Assembly (NCBI GenBank): GCA_050998795.1
Contig: JBPCPU010000079.1
Location: 3,257-67,256, forward strand
Direction: 5' to 3'
Source of the DNA: Pyrinomonadaceae bacterium
GTDB lineage: Bacteria > Acidobacteriota > Blastocatellia > Pyrinomonadales > Pyrinomonadaceae
DNA length: 64,000 nt
Part shown: positions 1-64,000 of the stretch, in pieces
How the letters are laid out: every line of letters begins with the position of its first letter
Position numbering within the stretch: position 1 is the stretch's first letter
Position numbers and translations under genes: made by a program
Notes under the pieces: model-generated
What the model was told of the DNA's origin: nothing
Databases searched by the model: none
What the model saw: the letters and a program-made list of their open reading frames with translations, nothing else

Positions 1-291
1 AAATTTACCCTGCAAAAACGGCGTAACAAATTTCGTGTCGAAGGTTCTGCCTGAATAACCGTTCGGCATATTTTCTTGATGAAACCGAATGTCTTGTTCG
101 GGTTTGTAAATTTTATAAACAATTGAAGTTAAAGTTACGCCAAGCACAGCTTTCAAAGATTCGGCATTTTCGACCACGATTTTTAATTCGGTAATGCAAT
201 CTTCTGAAAGCGCAGGAAAAATTTCCGTCAATGGTTTTTCTTTCGCTTCCGTCAATGCGTTTTGCAGAATTTCTTTCGGATTTTTAGACAT
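1..291 (-). CDS. Putative type II restriction endonuclease, N-terminal 97 aa (gene runs off the left edge)
   Basis: Open minus-strand frame from ATG at 291-289 (MSKNPKEILQNALTEAKEKPL...HQENMPNGYSGRTFDTKFVTPFLQGKF). It begins 10 nt after the methyltransferase stop. It is absent from the ORF track because the window truncates it. Function is inferred only from tight linkage to the methyltransferase; no catalytic motif is visible in the part present. Confidence 0.4.
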   Translation of the reverse strand, partial: MSKNPKEILQNALTEAKEKPLTEIFPALSEDCITELKIVVENAESLKAVLGVTLTSIVYKIYKPEQDIRFHQENMPNGYSGRTFDTKFVTPFLQGKF

Positions 292-300
292 TTAAAAAAA

Positions 301-1347
301 TCAAAAAAGTTTTTGTTGAAGCGCGGCTTGCTCGATTCTTTCCCGCGCGTATTCGCAATATTCGGCGTTTATGTCGAAGCCGATAAAGTTTCTGTTTTTA
401 TTTATCGCGGCGACGGCGGTTGAACCTGAACCGACGAACGGGTCAAGCACAATGTCGTTTTCTTCGGTTAATAAATTCAAAAATTCTTCGACAATCGAAA
501 CCGGATAAATCGCCGGATGCGGAGCGTTTTTCAAAGACTCGACCGGACTGATTATCACATCTTTTTTAAGCGGATTGCCGTGTATCCGAATCAGCGTAAA
601 GCCGTTTTTATCAAGTTGGATTTTACGTCCGCCGTCTTGTCCGCCGAAAGGCTCGGAATGAATACCGCGAATTTTCATCCGAAAGCCTTGAATTTTTCCG
701 CCGCGCACTTCTTGGATGATTTCCGTCAAATGAAGTCGTGCCAGTTCTTTTTGCTCAATTGTCAGTTCTGATTTTTCAATCAAGTCAAAATATGTTCTGC
801 CAACATTTGTGCCGGCGTTTCCGTTAGTTTTAGCGGTTTCTTCACGTTTTAAGAATTCGTCAACGAAATAGCGGTAATTTTCCGATTTAACAAAATGAAA
901 AAACGGCTCGGTGCTGCTGACCAGACGACGCTTGAACTGTCGCGGAGTCGGATTTGATTTTACCCAAGTTATTGCATTGACAAGTTTGACGTTAAAATTT
1001 TCCGTCGCTTGAATCGCAAAGCGATACGGCACAAGTAATAAACTGCTTTCTTCGTATTTGTCGCCGAGATTAAAAATTATGCCTCCCGTCGGTTTGGTAA
1101 CGCGAACGCATTCTTGAAAAGTTTGTAAAAGGTTTTCAATGTATTCTTGACAAGTTTCTTCATTGCCAAAACCCGCGCCGTAATCGCGTTGATTGAAATA
1201 AGGCGGTGAAGTGATAACCAAATCAATACTTTCATCGGGAATCTGCGCCAAGAGTTGGAGATTATTACCACAAGTAATTTTATTCAAAAACTTAAAACTA
1301 CTTAAATGTCCTTTGAAGACATTATTTTTTAGAGCAACTTCAAGCAT
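301..1347 (-). CDS. DNA methyltransferase, beta-class (N4-cytosine or N6-adenine)
   Basis: 348 aa. [11 protein letters not shown] (motif IV, SPPY) lies N-terminal to [13 protein letters not shown] and [15 protein letters not shown] (motif I). This is the permuted order typical of beta-class amino-methyltransferases. SPPY favours m4C but does not prove it. Confidence 0.85.
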
Positions 1348-1450
1348 AGATATTCACCTTGCCGCTCGAACGCGCATTGTAAAGCCAGCCTTTGAGCGTA
1401 ACTTCTTCGCCGATGTGATTTTTTAATTCGTTGATGTATGTCTGATTCAT
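1340..1450 (-). pseudogene. asnS: 5' remnant of asparaginyl-tRNA synthetase gene (asnS fragment, 36 codons)
   Basis: The frame [36 protein letters not shown]-stop was found by hand (below the track size cutoff). Its first 32 residues resemble the conserved AsnRS N-terminus (Bacillus-type ...[35 protein letters not shown], recalled from memory). The ATG overlaps the upstream kinase stop (ATGA, 1450-1447). Similarity ends after GKV, and the frame stops inside the methyltransferase start region. Confidence 0.6.
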
Positions 1451-2469
1451 AAATGCTGTAAAATTTTTCTTTTTATAATTCTTTGCAAGTTAGGAAATCT
1501 CTCAGAAGTTTCCGCCGCCTGCAAGACAATCTGAAACATCGGTTCAATATATTGTATAAAATATGTTTTACCACGATTAACTGATTGAAAGGAAAACGTG
1601 CCGATGGCTTTCAGGCATCGTTGAATCGTCTGCAAGCGGAATTCTTCTTCAAATTCGCCCGACTCAATCGTTTCCAATCCTAATTTCTCGCGTTCTGACA
1701 AAAAGAAACGCTTTTTTTCTTCGAGCCAAATATATTCGGGAATCTCTAAAACTCTGTCAAGCAAAAGCGAAACCAAATCGTAACTCGCCGTACCGATTCG
1801 CGCGTCTTGCTGGTCAATAATTCGCAAACGGTTTTCTTTGTCAATCATTAAATTCGCCGCGTGAAAATCCCGATGACATAAAACTTTGGCTTTGGCGGAA
1901 AGTTCCCGGACAAGTTCGGCAAATTCTTCGGTTAAAGCGTTATCGTCTGTTGGGGAAAGTTTCGTTTTACGGAAGGTTTCAAAATAATGCGTTTTGAAAA
2001 AATTCAATTCCCAACCGAGTTTTTCCTCGTCAAATTTTAAGCGTGATGCAATTGAATTCAACTCAAAAGCCTTTGAAGTGGCAGCTTGTATTTGTGCAAT
2101 TATGGAAATTGCCTCATTAAGTAATTCTTCCCGCTTTTCTTTATCCGAGTTTAATAATACATCGCGCAAAATCGTATCGCCGAAATCTTCCTGAATAATT
2201 ACGCCGAGATTTTCGTTAAAATCATAAATTCCGGCGACCGGCAAACTGCTGACGAGAAAAAGATTTGTAACATCGAGATAATTTTGTTCTTTCTCAATAA
2301 ATGCTTCGGGATAAACGCAGGCGATGGCAGTCGAATCATTCCAATCCACGCGGAAATATTCTCTAATGGAAGCGTCCGGCGTTAAAGTTACAATTTCGGA
2401 ATTTTCATTATTTAATTCTAAGAATTTTTGCAGCCTTTCGATTGCGCTTTCAGAAAATATTGAACTCAT
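1447..2469 (-). CDS. APH/choline-kinase-family phosphotransferase, possibly an AmgK-like anomeric sugar kinase
   Basis: 340 aa with the catalytic loop [13 protein letters not shown] (HxDxxxxN) and [10 protein letters not shown]. It is paired with a sugar-1-P nucleotidyltransferase, as in AmgK/MurU-type modules. The substrate cannot be determined from sequence alone. Confidence 0.55.
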
Positions 2470-2487
2470 ACCTGTGAAAAAATTTTA

Positions 2488-3564
2488 TCATTGATTAAGC
2501 GGAACGACGTAATTTTCGCCGTCCGTAAAACCTTTTAAAGCCTTTTCGGGAATTTCGCGGCTGTGATTTAACATATCGGCGCGGACAATCGCGGCGTTTT
2601 CGTGTTTTTTATTTGCTTTTATTTTTACGCCGTCGGCGATTATCGCATTTGAAATTTGTGCGCCGTCTTCGATTGTTACATCATCCCAAATTACCGAATC
2701 CTTGACGTTTGCGCTTGACGAAATCGAACAATTCGCGCCTTTGAAAACATTTGCGCCGTTCATCATTGCCAGACTGATTTCGAGATAGCGCGGAATTGTC
2801 GAAAGTTCAAACCAGCTTCCTTCGGTAATATGCGCGACAATTTTTTCCCCGTTTCTGATTGCCGGATTGTAAAACGTCGGCACAATGTCCGAATAAACGC
2901 CGCGTGGAATATAGTCAAAAATTCGCGGTTCAAGAATATGAATGCCGGTGAACATCAACGGATTGCGGATTTTGGATTTAAGATTTCGGATTTCGGATTG
3001 CGGATTTTTTTCTGAATCTTGAATCTTGAATCTTGAATCTTGAATCTTGAATCTTGAATCTTGAATCTTGAATCTTGAATCATTTTCAGGAAATTCACCA
3101 AAACCTGTTACCAAATTATCTTTTGTTTCAACTATTGTAAATCTTTCGCGCTTTGAGTTCGGTTTTAGAACCATTGTGGCAAGCGCACCGCTTTTTTTAT
3201 GAGTTTCGAGCGCGGCGGAAATATCAATATCGGTAATGATTTTGCCGTTGACGATGAGAAAGGTTTCATCTTCGAGCAGATGCCGCGCGTTGTCTAATGC
3301 GCCGGCAGTTCCCAAAATCTTCGGCTCTTCAATCGTATAATGAATTTTTACGCCGAAATTTTCGCCGCCTCCAAGTGCTTTTTTGACAGATTCGGGTTGA
3401 TGATGAAGATTAACCACGACATCCGTAAAACCGTATTTGGCAATATATTCGGCAACATAACCGACCAGCGGTTTGCCCAAAAATGGAATTGCCGGTTTGG
3501 TGCGGTCAATTGTTAAAGGAAAAAGCCGTGTGCCGAAACCGGCGGCTAAAATCATTGCTTTCAT
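2488..3564 (-). CDS. Sugar-1-phosphate nucleotidyltransferase with C-terminal left-handed beta-helix domain; carries a repeat-derived 40-aa insert
   Basis: 358 aa. The N-terminus MKAMILAAGFGTRLFPLT is the GxGTRL signature. The C-terminal region is hexapeptide-like (NVKDSVIWDDVTIEDGAQISNAIIADGVKI). The insert ENDSRFKIQDSRFKIQDSRFKIQDSEKNPQSEIRNLKSKIRN sits between GFGEFP and PLMFTGIHILEP. Confidence 0.75.
   Translation of the reverse strand: MKAMILAAGFGTRLFPLTIDRTKPAIPFLGKPLVGYVAEYIAKYGFTDVVVNLHHQPESVKKALGGGENFGVKIHYTIEEPKILGTAGALDNARHLLEDETFLIVNGKIITDIDISAALETHKKSGALATMVLKPNSKRERFTIVETKDNLVTGFGEFPENDSRFKIQDSRFKIQDSRFKIQDSEKNPQSEIRNLKSKIRNPLMFTGIHILEPRIFDYIPRGVYSDIVPTFYNPAIRNGEKIVAHITEGSWFELSTIPRYLEISLAMMNGANVFKGANCSISSSANVKDSVIWDDVTIEDGAQISNAIIADGVKIKANKKHENAAIVRADMLNHSREIPEKALKGFTDGENYVVPLNQ
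2961..3081. repeat. Heptamer-repeat hairpin element inside the nucleotidyltransferase CDS
   Basis: The right arm is 9 full copies of gaatctt plus a partial copy (3014-3081). The left arm is 6 degenerate heptamers, NNggatt/taagatt (2964-3005), roughly reverse-complementary to the right arm. The element is about 120 nt, equal to 40 codons, and is in frame. Confidence 0.85.
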
Positions 3565-3695
3565 ATCTGATTAGCGTTTGTGAAAGGCGGTCTGCGATTA
3601 AGTTTTCAAAATCGCTGTAAAGATAAAACTTACTTTTTTTAAGTTTCAATTGCAAACTTGCCAAAACGGGTTTTGCCGTTAGAATCTGTTGATAG

Positions 3696-4439
3696 ATGCC
3701 AAATTCAGCCGACGAAAAAACTTATGGACTTTTTGATACGCCGCTCAATAAAAAACTTGTCGTTGAATTTGAAAAAAACGCCGCAAATTTTTTTCTGTTT
3801 CCGCCGATTGAAACTGAGAAAATTATTTTAGATGAAGAAAAAAAGGAGCTTTTGAAAGATTTAACGGCTTTTGATTGGATAATTTTTACTGATGTTTTAA
3901 CGGTTGAATACTTTTTGCAGACATTAGGAGAAAATGAGATTGATTTTTTTGAATTGGACGCGGTGCGCGTCTTCGCAGCAGGAGAAGCCGTCGCTGACAG
4001 ATTGCGTTTCGCGCAGATTCACGCCGATTTAATTCCGAACAGCGTTGAAACGAACATTATTTTTTCAGCAATTACCGAATATATTGGCGAAGAAAATTTG
4101 GATGGTTTGAGTTTTCTTTTGGTTGAAGAAAATTCGTTTGATTTAGAAATTGATAAATTATTAGCAGCAAAAAACGCGGAAATAATCGAATTGCCGGTCT
4201 ACCGGACAAAGATTTCCAACAAACAAGAAATCACAAGGTTAAAAACATTACTTAAAGGCGGCGCAATTGACGAGTTTATTTTCTCGTCGCCGGAAGATTT
4301 GATTGCACTCGAGCATTATTTTCCTGACGAATCAATTTCAGAAGTTTTTCCCGAAATAAAAGTTCTGGCGGTTGACGAAAACATCTTTCAAACCTTGAAG
4401 GAAAATAATTTCAAGCCGCATTATTTCTTTTTGAAATGA
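3696..4439 (+). CDS. Uroporphyrinogen-III synthase-like (HemD/HEM4 domain) protein
   Basis: 247 aa. Paired half-domain motifs are typical of HemD: DWIIFTDVLTVEYF, VRVFAAGEAVADRL and DEFIFSSPEDLIAL. Assigned by pattern recognition only. Confidence 0.5.
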   Translation: MPNSADEKTYGLFDTPLNKKLVVEFEKNAANFFLFPPIETEKIILDEEKKELLKDLTAFDWIIFTDVLTVEYFLQTLGENEIDFFELDAVRVFAAGEAVADRLRFAQIHADLIPNSVETNIIFSAITEYIGEENLDGLSFLLVEENSFDLEIDKLLAAKNAEIIELPVYRTKISNKQEITRLKTLLKGGAIDEFIFSSPEDLIALEHYFPDESISEVFPEIKVLAVDENIFQTLKENNFKPHYFFLK

Positions 4440-4495
4440 AGAAATTTAATTTGAAAACTGATAATCTCATATTTTGGACTTTCTCAAAATAGATA

Positions 4496-4629
4496 GTTTG
4501 TTGAGTTCTTAGAGTTTATTGAGTTTATTGAGTTTATTAAGTTGGTTGAGAAATATAACTCAACAAACTCAATAAACTCAATAAACTCAATCAATAAACT
4601 CAATGAACTCAATAAACTCAACAAACTCT
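4496..4629. repeat. 9-mer tandem-repeat hairpin (gagtttatt family), empty loop
   Basis: The left arm is agtttgttgagttcttagagtttattgagtttattgagtttattaagttggttgag. The loop is short (aaatataa). The right arm is ctcaacaaactcaataaactcaataaactcaatcaataaactcaatgaactcaataaactcaacaaactc. The element ends 1 nt before the ATG at 4631. Confidence 0.9.
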
Positions 4630-4630
4630 T

Positions 4631-5995
4631 ATGAATTTAAAGAAGAACGACCGCCGCGAGATTTTCGGCTGGCTGGTTTATGATTGGTCAAATTCAGTTT
4701 TTTTTACAACTGTTGTCGGTGTTTTAATTGGACAATATATTACGACGCTTGCCCAACAAGCGGTTGGTGAAAACGGTGTTGTTCTGAGTTTCGGCGGCTA
4801 TAACTTAGTTACCGCTAAATCGCTTTTTCCTTATTCGGTCGGGCTTTCCGTGTTTCTGCAAATTTTCTTTCTGCCCGTGATGGGCGCAATTGCCGATTAC
4901 ACGCATTTGAAAAAGACCTTTATGGCTTTTTTCTGCTATCTCGGTGCATTTGCGTGTTGTCTTTTATTCTTTGTGCAGGGAAATTTATATGTTCTCGGCT
5001 CGGTCTTTTTCATCGTTGCGAATTTGAGCGCAGGTGCTTCAATCGTCTTTTACAACTCATATCTTTCCGACATTACGACCGAAGATAAACGCGACAAAGT
5101 TTCAAGTTGGGGCTTTGCGGCAGGTTATATCAGCGGCGCGTTAGTTTTATTCGCTAATTTAATTTTTTTGAAATACGCCGAATCTTACGGCATTTCAACC
5201 GGAATGGCAGTCAGAATTTGTATTTTGACGGCGGGAATCTGGTGGGGCGGTTTCGCGCTCATCACTTTTTCATTATTAAAACGACGAAAACCGGCAAGGG
5301 AAGTTCCCGCAGGAAAAAATTATGTTGCGGCAGGCTTCGGAGAATTGATCGAAACATTCCGCGAACTGTTTAAACTCAAACATACTTTAGCTTTTTTGAT
5401 TGCTTACCTGCTTTACAACGATGGAATTCAAACCGTTATTACGAGTTCTTCGATTTTCATTTCTCAGGAACTTTTTATCGCCAGAGGATTGGAAGTTGAT
5501 AACTCGGTGTTGATAATTGCCTTTTTAATTGCCCAAATCGTTGCTTTTATCGGCGCGTTGGTCTTTGAAAGAATCGCATATTTTACCAGTTCAAAAACTG
5601 CAATAATTATTTCGCTCGTAATTTGGTCGGCGATTGTGATTTATGCCTACGGATTTTTAAACACTCTTTCTCAGGCTTATATTATGAGCGGTTTGATTGG
5701 CTTTGTTTTAGGTGGTTCGCAGGCACTTTCGCGTTCGCTGTTTTCCAAGATGATTCCGCACGGGCGCGAATCGGCTTTTTTTGGAATTTATGAAATTTCC
5801 GAGCGCGGAACTTCCTGGATAGGTCCGGTTGTTTTCGGCTTCGTCGCGCAAATGACAAATTCCTATCGTCCGGCAATTCTCGCGTTGATTGTGTTTTTTG
5901 TCGTCGGCAGTTTGATTTTGCTTTTTACGAATACGGACAAAGCAATTCACGAAGCGGGAAATCTGACGCCGACAGAAGAGGCGGACGAAGCGTGA
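4631..5995 (+). CDS. MFS transporter, UMF1 (Atg22-like) family
   Basis: 454 aa and polytopic. The N-terminal EIFGWLVYDWSNSVFFTTVV matches the characteristic YDWxNS motif of UMF1-family MFS proteins. Confidence 0.7.
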   Translation: MNLKKNDRREIFGWLVYDWSNSVFFTTVVGVLIGQYITTLAQQAVGENGVVLSFGGYNLVTAKSLFPYSVGLSVFLQIFFLPVMGAIADYTHLKKTFMAFFCYLGAFACCLLFFVQGNLYVLGSVFFIVANLSAGASIVFYNSYLSDITTEDKRDKVSSWGFAAGYISGALVLFANLIFLKYAESYGISTGMAVRICILTAGIWWGGFALITFSLLKRRKPAREVPAGKNYVAAGFGELIETFRELFKLKHTLAFLIAYLLYNDGIQTVITSSSIFISQELFIARGLEVDNSVLIIAFLIAQIVAFIGALVFERIAYFTSSKTAIIISLVIWSAIVIYAYGFLNTLSQAYIMSGLIGFVLGGSQALSRSLFSKMIPHGRESAFFGIYEISERGTSWIGPVVFGFVAQMTNSYRPAILALIVFFVVGSLILLFTNTDKAIHEAGNLTPTEEADEA

Positions 5996-6061
5996 TGATT
6001 TTGTTTTAATCAATCGGATGAATATAATGATTGAAAAGTATACAAAAACGGAAGTGAAAAA

Positions 6062-6619
6062 GTGATTGACACAGAAAAAGATAAAATCGTAACAATTTTC
6101 GGCGGTTCACGGTGCGGCGAAAATTCGGCTGAATACCGGCAGGCAAAAGAACTCGGCGGACGACTTGCCGAAGCCGGATTTACAATTTGCACGGGCGGTT
6201 ATCTGGGTGTGATGGAAGCGGCTTCGCGCGGCGCAAGGGAAAAAGGCGGGCGCGTTTTCGGTATTGTGATGAACCAATTTAAATCCGAACCGAATCGTTA
6301 TCTGACCGATAAAGTCGCCACCAATCATTTTTACGGACGGTTGCAGAATTTGATTGAACGCTCGGTCGGATTTGTCGCCATTCGCGGCGGAATGGGAACG
6401 GTTACGGAAATCTCACTCGTTTGGAACAAATTGCAAACCGGCGTGATTGAAAAACGCCCGCTCGTTCTTTTGGGAGATTGTTGGAAACAAGTTGTTGAAT
6501 GTTGGGAAAATAATCTGGTTGTCAGCAAAAATGACCTGGCTTTTCTTGACTTTGCCGACAATGCCGAAGAAGCCTGTAATATAATTATTGAAAAATCAAA
6601 AGGAGTGGTAATTAGTTGA
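6062..6619 (+). CDS. LOG family protein (TIGR00725-like nucleotide phosphoribohydrolase)
   Basis: 185 aa with a GTG start. It has TIFGGSRCGENS...AGFTICTGGYLGVMEAASRGA and RGGMGTVTE (the PGGxGTxxE-type motif). The stop codon lies inside the hairpin at 6611-6683. Confidence 0.7.
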   Translation: MIDTEKDKIVTIFGGSRCGENSAEYRQAKELGGRLAEAGFTICTGGYLGVMEAASRGAREKGGRVFGIVMNQFKSEPNRYLTDKVATNHFYGRLQNLIERSVGFVAIRGGMGTVTEISLVWNKLQTGVIEKRPLVLLGDCWKQVVECWENNLVVSKNDLAFLDFADNAEEACNIIIEKSKGVVIS

Positions 6620-6683
6620 TAGTTGATAAATGAAAGTGTAAGAAAAATTTAACTATCAGTTATCAGTTATCAACTATCAATTG
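6611..6683. repeat. Heptamer-repeat hairpin (agttgat / gttatca)
   Basis: The left arm attagttgatagttgataaatg and right arm aactatcagttatcagttatcaactatcaattg are reverse-complementary. The element lies between the LOG gene and the AIM24 gene. Confidence 0.85.
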
Positions 6684-6688
6684 AACTT

Positions 6689-7582
6689 ATGAATTGTCCG
6701 AAATGTAATGCGCCGCTTTTGCCAAACGCTCAATTTTGCGGCTCGTGCGGATTGCAGATGGAAACGCAATCGCCACCGCCGAATTATCAACCGCAATCAA
6801 ATTACGGCAGCCAACAATCTGCGGGTCGCGGAGCATTTAATTTAGACGCGGACGGACGCGGGCAAGGTCGGGGTTACACCTGGGAAATTCAACATCCCGG
6901 TTCATTTGCCTTAGCAATTGTCAACTTGCAAGCCGAACAATCAATATCGGCGGAAGCGGGCGCGATGGTTTCGATGTCGTCAAATGTAGATTTGCATTCG
7001 GAAATGAAGGGCGGCGTTTTCGGCGCGTTAAAACGTGCCGTCGGCGGCGAATCGGCGTTTGTTTCGACCTTTACGGCACGAGGCGGCGCGGGCGAAGTTA
7101 CGCTTGCGCCCGGCGCGCCCGGCGATGTTGTCGGAATTGAAATGAACAATCAAACTTTTATGGTGCAGTCGAGTTCATATTTGGCGGGCGACATCAGTCT
7201 GCAAGTTGAAACGAAATTCGGCGGCGCGAAATCCTGGATTGGCGGCGAAGGTTTATTTCTTCTGCAAGTTACCGGAACGGGTCTTTTGCTTGTTTCATCT
7301 TTTGGCGCGATTCATCGCAAATCTCTGCGGGCGGGCGAACAATATGTTGTTGACACCGGACATCTGGTTGCCTGGGAAGGTCAGATGCAGTATAACACGC
7401 GAAAAGCTGCTAAAAGCGGGTTTTTTAGAAGTTTTTTAAGCGGAGAAGGTTTGGTTGCGGAGTTTTCCGGTCCCGGCGAAATTTTAATTCAAACCCGTAA
7501 TTTGAGAGCATTTGCCGGACTCTTAAAACCTTTTTTTCCATCACAAAGCAGCAGCGGCGGTTTTGATTTTGGAATTAAGTAA
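6689..7582 (+). CDS. AIM24/TIGR00266-family protein with N-terminal zinc ribbon
   Basis: 297 aa. MNCPKCNAPLLPNAQFCGSCG is a CxxC...CxxC zinc ribbon. The body has EVTLAPGAPGDVVGIEM, LLQVTGTGLLLVSSFGAI, VVDTGHLVAWEG and GEGLVAEFSGPGEILIQTRN, typical of the DUF124/AIM24 fold family. Confidence 0.75.
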   Translation: MNCPKCNAPLLPNAQFCGSCGLQMETQSPPPNYQPQSNYGSQQSAGRGAFNLDADGRGQGRGYTWEIQHPGSFALAIVNLQAEQSISAEAGAMVSMSSNVDLHSEMKGGVFGALKRAVGGESAFVSTFTARGGAGEVTLAPGAPGDVVGIEMNNQTFMVQSSSYLAGDISLQVETKFGGAKSWIGGEGLFLLQVTGTGLLLVSSFGAIHRKSLRAGEQYVVDTGHLVAWEGQMQYNTRKAAKSGFFRSFLSGEGLVAEFSGPGEILIQTRNLRAFAGLLKPFFPSQSSSGGFDFGIK

Positions 7583-7625
7583 CTGAGTTCACTTAGCTAC
7601 GCTTGTTTTTTTAAACAGGAAATAA

Positions 7626-9440
7626 ATGATTGTTTTTAGTGAAGCAATTGAAACCTCACGGTCAAAGAATAAAAGTGTTGAAATAAGGCTCAACGGACGG
7701 GCGGTTTCCAGAGGCGTTGCCATTGGAAAGGTCGTCTGCCTGCACGGTCGCAAACGACAATTTTATCGAATAAATCTGGAAATTTCGCAAATTGAGCGCG
7801 AAATTCGTCGTTTCCGTGCCGCCGTCCGGCTGGCTAAACGTCAATTAAAAAAAATTATTGTCAATAAATCTGAAACAAAAGCCAGCATTTTCGATACCCA
7901 TTTTTTAATTTTTGAAGATAAATCCTTACTTTCCAAAATCGAAGAACATATCAAAACCCGGAAGGTTAATGCGGAATGGGCGGTTAAAATTATCACCGAC
8001 GGTTATATTATCAGCTATAAAAACATTTCCGACGAGCATTTGAGAGAGCGTTATATTGATTTGGAAGATGTTGCCGAACGACTGCAAACGGCTTTGGGCG
8101 GCGGTGGAAAACCAGCTATCCGATTGGAAAAAAATTCAATAATTGTTGCAAAAGAAGTAAAACCTTCAACGCTGATTGAACTGGTCGAAAGCCATCCGCA
8201 AGCAATAATCACCGAAAACGGCGGTTGGACATCGCACACTTTTATCCTGGCGAGAGAGTTGAATTTGCCTTCGATTACGGGCGTTAAAAGAATTTTGCGG
8301 CGTGTTCAAACCGGTGACGAGGTGGTTGTTGATGCTTTTAGCGGGCAGATAATCTTAAACCCGAATGAAATTACTCGTGCAAAGTATAAAGTTGCGACAA
8401 TCGAGTTTGAGCAAAAAAGTTTTGAGAAAGCCGAAGTCGTTAAAGGCAAAACAAAAACGCTCGACGGAAAAATGATAAAAGTTCGTGCCAATCTTGATTT
8501 GCCGAAAGGCTATTCGGAGGCAAAAAGGTTGGGAGTTGACGGCATCGGGCTTTATCGTTCCGAATTTTTGTTTAATCAATATAAAGGATTTCCGACGGAA
8601 AATAAACAAATTGAAGCCTATCGAAAAATCGCTAAATTGGTCGGCGACGAAGGCGTGAGAATTCGCACTTTCGATTTGAGCGTGGAACAATTGTTGGACG
8701 AAACAGAGGAAAAGGAAAAAAACCCCGCCCTCGGATTGCGGGCAATCCGCCTGAGTTTGACTCATTTGCGACAATTTCGCATCCAACTTCGCGCTCTTCT
8801 GCAAGCTGCCGCCGAAAATAATATCAGCGTCGTCTTGCCGATGATTTCCGATGTTGCCGAAATTTTGCGGACAAAAAAAATTTTGGAACGCGAAAAACAA
8901 AGACTGCGAAAAAAGAAAATCGAGTTTGGAGATTTACGACTCGGCGCGATGATAGAAGTTCCTTCGGCGATTTTGACGATTGACGAAATCGCCGCCGAAA
9001 GTGATTTTTTATGTTTGGGAACAAACGACCTGGTGCAGTATTTATTGGCAGTTGACCGCGATAACGAAACGGTTGCCGATTGGTTCCGCACCCTTCATCC
9101 GTCGGTTTTGCGCTCAATAAAAATAGTTGTCAAAGCGGCTGAAAATGCGGAAATTCCGGTTATCGTTTGCGGCGAAATGGCTGGTTCACCGCTTTATGTG
9201 CCGATTTTAATCGGACTTGGCGTAACCGAATTGAGTATGAACATTAATTCAATCCCGCGTGTTAAAAAAATTATCTCCCACATCGCCTTTGAAGAAGCGC
9301 ACGAAATTGTAAAAAAATTAGAAGATTGTAAGACTCACGATGAAACTGAAAATCTGGTTTATAAGTTATTTTCAGAAAAATGGTCGCATTTATTTCCCGC
9401 TTCCATCGTGCCTCCAAAAATAAAACAGGGCAAAATATAA
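7626..9440 (+). CDS. ptsI: Phosphoenolpyruvate-protein phosphotransferase (PTS enzyme I family)
   Basis: 604 aa. It has the phosphohistidine region ENGGWTSHTFILARELNLPSI and a C-terminal PEP-utilising TIM barrel (GIGLYRSEFLF, LGTNDLVQYLLAVDRDN, VCGEMAG). Confidence 0.85.
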   Translation: MIVFSEAIETSRSKNKSVEIRLNGRAVSRGVAIGKVVCLHGRKRQFYRINLEISQIEREIRRFRAAVRLAKRQLKKIIVNKSETKASIFDTHFLIFEDKSLLSKIEEHIKTRKVNAEWAVKIITDGYIISYKNISDEHLRERYIDLEDVAERLQTALGGGGKPAIRLEKNSIIVAKEVKPSTLIELVESHPQAIITENGGWTSHTFILARELNLPSITGVKRILRRVQTGDEVVVDAFSGQIILNPNEITRAKYKVATIEFEQKSFEKAEVVKGKTKTLDGKMIKVRANLDLPKGYSEAKRLGVDGIGLYRSEFLFNQYKGFPTENKQIEAYRKIAKLVGDEGVRIRTFDLSVEQLLDETEEKEKNPALGLRAIRLSLTHLRQFRIQLRALLQAAAENNISVVLPMISDVAEILRTKKILEREKQRLRKKKIEFGDLRLGAMIEVPSAILTIDEIAAESDFLCLGTNDLVQYLLAVDRDNETVADWFRTLHPSVLRSIKIVVKAAENAEIPVIVCGEMAGSPLYVPILIGLGVTELSMNINSIPRVKKIISHIAFEEAHEIVKKLEDCKTHDETENLVYKLFSEKWSHLFPASIVPPKIKQGKI

Positions 9441-9615
9441 TAAAAACTAAAAAAAACAATCCTTTGCGCTTTTATAAAAGCACAGGCGTTAATGCCTTTG
9501 CTTAAAAAGAACTTGCTCAAAAGTGATTTGTGGTTTATCTTATTTACGAATACACCTAACTTAAAATCCGAGCAAAGCAATTTTCAAAATAATTGTTCTG
9601 AAATTTTTGTGAGTT

Positions 9616-10677
9616 ATGAATAAAACTTTGCTAAAAAACATTGTCTTTACCTGTCTGTTGGTTAGTTTTGCAGCAGTCGGTGATAATTTTGCCCAAACTC
9701 AATCAGAACCTGTCAAACAGGTAAATTTTCGATATTCTCAAAATCCGAAAACGAAATCTAAAACTGAAAATCAAAAATCTACTGCTAATGCGCCAAAAAT
9801 TAATTCTACATTAAAAAGTGTTGAAGAAAATTTAGCTGATAATGAAACAAAACAAAACACTGATTTTGAAAGTCGTTCAGTCGCCGCTAAAACCCTTGAA
9901 GTTGCCAAACGCGCCAACACGGTTGCGGTTTCGCCCACCGAAGTTTATAAAATCGGAATCGGTGATGTTTTGTTAATCAGTTTGCAAAACGCGCCGGGCA
10001 AAGCCGCAAACTATTTTACGGTTTTAACCGACGGGACAATTGATTATCCATTGGCGGGCGAAATGGTTTCGATTCAAGGTTTAACCGCCGAAGAAGCCGA
10101 AGATTTATTAAAGGAAAAGATAAAACTTTATGAAAACCCGCAAGTTGTCGTAAAAGTGCGCGAATTCGCCAGTCACACTTTTACCGTTCTCGGATTGGTA
10201 GAAAAAGCGGGTGAAAAATTTTTGCAGCGCGAAGCAATGCCGTTGTATGTTATACGCGCCGAAGCAATTGTTCAGCCGCGAGCAACCGCCGCATTTATCA
10301 AACGCGCCAATGCGGAAACCGAAAAAATTAATCTCAATGACCCGAAATCAGATGATATATTGATTTTTCCGGGTGATATTGTCGAATTTAAATCTATTGA
10401 AACCGATACCGTCAACGGTCAAACTCCGCAATTCTACTACATCGGCGGCAATGTCAATTCAGGCGGTAAAAAAGACTTTCATCAGGGAATTACGTTGACG
10501 CAGGCGATTTTGGCTTGCGGCGGTTTGCGAAGATCTAATGTAAAAAAGGTCGTTTTGCGGCGCAAAAATCAAGAAGGTTTGCTTTCGCCTTTGGAATTTG
10601 ATTTGAATGCTATTAAAAACGGCAACCAACCTGACCCGATTTTGCAGGCGGGCGATACGATTGAGATTGGGAATTAG
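9616..10677 (+). CDS. Polysaccharide export protein (Wza-like, Poly_export + SLBB domains), orphan copy
   Basis: 353 aa with a signal peptide. YKIGIGDVLLISL...DGTIDYPLAGEMVSIQGLT is the Poly_export motif, and the C-terminal GDTIEI is SLBB-like. Confidence 0.7.
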   Translation: MNKTLLKNIVFTCLLVSFAAVGDNFAQTQSEPVKQVNFRYSQNPKTKSKTENQKSTANAPKINSTLKSVEENLADNETKQNTDFESRSVAAKTLEVAKRANTVAVSPTEVYKIGIGDVLLISLQNAPGKAANYFTVLTDGTIDYPLAGEMVSIQGLTAEEAEDLLKEKIKLYENPQVVVKVREFASHTFTVLGLVEKAGEKFLQREAMPLYVIRAEAIVQPRATAAFIKRANAETEKINLNDPKSDDILIFPGDIVEFKSIETDTVNGQTPQFYYIGGNVNSGGKKDFHQGITLTQAILACGGLRRSNVKKVVLRRKNQEGLLSPLEFDLNAIKNGNQPDPILQAGDTIEIGN

Positions 10678-10720
10678 TTTATTGAGTTTGTTGAGTTTAT
10701 TGAGTTTGTTGAGTTTATTA
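10676..10720. repeat. Tandem 9-mers (gagtttatt/gagtttgtt), left flank of the four-helix-bundle gene
   Basis: About five alternating 9-mer units start at the stop codon of the Wza-like gene. They are the approximate reverse complement of the array at 11113-11142. Confidence 0.85.
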
Positions 10721-10742
10721 CATCAAGAAAAAAGAAAAGAAT

Positions 10743-11111
10743 ATGACAACTTTCAAAAAATTTGAAGGTATTCAAGCGTGGCAAAAGGCTCGACAAGCGA
10801 CAAAAAAGATCTATGAAATTACGAAAAACAAAAATTTTGCGAGAGATTTTGGTTTGTCCGACCAAATTCGACGTGCTTCAGTTTCGGTTATGTCAAACAT
10901 AGCGGAGGGAAACGGAAGAAAAACAAACAAAGACTTTGCAAATTTCCTGGTTATTTCACACGGTTCGGCGGCTGAGGTACAGTGCCAATTATATGTAGCT
11001 CTTGATTTAGATTATGTCAGTAGACAAGAATTTTCTGAGATTTATCAATTATTTGACGAGGTTTCACGGATGACAATGGCTCTTTGCCAACATCTTCTTA
11101 AAACTTCTTAA
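10743..11111 (+). CDS. Four-helix-bundle protein (23S rRNA intervening-sequence protein / Avd-like family)
   Basis: 122 aa. FEGIQAWQKARQATKKIYEIT...LSDQIRRASVSVMSNIAEGNGRKTNKDFANFLVISHGSAAEVQCQLYVALDLDYV is the canonical pattern of this family. Confidence 0.9.
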   Translation: MTTFKKFEGIQAWQKARQATKKIYEITKNKNFARDFGLSDQIRRASVSVMSNIAEGNGRKTNKDFANFLVISHGSAAEVQCQLYVALDLDYVSRQEFSEIYQLFDEVSRMTMALCQHLLKTS

Positions 11112-11112
11112 T

Positions 11113-11142
11113 CTCAAAAAACTCAAAAAACTCAAAAAACTC
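11113..11142. repeat. Tandem 9-mers (ctcaaaaaa x3 + ctc), right flank of the four-helix-bundle gene
   Basis: The array starts 2 nt after the stop codon. It is complementary to gagtttatt/gagtttgtt at 8 of 9 positions per unit. Confidence 0.85.
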
Positions 11143-11200
11143 TACAAACCTAAATTGTAAATGTTGAACATTTTTTGTTAAGATATTTAAGCCTTGCAGA

Positions 11201-11608
11201 GGAACAAGTTGGGCAGTCGCTTTTACATCAAAAATAAAAGAGGAAAGTCCGAACACCGAAGGGCAGCGAGCCGGATAACATCCGGGCGTTTGATTTAAAT
11301 ATCGGACGACGACAAGTGCAACAGAGAACAGACCAGCCGAAAGGTGATGGGTGAAACGGTGCGGTTCAGAAATGAACTTAAAGTAAGAGCGCACCAGCGC
11401 GTTTGGTAACAAGCGCGGCTAGGCAAACTCCTCGCGGTGCAAGACCAAATAGGAAAACGCTTTTTAATTGAATTGCCCGTTCAAAAGTTCGGAGAAATCC
11501 GAACGGCGTTTTCGGGTAGGTCGCTCGAGCTGTTTGGCAACAAACAGCCTAGATGAATGATTGCCGTCTGTTTTTACAGATACAAAACTCGGCTTACAGA
11601 CTTGTTCC
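11201..11608 (+). ncRNA. rnpB: RNase P RNA, bacterial type A
   Basis: The 5' ggaacaagttgggcagtcgc pairs with the 3' acagacttgttcc (P1). Conserved GAGGAAAGTCCGAACACC (P4 5' strand) and ACAAAACTCGGCTTACAG (P4 3' strand) are present, with gggtgaaacggtg and gtaagagcgcaccagc in the specificity domain. Confidence 0.9.
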
Positions 11609-11664
11609 AAATGCCTGGCTTTTTATAAATTTTTATTTGAATCGAAGGAGTAGACAAATTTTTT

Positions 11665-11934
11665 ATGGCAAACCGTAAAGGTGTATTTATCGGGGCGTAT
11701 GTTCCGAATGAGTTAAAAGAATCTCTGCGTCGAAGGGCGGCAGCGGAGCATCGGACGCTTTCGCAGGAAATTACGCGAATTTTGGTCGAAGCCGTTCACG
11801 GTAAAGGTTTACCGGCGGGAAGCGTTGACCGCCGAACGACAAACGCGATTCCGCGCCGCCGTGCGACCGACCCGCCAACCCGTCGCCGCGCCGAAGATTT
11901 ACCGTTTATTGCACACAATGAAGAGGAAAAATAA
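11665..11934 (+). CDS. Ribbon-helix-helix (CopG/Arc-like) DNA-binding protein with Arg/Pro-rich tail
   Basis: 89 aa. GVFIGAYVPNELKESLRRRAAAEHRTLSQEITRILVEAV fits a beta-strand/helix/helix RHH layout. No partner toxin gene is visible. Confidence 0.45.
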   Translation: MANRKGVFIGAYVPNELKESLRRRAAAEHRTLSQEITRILVEAVHGKGLPAGSVDRRTTNAIPRRRATDPPTRRRAEDLPFIAHNEEEK

Positions 11935-11957
11935 TTTATTCGGTTTGAGGATTATAA

Positions 11958-11999
11958 AAAGCGTTGTCGAAATCTAAACGGCGACGCTTTTCGCTTTTT
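11958..11999 (+). terminator. Rho-independent terminator after the RHH gene
   Basis: The stem is agcgttgtcg / cggcgacgct (with G-U pairs), the loop is aaatctaaa, and tttcgcttttt follows. Confidence 0.6.
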
Positions 12000-12027
12000 C
12001 TTGGTAGTTTTGTTAAAATTTTTGTGA

Positions 12028-12762
12028 ATGAACACAAGGATTTTTTGGCTTTCCATTATTGCCGTAATCAGCAGTTTTATCGGCGGTTTTTTGCTGGCAA
12101 ACGCTCTTAATAGAGGCGAAATAAATACGCTTAAAACCGAAAACGGGCGTTTGAAAAATGGTCAAAGTTCGGCAAATCGAGCGGATGCGGAATTATCTTT
12201 GTCGAGTGAGGAAATTCGCCAAAAAATTGCTGAAGCCGATCAAAATCCGAATAATTTTGCTTTTCAAAAAAATCTAGGAATCGCGCTTTATAATTATGCT
12301 TCGATGAAGCAGGATGCTGAATTGTTTGGCGAAATTTCAAGAATCTTAAATCGGGTTTTTGAAAATAATCCAAAAGATACGGATGTCGTGGTGACGCTCG
12401 GCAACATCAATTTTGATATTGGGTATTTGAAGAAAAATAACGAAAAGTTTCAAAAGGCGCGGGAATTTTATCAAAAAGCGTTGGAGCAGAAACCGAATGA
12501 CGCAAATATCAGAACGGATTTGGGTTTGACTTATTTTTTAACAAATCCGCCGGAAACCGACAAAGCAATTGCCGAGTTTCAAAAATCATTGAGTATTGAT
12601 TCAAAACACGAAAAGACTTTGCAGGTTTTGACGCAGGCATTATTGAGCCAAAACAAAGATGCGGAAGCCGAAAAATATCTTGCCCGATTGAAAGAAGTTA
12701 ATCCGAATAATCAAATCTTGCCCGAATTGACGGCGCAGCTTAATCAGAAGAATAACTTATAA
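12028..12762 (+). CDS. Membrane-anchored TPR-repeat protein
   Basis: 244 aa. An N-terminal TM helix (IFWLSIIAVISSFIGGFLLANAL) is followed by TPR-like repeats (AREFYQKALEQKPNDANIRTDLGLTYF, AIAEFQKSLSIDSKHEKTL). Confidence 0.65.
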   Translation: MNTRIFWLSIIAVISSFIGGFLLANALNRGEINTLKTENGRLKNGQSSANRADAELSLSSEEIRQKIAEADQNPNNFAFQKNLGIALYNYASMKQDAELFGEISRILNRVFENNPKDTDVVVTLGNINFDIGYLKKNNEKFQKAREFYQKALEQKPNDANIRTDLGLTYFLTNPPETDKAIAEFQKSLSIDSKHEKTLQVLTQALLSQNKDAEAEKYLARLKEVNPNNQILPELTAQLNQKNNL

Positions 12763-12763
12763 A

Positions 12764-13057
12764 ATGACAAAATTGTTAATTTTACTTATTTTGCTTTTGG
12801 TCGTGGCTTCGATGATTGCTTTGCGTTATCGCCGCCAAATCCAAACCGCGCTGTATGTTTGGCGAATGTTTAGAAAAATGCGTCAAATGGATAAACCTCA
12901 GGAAAAACAAATCGAGAAAAAAGAAAATGCAAAAGATGTCCAACTTATCAGATGTGCGAAATGCGGAACTTGGATTCCGCAAAAAAACGCTCTGAATTTG
13001 CGTTCAAAAGCGTTTTATTGTTCGACAAATTGTATGGAAAATGCGGTTGCGAGATAA
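12764..13057 (+). CDS. Small membrane protein with C-terminal Cys4 zinc-binding motif (PP0621-like)
   Basis: 97 aa. It has an N-terminal TM helix and a C-terminal CAKCGTWIP...FYCSTNC motif. Confidence 0.5.
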   Translation: MTKLLILLILLLVVASMIALRYRRQIQTALYVWRMFRKMRQMDKPQEKQIEKKENAKDVQLIRCAKCGTWIPQKNALNLRSKAFYCSTNCMENAVAR

Positions 13058-13127
13058 TTCAAGATTTAAGATTCCAAATCCATTCCTCAATCTTAAATCT
13101 TAAATCTTGAATCTTAAATCTTGAATC
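13057..13127. repeat. Heptamer-repeat hairpin (aagattt / aatctta, aatcttg) between convergent genes
   Basis: attcaagatttaagattc ... caatcttaaatcttaaatcttgaatcttaaatcttgaat. It uses the same unit family as the intragenic element at 2961-3081. Both convergent stop codons (13055-13057 and 13126-13128) abut its ends. Confidence 0.85.
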
Positions 13128-14022
13128 ATCCCGGTAAAAATGTTTCGATATACCACGAAACCATTTGTTCGCCGAATAATAACGCGACAATCGAACCGAT
13201 GCCGAGGAAAATTCCAAATGGAATTTGCGCTTGAAAATCCTTTTCCTTTTGACGGGAAATGACCAGCATTCCAACTACCGCGCCGGTAAATGCGCCGATA
13301 AAAATTGTCAAAAGCGTCAAACGCCAGCCGAGAAGCGCACCGACGGCGAACATCATTTTGACATCGCCCAAACCCATTGCTTCTACGCCGCGCAGACGTT
13401 TCCAAATTTCACCGACCAGCCACAAAGAACCACCGCCGACAAGTCCGCCCAAAACTGCGCCAAATAACGAAACCAGCCAAATCGGGTAATCTTCCATTTG
13501 ATTTAACGGAGATACTTTGAGGTCTGAAAAATATGAAGCAGACAGGAAAAGCGGAAAAATTAAGCGAACAAGCAATGCAAAAACAAGTAACGGATAAGTA
13601 ATGACATTCGGCAAAATCATATTTTCCGCGTCAATAAAAATCAACGCAATCATCGCAGCGGCAAATATCAATCCAACGGGCAGAAAAGGATTAAAGCCGA
13701 TTTGCCAAAAGACAAGCACAAAAAGTAACGCGGTCAGAAGTTCGACGGCAGGATAACGCGGTGAAATCGGATTTTTACAACTGCGGCATTTTCCGCTCAA
13801 TATCAGCCAGCTTAAGAGTGGAATGTTGTCGTAAGGTTTAATTGACTGTTTGCAGTTCGGGCAAGTCGAATTCGGGAAAACGATTGATTCTTCACGCGGA
13901 ACGCGGTGAATAACGACATTCAAAAAACTACCGACTAACGCGCCGAACACAAAAATAAAAAAATAACCAAAAATTTCAGGCAAACCTGTAATCATTGAAA
14001 AAGAAGATAAAAGAATGTGCAT
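13126..14022 (-). CDS. pilD: Prepilin peptidase / N-methyltransferase (A24 family)
   Basis: FGALVGSFLNVVIHRVP, CPNCKQSIKPYDNIPLLSWLILSGKCRSCKNPISPRYPAVELLTA and GLGDVKMM are the canonical PilD motifs. The track ORF extends to 14103; I prefer the ATG at 14022 (MHILL...), but the start is uncertain. Confidence 0.85.
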   Translation of the reverse strand: MHILLSSFSMITGLPEIFGYFFIFVFGALVGSFLNVVIHRVPREESIVFPNSTCPNCKQSIKPYDNIPLLSWLILSGKCRSCKNPISPRYPAVELLTALLFVLVFWQIGFNPFLPVGLIFAAAMIALIFIDAENMILPNVITYPLLVFALLVRLIFPLFLSASYFSDLKVSPLNQMEDYPIWLVSLFGAVLGGLVGGGSLWLVGEIWKRLRGVEAMGLGDVKMMFAVGALLGWRLTLLTIFIGAFTGAVVGMLVISRQKEKDFQAQIPFGIFLGIGSIVALLFGEQMVSWYIETFLPG

Positions 14023-14146
14023 TAAGACCTCGATAAAAGATAGGAATTTGCCGAGAAAAGTCGGAGGGACAAAGAGATGTTTCAAACATCTCTTTTTTAT
14101 CATAACTTTTTAAGGCGGAAAGTAAAGGAAAAAATTATTCTCAAAT

Positions 14147-14842
14147 TTATCTGGTCGGACTGACGGTTGAATTATTGTTATTACCGCCGGATAAACTCAA
14201 TGCAGCAACGACGGCAACTGCACCGATCACTCCGAGAGTAATTAAAATTATATTACTTGAACCGGAGCCGCCGGCATTATCGTCTTTTTTGGCAGTTGAA
14301 TTAGTATTTCCGATTACATTCGGATATGTCTGTCCGGCGGCGAGCAAAATTCCATTAAATAAAACTTCGCCGGTTAAGGTTTTTACTTGAGTTTTATTGT
14401 TCACCAGATTTACGACGAAAACATTTTCTTGTGTAAGGTTGGAAGCAGTAATGGCTCCGTCGGCAGTTAAAATGTTGAATTTAGTAAAAGGTAAGGCATC
14501 AACGGTTAAATTACCTTGCAGAAAATCACCTGAAATGCTTGCATTATCAAAATATAAACTCATTTTGGAATTCGGTGCAATTTTGATAATACCGGTTTTG
14601 GCAAGCGAAATTTTAGCGGTTGTTTGCGCGGGAGTTTCAATTTCAGCCGGGGACATTATTGACCGACCGCTAATGACACGCTCGCCATTAATAGTTACAA
14701 ATTGTTCGCCGCTCGCCGAAGCACTGCTTTCAATAGTTAAATCACCGAGCAGCTTTTCTTGAGCAAGCACAAATTGTGGTAAAGCGAAAAAAATCAAACC
14801 TAAAAAGACGATAGTAAATATTTTGTGAATTGAAGGTTTCAT
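14147..14842 (-). CDS. Secreted/anchored hypothetical protein, FecR-like beta region, C-terminal TM helix
   Basis: 231 aa. It has a signal peptide (IFFALPQFVLAQE), a FecR-like stretch (TTAKISLAKTGIIKIAPNSKMSLYF) and a C-terminal hydrophobic helix (ILITLGVIGAVAVVAALSL). Confidence 0.35.
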   Translation of the reverse strand: MKPSIHKIFTIVFLGLIFFALPQFVLAQEKLLGDLTIESSASASGEQFVTINGERVISGRSIMSPAEIETPAQTTAKISLAKTGIIKIAPNSKMSLYFDNASISGDFLQGNLTVDALPFTKFNILTADGAITASNLTQENVFVVNLVNNKTQVKTLTGEVLFNGILLAAGQTYPNVIGNTNSTAKKDDNAGGSGSSNIILITLGVIGAVAVVAALSLSGGNNNNSTVSPTR

Positions 14843-15212
14843 AAATTAATTTTTTAACCGTTAATTATATTTTCAAAAAATTGTCCAAATTAATACTAAA
14901 ATGCAATTGAATAAAATTTAGAAAACGAATATGGCAACTTATTTTTATAAATAATTACCGGAAATGGTATGTTAAATGAGATTATACAAGCATTTTTTTA
15001 CAATAACAATAGATTAAAGATGCTTTTCAGATAACTTTGCCAATCTCCAAAAATCATTTTGCCGATACTTACAATAAAAAATTTGCAACGCTTTCATTAA
15101 TCGTCTGCGTCTATGTAGTTACCAACGATGCGCTTGGGTTTAGAAATTTTATTGAATTTGGTTGTGCAATAGATTACTTAAATTTTATGTAAATTATTGT
15201 CGGGTGATTAAT

Positions 15213-17438
15213 ATGAAAATTTGTTCCGTTTGTCAGCGTTGTTACGAAGATACGACAGTCGTCTGCACACAGGAAAACCATGATTCTCCGGTTGCAGCGC
15301 GTTCGGGTTCTTGTGAAATTGCCAATTACCGTTTAGATCGTTTGCTAGGGCGCGATGTAACCGGCGAAACATATCTGGCGACGCAGCTTGATTCAGACGA
15401 ACCTTTTACCGTTAGATTTATCGCTGCCGATTTGGTTGGCGAGTCGCAGTCGGCGCGTGAAAGCCTTTTGGACGAAATGAGAGCCGCCGCGCGTATCAAC
15501 CATCCGAATATAGAGCGGATTATTGAATCGGGCGTGTTGGAGAACGGCGAATTTTATTTGGTGACGGAATCAAACGACGGACAAACCTTGCGCGAGTATC
15601 TGAGAAACGTCGGTTCGCTCCCCGAATCAATTGCCGTCAACATCGCGCAGCAAGCGGCGGAAGGACTTGAGGCGGCGCATCAGGTCGGCATTGTCCATCG
15701 CGGTATCAGTCCGGCAAACATAATTCTCATTGATGACGGGCAAAATCCTCCGTCGGTTAAATTACAAAACTTTGATTTCGGCGGTGTCAAACAGCAAATC
15801 GTTACCTCAAATTTAAATGATAGCGAACCGTCTATTGATATATTAAGGTATTTGTCGCCGGAACAGTGTGCCGGTCAAACGACGGATGCGCGCACGGATA
15901 TTTACAGTATCGGCGTAGTGCTTTACGAAATGCTTATCGGTCGGTCGCCGTTTGACAAACCGACTTTCGAGGCAATCATTCATAAACGAATTAACGAGCA
16001 ACCGCTCGAACGATTGCCGTTTGACACCAGAGCGTTGATAAAACACGCTTTGCAGAGAGCGCTGCAAAAAAAACCGTCCGCGCGAACGCCGACGGCACTA
16101 AATTTTGCGCGACATCTGCGTCATATCGCACAAATTGCGACGCATTCCTCGGTCAGTAGAGCTATGACCGCTGCGGCGATTGATTCCAACGACGCGCCTG
16201 CGCCGGTACTTGATGATTCATTCATCGAAAAACCTCGACCGCAAATTCCTGTTTTGGCGGGCGAAGAAGTAACGACGGGAACGGGAACAAATTCGTTTGT
16301 TCCGCTATCGGTTGAAAATAATGTTGAAGAAGATGCGGAGATTGAAACCACTCCGATTTTTCAGACGGAACAGATTTTAGTCAAAAAGAAGCAAGTTGAT
16401 GAAACTCAGTTTGATTCAGAGCCAATTTTGGTTAAAAGAAGGGATACTGAAACAAACTCATTCGCATCAGAACCGATACGTATTAAAAAAATTAAAAAAA
16501 GAGCAGCGGTTGCTGCCCAGTCCGCTTCAGAGCCGATTTTTTCGCCTGCCCAAAGCGTTCCAAAAACGCCAATGCAAACGGCAATTCCAAATTCGATAAA
16601 CTCTTTCGACGCCAGCCACGCTTCACGGCGAATTGCACCGACGCGACAATTTCTATTTGTCGGCATCGGTCTTGCCGTTTTACTGGCTTTTGCAGCATTG
16701 GGCGCATTAGTTTATAATCGGCAGTTTCCGCAATCTGCCGCGTCGCAACCGATTACCGCTGCGCCTTCTTCGACATCACAACCCGAAAATGCAGTTGCCG
16801 ACACAAGGGAAACAGCGGCGATAACTGATTCCGATGTGTCGGAAAGCGATGAATCCGCGCTCGTTACAACCGAAGACTCCGGTTTGCCGGTATCAAAACG
16901 TAACGACAAAATCCAACCGCGCGAAGAATTACCGGCAAGAGAAATGTCGGCGAAGCAAAATGCGCCGCTGGAAAAAATACCTGCGCCTGAAAAGCCAGTG
17001 CCGTTGATTGCCGAACTTGATAATCAAAACCAGGCGGGCGAAGTAACGCCGGAAGGTAGTCCGCAGGCGGAATTAAACACAACACTCGACAAATGGATTA
17101 CTGCCACCAATGCCCGCGATGTTGACGGACAAATGAGTTACTACGCGCCGAGAGTTGATGCTTATTACCGAACGCGAAATACTTCGCAAAATGCAGTACG
17201 AACGGATAAGATACGTGCTTTTGAACGCGCGACCTCTGTTGACATAAAGACCGATAAGCCGGAAATTACCGTTAGTCCCAACGGTCGCAGTGCAAAGATG
17301 CGCTTCCGAAAAAAATACGTTATTAAAGAAGGACAAAGAAGTCGCAACGGTGAGGTAATTCAAGAATTACAATGGGTTAAATCCGATTCCGGTTGGAGAA
17401 TTGTCAGTGAGCGCGACATCAAAGTCGTCAATCGCTGA
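15213..17438 (+). CDS. Ser/Thr protein kinase with N-terminal Cys-rich motif, TM helix and C-terminal SnoaL/NTF2-like domain
   Basis: It begins MKICSVCQRCYEDTTVVCTQENH. Hanks kinase motifs are present (HRGISPANIIL, LQNFDFGG, YLSPEQ, DIYSIGVVLYEM), followed by a TM helix FLFVGIGLAVLLAFAALGALV. The track start (TTG 15162) was rejected in favour of ATG 15213. Confidence 0.85.
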   Translation: MKICSVCQRCYEDTTVVCTQENHDSPVAARSGSCEIANYRLDRLLGRDVTGETYLATQLDSDEPFTVRFIAADLVGESQSARESLLDEMRAAARINHPNIERIIESGVLENGEFYLVTESNDGQTLREYLRNVGSLPESIAVNIAQQAAEGLEAAHQVGIVHRGISPANIILIDDGQNPPSVKLQNFDFGGVKQQIVTSNLNDSEPSIDILRYLSPEQCAGQTTDARTDIYSIGVVLYEMLIGRSPFDKPTFEAIIHKRINEQPLERLPFDTRALIKHALQRALQKKPSARTPTALNFARHLRHIAQIATHSSVSRAMTAAAIDSNDAPAPVLDDSFIEKPRPQIPVLAGEEVTTGTGTNSFVPLSVENNVEEDAEIETTPIFQTEQILVKKKQVDETQFDSEPILVKRRDTETNSFASEPIRIKKIKKRAAVAAQSASEPIFSPAQSVPKTPMQTAIPNSINSFDASHASRRIAPTRQFLFVGIGLAVLLAFAALGALVYNRQFPQSAASQPITAAPSSTSQPENAVADTRETAAITDSDVSESDESALVTTEDSGLPVSKRNDKIQPREELPAREMSAKQNAPLEKIPAPEKPVPLIAELDNQNQAGEVTPEGSPQAELNTTLDKWITATNARDVDGQMSYYAPRVDAYYRTRNTSQNAVRTDKIRAFERATSVDIKTDKPEITVSPNGRSAKMRFRKKYVIKEGQRSRNGEVIQELQWVKSDSGWRIVSERDIKVVNR

Positions 17439-17602
17439 GAAGTTCTCCGCGAGGTTTCCAAGTCTTAATACGCAATAAATTGCACGGAGTTTAAGCGGAG
17501 AATTTAGATTCAAAACTCAAGGAAGCGGTAAAGTTTTAACAAATCTCACCACAAAGGCTATTTTGTTATTTCTAAGAAATGAATTGAAGTGTCTATAAGA
17601 AT

Positions 17603-17677
<75 letters not shown>

Positions 17678-17683
17678 TTTTTC

Positions 17684-17765
17684 AAAGGCGAAAGGATAAA
17701 GGCGAAAGGATAAATGAGAAAACGAATGACTTTCTCCTTCCTCCTTTCGCCTTTATCCTTTAAAA
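17684..17765. repeat. Heptamer-repeat hairpin (aaaggcg/aaaggat) filling the tRNA-Gly/tRNA-Cys spacer
   Basis: The left arm aaaggcgaaaggataaaggcgaaaggataaa pairs with the right arm ctccttcctcctttcgcctttatcctttaaaa. Confidence 0.85.
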
Positions 17766-17768
17766 ATT

Positions 17769-17843
17769 TGGAGCGGGAAACGAGACTTGAACTCGCGACT
17801 TCGACCTTGGCAAGGTCGCGCTCTACCACTGAGCTATTCCCGC
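17769..17843 (-). tRNA. tRNA-Gly (GCC), CCA encoded
   Basis: The reverse complement is GCGGGAATAGCTCAGTGGTAGAGCGCGACCTTGCCAAGGTCGAAGTCGCGAGTTCAAGTCTCGTTTCCCGCTCCA. The anticodon loop is TTGCCAA. Confidence 0.9.
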
Positions 17844-17902
17844 ACGTCCGTAAATGATAATTCTACAAACTGAGCAAATTTTGTCAAGTTCGATAAAAAT
17901 AA

Positions 17903-19456
17903 TTATCTAACTTCAACAGTAATATTTCTGATAAAACTCCAATCGCCGCTTGCGCCAACCTGGATATTTCCAATGCGTTTGTTGGCAATAACCATATTTG
18001 CCGGATACCAAAGCGGAAACAGCGGAACATCATTACTGACTATTTCCTGCGCTTTGAAATAAAGTTCTTTAGCTTTTTCGCGGTCGGTCGCATTGATGGC
18101 TGCTTCAATAATTTTGTCAAATTCGGGGTTGCTGTAACGGCTGCGGTTACAGCATTTTACTTTGTCGCCGGGAATTGAGCCGGTGGCAAATAAATCTTTC
18201 AGAAAAATCGGGTCTTGATTGCCTCCAATCCATCTTCCCGTATTCATTTGAAATTGTCCGAGAGCAAGCTGCTGTCGCAAAACATTGCTTTCTAATGTTT
18301 CAATTTCGACGTTTAATCCAATACCTTTGAGCGAATCCTGAATAACCAGAGAATATTGTTGAACGGCGGCAATTCCTGCTCCAAACTTAAATTTTATCGG
18401 TTCGTTTTTGTAACCTGCTTCCTGCAAAAGTTGTTTTGCTCGTTCCGGGTTAAAACTATATTTCGTTCCCGCATTGTATGCCCAGGATTCCTCCGGCAAA
18501 ATTGAATGCGCGATGACGGCTTGTCCGAAAAGCAGCTCCTTAATGATTTTTTCACGGTCAATGCCGTAAGCGATTGCCTGTCGAATTTTAACTTTATCAA
18601 CCGGCGATGATTGAGTATTTAATCCCAGATAATCAATGTTTGAGCCTTTAAATGGCTCGACTTTTAAGTTCGGATTTTGTCCTAAAGATTTTAATGTATC
18701 AGGCGATAAATTGGTTGGAAGCGGCGCAATATCAACGCCGCCGCTTTGCAGTTCGGCTTGCAGAGAGTTGGCGTCGGGAACGGTTTTGACACGAAGTTTG
18801 TTCACTTTCGGTGCGCCTTCCCAATAATCCGTATGTGCCGCAAGTTCCACGATATTCTGCGATTGATCGAAGCTGACAAACTTAAACGGACCTGAACCGA
18901 CCGGCGACGTGCTTTGCTGTGCCACTGTTCCTTCGGGAATTATCGGAATTGCGACAAAATTTGATAGAAGTTGGTTTTGTAGAGAAGCGCGGTTTAATGT
19001 TACGACAACAGTTTTTGGGTCAGGCGTTTCGAGCGATACGATATGCGGAACTTTTTGCCCGTCAACCGTGTCGGAAAACGCGCCCGATTTATAGCTGTTA
19101 CTTTTAAATAATTCGTCAAATGTGTATTTAATATCGGCAGAAGTAAAGTCTTTGCCGTTATGGAACTTCACGCCGTCGCGCAAAATAAATGTAATAATTT
19201 TGCCGTCTTCGGAAGGCTTTATTTCTTGTGCCAATTCTCCGACATATTCAAATTTCTCATTTTTTCTAACCAGAGAATTAAACATCAGCGAGCGAACCCG
19301 TTCCGCTGCCGCATCCGATGCCGTTGTTGTCAGCGTATCTAGGGTTGAAAATTTTTCGGAAAGTGCAACCGTGACAAATTCATTGTTTCGTGTCCGACAG
19401 GAAAATGAAAGAATAAGACCGATAGTTAAAAATAAACCTAAAAATAATTGACGCAA
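17903..19456 (-). CDS. ABC transporter substrate-binding protein, family 5 (peptide/nickel type)
   Basis: 517 aa with a signal peptide. Size and motifs (GVKFHNGKDFTSADIKYTF, GSGPFKFVSF, YWEGAPKVNKL) are typical of SBP_bac_5. Confidence 0.75.
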   Translation of the reverse strand: MRQLFLGLFLTIGLILSFSCRTRNNEFVTVALSEKFSTLDTLTTTASDAAAERVRSLMFNSLVRKNEKFEYVGELAQEIKPSEDGKIITFILRDGVKFHNGKDFTSADIKYTFDELFKSNSYKSGAFSDTVDGQKVPHIVSLETPDPKTVVVTLNRASLQNQLLSNFVAIPIIPEGTVAQQSTSPVGSGPFKFVSFDQSQNIVELAAHTDYWEGAPKVNKLRVKTVPDANSLQAELQSGGVDIAPLPTNLSPDTLKSLGQNPNLKVEPFKGSNIDYLGLNTQSSPVDKVKIRQAIAYGIDREKIIKELLFGQAVIAHSILPEESWAYNAGTKYSFNPERAKQLLQEAGYKNEPIKFKFGAGIAAVQQYSLVIQDSLKGIGLNVEIETLESNVLRQQLALGQFQMNTGRWIGGNQDPIFLKDLFATGSIPGDKVKCCNRSRYSNPEFDKIIEAAINATDREKAKELYFKAQEIVSNDVPLFPLWYPANMVIANKRIGNIQVGASGDWSFIRNITVEVR

Positions 19457-19461
19457 ACTTT

Positions 19462-20580
19462 TTATCCTCCGTAACTGTAATTTAATTGAGCATTCAATTC
19501 CGCAATTCTCCCGGAGAGAACTTGCAAACGCGCTGCTTCAAACGGCAAAGGCGGATGCATTAAATATTTTAGATGCGCGATTTTTACTAAAGATTGGTTG
19601 ATTCTTGTTTCCGTGATTTCTTCTTTTAAGACGGCATCCAAAACCGCGTGAAAACCTGTTCGAACCGATTCGGCATTGGCACAAATCGCCAACATATCTT
19701 CACCGGCATTGATCGCCATTTTACACGCTTCACCGATTCCGTAATTTTTTAAAATCGCGCCCATCTCCAAATCATCCGTAATAGCTAAACCTTTGAATCC
19801 TAAATCTTCGCGCAATAGTTTGGTAACGAAGTTGTAGCTCAATGAAGACGGTAGAAGTTTGCCATCTGAATCGGTTTCCTGCAAGTCAAACATCGGAAAA
19901 CCCGCGTGGGCAACCATCACGGCGTGAACTTGTCCGGTTTTGAATAGTTCTCGATAAGGCAATAAATCATTTTCAAATAAATCCTGGCGCGTTAAAAAAA
20001 CCTTCGGCAATTCTTCGTGTGAATCAACCTCACTCGCGCCAAGACCGGGAAAATGTTTGATGCAGCCGAGACATCCGTTTGTCTGCAAAGTGTTTAAATA
20101 TTCTCCGGCTAATCCGATAACGTCTTCTTTTGAATTTCCGAATGAACGCGAATAAAGACCGTTGGAAAATTTTTTGCGCGATTCATCGGCGACATCAACC
20201 ACAGGCGCGAAATTCATATTAAATCCCAAAATTTGCAAAATTTCTGCGGTTGCTTCAGCAAGAATTTTTGCCTGCCCGGTTGTTTTAATTGAACTTGCCG
20301 AAGGCAGCGGCGTAAAAATCCGGCGCAAACGGTCAACCACTCCGCCTTCTTCATCAAGACTTAAAATCGGTTCAATCGGTAAAACATTGCGGATGTCGGA
20401 AAGAAGTTGACGAACTTGAGCCGCAGCTTTAATGTTTCGTGCAAAAAGGCAAATTCCGCCCGGCGAAATTTCCCGTAAAAGTGCAAACGTATTTTCGTCA
20501 ATTTCCACACTCGAAATTCCGATAAAAAATAATTGTCCGATTTTTTGTTCTAAGGGAAGAGAAAGAATTTTTTCTAACAT
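19462..20580 (-). CDS. nagZ: Beta-N-acetylhexosaminidase (GH3, NagZ-like)
   Basis: 372 aa with KIGQLFFIG, SLDEEGGVVDRL, IKHFPGLGASEVDSHEELP and AITDDLEMGA. Confidence 0.8.
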   Translation of the reverse strand: MLEKILSLPLEQKIGQLFFIGISSVEIDENTFALLREISPGGICLFARNIKAAAQVRQLLSDIRNVLPIEPILSLDEEGGVVDRLRRIFTPLPSASSIKTTGQAKILAEATAEILQILGFNMNFAPVVDVADESRKKFSNGLYSRSFGNSKEDVIGLAGEYLNTLQTNGCLGCIKHFPGLGASEVDSHEELPKVFLTRQDLFENDLLPYRELFKTGQVHAVMVAHAGFPMFDLQETDSDGKLLPSSLSYNFVTKLLREDLGFKGLAITDDLEMGAILKNYGIGEACKMAINAGEDMLAICANAESVRTGFHAVLDAVLKEEITETRINQSLVKIAHLKYLMHPPLPFEAARLQVLSGRIAELNAQLNYSYGG

Positions 20581-20678
20581 AATGAACTTAAGCAGATTGT
20601 AATAATGTTAAAGTAATTTATAAAGCGTCAGTATGCCGACGGTTAATGTATAAGTTGAAAAAAATTATAATAAAATGT

Positions 20679-23369
20679 TCAAACCAGGCGTTTTTGAATG
20701 CTATGCAAGAATCTTTTTACTTCGTCGTCCGACATTTTATCAATGTTAATATCACGCAATTCGTCAATCACATCTTCGTTGGAAATAGCAAAAAGTGAAA
20801 ATTGTGAAGCCAGCATACTTTTTCCGGCACGACCGACAGCCGTTTCCAATGCTTCAGAGTTTGGCTTTGCGCCCGAAAAAACGGCTAATTCGTATTGTTC
20901 GAGTTTTTCCAAAACATCCTGCGCCCGCAAAATTGTTTTTTGCGGCAATCCGGCGAGTTTTGCAACCGCAATGCCGTAGGATTTTGAAGCCTTGCCTTTT
21001 TCAAGTTTGTGCAAAAATACGATTTCGCCATCTTTTTCGGTTGCCGTAACCCGATAATTTTTCGCGCCCGGAAGTTTTTCGGCAAGTTCGGTCAATTCGT
21101 GATAATGCGTGGCAAACAAAGTTTTAGCAGAATGTTCCGGCGAATTGTGAAGATATTCGGCAACCGCCCAGGCTATCGAAAGACCGTCAAAAGTGGAAGT
21201 TCCGCGCCCGATTTCATCAAGTAGAATCAAAGAGCGCGGTGTCGCATTATGCAAAATCGTCGCGGTTTCGGTCATTTCAACCATAAACGTCGAACGTCCG
21301 CTTGCCAAATCGTCCGACGCGCCGACGCGAGTCCAAATTCTATCTAAAATCGGGAGCTTGGCGGAAGTTGCGGGAACGAAAGAACCGATTTGAGCGAGAA
21401 CTTGAATCAGCGCGATTTGTCTTAAGATGGTACTTTTCCCGCCCATATTCGCGCCCGTTACAATCAACAATCGGTCAGTCGAATTGTTCATCTTTAAATC
21501 GTTTGGAATAAAAGTTTCCACGCTGAAGGCTTCGACGATGGCGTGTCTGCCGGCTTTGATTTCGATTTCGTCGCCGTCGTGCAGAACGGGCGCAACGTAA
21601 TTTCGGCGCGTGGCGGTTTCCGCTAAACTTTCCAGTGCATCCAACGTCGCCAGAGCGCGGGCGGTTGATTGCAAACTTTGTGTTTCGCGGGTAACTTCGG
21701 CGCGAATCTTTTGGAAAAGTTCGGCTTCGAGTTCCTTTATTTGGTCTTCCGCGCCCAAAACTTTTTGTTCCCATTCTTTGAGTTGCGGCGTGGTGTATCT
21801 TTCGGCGTTCGTCAAAGTCTGGCGGCGTTCATAATCATCGGGAACACGCGAAACATTGCCTTTGGAAACTTCAATAAAATAGCCAAAAATGTTATTGAAT
21901 TTAACTTTTAAGTTTGAGATTCCGGTACGTTTTTTTTCCTGCGTTTCAAAAATTGCAATTGTTTGTTTGGCGGAACTCGAAATGCTCCGAAGTTCGTCGA
22001 GTTCGGCATTAAAACCTTGACGAATTACGCCGCCATCGGTGATGTTTAGCGGCGGTTCAGGAGATATTGATTTTTCAATTAAGTTTCGGATGTCGGGAAG
22101 TTCAAAGATATTTTCGCTCAAAACTTGAAGCAAAAGACTGTTTACATCCGATAACGCCAGATTTAGGTTTGGAGTTTGTGAAAGAGAACGATTGAGTGCG
22201 ATTAAATCCCGCGGCGACGCCGTTCCGAGATTTAAACGTCCGACCAATCTTTCCAAATCGGCAACTTCCTTTAACAGGAAACGAATTTTATCGCGCAAAA
22301 TCGAATCGGTTAATTCGGCAACGGCGGAAAGCCGCGTTTGTATTTCACTGCGTTTGACTGAAGGGCGAAGAAGCCACGAGCGTAAAAGTCTGGCGCCCAT
22401 TCCGGTTACTGTTTCGTCAATCACGCTTAAAAGTGTTCGCTTTCCGGTTTCACCGCGCGATTCGACGATTTCGAGATTTTTGAGCGTTACCGCGTCCAAA
22501 ATCATAAAATCGGCGGCTTCAAAATAGCTGACGTCGGAAATATGCTCGGCGGAAGCGCGTTGCGTTTCCTGTGCATAACGCAAACACGCTCCGGCGGCGC
22601 GAATCGCTTCCGCTTTTCCATCAAATCCAAAACCGGACATTCCTTTGACATTTAATTGATTTTTAAGAAGAGTTTCGCAATCTTCGTAATGAAACAACCA
22701 ATCGTCAAGTGAAGTCAATGTTGCCGAAAATTTATTTGAATGAGGCGGAGAAATAGAAATAATATTTTGCTTATTTTCAGTGTTTCTACTTAAAGTATTT
22801 CCAAAAGTATTTTCTACTAATTTTTGCAATGATTCAGGAAAGAGAATCTCACGCGGAGCAAAACTTTCGATGTCGGTGCAGATATTCGTCCAGGCGTTTG
22901 CGCCGGAAATTTGGGTGGCAAAAAATTCGCCGGTGGAAAGTTCGAGAAAAGCCGTGGCAAAAGTTTCGCCCGCGCCGCACACCGCAGCCAGATAAACGGT
23001 TTCCTTTGATTCGAGAAGCTGCGGGTCAATCGCCGTTCCGGGCGTGATGACGCGGACAACTTCGCGCCTTACGAGTTTGTTTCCTTGCCCGGTTTCTTCG
23101 GTTTGTTCGCAAATCGCCACGCGATAACCCTTTTTGACCAGCCGCGAAATATAACCGGCGGCGGCGTGATGCGGAACGCCGCACATCGGAATCGGATTTT
23201 TCGAGTCTTTATGTCGGGCTGTTAAAGTAATTTCCAGTTCGCGCGAGCCGGTAACCGCGTCTTCATTGAACAATTCGTAGAAATCTCCTAAACGGAAAAA
23301 CAGCAGAGTTCCGGGATATTGTTTTTTTATTTCGAGATATTGCCGAAGCATCGGCGTAGCATTTTGCAT
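20679..23369 (-). CDS. mutS: DNA mismatch repair protein MutS
   Basis: 896 aa. TPMLRQYLEIKKQYPGTLLFFRLGDFYELF is at the N-terminus. The Walker A motif is TGANMGGKSTILRQ, followed by STFMVEMTETA and LLDEIGRGTSTFDG. Confidence 0.95.
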   Translation of the reverse strand: MQNATPMLRQYLEIKKQYPGTLLFFRLGDFYELFNEDAVTGSRELEITLTARHKDSKNPIPMCGVPHHAAAGYISRLVKKGYRVAICEQTEETGQGNKLVRREVVRVITPGTAIDPQLLESKETVYLAAVCGAGETFATAFLELSTGEFFATQISGANAWTNICTDIESFAPREILFPESLQKLVENTFGNTLSRNTENKQNIISISPPHSNKFSATLTSLDDWLFHYEDCETLLKNQLNVKGMSGFGFDGKAEAIRAAGACLRYAQETQRASAEHISDVSYFEAADFMILDAVTLKNLEIVESRGETGKRTLLSVIDETVTGMGARLLRSWLLRPSVKRSEIQTRLSAVAELTDSILRDKIRFLLKEVADLERLVGRLNLGTASPRDLIALNRSLSQTPNLNLALSDVNSLLLQVLSENIFELPDIRNLIEKSISPEPPLNITDGGVIRQGFNAELDELRSISSSAKQTIAIFETQEKKRTGISNLKVKFNNIFGYFIEVSKGNVSRVPDDYERRQTLTNAERYTTPQLKEWEQKVLGAEDQIKELEAELFQKIRAEVTRETQSLQSTARALATLDALESLAETATRRNYVAPVLHDGDEIEIKAGRHAIVEAFSVETFIPNDLKMNNSTDRLLIVTGANMGGKSTILRQIALIQVLAQIGSFVPATSAKLPILDRIWTRVGASDDLASGRSTFMVEMTETATILHNATPRSLILLDEIGRGTSTFDGLSIAWAVAEYLHNSPEHSAKTLFATHYHELTELAEKLPGAKNYRVTATEKDGEIVFLHKLEKGKASKSYGIAVAKLAGLPQKTILRAQDVLEKLEQYELAVFSGAKPNSEALETAVGRAGKSMLASQFSLFAISNEDVIDELRDINIDKMSDDEVKRFLHSIQKRLV

Positions 23370-23430
23370 AACTTCCTGATATGAAAAACTCGGGTAACAA
23401 AGTTTATCCTAAAACGGCAAAATAAATAAA

Positions 23431-23594
23431 TGAAGCCTGTGCAAATTAGAAAATCACTTCGGAATAGATGATAACTGATAGATAATAGCTGATAGATGAG
23501 GAGTCAAAAATCTCTCAGCTCTCATCTATTATCTATCAGCTATTCCGAAGGTTAAATGTTGAAAATCAAATAACTTTAATTTGCACAGGCTTCA
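23431..23594. mobile_element. MITE-like nested palindromic element with 18-bp perfect terminal inverted repeats
   Basis: The TIRs are tgaagcctgtgcaaatta (23431-23448) and taatttgcacaggcttca (23577-23594). The inner hairpin arms are made of heptamers (ctgatag family). aataaa is present on both outer flanks and is a possible target-site duplication. Confidence 0.6.
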
Positions 23595-23780
23595 AATAAA
23601 TTGATAAATTTGAAATTTTTCAACTATAACTTATTATATCTATTTGTTAATATGTTTCTTTTCAAATTATTTTGTTACAATACAGTTTGCAAAATTAGCA
23701 ACAAACTTTTCCGAATGAAAACGAATCAATTGATTATAAATCCTTCCTACGTATAGAAAAGCAATTTTGGAGATTGAATT

Positions 23781-24842
23781 ATGAAAGCAGTAAAAATCGT
23801 ATCCGCATTGTGTTTTGTCATTTTTTTGAATGGTTTTTTGAATTATGAAGTTTCTGGTCAAGACAAAGAAATTCCAAACCAGACGCAAAAGTCCGTCAAC
23901 CGGGAACAAACAAATCAAAACGATAAATCTGATAAAGATAATGGCTCAAATAACACGACTTCTAACAAAAACCAATTAAACGAACGATACCGCATCGGTT
24001 TTCAAGACACGGTGGAAATCACAGTCTTTCGTCATCCCGAACTTTCTCAGGTAGTCAACATCAGTCCCGACGGCACAATTGTCATGCCGCGCATTGACCA
24101 ACCGATTGTCGCCGTCTGTAAAACTGAAAGAGAATTGAAACAGACAATCGAAAATCTTTATAAAACTTATTTGCGAACCCCTTTTGTCAATGTGCGGGCA
24201 GTTGACCAAAAGTCACAGTCTTTTGCCGTTATCGGCGCGGTTGAAAAACCGGGCAGCTTTTTCTTAAATCGAAGAGTTCAGCTTTTAGAACTGCTTGCTT
24301 TTGCCGGTGGACCAAAGGTTGAAAAAGCCGGTTCCAAAATCCAAATTGCCAGAGTCGGAAATTTGTCGGCTTGTGAAGAAAATGTTGATTCCAGAGATGA
24401 AGAAGGTAAGGTTCAGTTTCTCAGTTACAAATTAAACGATGTGATAGACGGAAAACAAAACCCGTGGATGCAGCCGGGCGATATTGTTTCGGTTCTGGAG
24501 GCGGAGGAAGCCTACGTCGTCGGCAATGTTTTTAAGCCTACCAAAGTTTCTTTGAAAGAATCCGTAACTTTGACGCAGGCGATTGCCATCGCCGGCGGAC
24601 TTGACGCAACTGCTAAAACCAATAAAATCTTCATTCAAAGACAAGAATCGGGAAATCCGGTTAAAACGGAATTGGTATTTGATTTAAAAGACATTCGTGC
24701 TAAAAAAATTCCCGACCCGCAATTGCAGGCAAATGATATTGTCGAGGTGACGAATGACAACATTAAATCAATCCGTAACGGTTTGATAAAAGTCATTACC
24801 GGAGGCTTACCCAATGTCTTTTTAAGAGTTCCTACCCCGTAA
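23781..24842 (+). CDS. Polysaccharide export protein (Wza-like), first gene of the EPS locus
   Basis: 353 aa with a signal peptide. YRIGFQDTVEITVFRHPELSQVVNISPDGTIVMPRI is the Poly_export motif, followed by SLBB-like repeats (GDIVSV, NDIVEV). Confidence 0.8.
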   Translation: MKAVKIVSALCFVIFLNGFLNYEVSGQDKEIPNQTQKSVNREQTNQNDKSDKDNGSNNTTSNKNQLNERYRIGFQDTVEITVFRHPELSQVVNISPDGTIVMPRIDQPIVAVCKTERELKQTIENLYKTYLRTPFVNVRAVDQKSQSFAVIGAVEKPGSFFLNRRVQLLELLAFAGGPKVEKAGSKIQIARVGNLSACEENVDSRDEEGKVQFLSYKLNDVIDGKQNPWMQPGDIVSVLEAEEAYVVGNVFKPTKVSLKESVTLTQAIAIAGGLDATAKTNKIFIQRQESGNPVKTELVFDLKDIRAKKIPDPQLQANDIVEVTNDNIKSIRNGLIKVITGGLPNVFLRVPTP

Positions 24843-24852
24843 ATAATTAAGT

Positions 24853-27333
24853 ATGAGAGATAGTCGAGAAATAATTCAAAAAACTGTTGAAACGGTTGAG
24901 GTCGAGCGTCCGTTTGAATCGCAGATGCCTATTGCCAACGGCGGATACGGCGCATATCGGGACGTTAATGTTCAAGACGGTTTTCAACTGGCAACCTACT
25001 GGCGAATCATCCGCAAAAGGTTTTGGCTGGTCATCGGAATTGCGGTTTTGCTGACGACTTTGACCTCGATTTATATGGCGCGGAAGCCGGATATCTATCA
25101 GGCAATGGCGAAAGTTCAAGTTGATTCGGAACAAGCCAACCCGGATTTGGTGACAAACGACCGTCGCGCGCCGCTCACTAATCAGGATTCGTCGTATTTC
25201 AATACCCAACTACAGCTTTTAACCAGCGGAAGTCTTTTGCGTCGAGTAGTAAAAGAACTTAGCCTGGACACCAATAAGGATTTTCTAAAAACCAAGAACG
25301 AAGATTCGGTTTCAGCCTGGCGTTCAATGTTAAGAGCCGTCGGGCTTGCCAGCAGTCCGCCTAAAAAGAACGGAAGCGGGATTGACGAGGTTGCGGTTTC
25401 ACCCAGCACTTCGTTGGCTTCTTCCGAAGAAATAACCGAAGCAATTCGATTAGCTCCATATGTGGATGTTATTAGAAAAAATTTAGGTGTCGATCCAATT
25501 AGAGAATCCCGCACGACCTCAAAAGACACGCGATTGATTGAGATTACTTTCAGGCATACCGACCCTGATCTCGCCGCTTTGATTGTCAACGGCGTTTGCG
25601 AGGTTTTTGCCAAAGTCAATCAGGAAAAACGTACCGGTACAAGCAGCAAGACAAACGACTTTTTGCAGGAACGCATTGCCACTCTCCAATCGGAAATCAA
25701 AAGCGGCGAAATAAAACTGGTGGATTTGACCAGAAAATTCGGTATTCTCAAAACCGATAACGATCAAACGATTGTCTTGAATCGTCTTTCGGGATTAAAT
25801 AAACAAAAGCTTGATTCCGAGAACGATAGAAAAAACGCCGAGGCTGAATATTTTTCGGTGAAGGATTCGCCCGATAGACTAAAGTCGCTGGCTGAAGGCG
25901 AAATATTGCGTTATACCAGCGAAAGAGAAAATGCTATTCAGTCATTAGTAAATAGAACGCAGGAAAAAATTGCCGATTTAAATGCTCAACGGGCTAGACT
26001 TTTGGAAGAGTATTTACCAACCGCACCGGAAATAAAAGAAGCAGATACCCAAATAGAATCATTGAAAAATGATATAAAGAAGGTAACGCAAAACAATCAG
26101 GAAGACCTGGAAGGCTTTCGCAAACGGACAACTCAAGATATATTAAACAACTTAAAAACCAAATATATTAAAGCGAAGACTCAGGAAGACAGCATTCGAG
26201 CGGCTTATGATGAACAGTATAATGAAGCTCAAGGTCAAAATCAGTCGGATGTTTCTTTGCGGCTTTTACAGCAGGAAATAGAAACGAAAAAAGGTTTTCT
26301 GAAAAATCTAACTGACAAACAGCGTGAAAACGACGTTATCGCGGTCGGAACGGACAACAACATCAGCGTGGCGGAGATTGCCATTCCGCCGGAAATTCCG
26401 GTTGCACCGAGAAGATTAACTACCGTTTTGGCGGCGCTGTTTTTGTCTACACTTTTCGGAATGGGTTTAGCGTTATTTCTTGAATATCTTGACGACACCA
26501 TCCGCACGACTGAAGAAGTTGAAAATTATCTGCAGCTACCGGCGCTGGCGGCAATTCCGCGGATTGATTCAATGCCGAAACGCCGACTTTTACTGGTCGG
26601 AGGGAATGACGGCGGGGAAGCATCCCTGACTTCCGAACTGCTAATTCACAACGATTCACGCTCTTCATTAGCGGAGGCTTACCGCCAACTCAGAACGTCA
26701 ATTCTACTTTCAACCGCCGGACGCGCTCCGAAATCGCTTTTGATTACATCGAGTTTGCCCGCCGAAGGTAAAACGACAACGGCTATCAATACGGCAATCA
26801 GTCTGGCGCAGACGGGCGCGAAAGTCTTGATTATTGATGCCGATATGCGCCGTCCGCGGCTTCATTCCATTTTCAATATCAGCAATGCCGGAGGATTAAG
26901 CACACTTCTTTCAACCGAGTTGGCTGATGAAAATTTGATTGATGTAATATCCTACGACGAAGAATCTAAACTTAATCTGTTGCCGTCAGGACCTGTGCCG
27001 CCGAATCCGGCGGAACTTATCGGTTCGGAACAAATGTCAAATTTGCTCAAAAAATTGCAAACACATTTTACGCACATTGTTATTGATTCGCCGCCGATTG
27101 CCTCTTTTACCGACGGAGTTTTGATTGCTTCAATGGTTGACGGCGTGATTCTGGTCGTTCATTCGGGCAAGAGTTCGCGGCAGATTGTGCGCCGCTCAAA
27201 ACAGCTATTGCAGGACATCGGCGTTAAAATTTTCGGCGTTGTCTTAAATAACGTCAATCTTAATTCTCAAGACAATAGTTATTATTATCAAAGTTATTAT
27301 CATCGGGACAATTACCGGCAGGATAATGAATAG
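24853..27333 (+). CDS. Polysaccharide co-polymerase / tyrosine autokinase (Wzc/GumC-like)
   Basis: 826 aa. It has a Wzz-type N-terminal domain with a TM helix and long coiled coils. The Walker A motif is ITSSLPAEGKTTTAINTA, followed by IIDADMRRPRLH. The C-terminal tyrosine cluster is NSYYYQSYYHRDNY. Confidence 0.9.
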   Translation: MRDSREIIQKTVETVEVERPFESQMPIANGGYGAYRDVNVQDGFQLATYWRIIRKRFWLVIGIAVLLTTLTSIYMARKPDIYQAMAKVQVDSEQANPDLVTNDRRAPLTNQDSSYFNTQLQLLTSGSLLRRVVKELSLDTNKDFLKTKNEDSVSAWRSMLRAVGLASSPPKKNGSGIDEVAVSPSTSLASSEEITEAIRLAPYVDVIRKNLGVDPIRESRTTSKDTRLIEITFRHTDPDLAALIVNGVCEVFAKVNQEKRTGTSSKTNDFLQERIATLQSEIKSGEIKLVDLTRKFGILKTDNDQTIVLNRLSGLNKQKLDSENDRKNAEAEYFSVKDSPDRLKSLAEGEILRYTSERENAIQSLVNRTQEKIADLNAQRARLLEEYLPTAPEIKEADTQIESLKNDIKKVTQNNQEDLEGFRKRTTQDILNNLKTKYIKAKTQEDSIRAAYDEQYNEAQGQNQSDVSLRLLQQEIETKKGFLKNLTDKQRENDVIAVGTDNNISVAEIAIPPEIPVAPRRLTTVLAALFLSTLFGMGLALFLEYLDDTIRTTEEVENYLQLPALAAIPRIDSMPKRRLLLVGGNDGGEASLTSELLIHNDSRSSLAEAYRQLRTSILLSTAGRAPKSLLITSSLPAEGKTTTAINTAISLAQTGAKVLIIDADMRRPRLHSIFNISNAGGLSTLLSTELADENLIDVISYDEESKLNLLPSGPVPPNPAELIGSEQMSNLLKKLQTHFTHIVIDSPPIASFTDGVLIASMVDGVILVVHSGKSSRQIVRRSKQLLQDIGVKIFGVVLNNVNLNSQDNSYYYQSYYHRDNYRQDNE

Positions 27334-27457
27334 TGGTGAGTGGCGAGTGATGAGTGGTAAATAAATCAAAATTTGAATAATTTGCGTGGTTTAATTATTT
27401 ACAAGAATAATCTTTAGGATTTACCACTCATCACTCGCCACTTATCACTCACCACTA
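27331..27457. repeat. Heptamer-repeat hairpin (ggtgagt/ggcgagt/gatgagt) with 56-nt loop
   Basis: The left arm is tagtggtgagtggcgagtgatgagtggtaaat and the right arm is atttaccactcatcactcgccacttatcactcaccacta. The right arm has exactly one extra heptamer. The first 3 nt are the wzc-like stop codon. Confidence 0.9.
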
Positions 27458-27467
27458 AATAAGAATT

Positions 27468-28475
27468 ATGGAACAACGAACAAAGGTTTTAGTTACGGGT
27501 GCGGGCGGTTTTATCGGCAGTCATTTGGTCGGATATTTGAAAGATAAAGGTTTTTGGGTGCGCGGAGTTGATTTAAAATATCCCGAATTTAGTGAAACGG
27601 ACGCGGATGAATTTGAAATTTTGGATTTGCGGCGTTGGGACAATTGTTTGCAGGCGACGCGAAATGTCGAAGAAGTCTACGCGCTTGCCGCCGATATGGG
27701 CGGAATGGGTTTTATTTCCGCCAACCACGCGAAAATCCTGTATAACAACTCACTGATAAATCTGCACACGCTCGAAGCCGCGAAAACAAACGGCATCAAA
27801 CGATACTTATATACCAGCTCGGCTTGCATTTATCCCGAATACTTACAGGAAGAAACGAATGTTCAGCCGTTAAAAGAAGAAGATGCATATCCGGCGCAGC
27901 CGCAGGACGCTTACGGTTGGGAAAAACTTGTTTCGGAAATTCTCTGTATGCACTACCGAAACGATTACGGCATCGAAACGCGAACGGTTCGTTTTCACAA
28001 TATTTTTGGTGAAAAAGGAAGTTGGGAAGGCGGACGCGAAAAAGCGCCGGCGGCGGTGTGCCGCAAAATCGCCGAAGCAAAATTAAACGGAAAAACCGAA
28101 ATCGAAATTTGGGGCGACGGCGAACAAACGCGCTCATTTTGTTATATTGACGATTGCGTTGAAGGAATTCATCGCCTGATGCGTTCGGATTTTCACGAAC
28201 CGCTCAATCTCGGACAAGACCGAATGGTAACAATCAACGGGCTTGCCGACATTATCGCGGAAGTTGCCGGAGTTAAAATCAACAAAAAACATATTGACGG
28301 ACCGCAAGGTGTGCGCGGCAGAAATTCCGACAACACAAAACTGCGCGAAGTTCTCGGCTGGGAGCCGGAAATCTCGTTGGAAGAAGGTTTGGCGGTAACT
28401 TATAAATGGATTGAAGAACAAGTTCGACAGAAACTCGCAGCCGACAAAGAAGGAAGTTTAGTTGCTCAAGTCTGA
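27468..28475 (+). CDS. GDP-mannose 3,5-epimerase-like NAD-dependent epimerase
   Basis: 335 aa. ALAADMGGMGFISANHAKILYNN, SSACIYPE, PQDAYGWEKL, GGREKAPAAVCRK, WGDGEQTRSF and GPQGVRGRNSDN closely track plant GME sequences as I recall them. Confidence 0.75.
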   Translation: MEQRTKVLVTGAGGFIGSHLVGYLKDKGFWVRGVDLKYPEFSETDADEFEILDLRRWDNCLQATRNVEEVYALAADMGGMGFISANHAKILYNNSLINLHTLEAAKTNGIKRYLYTSSACIYPEYLQEETNVQPLKEEDAYPAQPQDAYGWEKLVSEILCMHYRNDYGIETRTVRFHNIFGEKGSWEGGREKAPAAVCRKIAEAKLNGKTEIEIWGDGEQTRSFCYIDDCVEGIHRLMRSDFHEPLNLGQDRMVTINGLADIIAEVAGVKINKKHIDGPQGVRGRNSDNTKLREVLGWEPEISLEEGLAVTYKWIEEQVRQKLAADKEGSLVAQV

Positions 28476-29835
28476 TTTGATAATGTTTGTTTTGACTCAT
28501 AAAGATTTACAAAATAAAGATTATGTCGCCTGGGCAAAGTTTCTGCGCGAATCCGACGGTTGGAGTTTGGAGCAAATCAAAGAATACGAATTATCAGAAA
28601 TCAAGCGGGTCAGCAAACACGCTTACGAAAATACGAAAGGTTATCGGGAGTTATTTGGAAAAGTCGGCGCACAGCCCGCAGATATTGATTCGATTGAAAC
28701 ATTTCGCAAAATTCCGTTTTTAACAAAAGAAATGATTCGGGATAATCTGGAAAATTTTTCCTGTGATTATCCGAACCGCGAATATATAACGACCGGCGGA
28801 AGCACCGGAATACCGACGGGAATGTATCGGGACCCGATTTCTTTTGCTAAAGAGTTGGCTTCAAAAGCGCATCAATATCACCGTATCGGCTGGCGCGAAG
28901 GCGACCGGCAAATGGTTTTTCGCGGTTTGCAGATAGAGAGTTCCGATGGTATGCAGTTTGAACCGAAATTTAATGAACTTCGCTGCTCGACATACCAATT
29001 TATTCCGTCGCAAATGGAGATTTATCGCCGGAAAGCATTTGATTATAAACCTGAATGGATACGCTGTTATCCTTCTTCGGGATATGTTTTCGCCGATTAT
29101 TTAAAAGATTCGGGAAAGTCTTTTCCGAAAATAAAAGGCTTGCTTTGTTCGTCGGAAAATCTTTACGATTTCCAAAAACAGCTTTTTCGGGAAGTCTTCG
29201 GCGACGAGGCGCGGATTTTTGTCCATTACGGACATTATGAAATGTCCGCTTTGGCAGGTTTTTGCGAATATACGGACGATTATCACGTCTTACCGCAATA
29301 CGGTTTTGTCGAATTGTTGGATAAAAACGGTAATCAAGTTACAAAAGAAGGAGAAATCGGTGAGATTGTCGCAACTTCATTTATAATGACGGCGACACCT
29401 TTTATTCGTTTTAAGACGGAAGATTTAGCCGTTTTCAAAAGTTGGGGTTGTGCGGAATGCGGCAGACCTTATCAAATTTGGGAACGTATCGAAGGCAGAC
29501 TGCAAGAATTGATTCAAACCGAAACAGGACGTTTAATTTCGACTTCGATGCTCAATATGCACGACGATTCTTACGATTTTTTGAAACAATTTCAGTTTCA
29601 CCAAAAGGAAAGCGGCAAAGTTACATTTCGATTTATACCGAAAGAAAATTGCGCGGAAAATTTTCTGGAAAGCATTAAAGCTAAAATTCAATACAAATTA
29701 GGCAGCGATATAAAACTTGAAATTGAATCGGTTAAGGAAATTCCGCTGACAAAACGCGGAAAACACCGGTTGTTAATTCAAGAATTAAACTTAAAACAAA
29801 ATCATCCGGCTTTGGAAAAACCCCTGAGTTTATGA
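28462..29835 (+). CDS. Adenylate-forming enzyme, phenylacetate-CoA ligase / CapK / F390-synthetase family
   Basis: 457 aa. A TTG start follows a GAAGGAAG Shine-Dalgarno sequence (ATG 28483 is an alternative). TTGGSTGIPTGMY is the P-loop-like AMP motif of PaaK/CapK-type ligases. Confidence 0.65.
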   Translation: MLKSDLIMFVLTHKDLQNKDYVAWAKFLRESDGWSLEQIKEYELSEIKRVSKHAYENTKGYRELFGKVGAQPADIDSIETFRKIPFLTKEMIRDNLENFSCDYPNREYITTGGSTGIPTGMYRDPISFAKELASKAHQYHRIGWREGDRQMVFRGLQIESSDGMQFEPKFNELRCSTYQFIPSQMEIYRRKAFDYKPEWIRCYPSSGYVFADYLKDSGKSFPKIKGLLCSSENLYDFQKQLFREVFGDEARIFVHYGHYEMSALAGFCEYTDDYHVLPQYGFVELLDKNGNQVTKEGEIGEIVATSFIMTATPFIRFKTEDLAVFKSWGCAECGRPYQIWERIEGRLQELIQTETGRLISTSMLNMHDDSYDFLKQFQFHQKESGKVTFRFIPKENCAENFLESIKAKIQYKLGSDIKLEIESVKEIPLTKRGKHRLLIQELNLKQNHPALEKPLSL

Positions 29836-31310
29836 CTGTAAAAGTGGCAGTTGCCCAAACAGAAACCGTTTATTCGGAAAACGCGCCATATCATCCGTCG
29901 GAAAAATATCCCGAATATCCGTTTGGTGAAAACTTGTCTTCCGTTTCAAATCCGGTTTATGGCGCGGTTCGTCAACTTTTTGTCGAACTCGAATACGACA
30001 TTGAAAATTTTGGAACACCAAATTGGAATCCGTTAAAAAATCTGATTTCCGGCGGAATGACGGTTGTTTTGAAACCGAATTTTGTCAGAAGCTGGCATTC
30101 CGAACGAAAAAATCCATATTCAATGATTACGCATCCGTCGGTTTTGCGTGTCATCGCCGATTATTGTTTAATCGCGCTGGAAGGAAAAGGGAAGATAATT
30201 ATCGCCGATGCTCCGCAATATGACGGAAACTGGGCGGAATTGCTCGAGTTGACAAAACTCGATGAGGTTGCTGATTTTTTCAAATTAAATTCCGACGTGG
30301 ATTTTGATATACGGGATTTGCGTCATTACTGGTCGCGCAAAAGACATTTTCCCTCAATGATTGAGCCTTTAAAAGGCGATATGCAGGGAAATTTGACAAT
30401 AAATTTGGGAAAGGAAAGCGCGTTAAGTTCAATTTCAAATCCCGAAAAACTTTACGGAGCTGTTTATCACCGGCAGGAAACTGTTGAAAATCATACGAAC
30501 GAACGACAAGTTTATGAACTTTCGCGGACGGTGTTGGAAGCCGATGTAGTAATTTCCGTTCCGAAATTGAAAACTCATAAAAAGGTCGGAGTAACAATGA
30601 ACATTAAAGGTTTGGTTGGAATTTGCACCAATAAAAATTTGATTGTTCATTATATGCTCGGATTGCCGGGCGAAGGCGGCGACCAATTTCCGCCAAATCA
30701 TTTTACGCCGATGGAAGAGGGTTTGATAAGAACCGAACGCTGGATGTATGACACATTTTTAGCCAAACAAAGTGTTCCACTCGAATACGTTCATCGTTCG
30801 ATTTACTGGCTTCACGGGAAATTCTTAAAACCTTTGGGTTTGGGTGTTGATAAAAAGAAAAGATTATTAGATGTCGGAAATTGGTATGGAAACGATTCGG
30901 CGTGGCGAATGTCGGTTGACTTGTTAAAGTTATTTCTTTTTTCGGATAAAGCAGGAAAACTTCACAAAACACAACAAAGGCGCGTGTTTTCAATTATTGA
31001 CGGAATAATCGGCGGCGAAAATAAAGGTCCGCTCGAACCTGATCCGGTGGAGTCGAAAATTTTAGTGGCTAGCGAAAATTTTTTAGCGGCTGATATTGTC
31101 GGAACACGCTTGATGGGATTCGACCCGTTAAAAGTTAAAATTTTTACATATTTAATGAATGAAGACGGTTGGGATTTTGGTGTAAAAAGTTTTTCGGATA
31201 TTTATGTTGAAACATCCAATCCCGATTGGAAAAATTGTTTGGAAAATAAGACGAATAAATTTTTAGAATATAAGCCATATCCGGGTTGGGTCGGGCATTT
31301 AGAGATATAA
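29832..31310 (+). CDS. DUF362 domain protein
   Basis: 492 aa. The ATGA start/stop overlaps the ligase gene. VVLKPNFV near the N-terminus and IIADAP are characteristic of DUF362. Confidence 0.55.
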   Translation: MTVKVAVAQTETVYSENAPYHPSEKYPEYPFGENLSSVSNPVYGAVRQLFVELEYDIENFGTPNWNPLKNLISGGMTVVLKPNFVRSWHSERKNPYSMITHPSVLRVIADYCLIALEGKGKIIIADAPQYDGNWAELLELTKLDEVADFFKLNSDVDFDIRDLRHYWSRKRHFPSMIEPLKGDMQGNLTINLGKESALSSISNPEKLYGAVYHRQETVENHTNERQVYELSRTVLEADVVISVPKLKTHKKVGVTMNIKGLVGICTNKNLIVHYMLGLPGEGGDQFPPNHFTPMEEGLIRTERWMYDTFLAKQSVPLEYVHRSIYWLHGKFLKPLGLGVDKKKRLLDVGNWYGNDSAWRMSVDLLKLFLFSDKAGKLHKTQQRRVFSIIDGIIGGENKGPLEPDPVESKILVASENFLAADIVGTRLMGFDPLKVKIFTYLMNEDGWDFGVKSFSDIYVETSNPDWKNCLENKTNKFLEYKPYPGWVGHLEI

Positions 31311-31313
31311 AAA

Positions 31314-32675
31314 GTGATGAATGAGAAAGTATCGGTTGTCGGGTTAGGAAAACTCGGCTTGGGATTGGCTTTGTGTTTGGCTGACAGCGGCTTTGAAACA
31401 TTGGGCGTTGATGTGAACGAAAATGTTGTTAACGGCATAAATTCGGGAAAGACACCAATTATCGAACCGCACTATCAGGAATTAATCAAAAAACTCGGCG
31501 AAAGATTTCGAGCAACGACAAGCCACGCGGAAGCGATTGAAAAAACAGATATTACATTTATTCTAGTTGCCACGCCAAGCATCGGCGACGGAAGATTTTC
31601 CAACCGTTTTGTTAAATCGGCATTGAAATCTCTGGCGGAAGCATTTGGGAAAAGTGCCAAAAAGAATCATTTGTTTGTTATTAGCAGCACGGTTGTGCCG
31701 GGTTCGACCGATAAAACTTTTATTCCTTTAATCGAACAATTTTCCGGTAAAAAATACAAAAAAGATTTCGATGTTTGTTTTGACCCCGATTTTGTCGCAC
31801 TCGGTTCGGTTGTCAGAGATTTTAAAAATCCCGATTTAGTGATAATCGGCGAAAGTTCACCGGAAGCAGGAGCGAGAATTGAAGAACTGCATCGTCAGAT
31901 GTGTGAAAACGAGCCGAAGATTGCGCGGATGTCAATCATCAGCGGAGAAGTTGCCAAGGTTAGCCTGAATGCTTATATCACAATGAAAATCAGCTTTGCC
32001 AATACCATTGCAAATCTCTGTGAACGAATCGAAGGCACGGATGTGGATGCAATTACAAATGCCATCGGACAGGATAAACGCATTTCTCCATATTATTTTC
32101 GCGGCGGTTTGGCATTTGGCGGAACTTGTTTTCCGCGTGATACAAAAGCCTTTATGACAATTTCGCGGCAGTATGACTTGGACCCGATTTTGCTTTCCGC
32201 CGTTGAGGATGTCAATGTCGAGCAAAATAAGCATTTAGCCGACCTGGTTGGCAAGCATCTTGGAACTGAAAACAAAGTTTCGGTTCTGGGTGTTGCTTTT
32301 AAAGATAAAACGCCGGTAACGGAGGCTTCGCCCGCCATAAATTTGATTCAGGAATTGGTTGTCGAAGACGTTTTTGTGACGGTCTTTGACCCTTTGGCGA
32401 TGGAAGATACGCAGGTTTTATTCGGTGATGAGATAAATTATGCTAATTCTATCGAAGAATGTTTGGAAAGTTCTCCGGTTTGTGTGGTTACTTTAATGTC
32501 CAAAGAGTATAAAAATGCGGTTGAAAATTATCAATCCATCAAGCCTTTGACAATTATTGACTGTTGGCGGCAAATTGATGTGGATAAAGTTTCACAAAAT
32601 ATAAAGGTAATTGCAATTGGACGGGCTGAAATAGAAATTGTTAATAATCAAAAATCGCTTGGCAGTAATGTCTAA
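31314..32675 (+). CDS. NDP-sugar 6-dehydrogenase (UDP-glucose/GDP-mannose dehydrogenase family)
   Basis: 453 aa. VSVVGLGKLGLGLALCLA is the Rossmann motif. GGLAFGGTCFPRDTKAF contains the catalytic Cys. A C-terminal UDP-binding domain follows (VSVLGVAFKDKTPVTEASPA). Confidence 0.8.
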   Translation: MMNEKVSVVGLGKLGLGLALCLADSGFETLGVDVNENVVNGINSGKTPIIEPHYQELIKKLGERFRATTSHAEAIEKTDITFILVATPSIGDGRFSNRFVKSALKSLAEAFGKSAKKNHLFVISSTVVPGSTDKTFIPLIEQFSGKKYKKDFDVCFDPDFVALGSVVRDFKNPDLVIIGESSPEAGARIEELHRQMCENEPKIARMSIISGEVAKVSLNAYITMKISFANTIANLCERIEGTDVDAITNAIGQDKRISPYYFRGGLAFGGTCFPRDTKAFMTISRQYDLDPILLSAVEDVNVEQNKHLADLVGKHLGTENKVSVLGVAFKDKTPVTEASPAINLIQELVVEDVFVTVFDPLAMEDTQVLFGDEINYANSIEECLESSPVCVVTLMSKEYKNAVENYQSIKPLTIIDCWRQIDVDKVSQNIKVIAIGRAEIEIVNNQKSLGSNV

Positions 32676-32838
32676 ATGTATTGACAAATTAGGTTAGATT
32701 GTTTGAAACAAACGACAGCGCGTCGGCAAACTGTTCGCTACTTATCAAAGAATTATTCTGACTATCAGTGAACAATTAATAGCGCACAACGAACAGTTTC
32801 ATAATCTCGCGCCGACCTCACCTAACTTGTTAATACAT
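32676..32838. repeat. 163-nt TIR element, copy 1 (same family as 43004-43166)
   Basis: The TIRs are atgtattgacaaattaggt and acctaacttgttaatacat. Inner complementary arms surround a central tcaaagaat...agtgaa core. The element starts immediately after the dehydrogenase stop. Confidence 0.8.
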
Positions 32839-32854
32839 CTGAAACCTAAGAAAA

Positions 32855-33784
32855 GTGTCTGAAAAAAAAAGAATTAAAGTAGGAATAGTTACAACTGTCC
32901 ATAATCGTCGAGAGTTGACTCTTTTATGTTTGCGAAGTCTTGCCCGCCTGGATACAAATTGGTTGAATGTTCATATCGTAATTGTTGATGACGGTTCGAC
33001 CGACGATACAGCGGAGGCTGTTACGCGGGAATTTCCCGACGTTGAAATTATACGCGGCGACGGCAATTTGTGGTTCACCGAAGGCATCAATGTTGGTGTT
33101 CGTGCTGCCTTAAAACATAATCCCGAATACATTTTGATGATTAACGACGACCAGATTTTTGATTCAAAGTCTTTACAGTTTATGGTCGAAACGGCGAAAA
33201 AATATCCGCGTTCGATAATCGGTTCGCTGCTTTTATTGTGGGACGTTCCTCACAAACTTTTTCAAGTGTCGCCGAAATGGGAAACCTGGCAGGGCGGTTG
33301 GCAGTTTTGGGATGAACAGACGATTTGGACAATTCCGAAAAAGCCTTGGAATGTAGATATAATTGTCGGAAATTGTGTCTTAGTTCCGGTTCAAGCGATT
33401 CGTGAAGAAGGTTTGATGAACTCGAAAAGGTATCCGAATTTTGGCGATGCCGAATATACGCCGCGTCTGAAAAAAAAAGGCTGGCAACTCTTGATAGAGC
33501 CGCGAGCGCGGGTTTTTTGCCAACCGAATACTATTCCGCCGAGAGTTACTAAAATGCCGCTGAGAAATAAACTTGACGCGCTGGTTTTTAACCTCGGACA
33601 CAATCACAATTTAAGACGGAAATTTTATGCTCACCTGGAAGGCGCACCCACAAAATTGCAGGGTTTTATATCCTTTTGGGTTTTCTTTGCGCGGGTCGCG
33701 TGGAAGAAAATATCAAAAAAATCTCCGCCAAAAAATGAAAAGGAAATTGCCAAAATGTTTTCCGGTGCTATTGTAAAAGATTAG
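32855..33784 (+). CDS. Glycosyltransferase family 2
   Basis: 309 aa with a GTG start. VGIVTTVHNRRELTLLCLRSL...VIVDDGSTDDT...MINDDQ is GT-A with the DxD region. Confidence 0.8.
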   Translation: MSEKKRIKVGIVTTVHNRRELTLLCLRSLARLDTNWLNVHIVIVDDGSTDDTAEAVTREFPDVEIIRGDGNLWFTEGINVGVRAALKHNPEYILMINDDQIFDSKSLQFMVETAKKYPRSIIGSLLLLWDVPHKLFQVSPKWETWQGGWQFWDEQTIWTIPKKPWNVDIIVGNCVLVPVQAIREEGLMNSKRYPNFGDAEYTPRLKKKGWQLLIEPRARVFCQPNTIPPRVTKMPLRNKLDALVFNLGHNHNLRRKFYAHLEGAPTKLQGFISFWVFFARVAWKKISKKSPPKNEKEIAKMFSGAIVKD

Positions 33785-33874
33785 GTATTCTTTTTAAAAC
33801 ACTGTAAATAAAAAGAAAAATACTTTGTTGATAAATCACTTTAACAGTCTGCAACCTGACTCTTAACTTAAAAC

Positions 33875-35119
33875 TTGAACAAATTAACCCTGAAAACATC
33901 GAATAAAAATACTCCGAATAAGTTTTATTATGTTTGGAATTATCTGGAATGGGGCGGCGCACAAGTTTTATTTTTCGGTTTGATGAAAGAAGCGAAAAAG
34001 TTCGGAGAAGTTTTGGCAATAATGCCTTCCGGTTCAAACGAACAATTACTCAAGTTTCTGGACAATCTTAAAGTTAAATATGAATTTGTTAATGCTCATA
34101 CCGACGGGAAGTCCGCTTTCACGCTCGGAAGAAAGCTGGCAAGACATTGGAATAAACTTCGCAGCGAGTATATTTTTATTCGTTTTCTGAGTAAGTTAGA
34201 TTTGAAAAGCGGAATAGTCCACACAGAATTTGCGCCCTGGCAATCGTTTCTTGTGTTATGGCTGCTTTCAAAAAAAACACAGGTTTTTTTTACGATGCAC
34301 AATTCGCTGCCGTCTGTTCCGGGATGGCGTTATCTTCAATGGCAAATTAAATTTCGGTTGTTGGCGCGTCTGAAAAACTTTCATATTTTTACCGCCAACA
34401 AAAACACAAAAGAGAGTTTAAGAAGACTCGTTCCGCCGGACGCTTTTGACAAAATTAAAGTGATTTATGCCAATATTGATCCGGAAGAAATTGATGAAGC
34501 CTTAGCTGCGGAGATAAATCGCGCGGAACTTTGCCGAAAATACAATTTGCCGGAAGATAAATTTTTAGTTCTTTGCGTCGGGCAGTTTATCGACCGGAAA
34601 GGACGCTGGATTTTTTTGGAAGCGGCGCAGAAATTACTCGAAGATAATAAAGATATAGCATTTGTTTGGATTTCAAATTCAAAACCGAATGCGGAAGAAT
34701 TGGAAAGAACGGAAAGTTATGGTTTGGGCAAAAATTTTACGCTGATAACTTCCGACCAGGTTGGCACGGAGCATATTGATTTGTTTAAACTGATGCGTTT
34801 GGCTGATGTTTTTGCTCTGCCGAGTTACGTGGAAGGTTTGCCGATTTCGATAATTGAAGCGATGGCGCTCGGCATACCGACAATTTCCACCAATATCAAT
34901 GCCATTCCCGAAGCCGTCAAACATCTTGAAACAGGCTGGCTGATCGAACCCGGAAACAGCGAAGCATTAGTCAACGCCGTCCAAACATTAAAAGACGACC
35001 AAAATTTGAGAAGCGAACTTTCAAAAAAAGGGCGCGAATATGTTTTAGAAAATTTTAACGAGAAAGTTGTCGCAAAAATCGCCGTCGAAAGCTATCTTGA
35101 AGCATTTCGCACAAAATGA
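33875..35119 (+). CDS. Glycosyltransferase family 4 (GT-B)
   Basis: 414 aa with a TTG start. LPSYVEGLPISIIEAMALGIPTISTNINAIPEAVKHLETGWL is the EX7E region. Confidence 0.8.
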   Translation: MNKLTLKTSNKNTPNKFYYVWNYLEWGGAQVLFFGLMKEAKKFGEVLAIMPSGSNEQLLKFLDNLKVKYEFVNAHTDGKSAFTLGRKLARHWNKLRSEYIFIRFLSKLDLKSGIVHTEFAPWQSFLVLWLLSKKTQVFFTMHNSLPSVPGWRYLQWQIKFRLLARLKNFHIFTANKNTKESLRRLVPPDAFDKIKVIYANIDPEEIDEALAAEINRAELCRKYNLPEDKFLVLCVGQFIDRKGRWIFLEAAQKLLEDNKDIAFVWISNSKPNAEELERTESYGLGKNFTLITSDQVGTEHIDLFKLMRLADVFALPSYVEGLPISIIEAMALGIPTISTNINAIPEAVKHLETGWLIEPGNSEALVNAVQTLKDDQNLRSELSKKGREYVLENFNEKVVAKIAVESYLEAFRTK

Positions 35120-36627
35120 TGGAAAACGTCAGACAAGCCGAAACAAGTAAAAGCATTTTCCGAAACATTGTCTACGGTTTTTCAACCTGGATAATACCGC
35201 TAATTTTAAGTTTTTTTGCTACCCGCATCATCGTCAAAACATTAGGCGATAAAGATTACGGAATTTACGCGCTTGTTTTGGGCTTTATCGGATACTCTTT
35301 TAATTTTAGTTTCGGGCGGGCGATTACCAAATATATTGCCGAATATCGCGTCAGCGGCGAAAACGAAAAAATTAAGGACGTTGTTTCAGCGACATTTTTT
35401 ATAAATTTGGCAGTAGGAATTTTCGGTGTTTCGATTATTATTTTTATTTCAAAATGGCTGGTTGTCAGTGTTTATCAGATTGAAGAAGCAAATCAGGAGA
35501 AAACGATTTTAGCTTTACATCTTGCCGCCGCAATTGTTTTTTTCTTAATGATGAGCCAGATTTTTAACGCGGTTTTGCAGGGAATTCATCGGTTTGACGT
35601 CTATTCAAATATTTTTAATCTCAATACGATCGTGATGCTGGCGGGAAATATCTATCTGGCGTTAAACGGTTACGGGTTTTTAGGTTTGTTAGTTTGGAAT
35701 TTAGTCATTTCAGCTTTGACTTGTGTCATTGTCGCCGTTATTTCAAAACGTCTTTTGCCGGAATTCGGTATAAATTTAAGACTTAAACCCGAAGTAGTTA
35801 AACTGGTTTTAGTCTACAGTGCGGGAATAATCGGTTATCAAATTCTCGCCAATCTGTTGATGCTTTTTGAGAGAGGCTGGATAACGCGACAATTAGGCGC
35901 GGAAAATCTGACTTATTATGTTGTTCCGATGCTGCTTTCGTTTTATATTCACGCATTTGTCAGCAGTATTGTTTTGGTGGTTTTTCCGCTCGCCAGCGAA
36001 TTGAAAAACAATCGTGAAAAACTTTTGCGACTTTATACCAAATCAACAAAAATCGTCTGTTTTTTTGTGTTTTTTATGGCAACGACTTTAATGATTGAAA
36101 GTAAGCTGTTTTTAACGCTGTGGCTGGGCGCGGAATTTGCCGATAAAACGTATTTGCTTTTGATTATTCATACCGTTACATTTAGTTTAGTGGCAATTCA
36201 GACGGTTTCCTGGCAGATGACGGAAGGTTTGGGTTATCCCGGCTATAACCTGATAATTTTTGTAATATGTTTGATAATAAATGTTTTATTGGTGGTTGGA
36301 TTAACTCCGGGTTACGGAAATATCGGTGTTGCCTTTGGTAGATTAGCCGGTTTCGGGACGATGTTTTTTTCCATCTATTATGTCGAAAAATGGTTTTTTC
36401 AGCGAGTCCAAACAATATTTTGGTTAAAGCTAATCGGCGCGTTGGCTGTTTCAGCCGTTTTTTCGGCAATTGTTGAAAAGTCTATCATCAGTTATTTTCA
36501 AATCTCCTGGCTGACTTTTGTTTCGGCGACCATTTGCGGCGGCATTATTTATTGTTTGATATTGTGGGTTTTGGGATTTATCACCGACGAGGAAAAACTT
36601 CTGGTCAGACGTATTCTTAACCGTTAA
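35116..36627 (+). CDS. Wzx-like flippase (MOP/polysaccharide biosynthesis protein family)
   Basis: 503 aa with about 12-14 predicted TM helices. The ATGA overlap with the upstream GT and the locus position are typical of O-unit flippases. Confidence 0.7.
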   Translation: MMENVRQAETSKSIFRNIVYGFSTWIIPLILSFFATRIIVKTLGDKDYGIYALVLGFIGYSFNFSFGRAITKYIAEYRVSGENEKIKDVVSATFFINLAVGIFGVSIIIFISKWLVVSVYQIEEANQEKTILALHLAAAIVFFLMMSQIFNAVLQGIHRFDVYSNIFNLNTIVMLAGNIYLALNGYGFLGLLVWNLVISALTCVIVAVISKRLLPEFGINLRLKPEVVKLVLVYSAGIIGYQILANLLMLFERGWITRQLGAENLTYYVVPMLLSFYIHAFVSSIVLVVFPLASELKNNREKLLRLYTKSTKIVCFFVFFMATTLMIESKLFLTLWLGAEFADKTYLLLIIHTVTFSLVAIQTVSWQMTEGLGYPGYNLIIFVICLIINVLLVVGLTPGYGNIGVAFGRLAGFGTMFFSIYYVEKWFFQRVQTIFWLKLIGALAVSAVFSAIVEKSIISYFQISWLTFVSATICGGIIYCLILWVLGFITDEEKLLVRRILNR

Positions 36628-36635
36628 GACATAAA

Positions 36636-37355
36636 ATGAGTAAAAAATTTGAACTCGTTCAAAGAGTTGAATTCATCAAAAAAGCCTGCATCGGTAAAAA
36701 AGTGCTTCATCTCGGCTGCACGGATTATCCTTTTACCAAACAGGCGATTGAAAATAATATGCTTCTTCATTTTGAGATTGAAAAAGCTGCAAGGGAACTT
36801 TACGGTTTTGATTTCGACCAAGAGGGAATTGATGTTTTAACGGAAGCAGGCGGTAAAAACTTATTCCGCGCCGATTTGGAAAAACTGGAAGATGTTCCGC
36901 TCGACGAAACCTTTGATATTATAGTTGCCGGTGAAATGATTGAACACCTTTCTAATCCCGGACTTTTTCTGAGAGGCATCAAGCGTTTTATGACGGACAA
37001 AACAAAGTTAATTATCACAACTATAAATGCTTATAGCGGAATGCGATTTTTTATTTACGGTTTGCGCGGCAAAGGCGGCGCGTGCGAACCTGTTCATCCC
37101 GACCACGTTGCCTATTATTCTTATAAAACTTTGAGTTTGGTTTTGCAGAGAGAAAAACTGTCGGTAGAAGAATTTGTATTCTATGATTTGGGACCCGAAC
37201 ATCGGCAGTTTAATAAATGGTATTATAATTTTACAAATGATTTGTGCGTTAAAATGTCGCCGCAATTAAGCGACGGTGTTGTTGCCGTTTGCCGGTTAAA
37301 CAACGGTTTCGATAATTCGGAGGCGGTTGACAGTCAAATAATTTTAGCCGGATAA
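36636..37355 (+). CDS. Class I SAM-dependent methyltransferase
   Basis: 239 aa with KKVLHLGCTDYP (motif I) and FDIIVAGEMIEHL. Confidence 0.7.
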   Translation: MSKKFELVQRVEFIKKACIGKKVLHLGCTDYPFTKQAIENNMLLHFEIEKAARELYGFDFDQEGIDVLTEAGGKNLFRADLEKLEDVPLDETFDIIVAGEMIEHLSNPGLFLRGIKRFMTDKTKLIITTINAYSGMRFFIYGLRGKGGACEPVHPDHVAYYSYKTLSLVLQREKLSVEEFVFYDLGPEHRQFNKWYYNFTNDLCVKMSPQLSDGVVAVCRLNNGFDNSEAVDSQIILAG

Positions 37356-37368
37356 ATTTTAGCAAAAC

Positions 37369-38937
37369 CTAATCCGGCTCATTTTTTTCCCATATTTCTA
37401 TCTCATACTCAACCTTATTATTGACGTCACTAAAATTATTCAACTTTTCAACCCGATGGTAATTTGTATGAACAAAGTCAGCCAACGGTGGTAAATGGAA
37501 GTCCGGCGATTGATTTGAATTATATGTTTCCCAAATCCCGTTCCAAATGATATAACGCGGAGGATTTTGTTTAAGACCTTTAATAACGTCATCTACCTGC
37601 TCAACCGAGGTGTAATTATTAGGACGAATTAACGGCAGAGGCGTCGGATTTTTTAATTGAAAAATCATATATAAACTCGGATGATGAGCTTCATAAAGAT
37701 AATCATTCGGCTGAGTATGGTCGGCGACCCATTTGTATCGGGATAAACTCTCCGCTGAAAGAGAAACGGCTGAACCGGAAGGAGTATCTAAGGAATAGAC
37801 CGGAATCGTTTGTCGTTGAACGATATAAGATAAACCAAGCAGACCTGAAATAATCAAAAAAGACAGTATAATTTTAGGCAAATGAAAAAGATATTGAATA
37901 ATCCAAACTAACGAAATTAAACCCGGCAGAGAAATTTGGTAAAAACGTGCAGAAGACGGCGACGAAAAAACACCGATGGCTAAAAACAGACCTGCCAAAT
38001 TTATAAAAATTAACTGTAATTTTTTTTCATCGGAAATTGTTTGACGCTTAAACCATAAAACAACGAAAAAAAGTAAATAAACCCAGGGAATCAAAAAATA
38101 GTTGAATAATACAGGCACGGCTTGTCTCAAATAAAGCGATAAAGGTGTTTCCCGGAAGCCCGGAACATCTCTTAAAAAAGCGCGGGGGTTGTTCCAAACA
38201 TCGGCGGGATAATGTTTGACCGGAAAAACAAACGTCGCAAAATAGAAGGTTTCAAATCCGGCTGTGATTATGAAATAAATCGAGATAAAACCGATTATCA
38301 AAGCAAAAGGTAAAACGACCCAAATAATTGAACGGATAAATGCCGATAAATTTTGCTTTGTATAAAATTTTTCAACTGCCAGAAAAAAAATTATTGCCGT
38401 CATCCCGACCAGCCCGCGCGGTTGCGTAAAGCAGGAAGCGAGTCCGCAAAATGTGCCTGCCAGAAAAAGTCTCGACGAAGTTCTTTGAGAAAATAAAACT
38501 GCAACGGCAAGCAAAACGGCGAGAACGCTAAAAAAGCGATGACTTCCATCAATCCCTAAAGGTCTGAAGCCGATTATTATAAAAATGGAAACCGGTAAAT
38601 AAACCGCCCATCCGCTCAGGAGTTGGCGGGAGAAAAATAAGCCGACGGCTGATAAACTGAGAAGCAGACAAAAAATAGCCGCGTTCAATATCCATAATTT
38701 GACACCGAATAATTTGAAGAAAACGAGATAAAAAAATTCCGTTCCCGGAAACGTGAAAAGGAAGAAATCCCGGAATGCAACTTCGCCTTGAAACAATCGC
38801 CAGGCGTTTGACAGATGAACTGCGTGGTCACCTTCAAATAAAATCGGAGTGGCGGGAAATCGGAAAAGCTGGAGATATAAAAAAAAAGCTGTCAACGATA
38901 AAAATAATATCGTTGAACGATAAGGTGAATTGAACAT
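37369..38937 (-). CDS. Polytopic membrane protein, possibly a GT-C-type glycosyltransferase
   Basis: 522 aa with many TM helices and an acidic first-loop motif (FEGDHAVHL). It is the only minus-strand gene in the EPS locus. The family assignment is tentative. Confidence 0.35.
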   Translation of the reverse strand: MFNSPYRSTILFLSLTAFFLYLQLFRFPATPILFEGDHAVHLSNAWRLFQGEVAFRDFFLFTFPGTEFFYLVFFKLFGVKLWILNAAIFCLLLSLSAVGLFFSRQLLSGWAVYLPVSIFIIIGFRPLGIDGSHRFFSVLAVLLAVAVLFSQRTSSRLFLAGTFCGLASCFTQPRGLVGMTAIIFFLAVEKFYTKQNLSAFIRSIIWVVLPFALIIGFISIYFIITAGFETFYFATFVFPVKHYPADVWNNPRAFLRDVPGFRETPLSLYLRQAVPVLFNYFLIPWVYLLFFVVLWFKRQTISDEKKLQLIFINLAGLFLAIGVFSSPSSARFYQISLPGLISLVWIIQYLFHLPKIILSFLIISGLLGLSYIVQRQTIPVYSLDTPSGSAVSLSAESLSRYKWVADHTQPNDYLYEAHHPSLYMIFQLKNPTPLPLIRPNNYTSVEQVDDVIKGLKQNPPRYIIWNGIWETYNSNQSPDFHLPPLADFVHTNYHRVEKLNNFSDVNNKVEYEIEIWEKNEPD

Positions 38938-39006
38938 ATTTTTAAAGACAATATAGCAATTATTAAGCTAAAGTTAAAATATCGGGTTGGTTTTATTTAT
39001 CAACCT

Positions 39007-39096
39007 GACTTTCTCAAAAATGCAGAAGCCCGCACGAGAGGCGAGGCGCACAGCCCACTGGACTCTCGGGCATGTTTCCGCATTTTTGAGAAAGTC
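39007..39096. repeat. 90-nt palindromic element, copy A (upstream of the Wzy-like gene)
   Basis: The arms are gactttctcaaaaatgcagaagcccgcacgagag and ctctcgggcatgtttccgcatttttgagaaagtc, with a 22-nt loop. Confidence 0.85.
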
Positions 39097-39165
39097 CTAT
39101 AATAACTGTTTTCTTCTAAAAAGTTTTCATTTATGAGATACTAAACAAACAATTTTGAAAGTTTT

Positions 39166-40701
39166 ATGATGAGGTTAGAAACAAAAATTCCAAAATTTCA
39201 GAGCGATAGTAATAAAGCATTGTTAATTCCTATTTTAGCCATTGCTTTGTTTATTTTCATTGGCGGATTTTTGATGCTGGTGCTGCTCGACGACCAATCA
39301 AATCCGTTTAAGGACGCATATTTATTACCCTGGATTATTATGTTGGGGATTGTTATCGCCGTCCCGAACTTTTATTTAATTTACAAAGGTCGTTTTCATT
39401 TATTCAATCCGATAGTTTTTGCCGCGTGGTCATATTTTGTTCCGGCATTTTTCTTCGGCGGACTGATTTTAGCAAGCGGTCTTTCGCAGCCGTTCTTTTT
39501 GATTTATGTTGAAGACGAAAGATATAATCTGCCGTTAACGCTGGTTTATGTGGCACTCGGGTATGGCGGTTTAGCACTCGGTTTTCTGCTTCCTTACGGA
39601 AAAAAAATCGGGGATAAAATCAATGATCGGTTACCGGACTGGCATTGGAAACCGGAAAATGTATTTCTGCCCGGCATTTTATTACTGGCAATCGGCGTCG
39701 GCAACAGCATTGTTGCTTTCGGCGCCGGCATTTTGGGTTATCAAAAGGTAGCCGAAGTCGGCGCATACGACGGTTTGATTTTTTTATTAACGCTCTTTTG
39801 GTTGGAAGCCGGTTTTTTGTTGTGGTTGAGTATTTTTAAGGTTAAGAAGTTAAATTTTAATCATATTTTAATAATCGGTCTTTTGTTGACGACGTCTTTG
39901 ACAAAATCCGTCTTTCAGGGCAATCGGGGAAGTTTGTTTGGACTTTTTATTATGGTGGCTTGCGCGTTTGTGTTTTCCGGCAGGCAAATACAAGTAAAAC
40001 ATCAGATATATGGAGCTTTCCTATTAGTTTTGGCGCTAGCGGCGGGAATGATTTACGGAACGACCTTCCGCAACGTCAAACAAACCGAAGAGCGGGTAAG
40101 TTTTGAAGAATACAGCGAAGTTATCGGCAATACATTCGATAAACTGGGTGACCAGGATTTAGTTGATAATTTGGGGCAGGGCGTTTCGGCTTTGACCGAA
40201 CGGATTGAAGGCGTCAGTTCGCTGGCAGTGGTAGTTTCCAATTACGAAAAATTAGAACCATATGAAGAAAGCTATGGGATAAAAGATAATATTATCAACG
40301 ACAGTTTTTACTTTTTTATTCCGAGACCGCTGTGGCAAAATAAACCGGTTGGTTCCGAACCGCGAAAATATGCCGATTTATATTTTAATTTCAGTGAAAA
40401 TTCGTTTGCCGTCACGCCGATGGGTGACCTTTTACGAAATTTCGGACCGGTTGGCATACCGCTCGGAATGATTTTACTGGGATTTATTTTACGCATTATT
40501 TACGCTTCACTGGTTGAAAACAAAGATTGTTCAATCTGGCGTGTAACGCTGTTTTATATGCTGTTAACGAGTGTTTCATACGAAGGATTCTACGGAACGA
40601 TTATTCCGTATTTAATCAAATACGGCTTGATTGCGGTTATCGGAATTATATTTATCTGGTTTTTTCAGATTAGAATTAATCAACCGCGATTGAAAGGTTA
40701 G
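39166..40701 (+). CDS. Wzy-like oligosaccharide repeat-unit polymerase (polytopic membrane protein)
   Basis: 511 aa with more than 10 TM helices and a large loop in the C-terminal half. Its position is next to the Wzx and GT genes. Assigned by architecture and context only. Confidence 0.45.
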   Translation: MMRLETKIPKFQSDSNKALLIPILAIALFIFIGGFLMLVLLDDQSNPFKDAYLLPWIIMLGIVIAVPNFYLIYKGRFHLFNPIVFAAWSYFVPAFFFGGLILASGLSQPFFLIYVEDERYNLPLTLVYVALGYGGLALGFLLPYGKKIGDKINDRLPDWHWKPENVFLPGILLLAIGVGNSIVAFGAGILGYQKVAEVGAYDGLIFLLTLFWLEAGFLLWLSIFKVKKLNFNHILIIGLLLTTSLTKSVFQGNRGSLFGLFIMVACAFVFSGRQIQVKHQIYGAFLLVLALAAGMIYGTTFRNVKQTEERVSFEEYSEVIGNTFDKLGDQDLVDNLGQGVSALTERIEGVSSLAVVVSNYEKLEPYEESYGIKDNIINDSFYFFIPRPLWQNKPVGSEPRKYADLYFNFSENSFAVTPMGDLLRNFGPVGIPLGMILLGFILRIIYASLVENKDCSIWRVTLFYMLLTSVSYEGFYGTIIPYLIKYGLIAVIGIIFIWFFQIRINQPRLKG

Positions 40702-40735
40702 AGTAAAAAAACTTTAACTGATTTTAGATAAACAG

Positions 40736-40823
40736 GATTTTCTCAAAAATGCGGAAACACGCACGAAATAAGTGTGATGTTCGTCCCGACTCTCGGGCGG
40801 GCTTCTGCAAAAAACGGGAAAGT
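40736..40823. repeat. Palindromic element, copy B (downstream of the Wzy-like gene), inverted relative to copy A
   Basis: The arms are gattttctcaaaaatgcggaaacacgcacgaaa and ctctcgggcgggcttctgcaaaaaacgggaaagt. It aligns better to the reverse complement of copy A than to copy A itself. Confidence 0.75.
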
Positions 40824-40842
40824 TTTAACAAATAAATTTTAA

Positions 40843-41859
40843 ATGGAAAAGGTAGTTTTTACCAACGGATGTTTTGACCTGATTCATCCCGGACACATTG
40901 ATTTGCTCAGGCAAGCCCGCGATTTAGGCACAAAGTTGATTGTCGGTATTAACAGTGATTCTTCCGTGCGAAAAATCAAAGGCAATTCAAAACCTTTTCA
41001 ATCACAAGAAGACCGGGCGGCAATTTTAAGCGGCTTGCGGTTTGTTGACGAAGTGAGAATTTTTGACGAATTAACTCCCGAAAAACTTATTGAAGAAATA
41101 AAGCCGGACATACTGGTGAAGGGCGGCGATTGGGATATAAGAGAAATAATCGGCGCGGATTTCGTGTCTGAAAACGGCGGCAAGGTTTTTTCGATTCCTT
41201 TAAAAAAAGGTTATTCCTCGAGCGTGATAGCCGAAAAAATCCGCCAAACAGATGAAAGACCGATTGAGTATAATTTTGCCAAAAATACTCAAACGGATTT
41301 AATAGAAAATTCCCTGACATCACATATTTCCTTATTTCAAAACATTTTACTTCAGGAAATACCGAATATTAACAATTGCGCCGAACTTATTTTTGAAACT
41401 CTCCGGCAAGGTAATAAAATTCTGATTTGCGGAAACGGCGGAAGCGCGGCGGACGCGCAGCATATCGCAGCGGAATTTGTCGGACGTTTTGAAACGGAAA
41501 GAAAAGCATTACCGGCAATCGCTTTAACGACCGACACATCAGCCATAACTGCGTTGGCTAACGATTACAATTTTGAACGGGTTTTTTCCAGACAAATCGA
41601 AGCTCTCGGAAAAAAAGGCGATTTATTAATCGCCATCAGCACGAGCGGAAATTCGCCCAATGTTATTTCAGCCGTGATGACTGCGCGGCAAATCGGCTGT
41701 AAAATACTGGGAATGACGGGCGCGAACGGCAAAAAATTAGCTTCTTTAAGTGATGAATGCCTGAAGGTTTCCGCCGCGCGCACCGCCCGAATTCAAGAAG
41801 CACATATAACAATTGCACATATCTGGTGTGAAATTATTGACTCAAAATATAAAAAGTAG
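40843..41859 (+). CDS. Fusion protein: heptose-1-phosphate adenylyltransferase (RfaE domain II/HldC) + phosphoheptose isomerase (GmhA)
   Basis: The N-terminal VVFTNGCFDLIHPGHIDLLRQARDLGTKLIVGINSDSSVRKIKG...ILVKGGDW is a cytidylyltransferase-fold HldC. The C-terminal ILICGNGGSAADAQHIAAEFVGRFETERKALPAIALTTDTSAITALANDY...ISTSGNSPNV...RIQEAHI is the SIS-domain GmhA. Confidence 0.85.
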   Translation: MEKVVFTNGCFDLIHPGHIDLLRQARDLGTKLIVGINSDSSVRKIKGNSKPFQSQEDRAAILSGLRFVDEVRIFDELTPEKLIEEIKPDILVKGGDWDIREIIGADFVSENGGKVFSIPLKKGYSSSVIAEKIRQTDERPIEYNFAKNTQTDLIENSLTSHISLFQNILLQEIPNINNCAELIFETLRQGNKILICGNGGSAADAQHIAAEFVGRFETERKALPAIALTTDTSAITALANDYNFERVFSRQIEALGKKGDLLIAISTSGNSPNVISAVMTARQIGCKILGMTGANGKKLASLSDECLKVSAARTARIQEAHITIAHIWCEIIDSKYKK

Positions 41860-41904
41860 TGAATCGTAAATAGTAAATAGTGAATAGAAAAGCCAAATCT
41901 ATTC
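41860..41904. repeat. Heptamer tandem repeat (gtgaatc gtaaata gtaaata gtgaata) plus small hairpin
   Basis: It starts right after the stop codon of the HldC-GmhA gene. gaatag ... ctattc forms a short stem. Confidence 0.7.
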
Positions 41905-41973
41905 CGGTGCAGCAGTTTAGGTTTTCCTTAAAATCTAATTTAATTGTGAACGATTACCTAAACAATAAAAAAG

Positions 41974-42957
41974 TTGACTAAAACCAAAATGAAGATTTTA
42001 GAAAACTTCTCGAAAGTAAAAGTTTTAGTAGTGGGCGATGTGATGCTTGACCGTTTTTGGTGGGGAAATGTCAGCCGCATTTCGCCGGAAGCACCTGTTC
42101 CGGTAGTAAATTTACAAAATACGAGTTTGGCTGCCGGCGGCGCGGCAAATGTCGCCGCCAATATTGCCGGACTTGGCGCAGAACCTTTACTTGTCGGTGT
42201 TATCGGCGGGGACGAAGAAGCAAAATTATTTCCCGACGTATTAAACAAATCAAACGTCAGCGCGAACTTTTTAGTAAAAATTCCGACCCGCCAAACTACG
42301 ATAAAAACCCGTGTTGTTGCCCATAGCCAACAAATTGTCCGCATTGACCGGGAAACTAAAGAGAATTTGAATCAAAAGGAAGAACAAAAGGTTTGGGAGA
42401 AGGTATTAAGTTTATTGGAAAAGGCGGAAATTGTCATTATTTCGGATTATGCCAAAGGAGTTTTGACGGATAATCTGCTTGAGCGGCTGATAACGACTGC
42501 GAAAGTAGAAGACAAACTTGTTTTGGTTGACCCGAAAGGAAAAAATTATTCAAAATACAGAGGCGCAACTCTGTTAACGCCAAATCAGAGGGAAGCTGCC
42601 GAAGCCTGTAACTTGGAAGAAACCGGAGAAGACTTTGTTGAAAAATCAGGAAATATCTTATTGGAGAATTTGTCGGTTGAGGCTCTCTTAATCACCCGCG
42701 GAGAAAAGGGAATGAGTTTATTTCAGAAAAACAAAGAAATCGCGCACTTGAACTCGCTCGCACGCCAAGTCTATGATGTAACCGGCGCGGGCGACACCGT
42801 TATCGCAAGTTTAGCAGTTGCGCTGGCATCGGGAGCAGATTTTTATGAGGCGGCAAATATAGCAAATATCTCGGCAGGTTTGGTCGTCGAACAAATCGGC
42901 ACAACGGCAATTTCTATAAAGACGCTTCGGAATGCGCTTGCCGACAAGAGTTTATAA
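41974..42957 (+). CDS. hldA: D-glycero-beta-D-manno-heptose-7-phosphate kinase (RfaE domain I / HldA, PfkB family)
   Basis: VLVVGDVMLDRFWWGNVSRISPEAPVPVVNL...AGGAANVAANIAGLGA...VRIDRE and the C-terminal DVTGAGDTVIA are present. TTG at 41974 or ATG at 41989 is the possible start. Confidence 0.85.
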   Translation: MTKTKMKILENFSKVKVLVVGDVMLDRFWWGNVSRISPEAPVPVVNLQNTSLAAGGAANVAANIAGLGAEPLLVGVIGGDEEAKLFPDVLNKSNVSANFLVKIPTRQTTIKTRVVAHSQQIVRIDRETKENLNQKEEQKVWEKVLSLLEKAEIVIISDYAKGVLTDNLLERLITTAKVEDKLVLVDPKGKNYSKYRGATLLTPNQREAAEACNLEETGEDFVEKSGNILLENLSVEALLITRGEKGMSLFQKNKEIAHLNSLARQVYDVTGAGDTVIASLAVALASGADFYEAANIANISAGLVVEQIGTTAISIKTLRNALADKSL

Positions 42958-43003
42958 ATTTTTACCAGGTCTTGAAATTACTTATTTATCAAGGTCGGTC
43001 TTA

Positions 43004-43166
43004 AGTGTATTGACAAATTACGTTGGAGAGCCATAACTATTCGCTGTTCGCTATCACCTATTCGCTGTTTTTCAAAGAATCTCTTCGTTTATTAGTGAAT
43101 AGCTGACAGCGAACAGCGAATAACGGACAATCCATTTGACCACCTCACCTAATTTGTCAAAACACT
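43004..43166. repeat. 163-nt TIR element, copy 2 (same family as 32676-32838), heptamer arms (attcgct/gttcgct)
   Basis: The TIRs are agtgtattgacaaattacgt and acctaatttgtcaaaacact. The inner arms are ctattcgctgttcgctatcacctattcgctg and cagcgaacagcgaataacgg. It has the same central tcaaagaat...agtgaa core and cctcacctaa as copy 1. Confidence 0.8.
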
Positions 43167-43194
43167 TAATTACTAAACAAAAGAAATAATCACA

Positions 43195-44208
43195 ATGAAT
43201 AAAAAGGCTTTGATTACAGGCATTACCGGACAGGACGGCAGTTATTTGGCGGAGTATCTTCTCGGCTTGGGTTATGAAGTTCACGGATTGGTGCGGCGGG
43301 TCGCGTTGGAAGACCCGCAGCGAAGATTCACACGAATCAGTCATTTACTTGATAAAATAACGCTCCATCCGGCAAGTTTGGAAAGCTATCCGAGCATTTT
43401 CCACGTTGTCAGCCGACATAATTTCGATGAATGCTATCATCTCGCGGCGCAAAGTTTCGTCGCCGAAAGTTTTGCCGACGGTTTTTCGACAATGAACACG
43501 AATATCAACGGCACACATTATATGCTGGCGGCAATTCGTGAACTGCGTCCCGAATGCCGTTTTTACTTTGCCGGAACGAGTGAAATGTTTGGTAAGGTAA
43601 AGGAGATACCGCAACGGGAAACTACGCCTTTTCATCCTCGCAGTCCGTACGGCATCAGTAAAGTTGCCGGTTTTGAACTGACGAGAAATTACCGCGAAGC
43701 ATATAATATGTTTTGCAGCAGCGGACTTCTCTTCAACCACGAAGGACCAAGACGCGGGTTTGAATTTGTCACGCGCAAAATCACCAGCACCGTGGCGCGT
43801 ATTAAATCAGGACTTGCCTCGGAACTTCGTTTAGGCAATCTCGAAGCCCGGCGGGATTGGGGACACGCCGCCGATTATGTTCGCGCCATGCACGCGATGC
43901 TGCAACAATCCGAACCTGAAGATTTTGTCGTAGCAACGGGAGAAACCCATTCGGTTCGAGAGTTTTGTGAGTTAGCTTTCGCACAGGTTGAGCTTGATTA
44001 CCGTGATTACGTTGTGATTGATGAAAAACATTACCGACCCGCCGAAGTTGATATGCTGATCGGCGATTCGACCAAAGCCCGGCAAATACTCAATTGGCAA
44101 CCCGAATATACATTCTCTGAATTGGTAAAAGAGATGGTTGAAAAAGATTTGGAGTTGACGGCTTTGCAGCCGGGAAGGTTGGCGGCATCCGAAAATACAA
44201 ACCGTTAA
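43195..44208 (+). CDS. gmd: GDP-mannose 4,6-dehydratase
   Basis: 337 aa with KKALITGITGQDGSYLAEYLL, SEMFG, SPYGISK, FNHEGPRRG and FVTRKIT. Confidence 0.9.
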   Translation: MNKKALITGITGQDGSYLAEYLLGLGYEVHGLVRRVALEDPQRRFTRISHLLDKITLHPASLESYPSIFHVVSRHNFDECYHLAAQSFVAESFADGFSTMNTNINGTHYMLAAIRELRPECRFYFAGTSEMFGKVKEIPQRETTPFHPRSPYGISKVAGFELTRNYREAYNMFCSSGLLFNHEGPRRGFEFVTRKITSTVARIKSGLASELRLGNLEARRDWGHAADYVRAMHAMLQQSEPEDFVVATGETHSVREFCELAFAQVELDYRDYVVIDEKHYRPAEVDMLIGDSTKARQILNWQPEYTFSELVKEMVEKDLELTALQPGRLAASENTNR

Positions 44209-44359
44209 ATTTATTTATCAAGAGTCAGCTTTGTTTGTCAAAATCCGTTCGGGACTATTGCTCAACTTTGACTCGAACTTCCCTGAATTTCGGACAAGTT
44301 TTTTTAATCGCCAAAAATCCGTTTGTCCGACTGCTTGCTTGAATCTAAGGTTGTTATTT

Positions 44360-45367
44360 ATGAAGCCGAAAATAGTTTATGTCGAGAGGAAATTTTGGGA
44401 ATCCGTGAGTCTCGAAAAAGTTTTCGGACAAATTGAAAAAAATATCTCAAAAGAAAAATTTGAAACCTTGTTTGTTCAGTTGCCCTATCTCAGCACTCTG
44501 ACGGGAATCATCAAAAATTTTATTTTTTTTAAGAAACCGCAAGCCGACATCTATCATATTACGGGACATATTCACTTTATTGCCTTAATTTTACCGAAGG
44601 AAAAGACGGTTTTAACAATACCTGATTTGACAATACTGCGAACCCGCAAAGGATTGCGGCAGTATCTGATAAAGAAATTGTTTTTTGAGCTGCCGGTGAG
44701 GAAACTGAAATATATAACTGCCATTTCGGAGGCGACAAAAAATGAAATTATTAAATATACCAATTGTGAAGAAGGAAAAATTCGCGTCATTGAAATTCCG
44801 CTGTCAGACGATTTATATTTAGAAATCGGTAAAACATTTAACTCCGAATGTCCGACAATTTTGCAGATTGGAACTGCCCGTCATAAAAACATAATAAATT
44901 TAGCAAAAGCCTTAAAAGGCATCAATTGTCGGCTCAGAATTATTGGAAAACTTGATGAAGAATTATTAAACGAGTTAAAAATAAATCAGATTACTTTTAC
45001 AAATGATTTTGGTTTGAGTGATGCTGAAATTAGAAATGAGTATGAAAAAGCTGATATAGTTGCTTTTTGTTCTACCTCCGAGGGTTTCGGTCTACCGATA
45101 ATCGAAGCCCAGGCAATGCGAACACCCGTTATTACGAGTAATCTCGACCCGATGAAAGAAGTTGCCGGCGGCGCGGCGGTATTAGTTGAACCGAATGATG
45201 TTCTGAGTATTAGAGAAGGAGTTTTGAAAATCATAAATGATGAGTTTTTAAGAAATGCTTTAATTGAAAAAGGTCTAATAAATATTAAAAGATTTGAACC
45301 GGTTTATGTGGCGGGTTTGTATGAAAACTTGTATCGGGAAATTATCGGGAACGAAAATATTAGTTAA
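44360..45367 (+). CDS. Glycosyltransferase family 4
   Basis: The C-terminal STSEGFGLPIIEAQAMRTPVITSNLDPMKEVAGGAAVLV is present. I prefer the ATG at 44360 (MKPKIVYVERKF) over the upstream TTG extension at 44231. Confidence 0.75.
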   Translation: MKPKIVYVERKFWESVSLEKVFGQIEKNISKEKFETLFVQLPYLSTLTGIIKNFIFFKKPQADIYHITGHIHFIALILPKEKTVLTIPDLTILRTRKGLRQYLIKKLFFELPVRKLKYITAISEATKNEIIKYTNCEEGKIRVIEIPLSDDLYLEIGKTFNSECPTILQIGTARHKNIINLAKALKGINCRLRIIGKLDEELLNELKINQITFTNDFGLSDAEIRNEYEKADIVAFCSTSEGFGLPIIEAQAMRTPVITSNLDPMKEVAGGAAVLVEPNDVLSIREGVLKIINDEFLRNALIEKGLINIKRFEPVYVAGLYENLYREIIGNENIS

Positions 45368-45379
45368 GTTCTAAAATAG

Positions 45380-46558
45380 ATGTCTTCAAATGAGATTGTA
45401 GAAAAAAAACCTAAAATTTTAGTGGTTTGTAATTATTTTTTGCCGGGCTATAAAAGCGGCGGGAGTTTGCGGACAATTGTCAATATGGTTGAGCGTCTGG
45501 GAAATAGATTTGATTTTTGGATAATTACGCTCGACCACGACGGCGACGGTGTTCAATACAAGAATGTCAAGATAAATGAATGGAATAAAGTCGAAAAGGC
45601 AAAAGTCTTTTATTTGTCAAAAGATAACGTAAAAATCTCGAAAATGCGCGAACTTATTCGGCAAACCCGACCGGCTTCAATTTATCTCAATAGTGTATTC
45701 GCAACTTTATCCGTCTTTGTTTTACTTTTAAGAAAGTTGTCGCTCATTCCACGGCTAAGTATCATTTTGGCGCCGGAAGGGGAACTTTCCGACGGCGCGT
45801 TGCAGTTAAAACCGCGAAAAAAAAGAGTTTTTCTAAAAACGGCAAAAACTTTAGGTTTGCACCGGAATCTGATTTGGAAAACCACTTCGGAATTTGAAAA
45901 ATACGAAGCCGAACGGGTCAAGGGAAATGGCGGACAAATTTTTATTGCCCCCAATCTACCCTCGCGGATGTTTCTTGAAGATTACCGGCAAGAGTTAAAA
46001 CCGGAAAAGATCGTCGGCGAAGTAAAAATGGTGTTTCTTTCACGGTTTATGCGAAAGAAAAATTTCAATTGGTTGTTGGAATTGCTCGGCGGCATCAAAG
46101 GAAATTTAATAATTGATATTTACGGGAACCTGGAGGATGGAGTTTATTGGAAAGAGGCTCTCCGATTAATAAAAAAATTACCTGAAAATATTTCCGTCGA
46201 ATATAAAGGATCAATTTCGCACGATAAAGTCGTTAAAACAATTTTTGAATATCATTTCTTTATACTGCCGACTTTAGGTGAAAATTTCGGACATGTTTTT
46301 ATTGAAGCGTTGGCAGCCGGATGCCCGTTGATAATCAGCAACCGAACTCCTTGGCGCGATTTAGAGAAAAAGAGAATTGGTTGGGATATAGCATTGGAAG
46401 AACCCGACAAATGGCAAAAAGTTATCAATGACTGCATATACTTAGCCGACAAAAATTACAGCAATCTCTCAAGTCAGGCAAGAAAATTTGCAGTTAATTG
46501 GTTAGACGATCCGCAAGTCGAAGAAGCTACTTTAAGAGTTCTGGAATCCAGCTTATAA
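45380..46558 (+). CDS. Glycosyltransferase, GT-B fold (GT4-like)
   Basis: 392 aa with ILVVCNYFLPGYKSGGSLRT and LPTLGENFGHVFIEALAAGCPLIISNRTPW. Confidence 0.7.
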   Translation: MSSNEIVEKKPKILVVCNYFLPGYKSGGSLRTIVNMVERLGNRFDFWIITLDHDGDGVQYKNVKINEWNKVEKAKVFYLSKDNVKISKMRELIRQTRPASIYLNSVFATLSVFVLLLRKLSLIPRLSIILAPEGELSDGALQLKPRKKRVFLKTAKTLGLHRNLIWKTTSEFEKYEAERVKGNGGQIFIAPNLPSRMFLEDYRQELKPEKIVGEVKMVFLSRFMRKKNFNWLLELLGGIKGNLIIDIYGNLEDGVYWKEALRLIKKLPENISVEYKGSISHDKVVKTIFEYHFFILPTLGENFGHVFIEALAAGCPLIISNRTPWRDLEKKRIGWDIALEEPDKWQKVINDCIYLADKNYSNLSSQARKFAVNWLDDPQVEEATLRVLESSL

Positions 46559-46660
46559 GATACTTTATGTTATAGAGGTAAAATGTGATTAGACAGAAGT
46601 TATCTTTTAACAATCGACATTAACCGTCGCGTTGCAGACATTTAATAAATAACTTTAGCT

Positions 46661-47536
46661 ATGAAAATTTTGATTATCGGCGGTACCGGAATGCTCGGGC
46701 ATAAATTAGTTCAAGTCTGGCAGAAAAAGTACGATGTTTGGACGACTATTAGAGGAAACTTCGGAAGTCGTGAAAAATACGACATATTTGACAAGACAAA
46801 AACTTTTGAGAACTTAAATATAGAAAATATCGAAGCGCTGGAAAGTGTTGTGGAAATAGTAAAACCCGACGTCATTCTCAATGCGGTTGGAATAATTAAA
46901 CAAGTGCGGCTTGCCAAAGATGTGGTTAAAACTCTTACCGTCAATTCAATTTTTCCGCACCGACTTGCCGAACTTGCCGAAAAATATGACGCACGTTTTA
47001 TAACTCTCGGTACTGATTGTGTCTTTAACGGCGCAAAAGGCAATTATACGGAAGAAGATATTCCCGACGCGCCTGATTTATATGGAAAGAGCAAGCATTT
47101 AGGCGAAGTGGTTCAGGGAAATTGCCTGACTCTACGGACGTCAATCATCGGTCGGGAACTGCAAACGACAAACAGCCTGGTTGAGTGGTTTTTGAGTAAT
47201 AGAGGCAAAAAAGTGAACGGTTTTGTTAATGCCGTTTATTCAGGATTTCCCACTATTTGTTTAGCCGATATTCTTTCCGATTTAATTATAAATCACAAAA
47301 ACTTAAAAGGCTTATATCACGTTTCGAGCGAGCCGATTGATAAATTTGCACTTTTGCAATTATTGAAAGAAGCATACAAAATTGATATTGAAATTGAACC
47401 GTTTGAAGATTTCAGAATTGACAGGAGTTTAGACTCGACAAAATTCAGAGAAGCAACCGGCTTTTACCCATTGGATTGGAAGGAAATGATTTTAGCGATG
47501 GCTGATGACCCGACGCCTTACGCCGAGTGGAAGTAG
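46661..47536 (+). CDS. SDR-family NDP-sugar reductase, RmlD substrate-binding-domain type
   Basis: 291 aa with MKILIIGGTGMLGHKL, YGKSKHLGE (YxxxK) and a C-terminal RmlD-like region. Confidence 0.65.
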   Translation: MKILIIGGTGMLGHKLVQVWQKKYDVWTTIRGNFGSREKYDIFDKTKTFENLNIENIEALESVVEIVKPDVILNAVGIIKQVRLAKDVVKTLTVNSIFPHRLAELAEKYDARFITLGTDCVFNGAKGNYTEEDIPDAPDLYGKSKHLGEVVQGNCLTLRTSIIGRELQTTNSLVEWFLSNRGKKVNGFVNAVYSGFPTICLADILSDLIINHKNLKGLYHVSSEPIDKFALLQLLKEAYKIDIEIEPFEDFRIDRSLDSTKFREATGFYPLDWKEMILAMADDPTPYAEWK

Positions 47537-47582
47537 AAATAAAAAATAAAACTTTTTTCAATAATTGCAAAAAATAATAAAT

Positions 47583-48683
47583 ATGAAAATAATGACTATT
47601 TTCGGGACGCGACCGGAAATCATCAGATTGAGTCATCTGATGAAGATACTTGACCAATACTGTGAACAAATTACGGTTCATACCGGGCAAAACTATCACG
47701 AAAGTTTGAGCGATATTTTTTTAAAAGAGTTGGAAGTTCGCCCGCCGGACATTCATTTTGGAATAAAATCAAGTAGTTTCGGCGAGCAAATCGGACAAAT
47801 TTTAACAAAAACCGACGAAGTTTTGGTTAAGCATAAGCCCGACAAGGTTTTAATTTTGGGAGATACAAATAGCGCTCTGTCGGCAATTATCGCGGCACGA
47901 CGGGGAATTCCCGTATTTCATATGGAAGCGGGAAATCGCTGTTTTGACAATCGCGTGCCGGAGGAAGTCAACCGGCGAATTATTGACCATTCAAGCACGA
48001 TTTTGCTGCCATATACCGAAAGAAGCAGGGAAAATTTGATTGATGAAGGCATTGAGCGGGAAAGAATTTACGTAACCGGAAATCCAATCAAGGAAGTATT
48101 GGATATTCACAGTGAAAAAATAGAAGCTAGTGATTCTTTGAACTCGTTTAATGTCAAACCGTTTGAGTATTTTCTGGTAACGCTGCACCGGGCGGAAAAT
48201 GTCGATTTGCCGGACAGACTACGGCAAATCTTTGACGGATTTAATAAGGTTGCGGAAAAATTCGACAAAAAAATATTGATTAGCCTTCATCCGCGCACCG
48301 CCGAAAAGCTGGAAAAATTCGGTTTCAAACCCGCTTCCGAGAAAATAAAATTACTTGCACCGTTAGGTTTTTTTGATTTTGTAAAATTGGAAAAAAACGC
48401 CTTAGCCGTGTTGACCGACAGCGGCACCGTGCAGGAGGAATGTGCTATTTTCGGCGTGCCGAATATCACCTTACGCGATGTAACCGAACGCCCGGAAACG
48501 ATTGAAGCGGGCAGTAATATTCTCAGTGGAGCAAAAACCGACTCGATTTTACGGGCGGTTGAATTAGCAATTTCGCAGCCGACTAATTGGACTGCTCCGA
48601 GAGAATATCTGGTGGAAAATGTCGCCCAAACAGTTAGTAAAATCGTTTTGGGATATACGAGTTTGAGAAAACACGGCAGTTAA
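47583..48683 (+). CDS. UDP-N-acetylglucosamine 2-epimerase (non-hydrolysing family; WecB/FnlC/WbjD-like)
   Basis: KIMTIFGTRPEIIRLSHL, LILGDTNSAL, HMEAGNRCFD...PEEVNRRIIDH and TDSGTVQEECAIFGVPNITLRDVTERPE are present. The start is ATG 47583, or TTG 47565. Confidence 0.85.
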   Translation: MKIMTIFGTRPEIIRLSHLMKILDQYCEQITVHTGQNYHESLSDIFLKELEVRPPDIHFGIKSSSFGEQIGQILTKTDEVLVKHKPDKVLILGDTNSALSAIIAARRGIPVFHMEAGNRCFDNRVPEEVNRRIIDHSSTILLPYTERSRENLIDEGIERERIYVTGNPIKEVLDIHSEKIEASDSLNSFNVKPFEYFLVTLHRAENVDLPDRLRQIFDGFNKVAEKFDKKILISLHPRTAEKLEKFGFKPASEKIKLLAPLGFFDFVKLEKNALAVLTDSGTVQEECAIFGVPNITLRDVTERPETIEAGSNILSGAKTDSILRAVELAISQPTNWTAPREYLVENVAQTVSKIVLGYTSLRKHGS

Positions 48684-48690
48684 AAACGTA

Positions 48691-48722
48691 TTCATTCAGA
48701 TTCATTCAGATTCATTCAGATT
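48691..48722. repeat. Tandem 10-mer (ttcattcaga x3)
   Basis: Three perfect copies plus tt lie between the epimerase stop and the next glycosyltransferase start. Confidence 0.9.
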
Positions 48723-48743
48723 ATAGCTTTGCAGGAAAGGGAA

Positions 48744-49988
48744 ATGGATAAAGGCGAAAAGCGCAAAAATAAAATCCGAAATCGCCTTTGGGTCGTCACG
48801 GAACTTTATTATCCCGAAAATAATCAGACGGGTTATTATATGACGGGAATTGCCGAAGGGCTGACGGCAAAATATGACGTTAAAGTAATTTGCGGGCAGC
48901 CGAATTACGCGGCACGCGGCACCCGCGCACCGAAAAAGGATTTTCACAAAGGCGTGGAAATTTTTCGGGTCCGGAGTACGACTCTGAATAAGGATGTGTT
49001 GGCTTTTCGGCTTTTGAATATGCTTACGCAGGGAGCGTCAATTTTTGTTAAATCTTTGTTAAAGTTCAACAAATATGACAGCGTTTTAGTGGTTTCCGCT
49101 CCGCCGACATTACCGTTCGTGACGGCTTTAGCGGCAAAACTTCGCCGCGCCGAATACACTCTGGTTATCCAGGATAAATATCCCGAAACATTGATTGCGG
49201 TCGGCAAATTAAAAGCCGATTCGATTTTTATAAAACTGTTGAACCGGCTTAATAATTGGCTTTATGACGGAGCCAAAAAAATCATTGTGGTCGGGCGCGA
49301 TATGCGCGAACTGGTTAATTCTCAATTAAACCACCATTCGACACGGCAAACGCCGATTGATGTAATTCAAAATTGGGCTTCATTAGAGGAAGTTGAACCG
49401 ACTTCGCGTCGTGAAAACCGGCTTTTACAGGATTTGGGACTTTTGGATAAATTCGTCTTCCTCTATGCGGGAAATATGGGACATCCGCAGGACATCGAAA
49501 GCATTGTCGAATGTGCAAAAAAATTAAAAGACGACGGGCGATTTCATTTTTTATTTATCGGTTCGGGAGTTAAAAGAAAATGGCTCGAACGGGAAGTGAG
49601 AGATAATAAACTGACCAATGTAACAGTTCTCGAACCGCGCCCGCGCACCGACCAGAAGTTATTTTTAAATGCCTGTGACGTCGGTTTAGTTCCGCTCGTC
49701 AAAAAAATGCGCGGCGTGGCAATGCCGAGCCGAACATATAATATATTGGCGGCAGGAAAGCCGGTTTTGGCTTTAACGGAAAATGATTCGGAAGTGGCGC
49801 AAGTTATTGAAGATGACCGGGTTGGCTGGTATGTTCCGCCGGGTGAGCCGGAAAAACTGCTGCAAATGATTTATAAAATTTACGAAGAGCGCAGTGAAAT
49901 CCCCGAAATGGAAATAAGGGCGAGAAATTCGGCGCTCCAAAAACACTCTTTAGAAGTTGCCGTCGGAAAATACCGGAAATCAATTTAG
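48744..49988 (+). CDS. Glycosyltransferase family 4, WbuB/WbjE-like
   Basis: RLWVVTELYYPENNQTGYYM is the N-terminus typical of WbuB-type GTs, followed by GNMGHPQD. The position after a 2-epimerase matches fnl/wbj clusters. ATG 48744 is preferred over TTG 48729. Confidence 0.7.
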   Translation: MDKGEKRKNKIRNRLWVVTELYYPENNQTGYYMTGIAEGLTAKYDVKVICGQPNYAARGTRAPKKDFHKGVEIFRVRSTTLNKDVLAFRLLNMLTQGASIFVKSLLKFNKYDSVLVVSAPPTLPFVTALAAKLRRAEYTLVIQDKYPETLIAVGKLKADSIFIKLLNRLNNWLYDGAKKIIVVGRDMRELVNSQLNHHSTRQTPIDVIQNWASLEEVEPTSRRENRLLQDLGLLDKFVFLYAGNMGHPQDIESIVECAKKLKDDGRFHFLFIGSGVKRKWLEREVRDNKLTNVTVLEPRPRTDQKLFLNACDVGLVPLVKKMRGVAMPSRTYNILAAGKPVLALTENDSEVAQVIEDDRVGWYVPPGEPEKLLQMIYKIYEERSEIPEMEIRARNSALQKHSLEVAVGKYRKSI

Positions 49989-50031
49989 GACATGCGTCCG
50001 ATAACCAAGTTGGATTGAGAGTGAAAATTTT

Positions 50032-51057
50032 ATGAGAGTCGTTGTAACAGGTGCCGGCGGATTTATCGGAAGAGAAATTGTTCAGGAATTAGACAAGAAT
50101 AATTTCACGATTTTCCAAGTTGGCAGAACCGAGCCGGCACGGCAAGCTGATTTTGAAAATAAAAACTCACAAAATAATTTTTTTGCGGCGGATATTATCA
50201 ACAACAAAAACTTTGCCGACTTGGAAGAGTTAAAAAATATTGATGCGGTTGTGCATTCTGCCGGGCTTGCCCATCAGTTTGGAAATACGGGAAAAGAAGA
50301 GTTTGATTCGGTCAATGTTTTAGGAACGAAAAATATTGTTGAATTGGCGGTAAAACTACAAGCCAAACAGTTTATTCTGATTAGTTCAACGGCAATCTAT
50401 GGAATAAAAAAATCGGATAAGAATCAAAATATCCAAGTTGACGGGTTAATTATTGACGAAAACACAGTCTGTCAACCGGAAACTTTATACGCTGAAAGTA
50501 AATTGGCAGCCGAAAATGTGTGTATTAAAATTTGCAAACAAAATTCACTTCCATTGACCATCTTGCGGCTGGCTCCGGTAATCGGCGAGGGAAATGTCGG
50601 AAATACGGCGCGTCTGGTCAGTGCGATAGACAAGGGAAGATTTATTTGGATTGGAAAAGGCAAAAATCTAAAAACATTGATTTACAAAAAAGATGTGGCG
50701 CGGGCGGTAGTCGAAGTTTTGCTGAATAAGAGAAATGAAACCGAGATTTTCAATGTGGCGGCAAAGCCGATTACGATGAAGGAATTCGTTGGAGAAATTG
50801 AAAAGCAATTAAACAAAAGCGTGCCGAAATTCCATATTCCGTTCGGCATTTTACAAAAAATCTTTTTAATAAATGCAAAAGTTTTGGGAATTAAAAAGAT
50901 AAAAAAAATATCGGATACCATTGAAAAATGGCTGTCGGATGATATTTATGCGGCGCGGAAAATCAAACAAAATTATAATTTCGAGCCGCACACTTCAATC
51001 GCGGAGGCGATTGAAAAACAGGTTAAATGGTATCTCGGCAAAAAAAACAAGAATTAG
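50032..51057 (+). CDS. NAD-dependent NDP-sugar epimerase/dehydratase (WbjF/WbpV-like)
   Basis: 341 aa with MRVVVTGAGGFIGREI, SSTAIYG and YAESKLAAE (YxxxK). Confidence 0.75.
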   Translation: MRVVVTGAGGFIGREIVQELDKNNFTIFQVGRTEPARQADFENKNSQNNFFAADIINNKNFADLEELKNIDAVVHSAGLAHQFGNTGKEEFDSVNVLGTKNIVELAVKLQAKQFILISSTAIYGIKKSDKNQNIQVDGLIIDENTVCQPETLYAESKLAAENVCIKICKQNSLPLTILRLAPVIGEGNVGNTARLVSAIDKGRFIWIGKGKNLKTLIYKKDVARAVVEVLLNKRNETEIFNVAAKPITMKEFVGEIEKQLNKSVPKFHIPFGILQKIFLINAKVLGIKKIKKISDTIEKWLSDDIYAARKIKQNYNFEPHTSIAEAIEKQVKWYLGKKNKN

Positions 51058-51073
51058 CATAAGGGTCTGAAAA

Positions 51074-52012
51074 GTGCCTGAAATTATAGTATTTTTAATA
51101 GTTTTTATCGCTTCTTATCTCGGCGTGGAAATTTTTCGGCGGTGGAGTTTGAGACGGGAAATTTTGGATTTACCCAACGAGAGAAGTTCGCATACGACAC
51201 CGACGCCGCGCGGCGGCGGATTGGTAATAGTTTTAATAAGTTTAATTTTTTATCTGATATATACAAATCTTGTTTCACATAATTTTTCGTGGAGTTACCT
51301 GTTGGGAGCAAGTTTGATCGCTTCGGTGAGCTGGCTGGACGACATTTTTGATATTTCTTTTGTCTGGCGAATTTTGGTGCATTCCGCCGCCGCACTTCTC
51401 GTAATTCTGACATTAGGATTTTTCGGTGAAATTTATCTTCCATTCGGGCAAAATACCGAACCCGGAATCTTCGGGGCAATACTGACTTTTTTTTGGATAG
51501 TTTGGCTGACCAACGCCTACAATTTTATGGACGGCATTGACGGTATTGCCGGAATGCAGGCGGTTACAGCCGGAATCGGCTGGCTGATAATCGGGGAAAT
51601 TTTAGGATTTAACGACATCGGATTTTACGGCGGCGTGATCGCATTTTCCAGTTTCGGTTTTTTAATTCATAATTGGCAACCGGCAAAAATTTTTATGGGC
51701 GACATCGGGAGTGCATTTTTGGGATACAGTTTTGCCGTTTTGCCGTTATTGGCGAAAAATAAAAGCACTGATTATTATCCGTTATTGCCGGTAATCAGTG
51801 TCGGATTGGTATTTCTTTTTGTCTTTGATACTCTTTTAACTTTTTTTCGAAGGGTTTTAAAAAAAGAAAAGATTTGGCAGGCACACCGCCGTCATATTTA
51901 CCAACAACTTGTCATAAAAGGTTTTTCCCATCGTTCCGTAACACTTTTTTATAGTCTTATTTCATTTATTTTAGTAGGAGCAATCGTATTTTGGTTAAAA
52001 ATCAGAAACTGA
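51074..52012 (+). CDS. Initiating polyprenyl-phosphate sugar-1-phosphate transferase (WecA/WbpL, MraY-like GT4 family)
   Basis: 312 aa with a GTG start and about 10 TM helices. It has SHTTPTPRGGG, NAYNFMDGIDGIAG and FMGDIGSAFLG. Confidence 0.85.
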   Translation: MPEIIVFLIVFIASYLGVEIFRRWSLRREILDLPNERSSHTTPTPRGGGLVIVLISLIFYLIYTNLVSHNFSWSYLLGASLIASVSWLDDIFDISFVWRILVHSAAALLVILTLGFFGEIYLPFGQNTEPGIFGAILTFFWIVWLTNAYNFMDGIDGIAGMQAVTAGIGWLIIGEILGFNDIGFYGGVIAFSSFGFLIHNWQPAKIFMGDIGSAFLGYSFAVLPLLAKNKSTDYYPLLPVISVGLVFLFVFDTLLTFFRRVLKKEKIWQAHRRHIYQQLVIKGFSHRSVTLFYSLISFILVGAIVFWLKIRN

Positions 52013-52263
52013 TTTGATTCTTGAATTCAAAATTAATCGGTTTGTATTTCGTCGTTTTGCGGCAGCGGAAGAGAGCGGGAATGACGGTATTCCGTCAACA
52101 TAACTTTAATTCTATAAAACAACTCTTGAATAAATTTATAATTCGTGGCATACTTTTTCAAAGTCAAAGGACGAAGTTAGTCTGTTTGTCTATTTTGCTT
52201 ACAAAAAACTTGATATTTTGCCAAAATTAAACTAAACTGTTTTGATAAATCGGAGGAGAAAAT

Positions 52264-52758
52264 ATGAATAACCCGCAAATGCCAATCGCCCGCAAAGAAG
52301 GATTAGTAATTCAGGAAATGCCGGACGAAGTATTGGTCTATGATATGGAAACCAACCAGGCGCACTGTTTGAATCAAACGGCGGCATCTGTCTGGAAGTC
52401 GTGTGACGGTGTAAATTCCGTGACGGATATCACCAGGAAACTGGAGAAAGAGTTTAAAACAACAATACCGGAAGATTTGGTCTGGCTGGCGATTGACCAG
52501 CTTTCCAAAGACAAATTATTGGAAAAGGAAATCGAAACCAAAATAAGCGGTCTTTCGCGCCGCGAAGTTATCAAACGAATCGGCTTTGCTTCGATGGTTG
52601 CTTTGCCGGTGGTGGCGATGCTCAGTTTTCCGCAATCGGCTCTCGCGGTTGCTTGTCCGCCATCCCAGCAGGGAACACAGGATGGATGTAATCCGGGACA
52701 ACTGTGCTGTGGTGGAAATTGTGTAGCGGCTCCCAGCGGTACTTGTCCTCCAGCGTAG
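52264..52758 (+). CDS. PqqD-like (RRE) domain protein fused to a twin-arginine-like signal/anchor and a 36-aa six-Cys C-terminal peptide
   Basis: 164 aa with a GGAGGAG Shine-Dalgarno sequence. Residues about 8-95 are PqqD-like (LVIQEMPDEVLVYDMETNQAHCLNQTAASVWKSCDGVNSVTDITRKL...DLVWLAIDQLSKDKLL). Next comes SRREVIKRIGFASMVALPVVAMLSFPQSALA. The tail is VACPPSQQGTQDGCNPGQLCCGGNCVAAPSGTCPPA. Confidence 0.75.
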   Translation: MNNPQMPIARKEGLVIQEMPDEVLVYDMETNQAHCLNQTAASVWKSCDGVNSVTDITRKLEKEFKTTIPEDLVWLAIDQLSKDKLLEKEIETKISGLSRREVIKRIGFASMVALPVVAMLSFPQSALAVACPPSQQGTQDGCNPGQLCCGGNCVAAPSGTCPPA

Positions 52759-52780
52759 TTTTAATCAACTTGTTTGAATC

Positions 52781-52832
52781 AAAACTTGAATACATTTTCA
52801 TCAAAAAAAATGTATTCAAGTTTTTGTTTTTT
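52781..52832 (+). terminator. Strong rho-independent terminator after the PqqD-peptide gene
   Basis: The stem is aaaacttgaatacatttt / aaaatgtattcaagtttt, about 18 bp and perfect. The loop is short and a T-rich tract follows (ttgtttttt). Confidence 0.8.
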
Positions 52833-52882
52833 GGGTCAGGAATAGAAGTTTGATAAAGATTTATAAATTTTTAACCGGGTAA

Positions 52883-53716
52883 ATGACAGATTCTGAAAAA
52901 AATATCAGAGAAGAAATAGACGTTATAAAGTGGCGGGATAGATTTGCCTTTGAGTGTGGCGGAATAAAAGTCGGTGTTAAAATAAATGATTTAAATGTTA
53001 AGTCGAAATTAAAAAAGGTTTTACCCGTTGCCAGTCGGGAAATTGATTTTGGCGAGGCTGATGAAATTTTAATGCTCGTGGTCGGGGAGAACAGACGGGT
53101 CAACGGATTATATTATAAATATGAACTGATACATCAATTCGATGATTGCAATGACGCGCTTTTGAATTTAATCGGCGATAAAATACTAATGTTTTTGGCG
53201 TTAATATCCCTGCCTCGGATATTATACCTGCACGCCGGCGCCGTTAGTTGGAATAATACGGGAATTATTCTGCCGGGCGGTTCGTTCAGCGGCAAAACGA
53301 CGCTGGTTAAAGAATTTATCAAAGCCGGCGCCGATTATATTACCGACGATTTGACGTTGTTAGATATTCGAGGGAATATACTGCCATTCCCGCGCGCTCT
53401 GGCAATCAGGACAAAAAGAGGCAGAGAAATTAAAACGGCTGATTGTTTCGGGGCGAAAACGGTTGCGGAGAATGTCAAACTCAAACTGATTCTTTTCACC
53501 GAGTTTGAAGAGAATGCGCGTTGGAAGCCGGAAATTTTACCGCCCGGACAAGCAGTTCTGAGGTTGATGAACAATTTCTATTATAAACCGTCGGTCAGAG
53601 AAGCGCCGATGCAAATCCTCAGGACTTTAGCCGGAATTACGGACGGAATAAAAATATATGCGGGCAAAAGAGGCAACGCTAAAAGTGTGATAAATTGGGT
53701 GGTGAAAAACTTTTAA
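52883..53716 (+). CDS. HPr kinase-like P-loop kinase (HprK-related kinase)
   Basis: 277 aa. LHAGAVSWNNTGIILPGGSFSGKTTLVKEFIKAGADYITDDLTLLD matches the HprK C-terminal domain pattern (H-x-G-x-V...G-x-S-G-x-GK-S/T...DD). Confidence 0.7.
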   Translation: MTDSEKNIREEIDVIKWRDRFAFECGGIKVGVKINDLNVKSKLKKVLPVASREIDFGEADEILMLVVGENRRVNGLYYKYELIHQFDDCNDALLNLIGDKILMFLALISLPRILYLHAGAVSWNNTGIILPGGSFSGKTTLVKEFIKAGADYITDDLTLLDIRGNILPFPRALAIRTKRGREIKTADCFGAKTVAENVKLKLILFTEFEENARWKPEILPPGQAVLRLMNNFYYKPSVREAPMQILRTLAGITDGIKIYAGKRGNAKSVINWVVKNF

Positions 53717-53732
53717 TTTCCGGCAGGAATAT

Positions 53733-54722
53733 TTGATGAACCAGGCGGACGATAATTTTTTTCAAAATACTGCAGCCAACCGTGTCGGCACAGTCCGGGC
53801 GTCGGCTGAAATTTATCAAATGCTCATGTTTAAGGTATATGAGAAAAAGCTCCAAAATATATGGAAGCATTTTGAAGACAGTCAAATCGAGCCGATTTTG
53901 ATAAAAGGCTGGTCTGCCGCGATTAATTATCCGCAGCCTTTCCTGCGTCAACTGGGAGATTTTGATTTGGCGGTAAATCCCAATTGTTTCGACAAAGCAG
54001 AGAAATTACAGAAGCATTCGGACTTGCGCGAAGTTGATTTACATAAAGGATTAAGGCATCTGGATACGGTCGGTTGGGATGATTTGGCGAAGAATTCGGT
54101 TTTGGTAAAATGCGGCGAAGTTAGTATTAGAGTTTTAAGACCGGAAGATCATTTACGTGTCTTGTGCGTGCATTGGTTGAACGACGGCGGTAGAGAAAAG
54201 GAAAAATTGTGGGATATTTTTTATGCGGTCAAAAGCCGCCCCGCCGATTTTGATTGGGAGAGGTGTTTGGGAGTTGTCAGCGAAAGGCGAAAAAAATGGA
54301 TAATTTACGCCATCGGGCTGACTCACAGGTATTTCGGACTGGAGATTGAAGATAATCCGGTTGCTCAAGCGGCAAAAAAATTGCCTCGATGGTTAATAAA
54401 AGCAGTCGAAAATGAATGGAATAATCCGGTTGAATTTAAATATCTGCAAACATGTCTGCGGAACAGAAAAGAATTTTTCAAACAATTACGAAAAAGATTT
54501 CCTCCCAATCCAATCCAGGCAACCATTGAGATGGAAGGTGATCTGGATAGCCATAAAAGAATTTTTTATCAAATTGGCGACTTTTTCTTGAGATTTCTGC
54601 CTTCAGTGCGAAGAATCTTAAAAGTTGCCGCTAATAATGGAAAATGGAAAATGGAAAATGAAAACAATGGAAAATGGATAGTATTTTATCTTTCACATTA
54701 TCCATTATCCATTATCCGTTGA
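53733..54722 (+). CDS. Uncharacterised nucleotidyltransferase family protein (PF14907-like)
   Basis: 329 aa. ILIKGWSAAINYPQPFLRQLGDFDLAVNP matches the K-G...Y...R...GD-x-D-L pattern of that family. The last roughly 30 residues (NNGKWKMENENNGKWIVFYLSHYPLSIIR) are read from the repeat element at 54633-54746. Confidence 0.6.
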   Translation: MMNQADDNFFQNTAANRVGTVRASAEIYQMLMFKVYEKKLQNIWKHFEDSQIEPILIKGWSAAINYPQPFLRQLGDFDLAVNPNCFDKAEKLQKHSDLREVDLHKGLRHLDTVGWDDLAKNSVLVKCGEVSIRVLRPEDHLRVLCVHWLNDGGREKEKLWDIFYAVKSRPADFDWERCLGVVSERRKKWIIYAIGLTHRYFGLEIEDNPVAQAAKKLPRWLIKAVENEWNNPVEFKYLQTCLRNRKEFFKQLRKRFPPNPIQATIEMEGDLDSHKRIFYQIGDFFLRFLPSVRRILKVAANNGKWKMENENNGKWIVFYLSHYPLSIIR

Positions 54723-54746
54723 TTTCATTTATCCGTTGATTTCATT
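54633..54746. repeat. Heptamer-repeat hairpin (aaaatgg / ttatcca) plus 17-nt direct duplication
   Basis: The left arm is aataatggaaaatggaaaatggaaaatgaaaacaatggaaaatggatag and the right arm is ttatccattatccattatccgttgatttcatt tatccgttgatttcatt. It overlaps the 3' end of the nucleotidyltransferase CDS. Confidence 0.8.
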
Positions 54747-54755
54747 GTAAATTAA

Positions 54756-55454
54756 ATGAAGAAAAAAATCACGCTTGCAATAGAGACGGCAGTGCGGGGC
54801 GGAAGTCTGTCTATTTTAGAAGGTGAAAAGGAAATTGATTATTGGATTGGAGAGACGGGGATTTCTAAAGTTGAAGATATTTTGGAACAAATACTTCGAC
54901 TTATAAAAGTCAATCGAATTGAAAAAAAGGAAATTGATTTGATCGCCGTTTCCAGAGGACCGGGAAGTTTTACCGGCGCAAGAATTGGTTTAGCGACCGC
55001 ATTAGGCTTGAAAACGGCTTGGAATTGCGAAATTGTCGGTGTTTCGGTATTTGAAGCAATGTTGTTAAAGGCAAAAAAAAACGGTCGCGTGATAACGGCA
55101 ATTCCGGTCGGCAGAAAACAAATATCCTGGCAGCTTTTTGATAATGAAAATCCGCCGGGAAAAGCGCAAAATGCCACTCCCGCGTCTGGTACTATTTCAA
55201 TATTCTTAAAATCCCTGACTACTGATAAATCTGCAAGTTTTATTTTACAGGGCGGTCTACATCAAATTGTCTTAGATGAAGACCGGAGTATTGAAGAAAG
55301 CCGAATAGAATTTGTAAATAATAAAATTGCGACTCTTATCGGGTTAAACGGTCAAATTGAAAACCGTTTTAAAAAGTGTCAAAGAAACAATTCTGAAAAG
55401 CGCAGATTTACGTCTGATAATATAAAAGTTATTTACCCCACCGGCAAATTATAG
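54756..55454 (+). CDS. tsaB: tRNA t6A biosynthesis protein TsaB (YeaZ family)
   Basis: 232 aa with LAIETAVRGGSLSIL and IAVSRGPGSFTGARIGLATALGL. Confidence 0.8.
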   Translation: MKKKITLAIETAVRGGSLSILEGEKEIDYWIGETGISKVEDILEQILRLIKVNRIEKKEIDLIAVSRGPGSFTGARIGLATALGLKTAWNCEIVGVSVFEAMLLKAKKNGRVITAIPVGRKQISWQLFDNENPPGKAQNATPASGTISIFLKSLTTDKSASFILQGGLHQIVLDEDRSIEESRIEFVNNKIATLIGLNGQIENRFKKCQRNNSEKRRFTSDNIKVIYPTGKL

Positions 55455-55474
55455 CAAATTAAATCGAGGTTGAT

Positions 55475-55990
55475 TTGGTTTCCCCATTTAGCATTGAAAT
55501 AATTAAAGAAGTGGATATTAGCGACATTATAGAAATACAAACCGAATGTCGTCTTAGTCCGTGGAGTTATCAGGACTATCAAGATGAGATTCTACGTCGA
55601 GATTCGGCATCATTTACAGCTAAAAACAAACAAACAGTAATAGGATTTATAATTGCGCGTCTGATAATCCCAGAGAATTATAACAATTATAACAACAGTT
55701 TTCTTAAACTTGAAGCAGAAATCTATAATTTAGCCGTGAAACCAAACTTTCAACAGAAGGGGATTGGAAATCTGTTACTCCGACAATTCATACAAAAAGC
55801 GAAAGAAAATCAGGTAAATTCAATTTGGCTGGAAGTCAGAGAGTCAAACCAAACTGCCTTAAGTTTTTATAAAAATAATAAGTTTAAGGAAATCTATAAA
55901 AGAAAAAATTTTTACAGTCATCCGCCGGAAAATGCAACTGTAATGAAGTTGGATATTTCCAAACCTGAATTTGAAATCAAGGATAAGTAG
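55475..55990 (+). CDS. rimI: GNAT acetyltransferase, RimI-like (ribosomal-protein-alanine N-acetyltransferase)
   Basis: 171 aa with a TTG start. IYNLAVKPNFQQKGIGNLLL is the Q/RxxGxG/A acetyl-CoA motif, followed by WLEVRESNQTALSFYKNNKF. Its position after tsaB matches the common tsaB-rimI arrangement. Confidence 0.7.
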   Translation: MVSPFSIEIIKEVDISDIIEIQTECRLSPWSYQDYQDEILRRDSASFTAKNKQTVIGFIIARLIIPENYNNYNNSFLKLEAEIYNLAVKPNFQQKGIGNLLLRQFIQKAKENQVNSIWLEVRESNQTALSFYKNNKFKEIYKRKNFYSHPPENATVMKLDISKPEFEIKDK

Positions 55991-55999
55991 AAATAATTT

Positions 56000-56071
56000 A
56001 AAAAAATAAAAAAAATAAAAAAAATAAAAAAAGGGGAAAAAAGGGGAAAAAAGAGAAAAAAGAGAAAAAAA
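56000..56071. repeat. Composite A-rich tandem repeats (aaaaaaat x3, aaaaaagggg x2, aaaaaagag x2)
   Basis: Read directly: aaaaaaataaaaaaaataaaaaaaataaaaaaaggggaaaaaaggggaaaaaagagaaaaaagagaaaaaaa. Confidence 0.85.
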
Positions 56072-56214
56072 CTGGAAACTTGATTCAACTGAATTTGTGA
56101 TATAACATCTTATTTATGGCTGACAGAATTAGAACAATAGCTGGAAATCAGGTCTACAATCCGGTTTTATTTTGTCGCGCCGGAGATCATCAAATGAGAA
56201 GGAGAAAATAAACT

Positions 56215-56448
56215 ATGGACATATCAACGGTAGATACAGTAAAGAAAGAATTAATTAAAGAAAATCAGGTATTTAGAGATTTAGTACAGCAACACCATAA
56301 CTTTGAAAAAAGATTAACCGAATTAGCCGAGTTAACTTATCCGAACGATGAAGAATTATTAGAAGAAACAACCTTAAAAAAGAAAAAACTCCTAATAAAA
56401 GACGAGATATATGCAATGATGCAGGAACATTCCGCACAACGAGTCTGA
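56215..56448 (+). CDS. DUF465 (YdcH-like) small coiled-coil protein
   Basis: 77 aa. LIKENQVFRDLVQQHHNFEKRLTEL...LKKKKLLIKDEI is typical of the family. The Shine-Dalgarno sequence is strong (GAAGGAG). Confidence 0.65.
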   Translation: MDISTVDTVKKELIKENQVFRDLVQQHHNFEKRLTELAELTYPNDEELLEETTLKKKKLLIKDEIYAMMQEHSAQRV

Positions 56449-56463
56449 AATAAAAACAGCAAC

Positions 56464-56496
56464 AAAAGCAGGATAAATTTTTATCCTGCTTTTTTA
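56464..56496. terminator. Bidirectional rho-independent terminator between convergent genes
   Basis: The stem is aaaagcaggataa / ttatcctgctttt, flanked by an A-run and a T-run. Confidence 0.7.
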
Positions 56497-57735
56497 ACTA
56501 ACCCGACAATTATTATTCAAAACAGTAAAAGCAACCAGACCCTTGAGAGTCGAAAAAACGACCAAATTGCCGATAATAGCCGGACGCAGGGTAAAATAGT
56601 TGTCATCAGATAAGTATATTTGGTTAACCAACTTTCCGTCAGCCAAATCTAATACGCTTGCCCTGAAACTAGCCAGAGTTGTTATTATCGCATAATTATT
56701 GATAATAGAAGGCGCGGCAGATATTCTTCCCTCCAATCTTCTTTTCCATAATCTCTTACCACTCTTTAAGGAAACCAAGTAAATAAAATTATCAAAAGAG
56801 GTAATTAAAAGACCCTGAACCGTGTAATTTATATTGGAAATTTCCGCTCCGCCACGAATCTTCCAGATAGTTTTTTTGGTTAAAATATCCGTTGCAAAAA
56901 TTTCTCCTTTTTTATCACCCCAAACTAATACTTTCTCATCGGAGAAAAAAATTGCGGTGAGAGGTATCGCTATTTTCATCTGAAAAATAGTCTGTCCGGT
57001 TTCCAACGAAATTAAAAATATGTTGTCCGGCGCAGTTGCAACTAACAATCTGTCCTGTAAATAAAAAGAGGAAGATGAGTTTTTATTATTTGTATTATTT
57101 GTATTAAGTGATCTATTCCAGATTATTCCGCCATCCGTGTTGCTGACGGCAGTTATATCTCCATTCTCTCCGGTCAGGACGATTTTATGACCATCACTGA
57201 GCAGAAATATCTTCCGGTTTACGCTCAAAGACTTTGTATCCAAAGTAATTTGCCAGTTTGTCAGACCGGTTATTTTACTCAATGACCAAAGTTTTAGAAT
57301 GTTTTGTGTTAATTGTCCGGCATTAGGCAGGTTCTCCATTTTTGCCGCACTTGAGTCCGCTTTAATTATATCGAGATTTACAAAAGATTTTGTTACCACA
57401 TAGATATTTTTATTTTCTCTATCCAAAATAGGCGGTGAAATAATTTCGCCACCTAAATCCGTATCCCAAATTTTTTCACCACCTTTTGCCGTGAGAGCAA
57501 ATAATCTTCCACCTGTAACGGGTAAAAATAAGATAGATTCCTTATCAGACGCGATGTTATTGTCCGTCATCTTTACGGTTTGAAATTGCCAGCATTGTTT
57601 GAAGGGAAGTAAGAGAAATGAAGATTCGGAATTAGCTTGCGCGACGACCGGATCACAAAAAAAATTTCCAAGTAGGAAAAGTAATATGACAGACATTGAA
57701 AAATTCAATGTGAGGTTTTGATGATTACAATTCAT
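56494..57735 (-). CDS. Secreted PQQ-like beta-propeller repeat protein (BamB-like fold)
   Basis: 413 aa with a signal peptide ending VVAQA. Repeated G-x-hydrophobic-W propeller blades are present (GGEKIWDTDLGG, GGIIWNRSL, TKKTIWKIRGG, SGKRLWKRRLEG). Confidence 0.55.
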   Translation of the reverse strand: MNCNHQNLTLNFSMSVILLFLLGNFFCDPVVAQANSESSFLLLPFKQCWQFQTVKMTDNNIASDKESILFLPVTGGRLFALTAKGGEKIWDTDLGGEIISPPILDRENKNIYVVTKSFVNLDIIKADSSAAKMENLPNAGQLTQNILKLWSLSKITGLTNWQITLDTKSLSVNRKIFLLSDGHKIVLTGENGDITAVSNTDGGIIWNRSLNTNNTNNKNSSSSFYLQDRLLVATAPDNIFLISLETGQTIFQMKIAIPLTAIFFSDEKVLVWGDKKGEIFATDILTKKTIWKIRGGAEISNINYTVQGLLITSFDNFIYLVSLKSGKRLWKRRLEGRISAAPSIINNYAIITTLASFRASVLDLADGKLVNQIYLSDDNYFTLRPAIIGNLVVFSTLKGLVAFTVLNNNCRVS

Positions 57736-57943
57736 TTCATTATTAAAATCATTATTAAAATTATAAAAAAATTATAAAAAAATTATCGGGCAATCTGATT
57801 TAATGTCTGCTTTTATGGTATTATAGTCAAATAAAAAAACTAACCATTATTACTTGACGGCAATAGATGGATGAGAGTAACATCCGAAAAAGTTTGCTGA
57901 AAAGTAATTTGAAAAACTACAAATTGGAGAAAGAAAATAGAAG

Positions 57944-58393
57944 ATGTCTTTTAATAAAATTACAATAATAGGAAATTTAGGACGTGATCCCGAACTCCGT
58001 TATACCCCGCAAGGCGATGCCGTCTGCGATTTTTCCGTCGCGGTCAACGACCGGAAACGCGACAAAGCCGGAGAATGGCAGGATAATACAACCTGGTTTA
58101 AAGTTACATTCTGGCGCAAACAAGCCGAAAACGCTTCAAAATATCTGACCAAAGGACGACAGGTCTATGTCGAAGGTCGCCTGCAAGTTGAAGAATGGAC
58201 TGATCGTGACAGCAACAATCGCTATTCTCTGGTTATACAAGGGTCAGAACTACAATTCCTCGGCGAAAAAGGCAGCGAGGAACCGTCTTCAAATACCAAC
58301 ACTTCTTCAACTAATAATTTTGATGATAACGCCGGTGATTTAAGCGGAAACGAAAGTTCATCCGCCCCAACCGATGACGATATTCCGTTTTGA
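57944..58393 (+). CDS. ssb: Single-stranded DNA-binding protein
   Basis: MSFNKITIIGNLGRDPELRYTPQGDAVCDFSVAVN...TWFKVTFWRKQAE, followed by an acidic tail ending DDDIPF. Confidence 0.9.
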   Translation: MSFNKITIIGNLGRDPELRYTPQGDAVCDFSVAVNDRKRDKAGEWQDNTTWFKVTFWRKQAENASKYLTKGRQVYVEGRLQVEEWTDRDSNNRYSLVIQGSELQFLGEKGSEEPSSNTNTSSTNNFDDNAGDLSGNESSSAPTDDDIPF

Positions 58394-58823
58394 GTTCCAC
58401 CCGATTTCCCCGACACCTAAATGGCAAAAATGTTAAAGCGGGTGAATCAGGTCCGTTTTATCGGTCCTCACCCGCAAAACAAAAACTGCAAATAAAAGGT
58501 CTAAAAAGGTCTAAAAAAGTAGTGCGGCTGACTTCCGCGTTACTAATGAGCCTTTTCTCTTTTTCCTGCTCTCCGGCTTTTTACTTGGAAGTTGTTTGAA
58601 AACTCTAAAGCCGATGAATAAAAGCAAAATATTTGTCTGCGAAACACACCACAAGGACTAAAAGTATAACCAAAAAAATTTTCGTGACTTTGCGTTTTTA
58701 GCGGGCAAATTCCGACTTTTCAAACAGTTTCTCAGGAAATAATTACAAATCAAACCGTCTTAGATCCATCACCGTCGGTTAAAATCGGACTTCTTTCGGA
58801 CTTCTTAAAGAATTTATGTTTCT

Positions 58824-59726
58824 TCAAGAAACCCAATTACCCATTTTTCTAAATTTCTGAAAACGTAATTCCAGTCTTTTTGCGGCATCTAAACTATTTA
58901 ATTCTTTTAAGTTGCACAGCAAAATTGCCTTCAAATTACCGGCTATTTTTTTATAGGACTCCTGAAATTCGGAATCTTCATCCGAACTGAACTTCCAATC
59001 GGTAAACTCCGGTACAATTTCATCTATCAATCCAAATTCAATTAAATTATCCGCCGTCAGGCGCAAACATTCAGCCGCCCGTTTCGCTTGTGCGGCATCC
59101 TTCCATAAAATTGCCGCGCAGCCTTCCGGCGTAATGACCGAATAGACGGCATTTTCAAGCATCAGAACCCGGTCGCCGACACCGATCGCCAAAGCTCCGC
59201 CCGAACCGCCTTCGCCCAAAATGACGACGATTATCGGGACCTTTAAGTTCGCCATGTCGCACAAATTGCGTGCAATGGCTTCCGCTTGACCACGCTCTTC
59301 GGCATCAATGCCCGGATAAGCTCCCGACGTATCAACAAAGGTTATTATCGGTCTGTTAAATTTTTCCGCCAATTTCATTACTCGTAAGGCTTTTCGGTAG
59401 CCTTCGGGCTTCGCCATGCCGAAATTCCGAAATCGTCTCTGTTTGGTATCCCGTCCTTTTTGCTGACCCAGGACGGCTACTTCATATTCATTAAGTTTGG
59501 CAAATCCGCAAACCATCGCCGCATCATCGGCATATCGGCGGTCTCCGTGTATTTCCACAAAATCCGTAAAAATCGTTGTGAGCAAATCCATCGTATGCGG
59601 TCTTTCGGGATGTCTTGCCATTTGCACCCGTTCAAACGCATCTCTGATCTTTTTTTCTTTGACATTTTCTTTTCTATCTACTTTCATATTTTTCAGTTCC
59701 AAGCCTCTTTTATAATACCCATCCAA
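58824..59726 (-). CDS. accA: Acetyl-CoA carboxylase carboxyltransferase alpha subunit
   Basis: [66 protein letters not shown] and [10 protein letters not shown] are present. Its start overlaps the dnaE 3' end by 17 nt. The N-terminus is somewhat short for the family. Confidence 0.85.
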
Positions 59727-62700
59727 CCTGACAACCTTTCTGTTTCAAATCATTCTCCAAACGACTTGAGCCTTGAATCCGCAATGGTTGTGAATGAACT
59801 TTGAGAAGAATATCTTCACCAAGACGGAAACTTAGATAAACTTCGCAGTTTCCCTTATTTTTGCTCAAAACGGTAAATATATCTTCAAGATATTTTTCAT
59901 CAATATTTTTGCCGGGAAGTATAATTGAGATATTCTGCGCTTGATGCGTAATCGCATCGGCAATTTTTTTTGCTTCTTCCAAAATTAAGGTTACTTCCTG
60001 CCCTTCGGTTGATTCGACTTTGCCGTTAACAATCAAAAGTTCATCATCTTTCAAACAATCGGCATATTTAGCGGCGGCTCCCGACCACGCCAGACATTTT
60101 ACGCCGATTGACTGGTCTTCGAGCCGAAAAATACAAAAACGATTGCCTTTCTTACTGTGCTTTATCTGCAAACCCGAAACAATTCCGGCAATGATTATTT
60201 TATCGCCCGACTTGATATCTTCATAGTCGGCAATATTCAATATCTTTAAATCCGATAAAATTTGCCCGTATTCATCGAGCGGGTGCGTTGACAAATAAAA
60301 TCCGACCGATGCTTTTTCTTGTTTTGACAGTTCGGCTTGCGTCCACGCTTTAACCTCCGGCAATTCTATGTGTAAATTCGATTTCGATGTTTCCTGCACA
60401 CCAAAGAGGTCATCTTGCCCACGAATTTTATCCTGCCAAATCCTTTGTCCGTGTGAAAGGGAATTGTCAATAGCGGCAAAATGTTTTGCCCGCCAAAGAT
60501 TGACCGTCGAATCAGGCGGCATCAGCGAATCAAAAGCTCCCGCGGTAATTAAACTTTCCAACCCCCGGCGACTGATAGAGCCCTGGTCAAGTCGGGAAGT
60601 AAAACCATACAAAGATGTAAATTTTCCTTCTTTGCGCGCTTCGATAATTAGTTGAATGCTTGCCGCGCCGATTCCTTTGATCGCGCTCAGACCAAACCGC
60701 ACCGCATTATCGAGCGGCGTAAAATCAGCATCACTTTCGTTAATGTCGGGCGGAAGAAGTTTCAAACCGGAAGACCGCAGTTCGTTCGAATATTTGTATA
60801 TTTTTGTCGTGTCCTGCGCTTCGTTGGATAAAACAGCTGCATAAAAATAGGCGGCATAATGCGCTTTAAGATAAGCAGTCTGATATGCTAAATAAGCATA
60901 TGCAACACTATGACTGCGGTTAAATCCGTAATCGGCAAATTGCGCCATCAGACGAAAAACCTCTTCGGCTTTTTCCCGCCTTATATTCCGGGAAACCGCG
61001 CCTTCAATAAATTTTTCTTCGTGCAGCGCCATTTCCTCGCGCTTCTTTTTTCCCATTGCCCGCCGCATCAAATCCGCTTCGCCCAAGGTGTAGCCGGCAA
61101 GAACCTGTGCCAGCTGCATAATCTGTTCCTGATAGACGAGAATGCCGTAAGTATTGCTCAAAATGTCTTTCATTGGCGGCACGATATACTGCACTTTTTT
61201 CTCGCCGCGATGCCGCGCGATAAAATCATCAACCATTCCGCCATCGAGCGGTCCCGGGCGGTAAAGCGCGTTTAATGCCGCCAAATCTTCTAATTCTTTC
61301 GGTTTTAGGCGGCGGCAAATCTCCTGCATTCCCGATGATTCAAATTGAAAAATCGCTTCCGTTTTGCCATCGCCAAATAGTGCCATCGTCTTTTCATCGT
61401 CAAGCGGAATTCTGCTCCAGTCTATTTCAACATCATGCTTTTGCTTAATCGAATTTAAGCAATCGCTTATGATTGTTAAGGTGGTTAAAGCAAGAAAATC
61501 CATCTTAAGCATTCCTACCTTTTCGAGGTCGTTCATCGTATACTGGCTGGTCAATTCACCTTTCGCCGACAACGATATCGGAACTAATTCGTGGAGCGGT
61601 TTCGGAGAAATCACCACGCCCGCCGCGTGAACCGACGAATGACGCGCACAACCTTCGAGTCTTTTTGCCATGTCAATCAAATCCTTGACCTTGAGATCCG
61701 TTTCGACGGCTTTTCTCAAATCCACTACCTGTTCGAGAGCTTGAGAAATACTGATGTTGCGACCTCTGATCGGCGGCGGTATCAGTTTGGCAATTCTTTC
61801 GACATCGCCGTAAGGCATATTCAAAGCCCGTCCGACATCTTTAATCGCTGCTTTTGAGGCAAGCGTTCCAAACGTAATAATTTGGCAAACCGATTCGCGC
61901 CCGTAAAATTCGGTCACGTGATTAATTACATCGCCGCGCCCGCGCACACAAAAGTCAATATCAATATCCGGCATCGAAACTCTTTCGGGATTGAGAAAGC
62001 GTTCAAACAGTAAATCATATTGCAACGGGTCAATATCGGTAATTCCGAGACAATAAGCCACCAGCGACCCGGCAGCCGAACCGCGTCCGGGTCCGACGGG
62101 AATGCCTTTTTCTCTGGCGTAGCGGATAAATTCCCAGACAATCAAAAAATAGCCCGGAAATTCCATATTTTTGATGGTCGTAATTTCCCTTTTAATGCGC
62201 TCTTGATAATCACCGGGCGGGTATTTAAGTTTTCCGTCCGCCCGCATTGAATCCCAAACTTTATTTCGACGATTTTCAAAGCCTTCCATGACGACTCTTT
62301 CAAAGTATTCGTCGGTTGTTCGGCAGTCTGCATCAATCGGTATCGGAAAATTCGGCAGAGTGAGTTCGCTTTTTTCCGGAAACGCCACCTGACACATTTC
62401 CGCGATTTTTACAGTATTTTTTAACGCTTCAGGAAGTTCGCTCCCGAATATTTCCCACATTTCTTCGGAAGAACGCAGATAAAAGTTTTCGCTTTCCGCT
62501 TTTGTGCTTTCACTGATTGTTTTTTGTTCGCCGATTGCCAGCAGTATTTCGTGCGCCCGCGCATCTTCTTTAGTTAGGTAATGGGCGTCGTTAGTGGCGA
62601 CAAGTGGAATTTCAGTTTTTCGGGAAAGTTCGACCAGATGTCTGCGGATTTTTATTTCGTCCTTTAATCCGTGGTCTTGAATCTCTATAAAAAAATTACC

Positions 62701-63231
62701 CTTACCAAAAATTTCTTCAAAAAGTTTGGCGTTTTCAAAAGCCCTTTCGGTATTATCCTGTTTTAAAAAATGCCAGACCGCGCCGTCAAAACCGGCAGAC
62801 AAGCCAATCAGCCCGTTACTTTTCCCGGCTAAAAGCTCTAAATCTATCCGCGGTTTGTGATATAAGCCTTCGGTATATGCCTTCGACGCCAAATATGCCA
62901 AATTATAATAACCTTCCAAATCTTTGGCTAACAGAATCAAATTATAATATGGTCTTTCGCCGCTTTGCAGCCGGGATTCGCGGTCAAAACGGCTGCCGAA
63001 TGTGACAAACGCTTCGTAGCCCAAAATCGGGTTGATTTCATTGGCTTTCATATTATTATAAAATGAAATTGCGCCGAACATATTGCCGTAGTCGGTAATG
63101 GCGCAAGCCTTCATTTCCAATTCCGTCAAACGCCTGGTTAAGGGCTTGAGTTGGATTGCGCTCTGCAAAAGGCTATAATCAGAGTGTAAATGCAAATGGA
63201 CGAAATCTTTCGGTTTGTAATTTGAATTCAT
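59710..63231 (-). CDS. dnaE: DNA polymerase III alpha subunit
   Basis: 1173 aa. The PHP domain is [15 protein letters not shown]. Also present are [30 protein letters not shown], and the C-terminal OB fold. Confidence 0.95.
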
Positions 63232-63273
63232 AATTTTAGTTTCTTAACTTGCATCCGTTTTCCGACGACCTTA

Positions 63274-64000
63274 TAAAAGATTTATGAAAAAAGTTTATCT
63301 CGAAACCTTCGGCTGTCAAATGAATGTTTCCGACTCGGAGAGAGTCGCTACCAGGCTCGCTGCGGACGGTTTTGAAATAACGCCGGATGAAGCGGCGGCG
63401 GACGTTGTTTTAATAAATACCTGTTCGGTCAGAGAGAAGGCTGAACACAAACTTTATACGAGAGTCGGTCAGATTCGCAACTCCGATAGAGAGAATAAAA
63501 GAGAAAATAAACAAATTGTCGGAGTTTTGGGCTGTGTTGCTCAACTCGAAGGCGAAACACTGTTTGAAGGCAGAAACGAAATTGATTTTGTTTTGGGAAC
63601 AAAAGCCGTCGGGCGCGTCTCCGAGGCGCTTGAAAAAGTTTTCGGCGGACAAAAAAATTATTTTGATTTAGGCGACCGGGAAGAAAATTACGACTGGTCG
63701 GTGAGCGAGACGCAGAGACATTCGCCGTCTGTCGCGTTTGTTCCGATTATTGAAGGCTGTAATAAATTCTGCACTTATTGTATTGTTCCTTTTTCACGCG
63801 GCAGAGAAAAAAGTTTGTCCGCTTCGGAGATTATCCGACAGGTTTTAAACCTGCGGCGGCAGGGCGTCAAGGAAGTTCATCTAATCGGTCAAAACGTCAA
63901 CAGTTATCGCCCGCAAACCGACAGCGGTCTGGAAGATTTTCATGGCGCAACCGCTTTTTCGAGATTGCTCCGGGCAGTTGCGGCAACGGGCGTCGAACGT
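63274..64000 (+). CDS. miaB: tRNA-2-methylthio-N6-dimethylallyladenosine synthase MiaB (N-terminal part; runs off the right edge)
   Basis: Translated by hand: MKKVYLETFGCQMNVSDSERVATRLAADGFEI...VVLINTCSVREKAEHKL...PIIEGCNKFCTYCIVPFSRG (radical SAM CxxxCxxC). Confidence 0.9.

Follow-up and report, generated by a model that had tools for sequence, protein, structure and literature searches.

Intergenic hairpins with tandem 7- or 9-nt units in a Pyrinomonadaceae genome and their likeness to rRNA intervening sequences

Introduction

Why should a bacterial chromosome carry hairpins that share a repeat period and hardly any sequence? The question is raised by a 64,000-nucleotide stretch (the window) from a soil acidobacterium (Pyrinomonadaceae, Acidobacteriota) in which many intergenic hairpins have stems made of tandem 7- or 9-base units. 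An earlier note on this DNA listed 11 such loci, ascribed one geometry and mostly locus-specific units to them, likened them to the cyanobacterial STRR heptamers and judged them a misfit with REP, MITE and CRISPR families.

Inverted pairs of heptamer arrays have already been described in Xanthomonas intergenic DNA, where each genome has 70-75 convergent pairs of a GGGAATC-type repeat (PMC4692102). Many bacteria are reported to have an excess of heptamer simple-sequence repeats, ascribed to the footprint of a polymerase (Mrazek 2007, as cited in PMC4692102). rRNA intervening sequences (IVSs) are excised by RNase III at their terminal stems (IVS literature), and in the Coxiella IVS the site of cleavage has GACAGAT heptamers in tandem, two or three of them depending on the strain (PMC4990558, PMC2743711).

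Results

Periodic hairpins exceed chance expectation

At a TRF score of at least 40, the window contained 10 period-7 arrays compared with a mean of 0 in 50 dinucleotide shuffles, and 6 period-9 arrays compared with a mean of 0.18. TRF recovered the arrays that the earlier note had listed, at the stated coordinates, with the enrichment over shuffled sequence for which it had proposed a check. An inverted-repeat tool paired the arrays into hairpins with arms of 18-45 nt and loops of 8-56 nt. Nine stable periodic-arm hairpins were found, two with period 9 and the following seven with period 7.

6611-6683, plus strand: heptamer hairpin AGTTGAT / ATCAACT (TRF, inverted repeats; z -5.6)
13050-13133, no strand assigned: heptamer hairpin AAGATTT/AAGATTC against GAATCTT/AAATCTT (z -6.7 on plus, -8.5 on minus)
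17684-17765, minus strand: heptamer hairpin in the tRNA-Gly(GCC)/tRNA-Cys(GCA) spacer (z -7; arms 31 nt, 90% complementary)
23431-23594, no strand assigned: composite hairpin (inverted repeats; dG -73 kcal/mol, z -13)
27331-27457, plus strand: heptamer hairpin GGTGAGT GGCGAGT GATGAGT with the right arm in mirror order (dG -57.6 kcal/mol, z -10.6)
43004-43166, plus strand: composite hairpin (z -9.4 on plus, -11.1 on minus)
54633-54746, plus strand: heptamer hairpin (AAAATGG)n against (CCATTAT/CCGTTGA...) (TRF; z -4.5 on plus, -2.7 on minus)

RNAfold z-scores for these seven loci and for the period-9 hairpin at 4495-4629 ranged from -4.5 to -13. The hairpin at 6611-6683 is the entire spacer of genes 6062-6619 and 6689-7582, with the upstream stop codon within its left arm, and that at 13050-13133 takes up all of the DNA that separates the convergent genes 12764-13057 and 13126-14103, from one stop codon to the other. 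The one at 27331-27457 starts at the stop codon of gene 24853-27333, ends 10 nt short of the ATG of gene 27468-28475 and has a 56-nt loop; its right arm contains one additional unit, CTTATCA, visible as a 7-nt bulge in the minus-strand fold, and the description of "exactly one extra heptamer" at 27419-27457 was accurate. At 54633-54746, the hairpin covers the final 30 codons of ORF 53733-54722 and stops 9 nt short of the start codon (ATG) of gene 54756-55454. Both composite hairpins have an outer stem around an inner heptamer stem. At 23431-23594, where mutS (20679-23369, minus strand) and gene 23781-24842 diverge, a non-periodic outer stem (GAAGCCTGTGCAAATTA...) surrounds 23457-23550 (GATAGAT/GATAACT/GATAGCT); at 43004-43166, between genes 41974-42957 and 43195-44208, the inner stem is 43038-43122 (ATTCGCT/GTTCGCT against AGCGAAC/AGCGAAT).

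The upstream arm was G-rich and C-poor in six of the seven orientable window loci, 43004-43166 being the sole one with the pyrimidine-rich arm first. Fold-energy strand asymmetry was inconsistent: the antisense strand gave the better fold at 43004, and the strand was not assignable at 13050. The heptamer hairpins of the window showed no shared consensus, no target-site duplications and no CRISPR-like layout, in line with the proposed misfit with REP, MITE and CRISPR families, and no mobility enzyme, transposase or recombinase was found for the window hairpins. Two independent assemblies (L001 and L118) were identical to the window at the matching loci and two others (L085 and L117) were 97-99% identical, indicating that the hairpins are not assembly artefacts.

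A census of 826 kb, comprising the window and relatives, yielded 69 hairpins compared with 9 in a block-shuffled control. Arms were periodic in 39 of the 69, with period 7 in 36 of these 39, so that the claim of a conserved period and architecture with an unconserved sequence extends to the relatives. The window hairpins are therefore real and far beyond chance expectation, and such hairpins are common in the Pyrinomonadaceae lineage.

Two arrays do not form hairpins

The single geometry ascribed to the 11 loci held for most of them, and two were rejected as hairpins.

2959-3081, minus strand: adjacent heptamer arrays (CGGATTT)x7 and (TGAATCT)x10 in the coding sequence of a nucleotidyltransferase gene
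41857-41891, plus strand: lone heptamer array GTAAATA/GTGAATA x5 (TRF score 42)

The arrays at 2959-3081 are translated in frame within the continuous ORF 2488-3564 (minus strand), inside its NTP_transferase domain (residues 2-266), and represent an in-frame expansion of 30 codons relative to the ortholog in the syntenic relative L002, which has only (GGATTTC)x4.7. They are just ~4/7 Watson-Crick complementary to each other and fold solely on the antisense (plus) strand via G.U pairs (z -5.7 versus -0.9 for the sense strand). This locus shows related repeat dynamics and no true sense-strand hairpin. The array at 41857-41891, immediately 3′ of the stop codon of gene 40843-41859, lacks a complementary arm (fold z -0.8 and -2.0).

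The 9-mer family includes a PF05635 cassette

The two period-9 loci comprise an ORF-less hairpin and a cassette with a protein-coding cargo.

4495-4629, plus strand: ORF-less hairpin of 9-nt units, (GAGTTTATT)n, 8-nt loop, (AATAAACTC)n (TRF period 9)
10675-10719, plus strand: cassette 5′ arm, (GAGTTTATT GAGTTTGTT) x2.5 (TRF period 9/18, score 74-88)
10743-11111, plus strand: cargo ORF of 122 aa, four-helix-bundle / 23S rRNA intervening-sequence protein (IVP), Avd-like (Pfam PF05635)
11109-11150, plus strand: cassette 3′ arm, (CTCAAAAAA) x3 + CTCTACAAAC (TRF period 9, score 60; inverted repeats)

The cargo ORF matched PF05635 (E 7.6e-38), TIGR02436 (E 3.7e-35) and PDB 2GSC (E 2e-15). The cassette 5′ arm begins at the stop codon of gene 9616-10677, and the 3′ arm starts at the IVP stop codon and is followed after ~50 nt by the RNase P RNA gene (11201-11612). 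Flank complementarity of the cassette had a z-score of 15-17, and the minimum free energy fold of 10668-11160 paired 10675-10719 with 11109-11150 around the ORF. What had been taken for a short-loop hairpin at 10676-11142 is thus a pair of arms 391 nt apart with the PF05635 gene between them. This ORF, and with it the kinship to the 23S rRNA intervening sequence, had been overlooked in the "loop".

The hairpin at 4495-4629 has arms of 33-45 nt that are 82-94% complementary (dG -61 kcal/mol, z -12), stops 2 nt short of the start codon (ATG) of gene 4631-5995 and is identical in L001. Its unit is the arm unit of the cassette by alignment, and in Acidobacteria the PF05635 cassette ends in arms of GAGTTnnTT / AAnnAACTC arrays in at least five different gene contexts. 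The 9-mer loci are therefore a sequence-defined family, contrary to the view that period alone defines these elements. The notion that the unit differs by locus stands for most loci, with the exceptions of GAGTTTATT at two loci and an AAGATTC-type unit at two, one of which (2959-3081) is no true hairpin. PF05635 genes are rare in this clade, with one in ~840 kb sampled. The loops of the window heptamer hairpins contained no IVP remnants, and these hairpins had no sequence in common with the sole IVP cassette, which has 9-mer arms.

PF05635 genes of five phyla lie between periodic inverted arms

Inverted short-period arrays (z >= 5) bracketed PF05635 genes in 17 of 19 independent contexts from Acidobacteriota, Cyanobacteriota, Bacteroidota, Gemmatimonadota and Proteobacteria, whereas just one of ~231-234 non-PF05635 control ORFs had comparable flank complementarity, which was non-periodic; the cyanobacterial contexts come from heptamer-array-rich genomes, with no matched non-IVP control genes there. 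The period was 7 in 10 contexts, 9 in 4 (Acidobacteria) and 8 in one, and G exceeded C in the upstream arm in all 17 bracketed contexts. This arrangement of periodic inverted arms around PF05635 genes, with the G-rich arm upstream and in five phyla, is new. Two cassettes (L108 and L091) showed no clear flank complementarity, and in another (L104) directly oriented arrays lie immediately next to the ORF and an inverted pair further out.

The set includes a genuine 23S rRNA IVS of Azospirillum (Rfam LSU match, 491 bits) with arms (GAGGACG/GATGACA)n. In X. campestris, the IVP gene lies between accB and accC with GGGAATC-type arrays on its flanks. Stanieria and Nostoc PCC 7120 have the same leader, downstream arm and ORF in common. 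The resemblance to STRR heptamers was apt and closer than had been claimed, since inverted arrays of this type flank PF05635 genes in Nostoc, Anabaena and Calothrix. In Gemmatirosa, an ORF-less hairpin (positions 245-341 of L112) adjoins a cassette with the same arm unit; ORF-less hairpins thus share their unit with PF05635 cassette arms in the window genome, Xanthomonas and Gemmatirosa.

Hairpins change by whole units and differ between species

The transcript of the tRNA-spacer hairpin at 17684-17765 has the 5′ arm (AAAGGAT AAAGGCG AAAGGAG ...). An orthologous period-7 hairpin was present in 29 of 34 short tRNA-Gly/tRNA-Cys spacers among relatives (median stem 26.5 bp, median z -7.4), in five unit families (AAAGGCG/AAAGGAG/AAAGGAT, GGATGAA, GAACGNN, AAAAGNT and GGCAGTN) whose complements match in the opposite arm. 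It has been vertically inherited across 52-89% protein identity with its units drifting: the architecture is kept while the unit changes, as the earlier note had proposed for the family, and a given unit nevertheless persists across many relatives, which qualifies its locus-specificity. Because the hairpin is kept over deep divergence with both arms co-changing, pairing is maintained by selection or by arm-to-arm copying. In one relative (L026), only one of the arms contains four perfect CGCCTTT units. The sampled loci of the relatives with the conserved hairpin yielded no IVP gene.

The two comparisons that the earlier note had suggested, unit-number polymorphism in close strains and presence or absence in relatives, both gave differences. 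In L117 (98.7% identical), the left arm of the 13050-13133 hairpin is 14 nt longer; L085 has two additional units (+18 nt) in the cassette 5′ arm; and L119 has other unit variants at 13050-13133. Such whole-unit or double-unit gain and loss between near-identical strains shows that arm length changes by replication slippage. L002 lacks the hairpins at 6611-6683, where the orthologous genes overlap (ATGA) without a spacer, and at 13050-13133, where the genes abut; the entire 10675-11150 cassette is missing at its orthologous site, and L002 carries a hairpin at 8367-8489 that is without counterpart in the window. Hairpins therefore come and go at gene boundaries between species.

Discussion

The explanation we prefer, at about an even chance of being correct, is that the loci are stem-loops of the rRNA IVS structural class, mostly ORF-less, grown by slippage and processed by RNase III. 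Two inverted arms of tandem 7-nt units (9 nt in one subfamily) would enclose a short loop or a PF05635 gene, and upon transcription of the host operon would form a double-stranded RNA stem of 18-45 bp. By analogy with rRNA IVSs, this double-stranded RNA would probably be a substrate of RNase III. Cleavage would part the RNAs on either side (mRNAs, tRNAs, RNase P RNA) and free the loop or the IVP mRNA, making an insertion at a gene boundary nearly harmless and at times a useful processing site. Periodic arms would tolerate indels, since the arms can pair again in a new register after a slip by any whole unit, and would also permit fast stem lengthening. ORF-less heptamer hairpins may be reduced derivatives of cassettes, or the substrate where an IVP gene settles. 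Both causes that the earlier note had put forward, a period-specific generating mechanism and a structure-specific protein or RNase, may apply: strain polymorphism shows slippage, and the IVS literature suggests a part for RNase III. Given the rarity of IVP genes and the lack of a sequence common to the heptamer hairpins and the IVP cassette, slippage and selection for stems could suffice to make heptamer hairpins without IVP.

Taken further, this last point leads to a possible but doubtful alternative, in which ordinary host stem-loops, serving as processing sites or protecting RNA 3′ ends, are lengthened in situ by slippage in 7-nt steps and kept complementary by selection, PF05635 genes merely tend to lodge or be retained in the loops and there is no IVS-type origin. 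The drifting, vertically inherited tRNA-spacer hairpin, the whole-unit differences between close strains, the variation of units from locus to locus and the reported wide over-representation of heptamer repeats (Mrazek 2007, as cited in PMC4692102) all favour it; the one-armed CGCCTTT x4 of L026 suggests that arms expand independently, and heptamer arrays expand within a coding region too (2959-3081). However, complete hairpins of 70-80 nt stand where L002 genes overlap or abut, with no obvious seed for slippage, unless they were precisely lost in L002. Two loci 6 kb apart, only one of which contains an IVP gene, are built of the same 9-mer, and the oriented periodic arms at PF05635 genes (17/19 versus one in ~231-234 other ORFs) need further explanation.

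It is unlikely that the loci are non-autonomous, MITE-like DNA elements, that is, PF05635 cassettes minus the ORF, spread in trans by IVP or by a host hairpin-specific enzyme. Versions with and without cargo that share their arms in the window (4495-4629 and 10675-11150), Xanthomonas and Gemmatirosa (L112), the conserved GAGTT-type arms in at least five unrelated Acidobacteria contexts, the shared Stanieria/Nostoc cassette and the presence/absence differences with L002 are consistent with spreading. Against this, we found no target-site duplication, transposase or recombinase, or common heptamer-hairpin consensus; loci with the same unit lose similarity at the array edges; and PF05635 proteins are without known catalytic activity (PMC10053308).

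Ordinary Rho-independent terminators or attenuators are very improbable: although several loci lie directly 3′ of stop codons (10675, 13050, 27331, 41857 and 54633), direct reading found a U-tract after none, 4495-4629, 6611-6683 and 27331-27457 abut the next start codon in same-strand gene runs, one hairpin separates two tRNAs, the 25-45 bp stems are far above terminator stem length, and a canonical terminator of this genome sits elsewhere (56468-56495).

The presence of this periodic-arm design around PF05635 genes in at least five bacterial phyla may tie the hairpins of the window to rRNA intervening sequences, as well as to the heptamer repeats of cyanobacteria and Xanthomonas that still await an explanation.

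Periodic hairpins in the window

Tandem Repeats Finder recovered the periodic arrays that the earlier note had reported, with 10 arrays of period 7 and 6 of period 9 at a score of at least 40. Fifty dinucleotide-preserving shuffles gave means of 0 and 0.18, respectively, confirming the enrichment of period 7. The same loci were found in independent assemblies, identical in strains L001 and L118 and 97-99% identical in L085 and L117, and are therefore not artefacts; together with the shuffles, this rules out both chance and assembly error. An inverted-repeat tool gave arms of 18-45 nt and loops of 8-56 nt, and the terminal inverted repeats of all nine hairpins formed a long enclosing stem. RNA folding z-scores were -4.5 to -13 at the eight hairpins with short loops.

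Hairpins and partnerless arrays (window positions)
4495-4629: hairpin without an ORF, its unit identical to that of the arms at 10675-11150
6611-6683: hairpin
10675-11150: cassette with 9-mer arms (10676-10719 and 11113-11142) separated by 391 nt around a 122-aa gene (10743-11111)
13050-13133: hairpin
17684-17765: hairpin filling the tRNA-Gly/tRNA-Cys spacer
23431-23594: hairpin
27331-27457: hairpin, right arm at 27419-27457
43004-43166: hairpin
54633-54746: hairpin covering the final 30 codons of ORF 53733-54722
2959-3081: arrays inside ORF 2488-3564 (minus strand)
41857-41891: lone array
48690-48722: (ATTCATTCAG)x3.3 array without an inverted partner, between genes 47565-48683 and 48729-49988
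56000-56070: A-rich (AAAAAAGRG)n tract without an inverted partner, after gene 55475-55990

Nine of the eleven loci listed previously had the described architecture, and the one extra heptamer claimed for the right arm at 27419-27457 was exact, appearing in the fold as a 7-nt bulge. The locus at 10676-11142 had been taken for a short-loop hairpin, which the intervening gene contradicts. The remaining two were not hairpins. The arrays at 2959-3081 lie within an NTP_transferase domain, where the sense RNA had a z-score of -0.9, and they are translated because the sense strand contains no stop codon; in L002, a syntenic relative, the orthologous gene has 30 fewer codons, with only (GGATTTC)x4.7 left of the arrays. 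The array at 41857-41891 had no partner arm. Whole intergenic spacers were occupied by hairpins, from stop to stop codon or from stop to start codon. The unit varied from locus to locus (AGTTGAT, AAAGGCG, GGTGAGT, GATAGAT, AAAATGG, AGCGAAC, AAGATTC and GAGTTTATT), and no GGG run was present in any of these units. The partnerless arrays at 48690-48722 and 56000-56070 indicate that some arrays in this genome lie outside any hairpin.

The window also contains two copies of a non-periodic palindromic element of ~90 nt (GACTTTCTCAAAAATGC...GCATTTTTGAGAAAGTC; 39007-39096 and about 40734-40815), one on each side of gene 39166-40701, with arms of 34-39 nt and z-scores of -7 to -9. These constitute a second kind of hairpin repeat, set by sequence and not by period.

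Period 7 predominates among hairpins of the relatives

A genome scan placed the organism in the Pyrinomonadaceae (Acidobacteriota). Locus L002, taken from the complete MAG chromosome OZ244558.1, was syntenic with window positions 1465-22428, at a protein identity of about 80%. It lacked the hairpins at 6611 and 13050 and the cassette, the orthologous genes overlapping or abutting at these places, and it carried a heptamer hairpin of its own (8367-8489) where the window has none. No target-site duplication was visible at the insertion points when the window was compared with L002. A 758-aa ORF (15162-17438) beside the tRNA pair had no counterpart at the syntenic position of L002, and synteny with the closer relative L005 also ended there; an insertion or deletion confined to one lineage accounts for this ORF.

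When metagenomes were scanned with a conserved protein from the neighbourhood, 80 further loci (52-89% identity) were obtained. We searched the window and 83 loci (826 kb) with a purpose-made ungapped inverted-repeat finder (arms of at least 18 nt), which returned 69 hairpins versus 9 in a block-shuffled control. The arms were periodic in 39 of the 69, with period 7 in 36, period 8 in two and period 9 in one, bearing out the proposal that period and architecture are kept while sequence is not. The window was much richer than its relatives, with eight such hairpins in 64 kb versus roughly eight in the relatives' 760 kb when their tRNA-spacer site is excluded. Thus the hairpins are real, dominated by period 7 and lineage-specific in density.

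Near-identical strains differed by whole double units. Relative to the window, the 13050 hairpin of L117 had a left arm longer by 14 nt, and the cassette of L085 had a left arm longer by 18 nt. Such differences are a signature of replication slippage, indicating that the hairpins evolve through unit slippage. Loci with a common unit could be aligned inside the arrays only; shared flanks or loops were rejected because similarity ended at the arrays.

Pairing is maintained at the tRNA-Gly/tRNA-Cys spacer

Both tRNA genes were present at 50 loci, 34 of which had a short spacer (61-99 nt). A period-7 stem occupied 29 of these 34 (median stem, 26.5 bp; median z, -7.4). The unit differed by lineage (AAAGGCG/AAAGGAG/AAAGGAT, GGATGAA/GGATGAG, GAACGNN, AAAAGNT or GGCAGTN), and the complement of each lineage's unit was found in the opposite arm. 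At this one orthologous site, pairing and period have thus persisted through sequence drift, and the pairing has been maintained over deep divergence.

The other 16 relatives (e.g. L012, L020, L021 and L067) had a long spacer of 120-173 nt with two successive hairpins, the first G+C-rich (GAAGCGACGC...GCGTCGCTTC) and the second with an (AAAATCN)n heptamer array as its 3′ arm; heptamer arrays thus recur in the other spacer type. In the minus-strand transcript of 17684-17765, the AAAGGAG/AAAGGCG units of the 5′ arm resemble Shine-Dalgarno sequences, and the 3′ arm CCUUUCUCCUUUC resembles the 3′ end of 16S rRNA. The purine-rich upstream arm of PF05635 cassettes likewise adjoins the start codon. 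These resemblances may be coincidental or may bear on ribosome binding.

A PF05635 gene between 9-mer arms

The 122-aa product of the cassette gene matched Pfam PF05635 "23S rRNA intervening-sequence protein" (IVP; E = 7.6e-38) and the four-helix-bundle protein family TIGR02436. In the minimum free energy fold of 10675-11150, both 9-mer arrays paired around the ORF. A polysaccharide-export gene adjoins the cassette on one side, and on the other the RNase P RNA gene (11201-11612; Rfam, 268 bits) begins ~50 nt downstream. Because the cassette adjoins the latter gene and is missing from this site in L002, the RNase P RNA may be co-transcribed with, and released from, the cassette. Neither the window nor the 80 loci of relatives (760 kb) yielded another IVP gene or remnant, and the other eight hairpins contained no ORF and no remnant of IVP detectable by tblastn, which lends no support to a derivation of the heptamer hairpins from IVP cassettes.

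In the 97.4% identical strain L085 (1656-2023), a 1-nt deletion in an A-run of the IVP ORF leaves a called product of 110 aa with a later start, and the cassette arms are intact and longer. This ORF may be decaying with its stem retained, as proposed for Coxiella.

Periodic inverted arrays flank PF05635 genes in five phyla

IVP homologues were taken from outside the relatives' 760 kb. Acidobacterial IVP genes (63-95% identity) occurred in at least five unrelated gene contexts and were all bracketed by inverted GAGTTnnTT/AAnnAACTC 9-mer arrays, indicating that the 9-mer arrays are the arms of a gene cassette. Among plasmids, tblastn matched mainly Nostoc, Calothrix and Anabaena, and also Riemerella, Azospirillum and Gemmatirosa.

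Arrays flanking PF05635 genes (organism and locus; upstream arm; downstream arm)
Nostoc ATCC 53789 (L103) and Geminocystis (L109); (GGGAAAA)n; (TTTTCCC)n
Anabaena sp. 90 (L105); (GGTGACA)n; (TGTCACC)n
N. punctiforme (L107) and Nostoc C052 (L116); (AGGAGTC)n; (GACTCCT)n
N. edaphicum (L114); (GTAGGGA)x8; (TCCCTAC)x5
Calothrix brevissima (L115); (GGGTGTA)n; (CTACACC)n
Riemerella (L111); (GGTTTAA)n; (ACCTTAA/ACCTTGA)n
Gemmatirosa (L112), period 8; (AGGGCAGG)n; (CTCCTGCC)n
Azospirillum lipoferum (L110); (GAGGACG/GATGACA)n; (CCGTCCT/CTGTCAT)n

Of these, the locus in Azospirillum is a bona fide 23S rRNA intervening sequence (IVS; Rfam LSU, 491 bits). The nearest solved structure to the window IVP was XCC0516 of Xanthomonas campestris (PDB 2GSC), the gene family of which is located between accB and accC with GGGAATC-type arrays on its flanks. 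Significantly complementary flanks (z of at least 5) were found in 17 of 19 independent PF05635 contexts, the period being 7 in 10, 9 in 4 and 8 in one, and the upstream arm contained more G than C in 17 of 17. A comparable flank score was reached by one of 234 other ORFs, where it was non-periodic, in a control comprising acidobacterial loci only, with the heptamer-rich cyanobacterial genomes outside it. Hence this architecture recurs around PF05635 genes of five phyla, a true rRNA IVS included, and its arms are common to ORF-less and ORF-bearing versions in three genomes (the window, Xanthomonas and Gemmatirosa). A viral-contig scan with an IVP alignment added a single locus (L091), whose flanks were only weakly complementary (z about 3).

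Several of these loci had further peculiarities. Directly upstream of the PF05635 cassette on the Gemmatirosa plasmid, an ORF-less period-8 hairpin (L112, 245-341; AGGGCAGG.../...CTCCTGCG) shares the unit of the cassette's downstream arm; at the E-value threshold it matched only miRNA-precursor models of Rfam, reflecting shape alone, and at gathering thresholds Rfam gave no match at any window hairpin. On plasmids of Pseudanabaena (L104) and Anabaena sp. 90 (L105), the PF05635 gene is part of a CRISPR-Cas operon, with cas6 and cas4 as its neighbours, and the immediate flanking arrays in L104, (AAAAGCT)x16 and (AAAAGCC)x10, are in direct and not inverted orientation. The cassettes of Stanieria (L113) and Nostoc PCC 7120 (L108) have in common a leader motif that occurs twice ahead of the ATG (ACTTCAAACTT x2) and a downstream (CTTCTGC/CCTCTGC)n array, despite belonging to different orders of cyanobacteria; in PCC 7120, the position immediately upstream, at which the other arm is expected, is taken by an ISL3 transposase gene.

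Discussion

The window hairpins are best read as a form of known kinds of element, namely IVSs, STRRs and the heptamer pairs of Xanthomonas, in a new phylum. The earlier note was right about conserved period and shape, about the exclusion of REP, MITE and CRISPR families and about the likeness to cyanobacterial short tandemly repeated repetitive (STRR) heptamers; it had missed the IVP gene and the link to IVSs.

RNase III excises IVSs at their terminal stems. IVSs of 23S rRNA occupy helix 9, 25 or 45, and the PF05635 (S23p) ORF is found in the long class only. Since short ORF-less IVSs also occur in rRNA, presence or absence of this ORF does not decide IVS membership. IVSs of Leptospira, Coxiella, Salmonella and alpha-proteobacteria resemble the window elements in their long terminal inverted repeats round a loop or PF05635 ORF, in their sporadic presence among relatives and in their heptamers, which are strain-variable tandem repeats in Coxiella and form the arms in Azospirillum; 10675-11150 has the same parts as an ORF-bearing IVS. 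In Coxiella, two or three tandem GACAGAT heptamers, varying in number among strains, lie at the cleavage site at the 5′ end (PMC4990558), and a long-standing suspicion holds that the ends of IVSs are remnants of mobile elements (PMC2743711). The window stems of 18-45 bp are in principle long enough for RNase III. Unlike IVSs, the window elements lie outside rRNA, in spacers of protein genes, in the spacer of a tRNA pair and just before the RNase P RNA; Rfam found no rRNA in the window, and hence no insertion into a 23S rRNA helix. Most of them also lack an ORF, unlike ORF-bearing IVSs. In the literature searched, a periodic make-up of IVS stems was not presented as a general feature.

By definition, STRRs form single arrays and use a few canonical units (CCCCAGT, TTGGTCA and CAACAGT) in heterocystous cyanobacteria. 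These cyanobacterial heptamer repeats were reportedly described by Mazel et al. in 1990. They share with the window tandem heptanucleotide arrays in the intergenic DNA of a genome of roughly 40% G+C, many units and an unexplained origin, and the comparison is apt: the PF05635 genes of Nostoc, Anabaena, Calothrix, Geminocystis and Stanieria have inverted heptamer arrays on their flanks. The window differs in phylum, in its units and in having inverted pairs as a rule; no canonical STRR unit was among its Tandem Repeats Finder consensus units. Only a few GGGGAYT heptamers of Nostoc were reported as inverted pairs (PMC4692102). In Xanthomonas, the intergenic GGGAATC arrays are often convergent (inverted) pairs: Rehm et al. 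2015 described 186 loci, 70 of them convergent, with 70-75 pairs per genome and with array length varying between species while gene context is kept, and made no mention of a link to PF05635 (PMC4692102). That single G-rich unit is used genome-wide and was interpreted as G-quadruplex-forming (PMC4692102), whereas the window has many units, none with a G3 tract.

We infer that the heptamer hairpins and the IVP cassette are members of one element class. By analogy with IVSs, the arms would pair in the transcript and RNase III would then cut the stem, so that an insertion at a gene boundary would be tolerated; with periodic arms, stems would withstand slippage and lengthen quickly. The main rival is that slippage and selection create heptamer hairpins without any role for IVP, whose genes merely reside in them. 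This is less likely but quite possible, and it explains well both the unit diversity and the vertically inherited tRNA-spacer hairpin. MITE-like DNA mobility is quite improbable: MITEs and REPs are, like the hairpins, small, strain-variable intergenic palindromes at gene ends with possible roles in mRNA stability or processing, but they have a family consensus, and MITEs also have terminal inverted repeats and target-site duplications, whereas here alignment was confined to the arrays, no target-site duplication was seen versus L002 and no mobility enzyme accompanies the elements. Readings as terminators, CRISPR, REP elements or G-quadruplexes each break down on a defining feature. Intrinsic terminators have a short, G+C-rich stem and then a U-tract, whereas these stems are long and rich in A+T, and direct reading found no T-run after any hairpin (a canonical terminator lies elsewhere, at 56468-56495); the units run head-to-tail without spacers, with the second array inverted, unlike CRISPR; and the units have no G-tracts. 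REP/BIME elements carry a conserved ~35-nt imperfect palindrome in all copies and an associated RAYT transposase, whereas no sequence was common to the hairpins and no RAYT or other transposase was seen, the look for RAYT being unsystematic. Assignment of a functional strand from G.U asymmetry was abandoned because the loci were inconsistent.

PF05635 proteins are structural homologues of Avd, the pentameric four-helix-bundle accessory protein of diversity-generating retroelements (PMC10053308). Unlike in those retroelements, no reverse transcriptase, template or variable repeat lies near the window IVP gene. Extending the shared class beyond the window, a speculative and rather unlikely reading is that PF05635 is the trans-acting part of one widespread, selfish "periodic-stem" class comprising rRNA IVSs, STRR-type arrays, Xanthomonas GGGAATC pairs and the window hairpins; the protein would bind its own unit and help to create, extend or copy arrays, and ORF-less hairpins would be non-autonomous progeny. 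IVP might promote templated slippage or fold-back synthesis, as Avd assists the polymerase in diversity-generating retroelements.

Heptamer tandem repeats are over-represented in many bacteria, and STRRs have served as fingerprinting markers for decades while their origin stayed unexplained. PF05635 is very large, with more than 3,000 close homologues of the window IVP and with PDB structures that have no assigned function. Our literature search found no paper on periodic inverted arrays as a general PF05635 trait and no description of the association in work on STRR mechanisms or on PF05635 and repeats; as the search was incomplete, an earlier description is possible. The link between PF05635 and the arrays (17 of 19 contexts, with arms also in ORF-less hairpins) merges two puzzles into one hypothesis that is testable in tractable organisms such as Xanthomonas, Nostoc and Coxiella, and its added value is the connection across phyla, which opens the origin of bacterial heptamer repeats to experiment. 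For annotation, the hairpins overlap stop and start codons and can lengthen proteins by in-frame peptide repeats or at the C-terminus. The IVS concept, an insertion made harmless by excision at the RNA level, would be widened to operons, tRNA clusters and RNase P RNA. If true, the periodic-stem reading would account for how bacterial heptamer repeats originated as well as for what a very large orphan family does.

Follow-up and report, generated by a model that had tools for sequence, protein, structure and literature searches.

Linear Polyphosphorylated Peptides (LPP), described from Bacillota by Popov et al. (2026, Nat Commun; PMC13381572), are encoded in clusters that combine an RRE, an HprK-like kinase and an NTP_transf_5 protein with a peptidase of the SipW type and an exporter of the MsbA type; these clusters often lie within capsule loci. 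The kinase LppK polyphosphorylates Ser3 of the core and the leader is removed by a signal-peptidase-I-type enzyme, while LppN, whose domain is named NTP_transf_5 in the supplement of that paper, was inactive in the heterologous LPP experiment and has no assigned reaction (PMC13381572). LPP were reported as confined to Bacillota, in about 80 Bacilli genomes (PMC13381572). Phosphorylated and phosphoglycosylated peptides are also found among the lasso peptides, namely paeninodin and pseudomycoidin (PMC8498205, PMC6993621). In the latter case PsmN, one of the NTP transferases of lasso clusters and described as uncharacterised, adds hexoses to phosphoserine and loses this ability when its DxD motif is mutated; the authors left open whether PsmN itself is the glycosyl donor enzyme (PMC6993621). 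Bufferins and oxazolins are MNIO-modified RiPPs with Sec signal peptides, which in the bufferin precursors are of the general kind (PMC11626156).

The window analysed here is a stretch of 64,000 nucleotides from a Pyrinomonadaceae bacterium, a soil acidobacterium. Its + strand carries three co-directional genes, and an ORF check confirmed their positions: a PqqD-tail ORF of 164 aa (52264-52758) for a PqqD/RRE protein whose tail is rich in Cys, an ORF of 277 aa (52883-53716) for a P-loop kinase of the HprK/PEPCK fold, and an ORF of 329 aa (53733-54722) for a PF14907 (NTP_transf_5) protein of the nucleotidyltransferase fold. The trio looks like a variant, apparently undescribed, of the phosphorylated-peptide family. 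It is flanked by a polysaccharide locus (23781-52012) with Wza-, Wzc- and Wzx-like genes, glycosyltransferases, epimerases and a WecA-like GT4, the initiating transferase that directly precedes the trio; GT1 (48729-49988) and one epimerase (50032-51057) were assigned solely via their counterparts in relatives. Twenty proteins of this locus were scanned (19 ORFs of at least 200 aa and the WecA-like GT4), and none of the 20 belonged to the asparagine-synthase-like cyclase, transglutaminase-like, radical-SAM or YcaO families. Neither a lasso cyclase nor a B2 protease was found in the annotated neighbourhoods of relatives, and these likewise contained no radical-SAM enzymes. The lack of lasso cyclase, B2 protease, radical-SAM and YcaO genes noted by the sequence-only reading therefore holds among the 20 scanned locus proteins. 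A SipW-type signal peptidase I (TIGR02228) was found neither in the scanned neighbourhood of the window, where the polysaccharide locus was covered by the 20 proteins named above, nor in the annotated contexts of relatives, and in the same contexts no ABC transporter, such as an MsbA-like exporter (TIGR02203), lies beside the module.

The three domain assignments proposed from sequence are supported: PqqD and PF14907 were recovered above the cut-off, while the kinase fell below the curated cut-offs but has the HprK fold according to AlphaFold. The 164-aa protein scored 33.8 bits on PF05402 (PqqD; gathering cut-off 23.4), and its best-scoring NCBIfam model was ScmD (TIGR04248), far below the curated cut-off. 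For the kinase, PF07475 gave 17.1 bits against a cut-off of 33.3, and TIGR04352, the best-scoring NCBIfam model, and TIGR04355 gave 40.2 and 25.1 bits, respectively, against 200 for both. The AlphaFold model of the kinase (pLDDT 89) matches HprK/P and PEPCK structures, and the protein carries the Walker A motif P131-G-G-S-F-S-G-K-T-T-L141 together with H117-A-G119 and D155; 37 kinase homologs carry the corresponding signature, H-A-G ... P-G-x-S-x-x-G-K-T-T-L ... D, without variation. The nucleotidyltransferase scored 63.2 bits on PF14907 (cut-off 31.2) and has a complete motif of the polymerase-beta type, with K58-G59, R72, D76-F-D78, D102 and H104, of which K58-G59 ... R72 ... D76-x-D78 ... 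D102 is invariant in 96 sequences. Proteins of the PF14907 family are also found next to non-peptide pathways, for example in phosphonate clusters.

The 164-aa protein is tripartite, consisting of an RRE, an internal twin-arginine-type signal and a hypervariable core. Residues 1-90 (52264..52533, + strand) form a PqqD-family RiPP recognition element, as indicated by PF05402, AlphaFold and Foldseek. In the AlphaFold model (pLDDT about 85) three strands (residues 14-18, 23-27 and 32-36) are followed by three helices (38-46, 53-64 and 70-82), and Foldseek ranks highest the lasso B1 proteins whose structures contain a bound leader peptide, including TbiB1 (5v1u; target-normalised TM 0.77, rmsd 2.4 A). 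The model of the 164-aa protein showed no confident contact between leader and RRE. The RRE evolves under a dN/dS of about 0.055. In the window and in every full-length relative examined it forms the N-terminal part of a fusion with signal and tail, and this architecture is kept in more than 1,500 relatives of one clade and more than 3,900 of a second. The earlier view of a PqqD protein with its own Cys-rich C-terminal peptide was thus correct, and the arrangement is conserved.

Residues 91-128 (52534..52647, + strand) comprise a linker and the internal twin-arginine-type signal or leader, recognised by its conserved motif and a near-threshold match to TIGR01409. In the window protein the signal starts with S98-R99-R100-E-V-I-K104 and continues in a hydrophobic stretch with P115 and P123 up to A126-L-A128, the predicted site of signal-peptidase-I-type cleavage. 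A profile of 151 distinct sequences has no indels; the RR pair is invariant in all 151, preceded by S or T in 147 and followed by V, then I/L, then K/R. Prolines are invariant at +16 and +24, and A-[LM]-A stands at +27 to +29, at a fixed distance after the helix-breaking proline; position -1 is A or G in 149 of these sequences. The segment shows the features of a Tat signal, i.e. [ST]-R-R-x-hydrophobic-hydrophobic-[KR], a moderately hydrophobic stretch and an A-x-A site, and the same features occur in a distant clade. The motif begins at residue 98, after a folded domain of 97 residues, and not at the N-terminus. On TIGR01409 (TAT_signal_seq) the family consensus scored 14.5 bits against a cut-off of 16.7, while the window's own segment was barely detected, with no more than an 11.7-bit match to a related Tat model. 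The dN/dS of the segment, about 0.05, is at the level of the RRE. A signal placed after a folded domain is unusual for Tat or Sec targeting. Conservation as strong as this would also suit a functional membrane anchor.

The remaining 36 residues, VACPPSQQGTQDGCNPGQLCCGGNCVAAPSGTCPPA (residues 129-164; 52648..52758 with the stop codon, + strand), constitute the core as delimited by Cys pattern and dN. Its six cysteines are arranged as C131-x10-C142-x5-C148C149-x3-C153-x7-C161, and S134 and T138 are candidate phospho-acceptors by analogy with LPP. Among 351 relatives the median core length is also 36, and the number of cysteines is even in 347, with six in 206 and eight in 123. The first cysteine lies at core position 3-6 in 334 of the 351, and the knottin-like pattern C..C..CC..C..C is found in 161. 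Nearly all cores (348/351) have Ser or Thr among their first six residues, and in 259 of 348 (74%, against a background of 21%) one of these directly precedes the first cysteine; it is the beginning of the core that is enriched, not the leader. The [ST]-Cys motif common in relatives is absent from the window core. Among the nearest relatives of the window the tail has a dN of 0.33-0.57, compared with 0.02-0.10 for the rest of the protein, and evolves 4-20 times faster than RRE and leader. AlphaFold places only a beta-hairpin (146-155) in the tail, at low to medium pLDDT (57-74). Knottins are known mostly from eukaryotes; they share with the window core the six-Cys C-C-CC-C-C framework of the inhibitor cystine knot and a length of about 25-40 aa. 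Omega-conotoxin MVIIA is spaced C-x6-C-x6-CC-x3-C-x4-C, many relatives of the window protein C-x6-C-x5-CC-x3-C-x4-C, and the window core C-x10-C-x5-CC-x3-C-x7-C; this likeness is one of spacing, and the knotted topology of knottins, with disulfides I-IV, II-V and III-VI, would be a candidate fold for the core. The earlier picture of a tail peptide had left out the Tat-like signal with its A-x-A site and the knottin-like cores with their even Cys numbers; with these it becomes that of a product predicted to be exported and cleaved.

The three genes form a conserved module independent of genomic context. Loss of synteny among homologues had been named beforehand as a reason to abandon the proposed system, and the synteny holds: 72 of 80 genome loci encode the kinase within 5 kb of the PqqD-tail gene and 71 the nucleotidyltransferase, and the trio recurs in unrelated contexts. 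In a distant clade, whose kinases are only about 30% identical to that of the window, a gene for a PqqD-RR-signal-Cys-tail protein directly follows the kinase in 40 of 55 loci, and the nucleotidyltransferase is also present in 11 of 15 long loci. Among those distant-clade loci in which the PqqD-tail gene follows the kinase, no other gene family recurs, including any dedicated protease or exporter. In 9 of the 55 metagenome loci and in one further locus (L087), which lacks the polysaccharide block, kinase and nucleotidyltransferase stand beside TsaB/RimI with no PqqD-tail gene nearby, and the enzyme pair may therefore have another substrate. One locus (L084) encodes three tandem PqqD-tail paralogs with unrelated tails and a MauE-thioredoxin protein, amid sensor-kinase and pentapeptide-repeat genes and with a single WecG-family glycosyltransferase nearby; another (L171) has an orphan PqqD-tail copy. 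Between the PqqD-tail and kinase genes of the window lies a perfect 18-bp stem-loop followed by a T-run (52781..52834, + strand), found by MFE and comparison with relatives, which is terminator- or attenuator-like. The 130-nt intergenic stretch has an MFE of -27.4 kcal/mol (z -3.0), and 61 of 79 related loci have a strong hairpin 3' of this PqqD-tail gene, compared with 12 of the 81 regions used as controls. The tandem copies whose tails are unrelated, found together with the MauE-thioredoxin protein, the orphan copy and the hairpin conserved 3' of the gene are all precursor-like behaviour.

The proposed link to the exopolysaccharide locus stood in part. Polysaccharide genes also adjoin the LPP clusters, the module of a second acidobacterial clade and the module in L002, L169 and L170, whereas the adjacency in Pyrinomonadaceae is part of a family-wide synteny; because this synteny also takes in TsaB, RimI and SSB, adjacency alone shows no functional link.

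Compared with LPP, the window has the same set of PqqD-family RRE, HprK-like kinase and PF14907 protein, and in neither is there a macrolactam cyclase or B2 protease. LPP kinases mostly escape Pfam's Hpr_kinase_C model, as the window kinase does. The precursors of LPP, one to three per cluster, are likewise conserved towards the N-terminus and hypervariable at the C-terminus, the site of leader removal is of the signal-peptidase-I type (in the window by prediction), and the clusters frequently lie within polysaccharide loci. The LPP acceptor, Ser3 at the core start, is where the family of the window protein is enriched in Ser/Thr. The systems differ in that the RRE is a discrete gene in LPP and is fused to the precursor in the window. 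The LPP leader carries the motif YxxPxVLxHQxIxFETxxS, whereas the window leader is a twin-arginine-type signal without YxxP; the 151-sequence profile has [VI]-A-L-P-[VI]-[VI] and shows neither an aromatic residue nor HQ..FET. The SipW-type peptidase and MsbA-type exporter of LPP were not found in the contexts scanned around the window module. LPP belong to Bacillota, while the cores of the window's family are six- or eight-Cys, knottin-like and acidobacterial, and their phosphorylation is suggested by analogy. The statement that an association of RRE and HprK-related kinase existed only as a computational definition is outdated, since the LPP family, with NTP_transf_5 and without a cyclase, was characterised by experiment in 2026 (PMC13381572).

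With paeninodin and pseudomycoidin the window shares an HprK-like kinase, an NTP transferase and a B1-type RRE, which by analogy would act on a ribosomal peptide here as well. PsmN is presumably a PF14907 member, and its essential DxD motif is conserved in the window nucleotidyltransferase. The lasso clusters also possess a cyclase, a B2 protease and an ABC exporter, all absent at the window, and their acceptor is a C-terminal Ser, whereas in the window's family the C-terminus varies and is mostly a residue other than Ser; a lasso peptide cannot be the product here. Bufferins resemble the family in their Cys-rich precursors and in a general export signal used with housekeeping signal peptidase (predicted for the window), and their DoxX-type oxidoreductase is comparable to the MauE/DoxX-thioredoxin gene of L084. 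Their chemistry is unrelated, with an MNIO enzyme and DUF2063 partner making thiooxazoles, and their signal is N-terminal and Sec-type with a separate RRE-like partner, while that of the window is internal and the RRE is fused. An HprK-related P-loop protein likewise occurs together with a PqqD-family protein in HPr-rel-A (TIGR04352 kinase A and TIGR04353 PqqD-family chaperone) and SynChlorMet (ScmC/ScmD). Their PqqD models are short profiles of 74 and 84 positions, and not fusions to signal and tail as at the window, and SynChlorMet requires radical-SAM enzymes, none of which turned up among the scanned window proteins or in the neighbourhoods annotated for relatives. Membership in HPr-rel-A, as considered in the sequence-only reading, did not hold up: the TIGR04352 score lies far below its cut-off and TIGR04353 gave 18.8 bits against 35.

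The reading that we favour, and to which we give an even chance of being right, is an LPP-like peptide-tailoring pathway whose precursor carries its RRE in cis and in which housekeeping export and signal peptidase replace dedicated enzymes. Its modification and export steps are all inferred, the chemistry by analogy. The 164-aa protein would be the precursor, with a B1-type RRE, a leader doubling as twin-arginine-type signal and a 36-aa six-Cys core. Via the RRE and leader it would recruit the HprK-fold kinase in the cytoplasm, as LppK, PadeK and PsmK suggest, and the kinase would phosphorylate, possibly repeatedly, a Ser/Thr close to where the core begins (Ser134 or Thr138 in the window). By comparison with PsmN, the PF14907 enzyme might then add a sugar or some nucleotide-derived group to this phosphate, the donors plausibly being NDP-sugars from the neighbouring polysaccharide locus. 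An earlier proposal of peptide phosphorylation, possibly followed by a second transfer, is supported by the analogy to LppK, PadeK, PsmK and PsmN. The nucleotidyltransferase step is the weakest link of the pathway, because LppN displayed no activity when LPP were produced heterologously. Export of the modified precursor would fall to the housekeeping Tat (or Sec) system, with the RRE remaining cytoplasmic, and signal peptidase I would cut after A-L-A128; general export and signal peptidase would in this way do the work that Bacillota LPP clusters assign to a SipW-type peptidase and an MsbA-type pump. Cys parity and spacing suggest that the released peptide of about 36 aa would oxidise outside the cytoplasm to a three-disulfide, knottin-like fold, and the hypervariability of the cores points to a role in antagonism or surface interaction.

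More tentatively, and possible rather than probable, the trio could represent a distinct and very large RiPP-like class, mainly of Acidobacteriota with other lineages, that unites RRE, Tat-signal leader and core in one polypeptide, receives a phospho-(glyco) group from the kinase and PF14907 enzyme in the cytoplasm and is released by Tat and signal peptidase as a disulfide-knotted 'bacterial knottin'. The RRE may then act as a cis proofreading chaperone that holds the signal peptide until modification is complete.

It is unlikely, in our estimate, that the 164-aa protein is instead an uncleaved single-pass membrane adaptor or sensor, with cytoplasmic RRE and disulfide-rich ectodomain, which tethers or regulates the two enzymes while their true substrate is another protein, a lipid carrier or a polysaccharide. 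Loci with both enzymes but no PqqD gene, the occurrence of PF14907 proteins beside phosphonate clusters and other non-peptide pathways, an internal signal with a Tat HMM score below the cut-off, and a hydrophobic segment conserved like the RRE, which is unusual for a disposable signal peptide, would all fit such an adaptor. Against it stands the small-x-small A-[LM]-A at a fixed distance after Pro, with A/G at -1 in nearly every sequence; a hypervariable tail is atypical for a receptor domain that keeps its ligand, tandem paralogs bear unrelated tails, a stem-loop 3' of the gene is typical of structural-peptide genes, and the characterised RRE-associated kinases of this type all act on peptides. 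Quite unlikely is an exported precursor with chemistry unlike that of LPP or pseudomycoidin, e.g. direct nucleotidylylation of a side chain with AMP/UMP by the PF14907 enzyme, or a kinase that gates export by acting on leader or RRE instead of decorating the product. Experiments on such enzyme pairs have shown only Ser phosphorylation followed by addition onto the phosphate, and Ser/Thr enrichment is seen at the core start and not in the leader, although the complete polymerase-beta-type motif, the unassigned reaction and heterologous inactivity of LppN, the undecided role of PsmN and a window core lacking Ser/Thr at the position favoured in relatives speak for it.

That kinase and nucleotidyltransferase are accessory enzymes or regulators of the polysaccharide pathway, through HprK-style phosphorylation or sugar activation, with the PqqD protein as an unrelated neighbour, appears very unlikely. 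The position of the trio directly after the WecA-like initiating transferase, and polysaccharide genes beside the module in L002, L169 and L170 and around the Bacillota LPP clusters, are offset by the synteny of the entire Pyrinomonadaceae region, housekeeping genes included, by the setting of the L084 module among sensor-kinase/pentapeptide-repeat genes with just one WecG-family glycosyltransferase, by the missing polysaccharide block of L087 and by the PqqD-tail gene adjoining the kinase in most of the distant loci (40/55). A decayed paeninodin-type lasso cluster that has lost cyclase and protease is extremely improbable. Its RRE would be structurally nearest to lasso B1 proteins, as is the case, and kinase and nucleotidyltransferase are typical lasso tailoring genes, but thousands of intact, purifying-selected copies exist in two clades, no cyclase or B2 protease is present in any locus examined, and the catalytic residues are invariant in the kinase and nucleotidyltransferase homologs aligned. 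These conservation data effectively refute a lasso remnant.

If the favoured pathway is true, LPP chemistry, reported from about 80 Bacilli genomes, would also extend over thousands of sequences from abundant, mostly uncultured soil Acidobacteriota. As far as the literature search found, this would be the first RRE fused in cis to its own precursor, which bears on the evolution of leader recognition and could simplify engineering, one gene supplying both substrate and adaptor. It would also be a RiPP with an internal Tat-type signal as leader and with no dedicated protease or pump, and its family would form a large natural library of small six- or eight-Cys, knottin-like bacterial peptides. 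The repeated siting beside polysaccharide loci in two phyla offers a testable handle on the role of PF14907, namely the use of locally made NDP-sugars.

Among the minor features of the region, a consensus scan found a promoter-like site, TTGATA-17-TAAACT (52210..52238, + strand), upstream of the PqqD-tail gene; it is weak evidence, the count of such sites in the region being not above shuffle expectation. In the loci of the distant clade one family of 424-aa proteins recurs, chiefly where the PqqD gene is missing.

Three co-directional ORFs, all on the plus strand, were found after the polysaccharide locus as the sequence-only reading had described: a PqqD-type ORF with a C-terminal tail (164 aa, 52264-52758), a kinase ORF (277 aa, 52883-53716) and a nucleotidyltransferase (NTase) ORF (329 aa, 53733-54722), separated by intergenic gaps of 125 bp and 17 bp. 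The trio follows a WecA-like GT4 gene (51074-52012) and precedes TsaB- and RimI-like genes. Pfam comparison confirmed two of the proposed assignments, with the 164-aa protein belonging to PqqD (PF05402 type, 33.8 bits versus a cut-off of 23.4) and the 329-aa protein to PF14907/NTP_transf_5 (63.2 bits versus 31.2). The catalytic residues K58-G59, R72, D76-x-D78 and D102 of the NTase were kept in 96/96 sequences and H104 in 95/96. For the kinase, the HprK fold held, while curated family membership did not: it scored under every curated cut-off, with TIGR04352 HprK_rel_A (40.2 versus 200) and PF07475 (17.1 versus 33.3) as top matches. Because PDB sequence searches were uninformative (E ~0.8 for PqqD, no match for the kinase and a single marginal match for the NTase), a fold search was used, in which the kinase, modelled by AlphaFold with high confidence (pLDDT 89.4), resembled PEPCK and HprK/P structures. 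The HprK signature (H117-A-G, P131-G-x-S-x-x-G-K-T-T-L and D155) was invariant in 37 homologs. PADLOC gave no match and hence no support for a known defence system.

A sequence search with the 164-aa protein returned 1,518 relatives, and among the matches listed nearly all were full-length (159-197 aa). Alignments, together with residue counts at each position in 151 distinct sequences, revealed a tripartite layout which, together with its signal-like middle segment, had been overlooked in the sequence-only reading. Residues 1-90 form a RiPP recognition element (RRE), modelled by AlphaFold as three strands followed by three helices (pLDDT about 85). Its top structural matches were leader-bound crystal structures of lasso-peptide B1 proteins (TbiB1, target-normalised TM 0.77, rmsd 2.4 A), followed by cyanobactin heterocyclase RRE domains, PqqD and another B1 protein. 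Residues 91-128 form the signal-like segment, without a single insertion or deletion across the family and with the consensus G-x-[ST]-R-R-x-V-[IL]-K-[KR]-[IV]-G-[LF]-A-x-x-[VI]-A-L-P-[VI]-[VI]-A-x-L-x-x-P-x-x-A-[LM]-A. Its elements are a twin-arginine motif, a stretch of moderate hydrophobicity, a helix-breaking proline and an A-x-A site of the signal peptidase I type. Judged by these elements it is likely a Tat signal, an assignment that stays unproven because the family consensus reached 14.5 bits against the TIGR01409 cut-off of 16.7 and the window's own segment scored lower. In the AlphaFold model of the window's 164-aa protein the leader was not confidently placed against the RRE, so binding in cis is something that we infer.

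The remaining residues, 129-164, form the core (VACPPSQQGTQDGCNPGQLCCGGNCVAAPSGTCPPA in the window), which is hypervariable across the family except for its cysteines. A cleavage site was predicted in 351 distinct relatives; among these the median core length was 36, 347 had an even number of cysteines (206 with six and 123 with eight) and the first cysteine stood at core position 3-6 in 334. A C..C..CC..C..C pattern was present in 161 of these cores, many of them as C-x6-C-x5-CC-x3-C-x4-C, a spacing that we take to be close to that of knottins. Even cysteine counts behind an export signal point to an extracytoplasmic, presumably disulfide-bonded peptide. Ser or Thr was found among the first six core residues in 348/351 relatives, and directly before the first cysteine in 259/348, against a background of 21%. 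Codon analysis showed a dN/dS of about 0.05 for the leader/signal, a constraint equal to that on the RRE, and a tail dN 4-20 times higher than in the rest of the protein; as dS was saturated (above 1), only relative dN is informative on selection in the tail, and no sequence pair had a dN/dS above 1. Directly after the PqqD-tail gene lies a stem-loop (52781-52834, plus strand), in which an inverted repeat of 18 perfect base pairs encloses an A-rich loop of 8 nt and is accompanied by a T-run. A stable stem-loop in this position is typical of structural-peptide genes. Strong hairpins followed the PqqD-tail gene in 61/79 related loci versus 12/81 controls, conserved by position and not by sequence.

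Genomic context was drawn from relatives, since neither the window's kinase nor its 100%-identical match (P0121) led to a contig on record by exact look-up. In 80 species genomes out of 246 matching, all from Pyrinomonadaceae or other Blastocatellia, 72 had the kinase and 71 the NTase no more than 5 kb away from the PqqD-tail gene, usually in the order kinase, PqqD, NTase. That order also prevails in most Pyrinomonadaceae loci, while the window's subclade has PqqD, kinase, NTase; mean identity to the window's copies in these loci is 32% for the kinase, 48% for the NTase and 59% for the PqqD protein, the kinase evolving much faster. WecA, GT1, TsaB, RimI, DUF465 and SSB genes were likewise syntenic in the 80 genomes, so adjacency alone proves nothing within the family, and proximity to the polysaccharide locus within Pyrinomonadaceae is explained by general synteny.

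The question is settled by distant relatives, in which the trio is a module and not a mere neighbour of polysaccharide genes. Three loci (L084, L085 and L089) with a kinase 30% identical to that of the window are surrounded by sensor kinases and pentapeptide-repeat proteins, and encode in order the kinase, three tandem PqqD genes with twin-arginine signals and unrelated Cys-tails, a MauE/DoxX-thioredoxin (CPYC) fusion and PF14907. For the fusion protein, at 13763-14686 in L084 and also present in L089, the MauE/DoxX-type membrane domain joined to a thioredoxin-like CPYC domain suggests a dedicated disulfide-forming partner in this lineage. In an unbiased sample of 80 metagenome loci anchored on that distant kinase clade, 55 of which had enough downstream sequence, a PqqD-type ORF directly followed the kinase in 40/55. 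The twin-arginine signal and Cys-tail were found in 41 of 56 PqqD-type ORFs, most others being cut at contig ends, and the NTase was also present in 11/15 long loci. In another large clade (3,983 matches), the gene for the PqqD-tail protein is again flanked by kinase and NTase, and WecA-like, Polysacc_synt_2 and Wzy_C genes lie upstream. Synteny of the three genes, which the sequence-only reading had put forward as a test, thus holds. No other gene family recurred in loci with PqqD next to the kinase, so these loci have no dedicated protease or transporter; a 424-aa protein family recurred chiefly in PqqD-less loci. An orphan PqqD-tail gene in another locus (L171, 10001-10513) lies amid PIN/HicB-type toxin-antitoxin genes, neither enzyme gene being found in the surrounding 10 kb, and indicates that extra precursor-like copies can be encoded apart from the enzymes.

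In nine of the 55 metagenome loci, and in L087, the kinase is followed directly by NTase, TsaB and RimI, and the vicinity lacks a PqqD-tail gene. Either the precursor gene lies elsewhere in these genomes or the enzyme pair serves another substrate, and these loci are the main limit on confidence in the mechanism. Where this arrangement was mapped (L087, 7783-9508; also L103, L107, L108, L110, L116, L124 and L150), DUF465 follows RimI, and stretches of up to 8 kb contain no PqqD-tail gene. Three uncharacterised genes lie upstream in the metagenome loci; their products are a TPR protein (~650 aa), a secreted protein rich in Gly/Ala (~215 aa) and a ~425-aa protein whose sequence ends in ...QRENCTTSPCPIFGS.SLDSFS. 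The upstream genes of L087 differ, and similar-sized genes in the same order precede the full trio in L169 and L170. A high-GC contig (L088, 205-4590) may carry a split version of the system, with a PqqD-like C-terminal extension on the kinase, a PF14907 gene, two short free-standing PqqD-like ORFs (1337-1699 and 3264-3521) and, encoded on the other strand (2491-3192), a 233-aa protein having a Tat-type signal with a long N-terminal region.

Pairs of an HprK-like kinase and an 'NTP transferase' are known from paeninodin-type lasso peptides, in which the kinase phosphorylates the C-terminal Ser (PMC8498205, PMC6993621). For pseudomycoidin, the NTP transferase PsmN is needed to add one or two hexoses onto the phosphate, and a DxD mutant is inactive (PMC6993621). 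The enzyme trio, called uncharacterised in the sequence-only reading, is now of a known kind: Linear Polyphosphorylated Peptides (LPPs) were described in Bacillota in May 2026 by Popov et al. (PMC13381572). The general idea was sound, but its framing is outdated. In LPP clusters the PqqD-type RRE is a discrete protein, encoded together with an HprK-like kinase, NTP_transf_5, a SipW-type signal peptidase I and an MsbA-like pump; the clusters lack a cyclase or B2 protease and often lie within capsular polysaccharide loci. Their precursors (1-3 per cluster, 35-200 aa) have a conserved N-terminus with a YxxP... motif and hypervariable C-termini. The kinase LppK polyphosphorylates core Ser3, the peptidase LppS needs the RRE for leader cleavage, and LppN was inactive in a heterologous host; the authors regard LPPs as restricted to Bacillota (all PMC13381572). 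The window's family shares with LPPs the enzyme logic, the polysaccharide neighbourhood and the Ser/Thr enrichment at the core start. However, its RRE is fused to the precursor, the SipW-type peptidase and MsbA-type pump are absent, the leader lacks the YxxP motif and the phylum is Acidobacteriota. Bufferins also use a general export signal instead of a dedicated protease and pump, although they carry a Sec-type signal at the N-terminus and undergo unrelated chemistry (PMC11626156). In the searchable literature, which is short on subscription-journal papers, no description of an RRE-precursor fusion or an internal Tat-type leader was found, and a search for 'ScmC' returned unrelated acronyms only. 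Membership in HPr-rel-A, named in the sequence-only reading, or in SynChlorMet was rejected, the locus missing the curated NCBIfam cut-offs.

Based on the observed architecture, conservation pattern, intact catalytic motifs and module synteny, an LPP-like mechanism of tailoring and export can be proposed, to which, as a whole, we give an even chance, its chemistry and biology being conjectural. After docking on the RRE/leader, the kinase would phosphorylate Ser or Thr close to the N-terminus of the core. Since the window has Ala in place of the usual Ser/Thr of [ST]-Cys, its acceptor would be S134 or T138. Onto this phosphate the PF14907 enzyme would add a sugar or nucleotide-derived group, plausibly supplied by way of the NDP-sugar genes nearby. 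Export of the C-terminal part by Tat (or Sec) would leave the RRE in the cell; cleavage by signal peptidase I would follow A128, and the 36-aa product would oxidise to three disulfides. New are the architecture of the precursor, with its cis-RRE, Tat-type leader and knottin-like core, the loss of genes dedicated to processing and export, and both the scale and the phylum, with thousands of sequences in Acidobacteriota. Such a finding would surprise RiPP specialists and is directly testable.

Four other explanations were weighed against this mechanism. The 164-aa protein could be an uncleaved membrane adaptor with the enzymes acting on a different substrate, to which the sub-threshold signal score and the PqqD-less loci would be congenial and the A-x-A site less so; we consider this rather unlikely. 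Somewhat less probable still is an exported precursor subject to different chemistry, which would fit the complete nucleotidyltransferase motif and leave the Ser/Thr preference at the core start to be accounted for. That the kinase and NTase are accessory enzymes of the polysaccharide pathway agrees with their location in the window and in the second clade, and appears improbable beside the loci surrounded by sensor kinases. A decayed lasso cluster, suggested by the B1-like RRE and the paeninodin-type enzyme pair, was rejected because the genes are conserved and no locus examined has a cyclase or B2 protease; it is scarcely credible.

The polysaccharide locus itself (23781-52012) is situated upstream of the trio and encodes Wza-, Wzc- and Wzx-like proteins, glycosyltransferases, epimerases and the initiating transferase. 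Lasso cyclase, B2 protease, radical-SAM and YcaO families were absent from 20 proteins scanned from it, as the sequence-only reading had noted. A GT1 (48729-49988) and an epimerase (50032-51057) could be assigned only by their counterparts in relatives. In L169 and L170 (1-4255), WecA-like GT4, Polysacc_synt_2 and Wzy_C genes are located upstream of the module. The Wzy_C family includes O-antigen ligases and PglL-type O-oligosaccharyltransferases, and periplasmic O-glycosylation of the exported Ser/Thr-rich peptide is conceivable. A DUF362 protein (29832-31310, plus strand) is embedded in the window's locus, together with three large ORFs having no Pfam match at E <= 1e-5, at 28462-29835 and 39166-40701 on the plus strand and at 37369-38937 on the minus strand, the last being the sole large minus-strand gene in an otherwise co-directional block.

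Follow-up and report, generated by a model that had tools for sequence, protein, structure and literature searches.

Why should a PqqD-like domain be followed, within a single polypeptide, by an internal signal-like segment and a Cys-rich tail, and what would such a gene make? The question is raised by an open reading frame at positions 52264 to 52758 (+ strand) of the analyzed window, a 64,000-nt stretch of DNA from a Pyrinomonadaceae bacterium. We consider it fairly probable that the product is the precursor of a disulfide-rich mini-peptide destined for export and that an RRE domain, joined in cis with an internal signal peptide, serves as its leader. Searches of the full-length protein against NCBIfam and Pfam returned a PqqD match only, with no curated model of the whole family found, and an architecture combining an RRE, a twin-arginine segment, and a Cys-rich tail was not found described in the literature, two RRE survey papers included. 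The family appears to represent a novel route to secreted mini-proteins.

Three-part layout and the PqqD/RRE-fold domain

The sequence contains a ribosome-binding site (GGAGGAG; positions 52252 to 52258, + strand) 5 nt upstream of the ATG, and the start residue M1 is kept in 97% of 121 relatives. The 164-aa translation is identical to that quoted in a previous sequence-only reading of this DNA, and the three-part layout proposed there (PqqD-like domain, Tat-like segment, and Cys-rich tail) was borne out by the translation and by family comparison. Orthologues devoid of the tail, which would have spoken against that reading, were not encountered: an extension after the PqqD domain, both present and patterned, was found in every one of the ∼265 relatives examined.

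The PqqD/RRE-fold domain (residues ∼8 to 92; positions 52285 to 52539, + strand) consists of three strands followed by three helices, as indicated by PF05402, AlphaFold2 (AF2), and Foldseek. PF05402 covers residues 22 to 67 (E 4e-8; 33.8 bits versus a Pfam cut-off of 23.4), and AF2 modeled residues 10 to 90 with a pLDDT of ∼90, placing strands at 14 to 18, 22 to 27, and 32 to 37 and helices at 38 to 46, 53 to 64, and 70 to 82. Foldseek comparison with the PDB ranked the lasso B1 RRE TbiB1 at the top (TM 0.77; rmsd 2.5 Å), with PqqD (5sxy) and another lasso B1 protein (6jx3) among the further matches. The above-cut-off Pfam match, the modeled fold, and the TbiB1 similarity support the earlier assignment of the N-terminal part as RRE-like. 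A profile of the family against PDB sequences detected marginal PqqD similarity only (E 0.7), and the scores of the NCBIfam PqqD, ScmD, lasso, and HPr-rel-A models were all under their cut-offs. Residues A9, R10, V15, Q17, E22, L24, D27, A33, L36, N37, W44, C47, G49, I56, A76, L80, and L85 are invariant in the domain. RREs bind peptides along strand 3 and helix 3, and the best-conserved surfaces of the family are strand 3 (A33, H34, C35, L36, and N37) and helix 3 (W74, L75, A76, D78, Q79, and L80). The AF2 model of the full-length protein yielded no confident contact of the RRE with either the signal segment or the tail (pLDDT <50 at residues 112 to 138), which counts against the precursor reading.

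The structural relatives raise the question of whether the protein is merely an ordinary stand-alone PqqD/lasso-B1 chaperone whose C-terminal extension has no meaning or a member of a conventional lasso cluster. Its best fold matches are indeed lasso B1 proteins, TbiB1 in the leader-bound state, and the locus unites the same three protein types that stand side by side in the paeninodin and pseudomycoidin clusters, namely, a B1-type PqqD-like protein, an HprK-like kinase, and an NTP_transf_5 protein. These last two are known lasso tailoring genes: a Ser in the precursor is phosphorylated by the kinase, and the phosphate then receives a hexose from the nucleotidyltransferase (PMC8498205). The patterned extension shared by all relatives nonetheless argues against this explanation, as do the sub-cut-off scores of all NCBIfam PqqD and lasso models. 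Furthermore, neither an Asn-synthase-like cyclase nor a transglutaminase-like B2 protease was detected within ±10 kb in four family loci (L001, L002, L004, and L005) or in the ten largest remaining ORFs of the window. The locus also lacks the ABC exporter and the separate small precursor of lasso systems; its substrate-like peptide is carried by the RRE protein itself, downstream of a signal peptide, and the tail has no C-terminal Ser. We therefore regard a lasso-type or plain PqqD identity as hardly credible.

A twin-arginine-like segment behind the folded domain

The domain is followed by a linker with a Tat-like n-region (residues 93 to 107; positions 52540 to 52584, + strand) that contains the motif S98-R-R-E-V-I-K104 and an invariant G107. 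Next come an uncharged hydrophobic h-region of 18 residues with invariant P115 and P123 (residues 108 to 125, FASMVALPVVAMLSFPQS; positions 52585 to 52638, + strand) and the c-region A126-L-A128 (positions 52639 to 52647, + strand), where signal peptidase I is predicted to cut after A128. Conservation of the Arg pair, which the sequence-only reading had named as a check, proved complete: RR is present in 265 of 265 relatives, although the basic residues at +4 and +5 exchange K for R freely (174:86 and 180:65, respectively). In the same set, S/T precedes RR in 245 sequences, +2/+3 are hydrophobic, +4/+5 are K/R, the spacing from RR to the cleavage site is constant, and a charged residue interrupts the h-region in only two; no indels occur in the h-region of 121 sequences. 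These features are kept far beyond chance expectation. The A-x-A site noted earlier is also a family trait, since position −1 is A, G, or S in 259 of the 265 (∼98%) and position −3 is mostly occupied by A (172), V (41), or S (21), with I, L, T, and G as further residues.

Two Tat-signal HMMs, TIGR02811 and TIGR01409, matched 48 and 30, respectively, of 88 diverse family segments (E ≤0.1), and no other model recurred more than three times; one distant member scored above the TIGR01409 cut-off (23.3 versus 16.7). The proposal of a Tat-like segment is thus upheld by SRREVIK and by the family-level matches, but not by the segment of the 52264-52758 protein itself, which gave no match to Tat HMMs (TIGR01409 and PF10518) at E ≤10, nor by composition, given that an A/V/L-rich core and a rarely basic c-region are Sec-like traits. 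Compared with Sec signals, those of the Tat type have an h-region of lower hydrophobicity and higher Gly content, often followed by a basic c-region, although the two kinds overlap functionally (PMC7317946). In this family, the h-region departs from the moderately hydrophobic, Gly-rich type, showing a mean Kyte-Doolittle value of 2.2, an A/V/L/S/I composition, and 1% Gly, and the c-region is basic in 34 of 265 relatives (13%). No tatA-like gene was found within the 64-kb window.

These observations bear on whether the same cleaved precursor might instead be exported unfolded by Sec, through SecA or SRP, with RR retained for another reason, e.g., contact with the RRE domain or the kinase-like protein. 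The hydrophobicity of the h-region and the lack of a Tat HMM match for the protein's own segment both suit this route. So does the precedent of the Cys-rich bufferin precursors, which travel via Sec (PMC11626156), and a small peptide oxidized after export would have no need of Tat. Nevertheless, Sec n-regions are under no RR-type sequence constraint (PMC7317946), and it is difficult to reconcile this with an Arg pair that never varies next to freely swapped basic residues. Conservation of the full S/T-R-R-x-hydrophobic-hydrophobic-K motif and the fact that the sole recurrent HMM matches were Tat-signal models point the same way, and a domain of ∼95 residues folding ahead of the signal would be better suited to post-translational hairpin insertion. 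Judged from these sequence features, Tat seems the likelier export route, and we rate Sec export as a possible but on the whole unlikely alternative.

A further alternative is that the hydrophobic segment is never cleaved. The protein would then be bitopic, with a cytoplasmic RRE, one transmembrane helix, and a small disulfide-stabilized outer stub, and would either tether the kinase-like and NTP_transf_5 proteins to the membrane for polysaccharide or cell-envelope biogenesis or signal across the membrane. A segment of 18 to 21 residues with this hydrophobicity could span the membrane, and the basic residues on its N-terminal side fit the positive-inside rule. The three genes also recur at or inside Wza/Wzc/Wzx-type loci in differing arrangements, and known internal Tat signals serve as membrane anchors (PMC3471235, PMC5449189). 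What weighs against an anchor is that the −3/−1 site, together with the helix breaker P123 at −6, is near-perfect in ∼98% of the 265 relatives whatever comes next. The two invariant prolines within the segment, the allele-like hypervariability of the presumed ectodomain, which would be odd for a structural stub, and the absence of a sigma factor or DNA-binding partner close by in the locus contexts examined are additional counterarguments. An uncleaved protein is therefore improbable in our judgment. Of the two outcomes entertained by the sequence-only reading, a type II anchor and a leader removed upon export, the retained −3/−1 rule favors the latter. We also discarded a lipoprotein, in that the first Cys lies at no fixed distance from the h-region and the −3/−1 pattern is kept even in the many members where that Cys is far downstream (AxA-QS...).

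According to the precursor reading, the signal segment would insert as a hairpin, most likely into the Tat translocase and alternatively into Sec, while the RRE remains cytoplasmic. The hydrophilic 36-aa tail would pass through the membrane, signal peptidase I would cleave after A-L-A128, and three disulfides would close outside the cytoplasm. The segment shares with Tat signals the motif S-R-R-x-hydrophobic-hydrophobic-K, an h-region, and A-x-A, and the association of a peptide-binding module with a Tat signal is reminiscent of TorD/DmsD/NapD-type chaperones. In contrast to these chaperones, the candidate binder here belongs to the same polypeptide and adopts an RRE fold; unlike usual Tat substrates, the cargo is tiny and cofactor-less, and the h-region is more hydrophobic than typical. 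The segment is not N-terminal, as its motif begins at residue 98 behind a folded domain. Precedents for such an internal position come only from dual Sec-Tat membrane proteins (PMC3471235, PMC5449189), where the signals follow Sec-inserted helices instead of a soluble folded domain. If the reading is true, a twin-arginine signal behind a folded domain with an attached peptide-binding module would be a natural export test case, with a bearing on hairpin insertion, signal shielding, and the reason for a tiny peptide to use Tat.

The Cys-rich tail and its variation

The putative mature peptide, a 36-aa Cys-rich core, corresponds to residues 129 to 164 (VACPPSQQGTQDGCNPGQLCCGGNCVAAPSGTCPPA; positions 52648 to 52755, + strand). 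Its six Cys residues follow the spacing C-10-C-5-CC-3-C-7-C, as had been read from the translation, and with three disulfides it has a predicted monoisotopic mass of 3381.34 Da and a pI of ∼4. Tails of the family are hydrophilic, rich in C, G, A, T, S, and P, and nearly free of aromatic residues. Their Cys count is even in 258 of 265 cases (97%), the odd ones looking frameshifted, and this supports the earlier placement of a disulfide-bonded tail outside the cytoplasm. As to conservation of the Cys pattern, the even number was kept across relatives but the exact framework was limited to ∼4 to 8 close ones, among >70 frameworks in the family; most tails carry 8 to 18 Cys residues in other arrangements. 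A cargo with an Fe-S or metal cluster as the reason for Tat is unlikely, with Cys counts of 6, 8, 10, 12, and 14, all even, and no CxxCxxC-type motifs.

The sequence-only reading had gone further and recognized in the Cys spacing the framework of inhibitor-cystine-knot peptides. The framework C-C-CC-C-C is indeed that of knottins, and a conserved pre-region ahead of a hypervariable mature part with a fixed Cys scaffold is also seen in cone-snail toxin precursors. A canonical C-6-C-5-CC-3-C-4-C tail occurs in some distant family members, and these gave Pfam matches, all below the cut-offs, to Conotoxin_I2, Toxin_19, Toxin_12, Omega-toxin, and Tryp_inh. In contrast, the tail of the 52264-52758 protein had no Pfam match. 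AF2 on this single sequence predicted a β-hairpin at tail residues 18 to 27 (pLDDT 81), and Foldseek found nothing in the PDB below E 8 for the model. Loop 1 usually spans 3 to 7 residues in inhibitor cystine knots, and here it has 10. With neither a Pfam nor a Foldseek match and with a framework that is not conserved family-wide, membership of the tail in the knottin class is unproven.

The family is very large and acidobacterial, comprising 8437 representative clusters, 1285 of them at E ≤1e-30. Between close genomes, nucleotide identity is 0.93 to 0.98 in the leader and 0.49 to 0.60 in the tail, and the drop from ∼0.95 to ∼0.5 coincides exactly with the tail, which is thus a hypervariable island. 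The leader has a dN/dS of 0.06, whereas the tail is elevated at synonymous and nonsynonymous sites alike. Certain tail types nevertheless show perfect conservation, with pN 0 at pS 0.4 to 0.5. We found no template-repeat copy of the tail in the 64-kb window and therefore rejected a diversity-generating retroelement as the source of the variation. The sequence-only reading was silent on family size, on the two conserved enzyme neighbors, and on the way in which hypervariability is sharply confined to the tail. Acidobacteria are abundant in soil and difficult to culture. If the precursor reading is true, their genomes would hold a vast and rapidly diversifying stock of disulfide-rich mini-proteins, part of it built on the canonical knottin framework. 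Such peptides would be of interest both as scaffolds and for what they may reveal about the cell envelope or relations between strains, and genome mining that counts PqqD matches as accessory would miss thousands of such precursors.

Neighboring genes and the proposed docking function

Downstream of the precursor gene lie, on the same strand, genes for an HprK-related P-loop kinase-like protein of 277 aa (positions 52883 to 53716, + strand), with a GGSFSGKTT Walker A motif and YITDD, and for an NTP_transf_5 nucleotidyltransferase of 329 aa (positions 53733 to 54722, + strand; PF14907, E 3.6e-17, above the cut-off). A search of PDB sequences returned no relative of the former and one marginal relative of the latter. 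Both genes adjoin the precursor gene in ∼90% of 80 loci, evidence drawn largely from one syntenic class, Blastocatellia. The kinase-like gene lies on either side of the precursor gene, one locus (L080) has all three genes inverted together, and the trio also occurs in a distant lineage of 58% GC. Among distant loci, L086 has both enzyme genes, L088 has NTP_transf_5 but no kinase-like gene, and L090 shows the converse. Orphan or tandem precursor copies with neither enzyme within ±7 to 8 kb (L024, L049, L087, and L089) count against the precursor reading.

The best NCBIfam matches were the models of the HPr-rel-A (TIGR04352, kinase A; TIGR04353, PqqD chaperone) and SynChlorMet (ScmC/ScmD) systems, which likewise pair an HprK-related protein with a PqqD-family protein. 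Unlike in those systems, the scores were far under the cut-offs, at 40.2 bits versus 200 for the kinase-like protein with TIGR04352 (E 2e-10; Pfam Hpr_kinase_C was weak), 18.8 versus 35 for the PqqD part, and, in a further comparison with these models, 24.7 versus 100. A different parallel is offered by bufferins and other MNIO-modified RiPPs (DUF2282, BUF_6/12Cys), which are also Cys-rich and long for RiPPs, carry a general-secretion signal, are cut by signal peptidase, and reside in the periplasm with a disulfide (PMC11626156, PMC12710340). Bufferin precursors have a Sec signal peptide and an RRE-like partner protein (PMC11626156). They thus differ in their N-terminal Sec-type signal, separate RRE-like protein, and MNIO enzyme from the present system, where the RRE lies in cis upstream of the signal, the signal has a twin-arginine motif, and the neighboring genes code for a nucleotidyltransferase and a kinase-like P-loop protein.

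What, then, would the fused domain do? We propose that it is a built-in cytoplasmic docking or holding module. It may bring the kinase-like protein and NTP_transf_5 to the tail, an option suggested by the co-occurrence of the same three protein types in lasso clusters, or it may bind the conserved signal segment that follows it and release this only once the protein is ready. By analogy with the lasso clusters, the cis-fused RRE probably docks the two neighboring enzymes, and these may modify the core. Two findings count against modification, i.e., a kinase-like protein far under the curated cut-offs and a tail without a C-terminal Ser. This residue, present in only 9 of 265 tails, was discarded as a conserved phosphorylation target; S/T among the first four mature residues is found in 245 of the 265 and is likewise absent from the 52264-52758 protein. 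The general pattern expected of a RiPP precursor, a conserved leader and a variable core beside candidate enzyme genes, was found.

A bolder interpretation, rather doubtful at present, takes the gene as the founding case of a new phylum-wide ribosomal peptide class. The cis RRE would dock the HprK-like kinase and NTP_transf_5, and these would decorate the core before it leaves the cytoplasm; too bulky for SecY in this form, the core would exit via Tat by means of the internal twin-arginine signal, with signal peptidase I serving as the leader protease. The resulting peptide would resemble a knottin and be locked by disulfides, close strains would exchange its sequence like an allele cassette, and its role in the envelope might be that of an inhibitor of nearby Peptidase_C25 giants or of a strain-specific ligand or toxin. 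If the precursor reading is true, a precursor with its own recognition element would break the RiPP rule of a separate short precursor and a trans RRE, and general export and signal peptidase machinery would double as the RiPP leader protease. For the precursor reading itself, the evidence suggests that the mature peptide works in the cell envelope in the manner of a ligand, an inhibitor, or a toxin, because the tail varies as alleles do around a conserved Cys scaffold and because its genes recur at or near polysaccharide gene clusters, including export loci, and are adjoined by Peptidase_C25 giants in distant lineages.

Finally, an intrinsic-terminator-like 18-bp stem-loop with a T-run (positions 52781 to 52834, + strand) separates the precursor and kinase-like genes and is possibly an attenuator. 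The 95-nt stretch that contains it (positions 52756 to 52850) has an MFE of −23.8 kcal/mol (z −4.6), and Rfam searches of the gene and its flanks gave nothing beyond spurious hairpin hits on the terminator. A comparable hairpin and T-run lies 3′ of 68 of 82 family genes, versus 37 of 170 random windows.

Architecture and family of the proposed precursor

Translation of the ORF at 52264..52758 (+), which is preceded 5 nt upstream by the ribosome-binding site GGAGGAG, confirmed the 164-aa protein of the earlier sequence-only reading. Its N-terminal part, described there as PqqD-like, is covered at residues 22-67 by Pfam PF05402, with a score above gathering. The AF2 model (pLDDT about 90 over the RRE region) matched leader-bound TbiB1 best in the PDB (TM 0.77, 2.5 Å), followed by PqqD and a second lasso B1 protein. 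In a 121-sequence alignment, conservation is very strong over residues 1-92, where the 17 invariant positions include strand 3 (A33-H-C-L-N37) and helix 3 (W74-L-A-x-D-Q-L80), which form the peptide-binding face of solved RREs. Two cysteines inside this cytoplasmic domain, C35 on strand 3 (52366-52368; conserved in 98% of the 121 sequences) and C47 (52402-52404; 100%), could constitute a redox or metal site. The middle segment runs from S98-RREVIK-RIG through FASMVALPVVAMLSFPQS to A-L-A128, and the cysteines of the last 36 residues are spaced C-10-C-5-CC-3-C-7-C, as previously claimed. Among known kinds, the protein fits best as a Cys-rich, RiPP-like precursor that bears a signal peptide, with the RRE fused in cis and the twin-arginine signal placed internally.

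A word-indexed search returned no fewer than 1518 relatives; all of the 120 best-scoring ones are full-length (159-197 aa). Profile searching of 1.84 billion cluster representatives gave 8437 matches at E<=1e-3, of which 1285 reach E<=1e-30; the top 150 span the whole profile, with lengths of 120-302 aa. In GTDB species representatives, a pair of narrow peptide patterns was enough to retrieve 496 confirmed stretches. All named sources are Acidobacteriota, mostly Pyrinomonadaceae/Blastocatellia and Chloracidobacterium, with the one exception of a MAG labelled Actinomycetota (locus L059, JBDTZT010000214.1). This contig carries the complete Pyrinomonadaceae-type synteny (GT4, epimerase, WecA, kinase, precursor, NTP5, TsaB) and is probably mis-binned. 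The window itself clearly belongs to a genome of Pyrinomonadaceae type. Every NCBIfam model scored below cut-off on the precursor, the Pfam scan recognised the PqqD part alone, and literature searches did not find the combination of PqqD/RRE, twin-arginine signal and Cys-rich tail described. This architecture is of high interest: it is robust and unannotated, occurs in huge numbers and can be tested directly.

Signal conservation and export route

The RR pair is present in all 265 relatives examined, preceded by S/T in 245 and by N in 17. Positions +2/+3 after it are hydrophobic and positions +4/+5 basic, with free K:R exchange at the latter (174:86 and 180:65). G107, P115 and P123 are invariant or almost so, and the distance from RR to A-x-A shows zero indels across the family. 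At -1, 259 of the 265 members have A/G/S; at -3, 172 have A, 41 have V and 21 have S. The A-x-A is retained even where Q-S comes next and the first Cys sits far downstream, a pattern incompatible with a lipobox and in favour of cleavage by signal peptidase I. Between the two alternatives originally proposed, a type II anchor and removal on export, persistence of A-x-A whatever follows favours removal; an uncleaved anchor seems improbable.

As to the route, we lean towards Tat. The RR is invariant beside freely swapping K/R, a constraint that Sec n-regions do not show (PMC7317946). One distant member's segment scored 23.3 with TIGR01409 (cut-off 16.7), and among 88 diverse family segments TIGR02811 matched 48 and TIGR01409 matched 30 at E<=0.1, whereas none of the other models, out of 18,950 compared, recurred more than 3 times. 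Export through Sec, a lesser possibility, would agree with the 15-residue hydrophobic core (Kyte-Doolittle mean 2.2, Gly 1%), with a basic c-region in 13% of members only and with the window's own segment, which matches no Tat-signal model; the Tat-like character first read in this segment therefore holds by motif and at family level but not in its own model matches. An internal Tat signal is unusual but not forbidden, since dual Sec-Tat membrane proteins work with internal Tat signals (PMC3471235, PMC5449189) and the N-terminus of the signal remains cytoplasmic on hairpin insertion (PMC7317946).

Composition, cysteines and evolution of the tail

Family tails are 25-117 aa long (median 47), rich in C/G/A/T/S/P and almost devoid of aromatic and large hydrophobic residues. 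Tat cargo can be small unstructured hydrophilic proteins, and this composition fits such cargo. Of 265 tails, 258 contain an even number of cysteines (4 to 18), with a binomial value of 1.5e-68 that, the sequences being related, is not a true probability. This parity is maintained through many independent Cys frameworks. Paired cysteines in a bacterial protein point to extracytoplasmic disulfides and thereby to an N-in/C-out topology. Members with odd or zero Cys counts (the tail at locus L034 and proteins P0019, P0133, P0168, P0178 and P0184) mostly have aberrant C-termini unlike the family, and most look like frameshifts, assembly errors or pseudogenes. Separately, 25/121 tails (about 20%) carry a Lys/Arg-rich extension past the last Cys, e.g., ...SGSKKQR (P0031-P0040, P0070, P0102), which is absent from the window's protein and could be a sorting signal or polyanion binder.

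The tail had been likened to knottins, and the C-C-CC-C-C pattern is indeed there. Single-sequence AF2 folds it with pLDDT 81 and a predicted beta-hairpin, but the window's tail has a long first Cys loop and zero Pfam or Foldseek matches, so that membership is unproven. Distant members with C-6-C-5-CC-3-C-4-C tails matched knottin families exclusively, all below threshold (Conotoxin_I2, E 6e-4; also Toxin_19, Toxin_12, Omega-toxin and Tryp_inh). The tail is therefore knottin-like in pattern and, for part of the family, possibly in fold. The family is not defined by a knottin framework: across relatives the RR is kept, whereas Cys spacing varies over >70 distinct frameworks.

In 27 close gene pairs, the leader (RRE plus signal) has a dN/dS of 0.06 (pS 0.41, pN 0.035), and the tail has pS 0.64 and pN 0.18. 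Nucleotide identity between close genomes falls from 0.93-0.98 over the RRE and signal to 0.49-0.60 over the tail and recovers to 0.8-0.93 in the next gene, a drop that coincides exactly with the tail. In locus L028 compared with L032/L034/L078, this hypervariable island occupies gene nt about 400-540 (equivalent to window 52648-52758), with synonymous sites near saturation. Because synonymous sites are raised too, the pattern looks less like simple positive selection than like old polymorphism or the cassette-like replacement of alleles. A search within the window for the template repeat of a diversity-generating retroelement found none. Conservation is perfect in certain tail types (pN 0, with pS 0.4-0.5), which indicates that individual tails are functional.

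Gene neighbourhood and putative modification

A perfect 18-bp hairpin with a T-run (52781-52834) separates the precursor stop codon from the kinase-like gene, and the 95-nt stretch around it (52756-52850) has a folding z of -4.6. Terminator-like hairpins with T-runs follow 68/82 family genes versus 37/170 random windows. Such an arrangement is characteristic of small, highly expressed genes placed before enzyme genes; the hairpin may act as an attenuator and so set the ratio of precursor to enzymes. Downstream lie an HprK-related P-loop protein (52883-53716; Walker A GGSFSGKTT and YITDD motif, far below curated cut-offs) and an NTP_transf_5 protein (53733-54722; Pfam E 4e-17). The three genes are adjacent in most of 80 loci, with the kinase-like gene on either side of the precursor; in L080 all three are inverted together with respect to the neighbouring genes. 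The trio also occurs in L086, from a lineage with 58% GC in which the member's tail is of canonical knottin type, and L088 and L090 hold partial sets. Duplications occur in L002 (second copy, 11692-12174), L008, L017 and L065, and orphan or tandem copies in L024, L049, L087 (8001-9335) and L089 (7421-8720). The paralogues in all these loci carry differing tails.

In lasso clusters, the HprK-like kinase acts on a Ser of the precursor, and the phosphate it attaches then receives a hexose from an NTP_transf_5 enzyme (PMC8498205). Both enzyme types are shared with the trio, whereas neither lasso cyclase nor B2 protease was present within +-10 kb in L001, L002, L004 and L005 or among the ten largest other ORFs of the window; a role of the two enzymes on the tail is putative, by analogy. 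Were the tail decorated, Tat would have a rationale, because bulky modifications would make poor SecY substrates according to the bufferin authors (PMC11626156). A conserved C-terminal Ser was not found across family tails, which counts against modification of the lasso-kinase type. S/T does occur within the first four residues past the predicted cleavage site in 245/265 members, against about 57% expected from tail composition, and is a candidate modification site; the window's mature N-terminus, VACP, lacks it.

The RRE fold, the conserved twin-arginine/hydrophobic/A-x-A segment, the hypervariable even-Cys tail and the two linked enzyme-like genes form the basis of the mechanism we propose. 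The RRE would act in the cytoplasm, either docking the two neighbouring enzymes or holding its own conserved signal. The signal would insert as a hairpin, more probably through Tat than Sec, and the tail would then cross the membrane. Cleavage by signal peptidase I after A128 and formation of three disulfides would yield a 36-aa peptide of 3381.34 Da (predicted pI about 4). This scheme is weakened by orphan or tandem copies, some of which lack both the kinase-like and the NTP_transf_5 gene within +-7-8 kb, and by the AF2 model, which showed no cis contact between the RRE and the rest of the precursor.

In the window, the trio closes a same-strand Wza/Wzc/Wzx-type polysaccharide locus (23781-52012) with Wzc (24853-27333), a flippase (35116-36627), WecA (51074-52012), an epimerase and many glycosyltransferases. 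The trio or precursor likewise adjoins Wza/Wzc in L086 and L090 and GT4/WecA/Wzy in L088. Close to the L024 copy is an Rhs/YD-repeat toxin gene (9436-13962, minus strand). In three distant lineages, giant Peptidase_C25 (gingipain-like) proteins are neighbours of the precursor or of the trio (L086, 1-7755; L088, 9636-12680; L090, 8878-11700), so the Cys-rich peptides may conceivably be partners or inhibitors of proteases.
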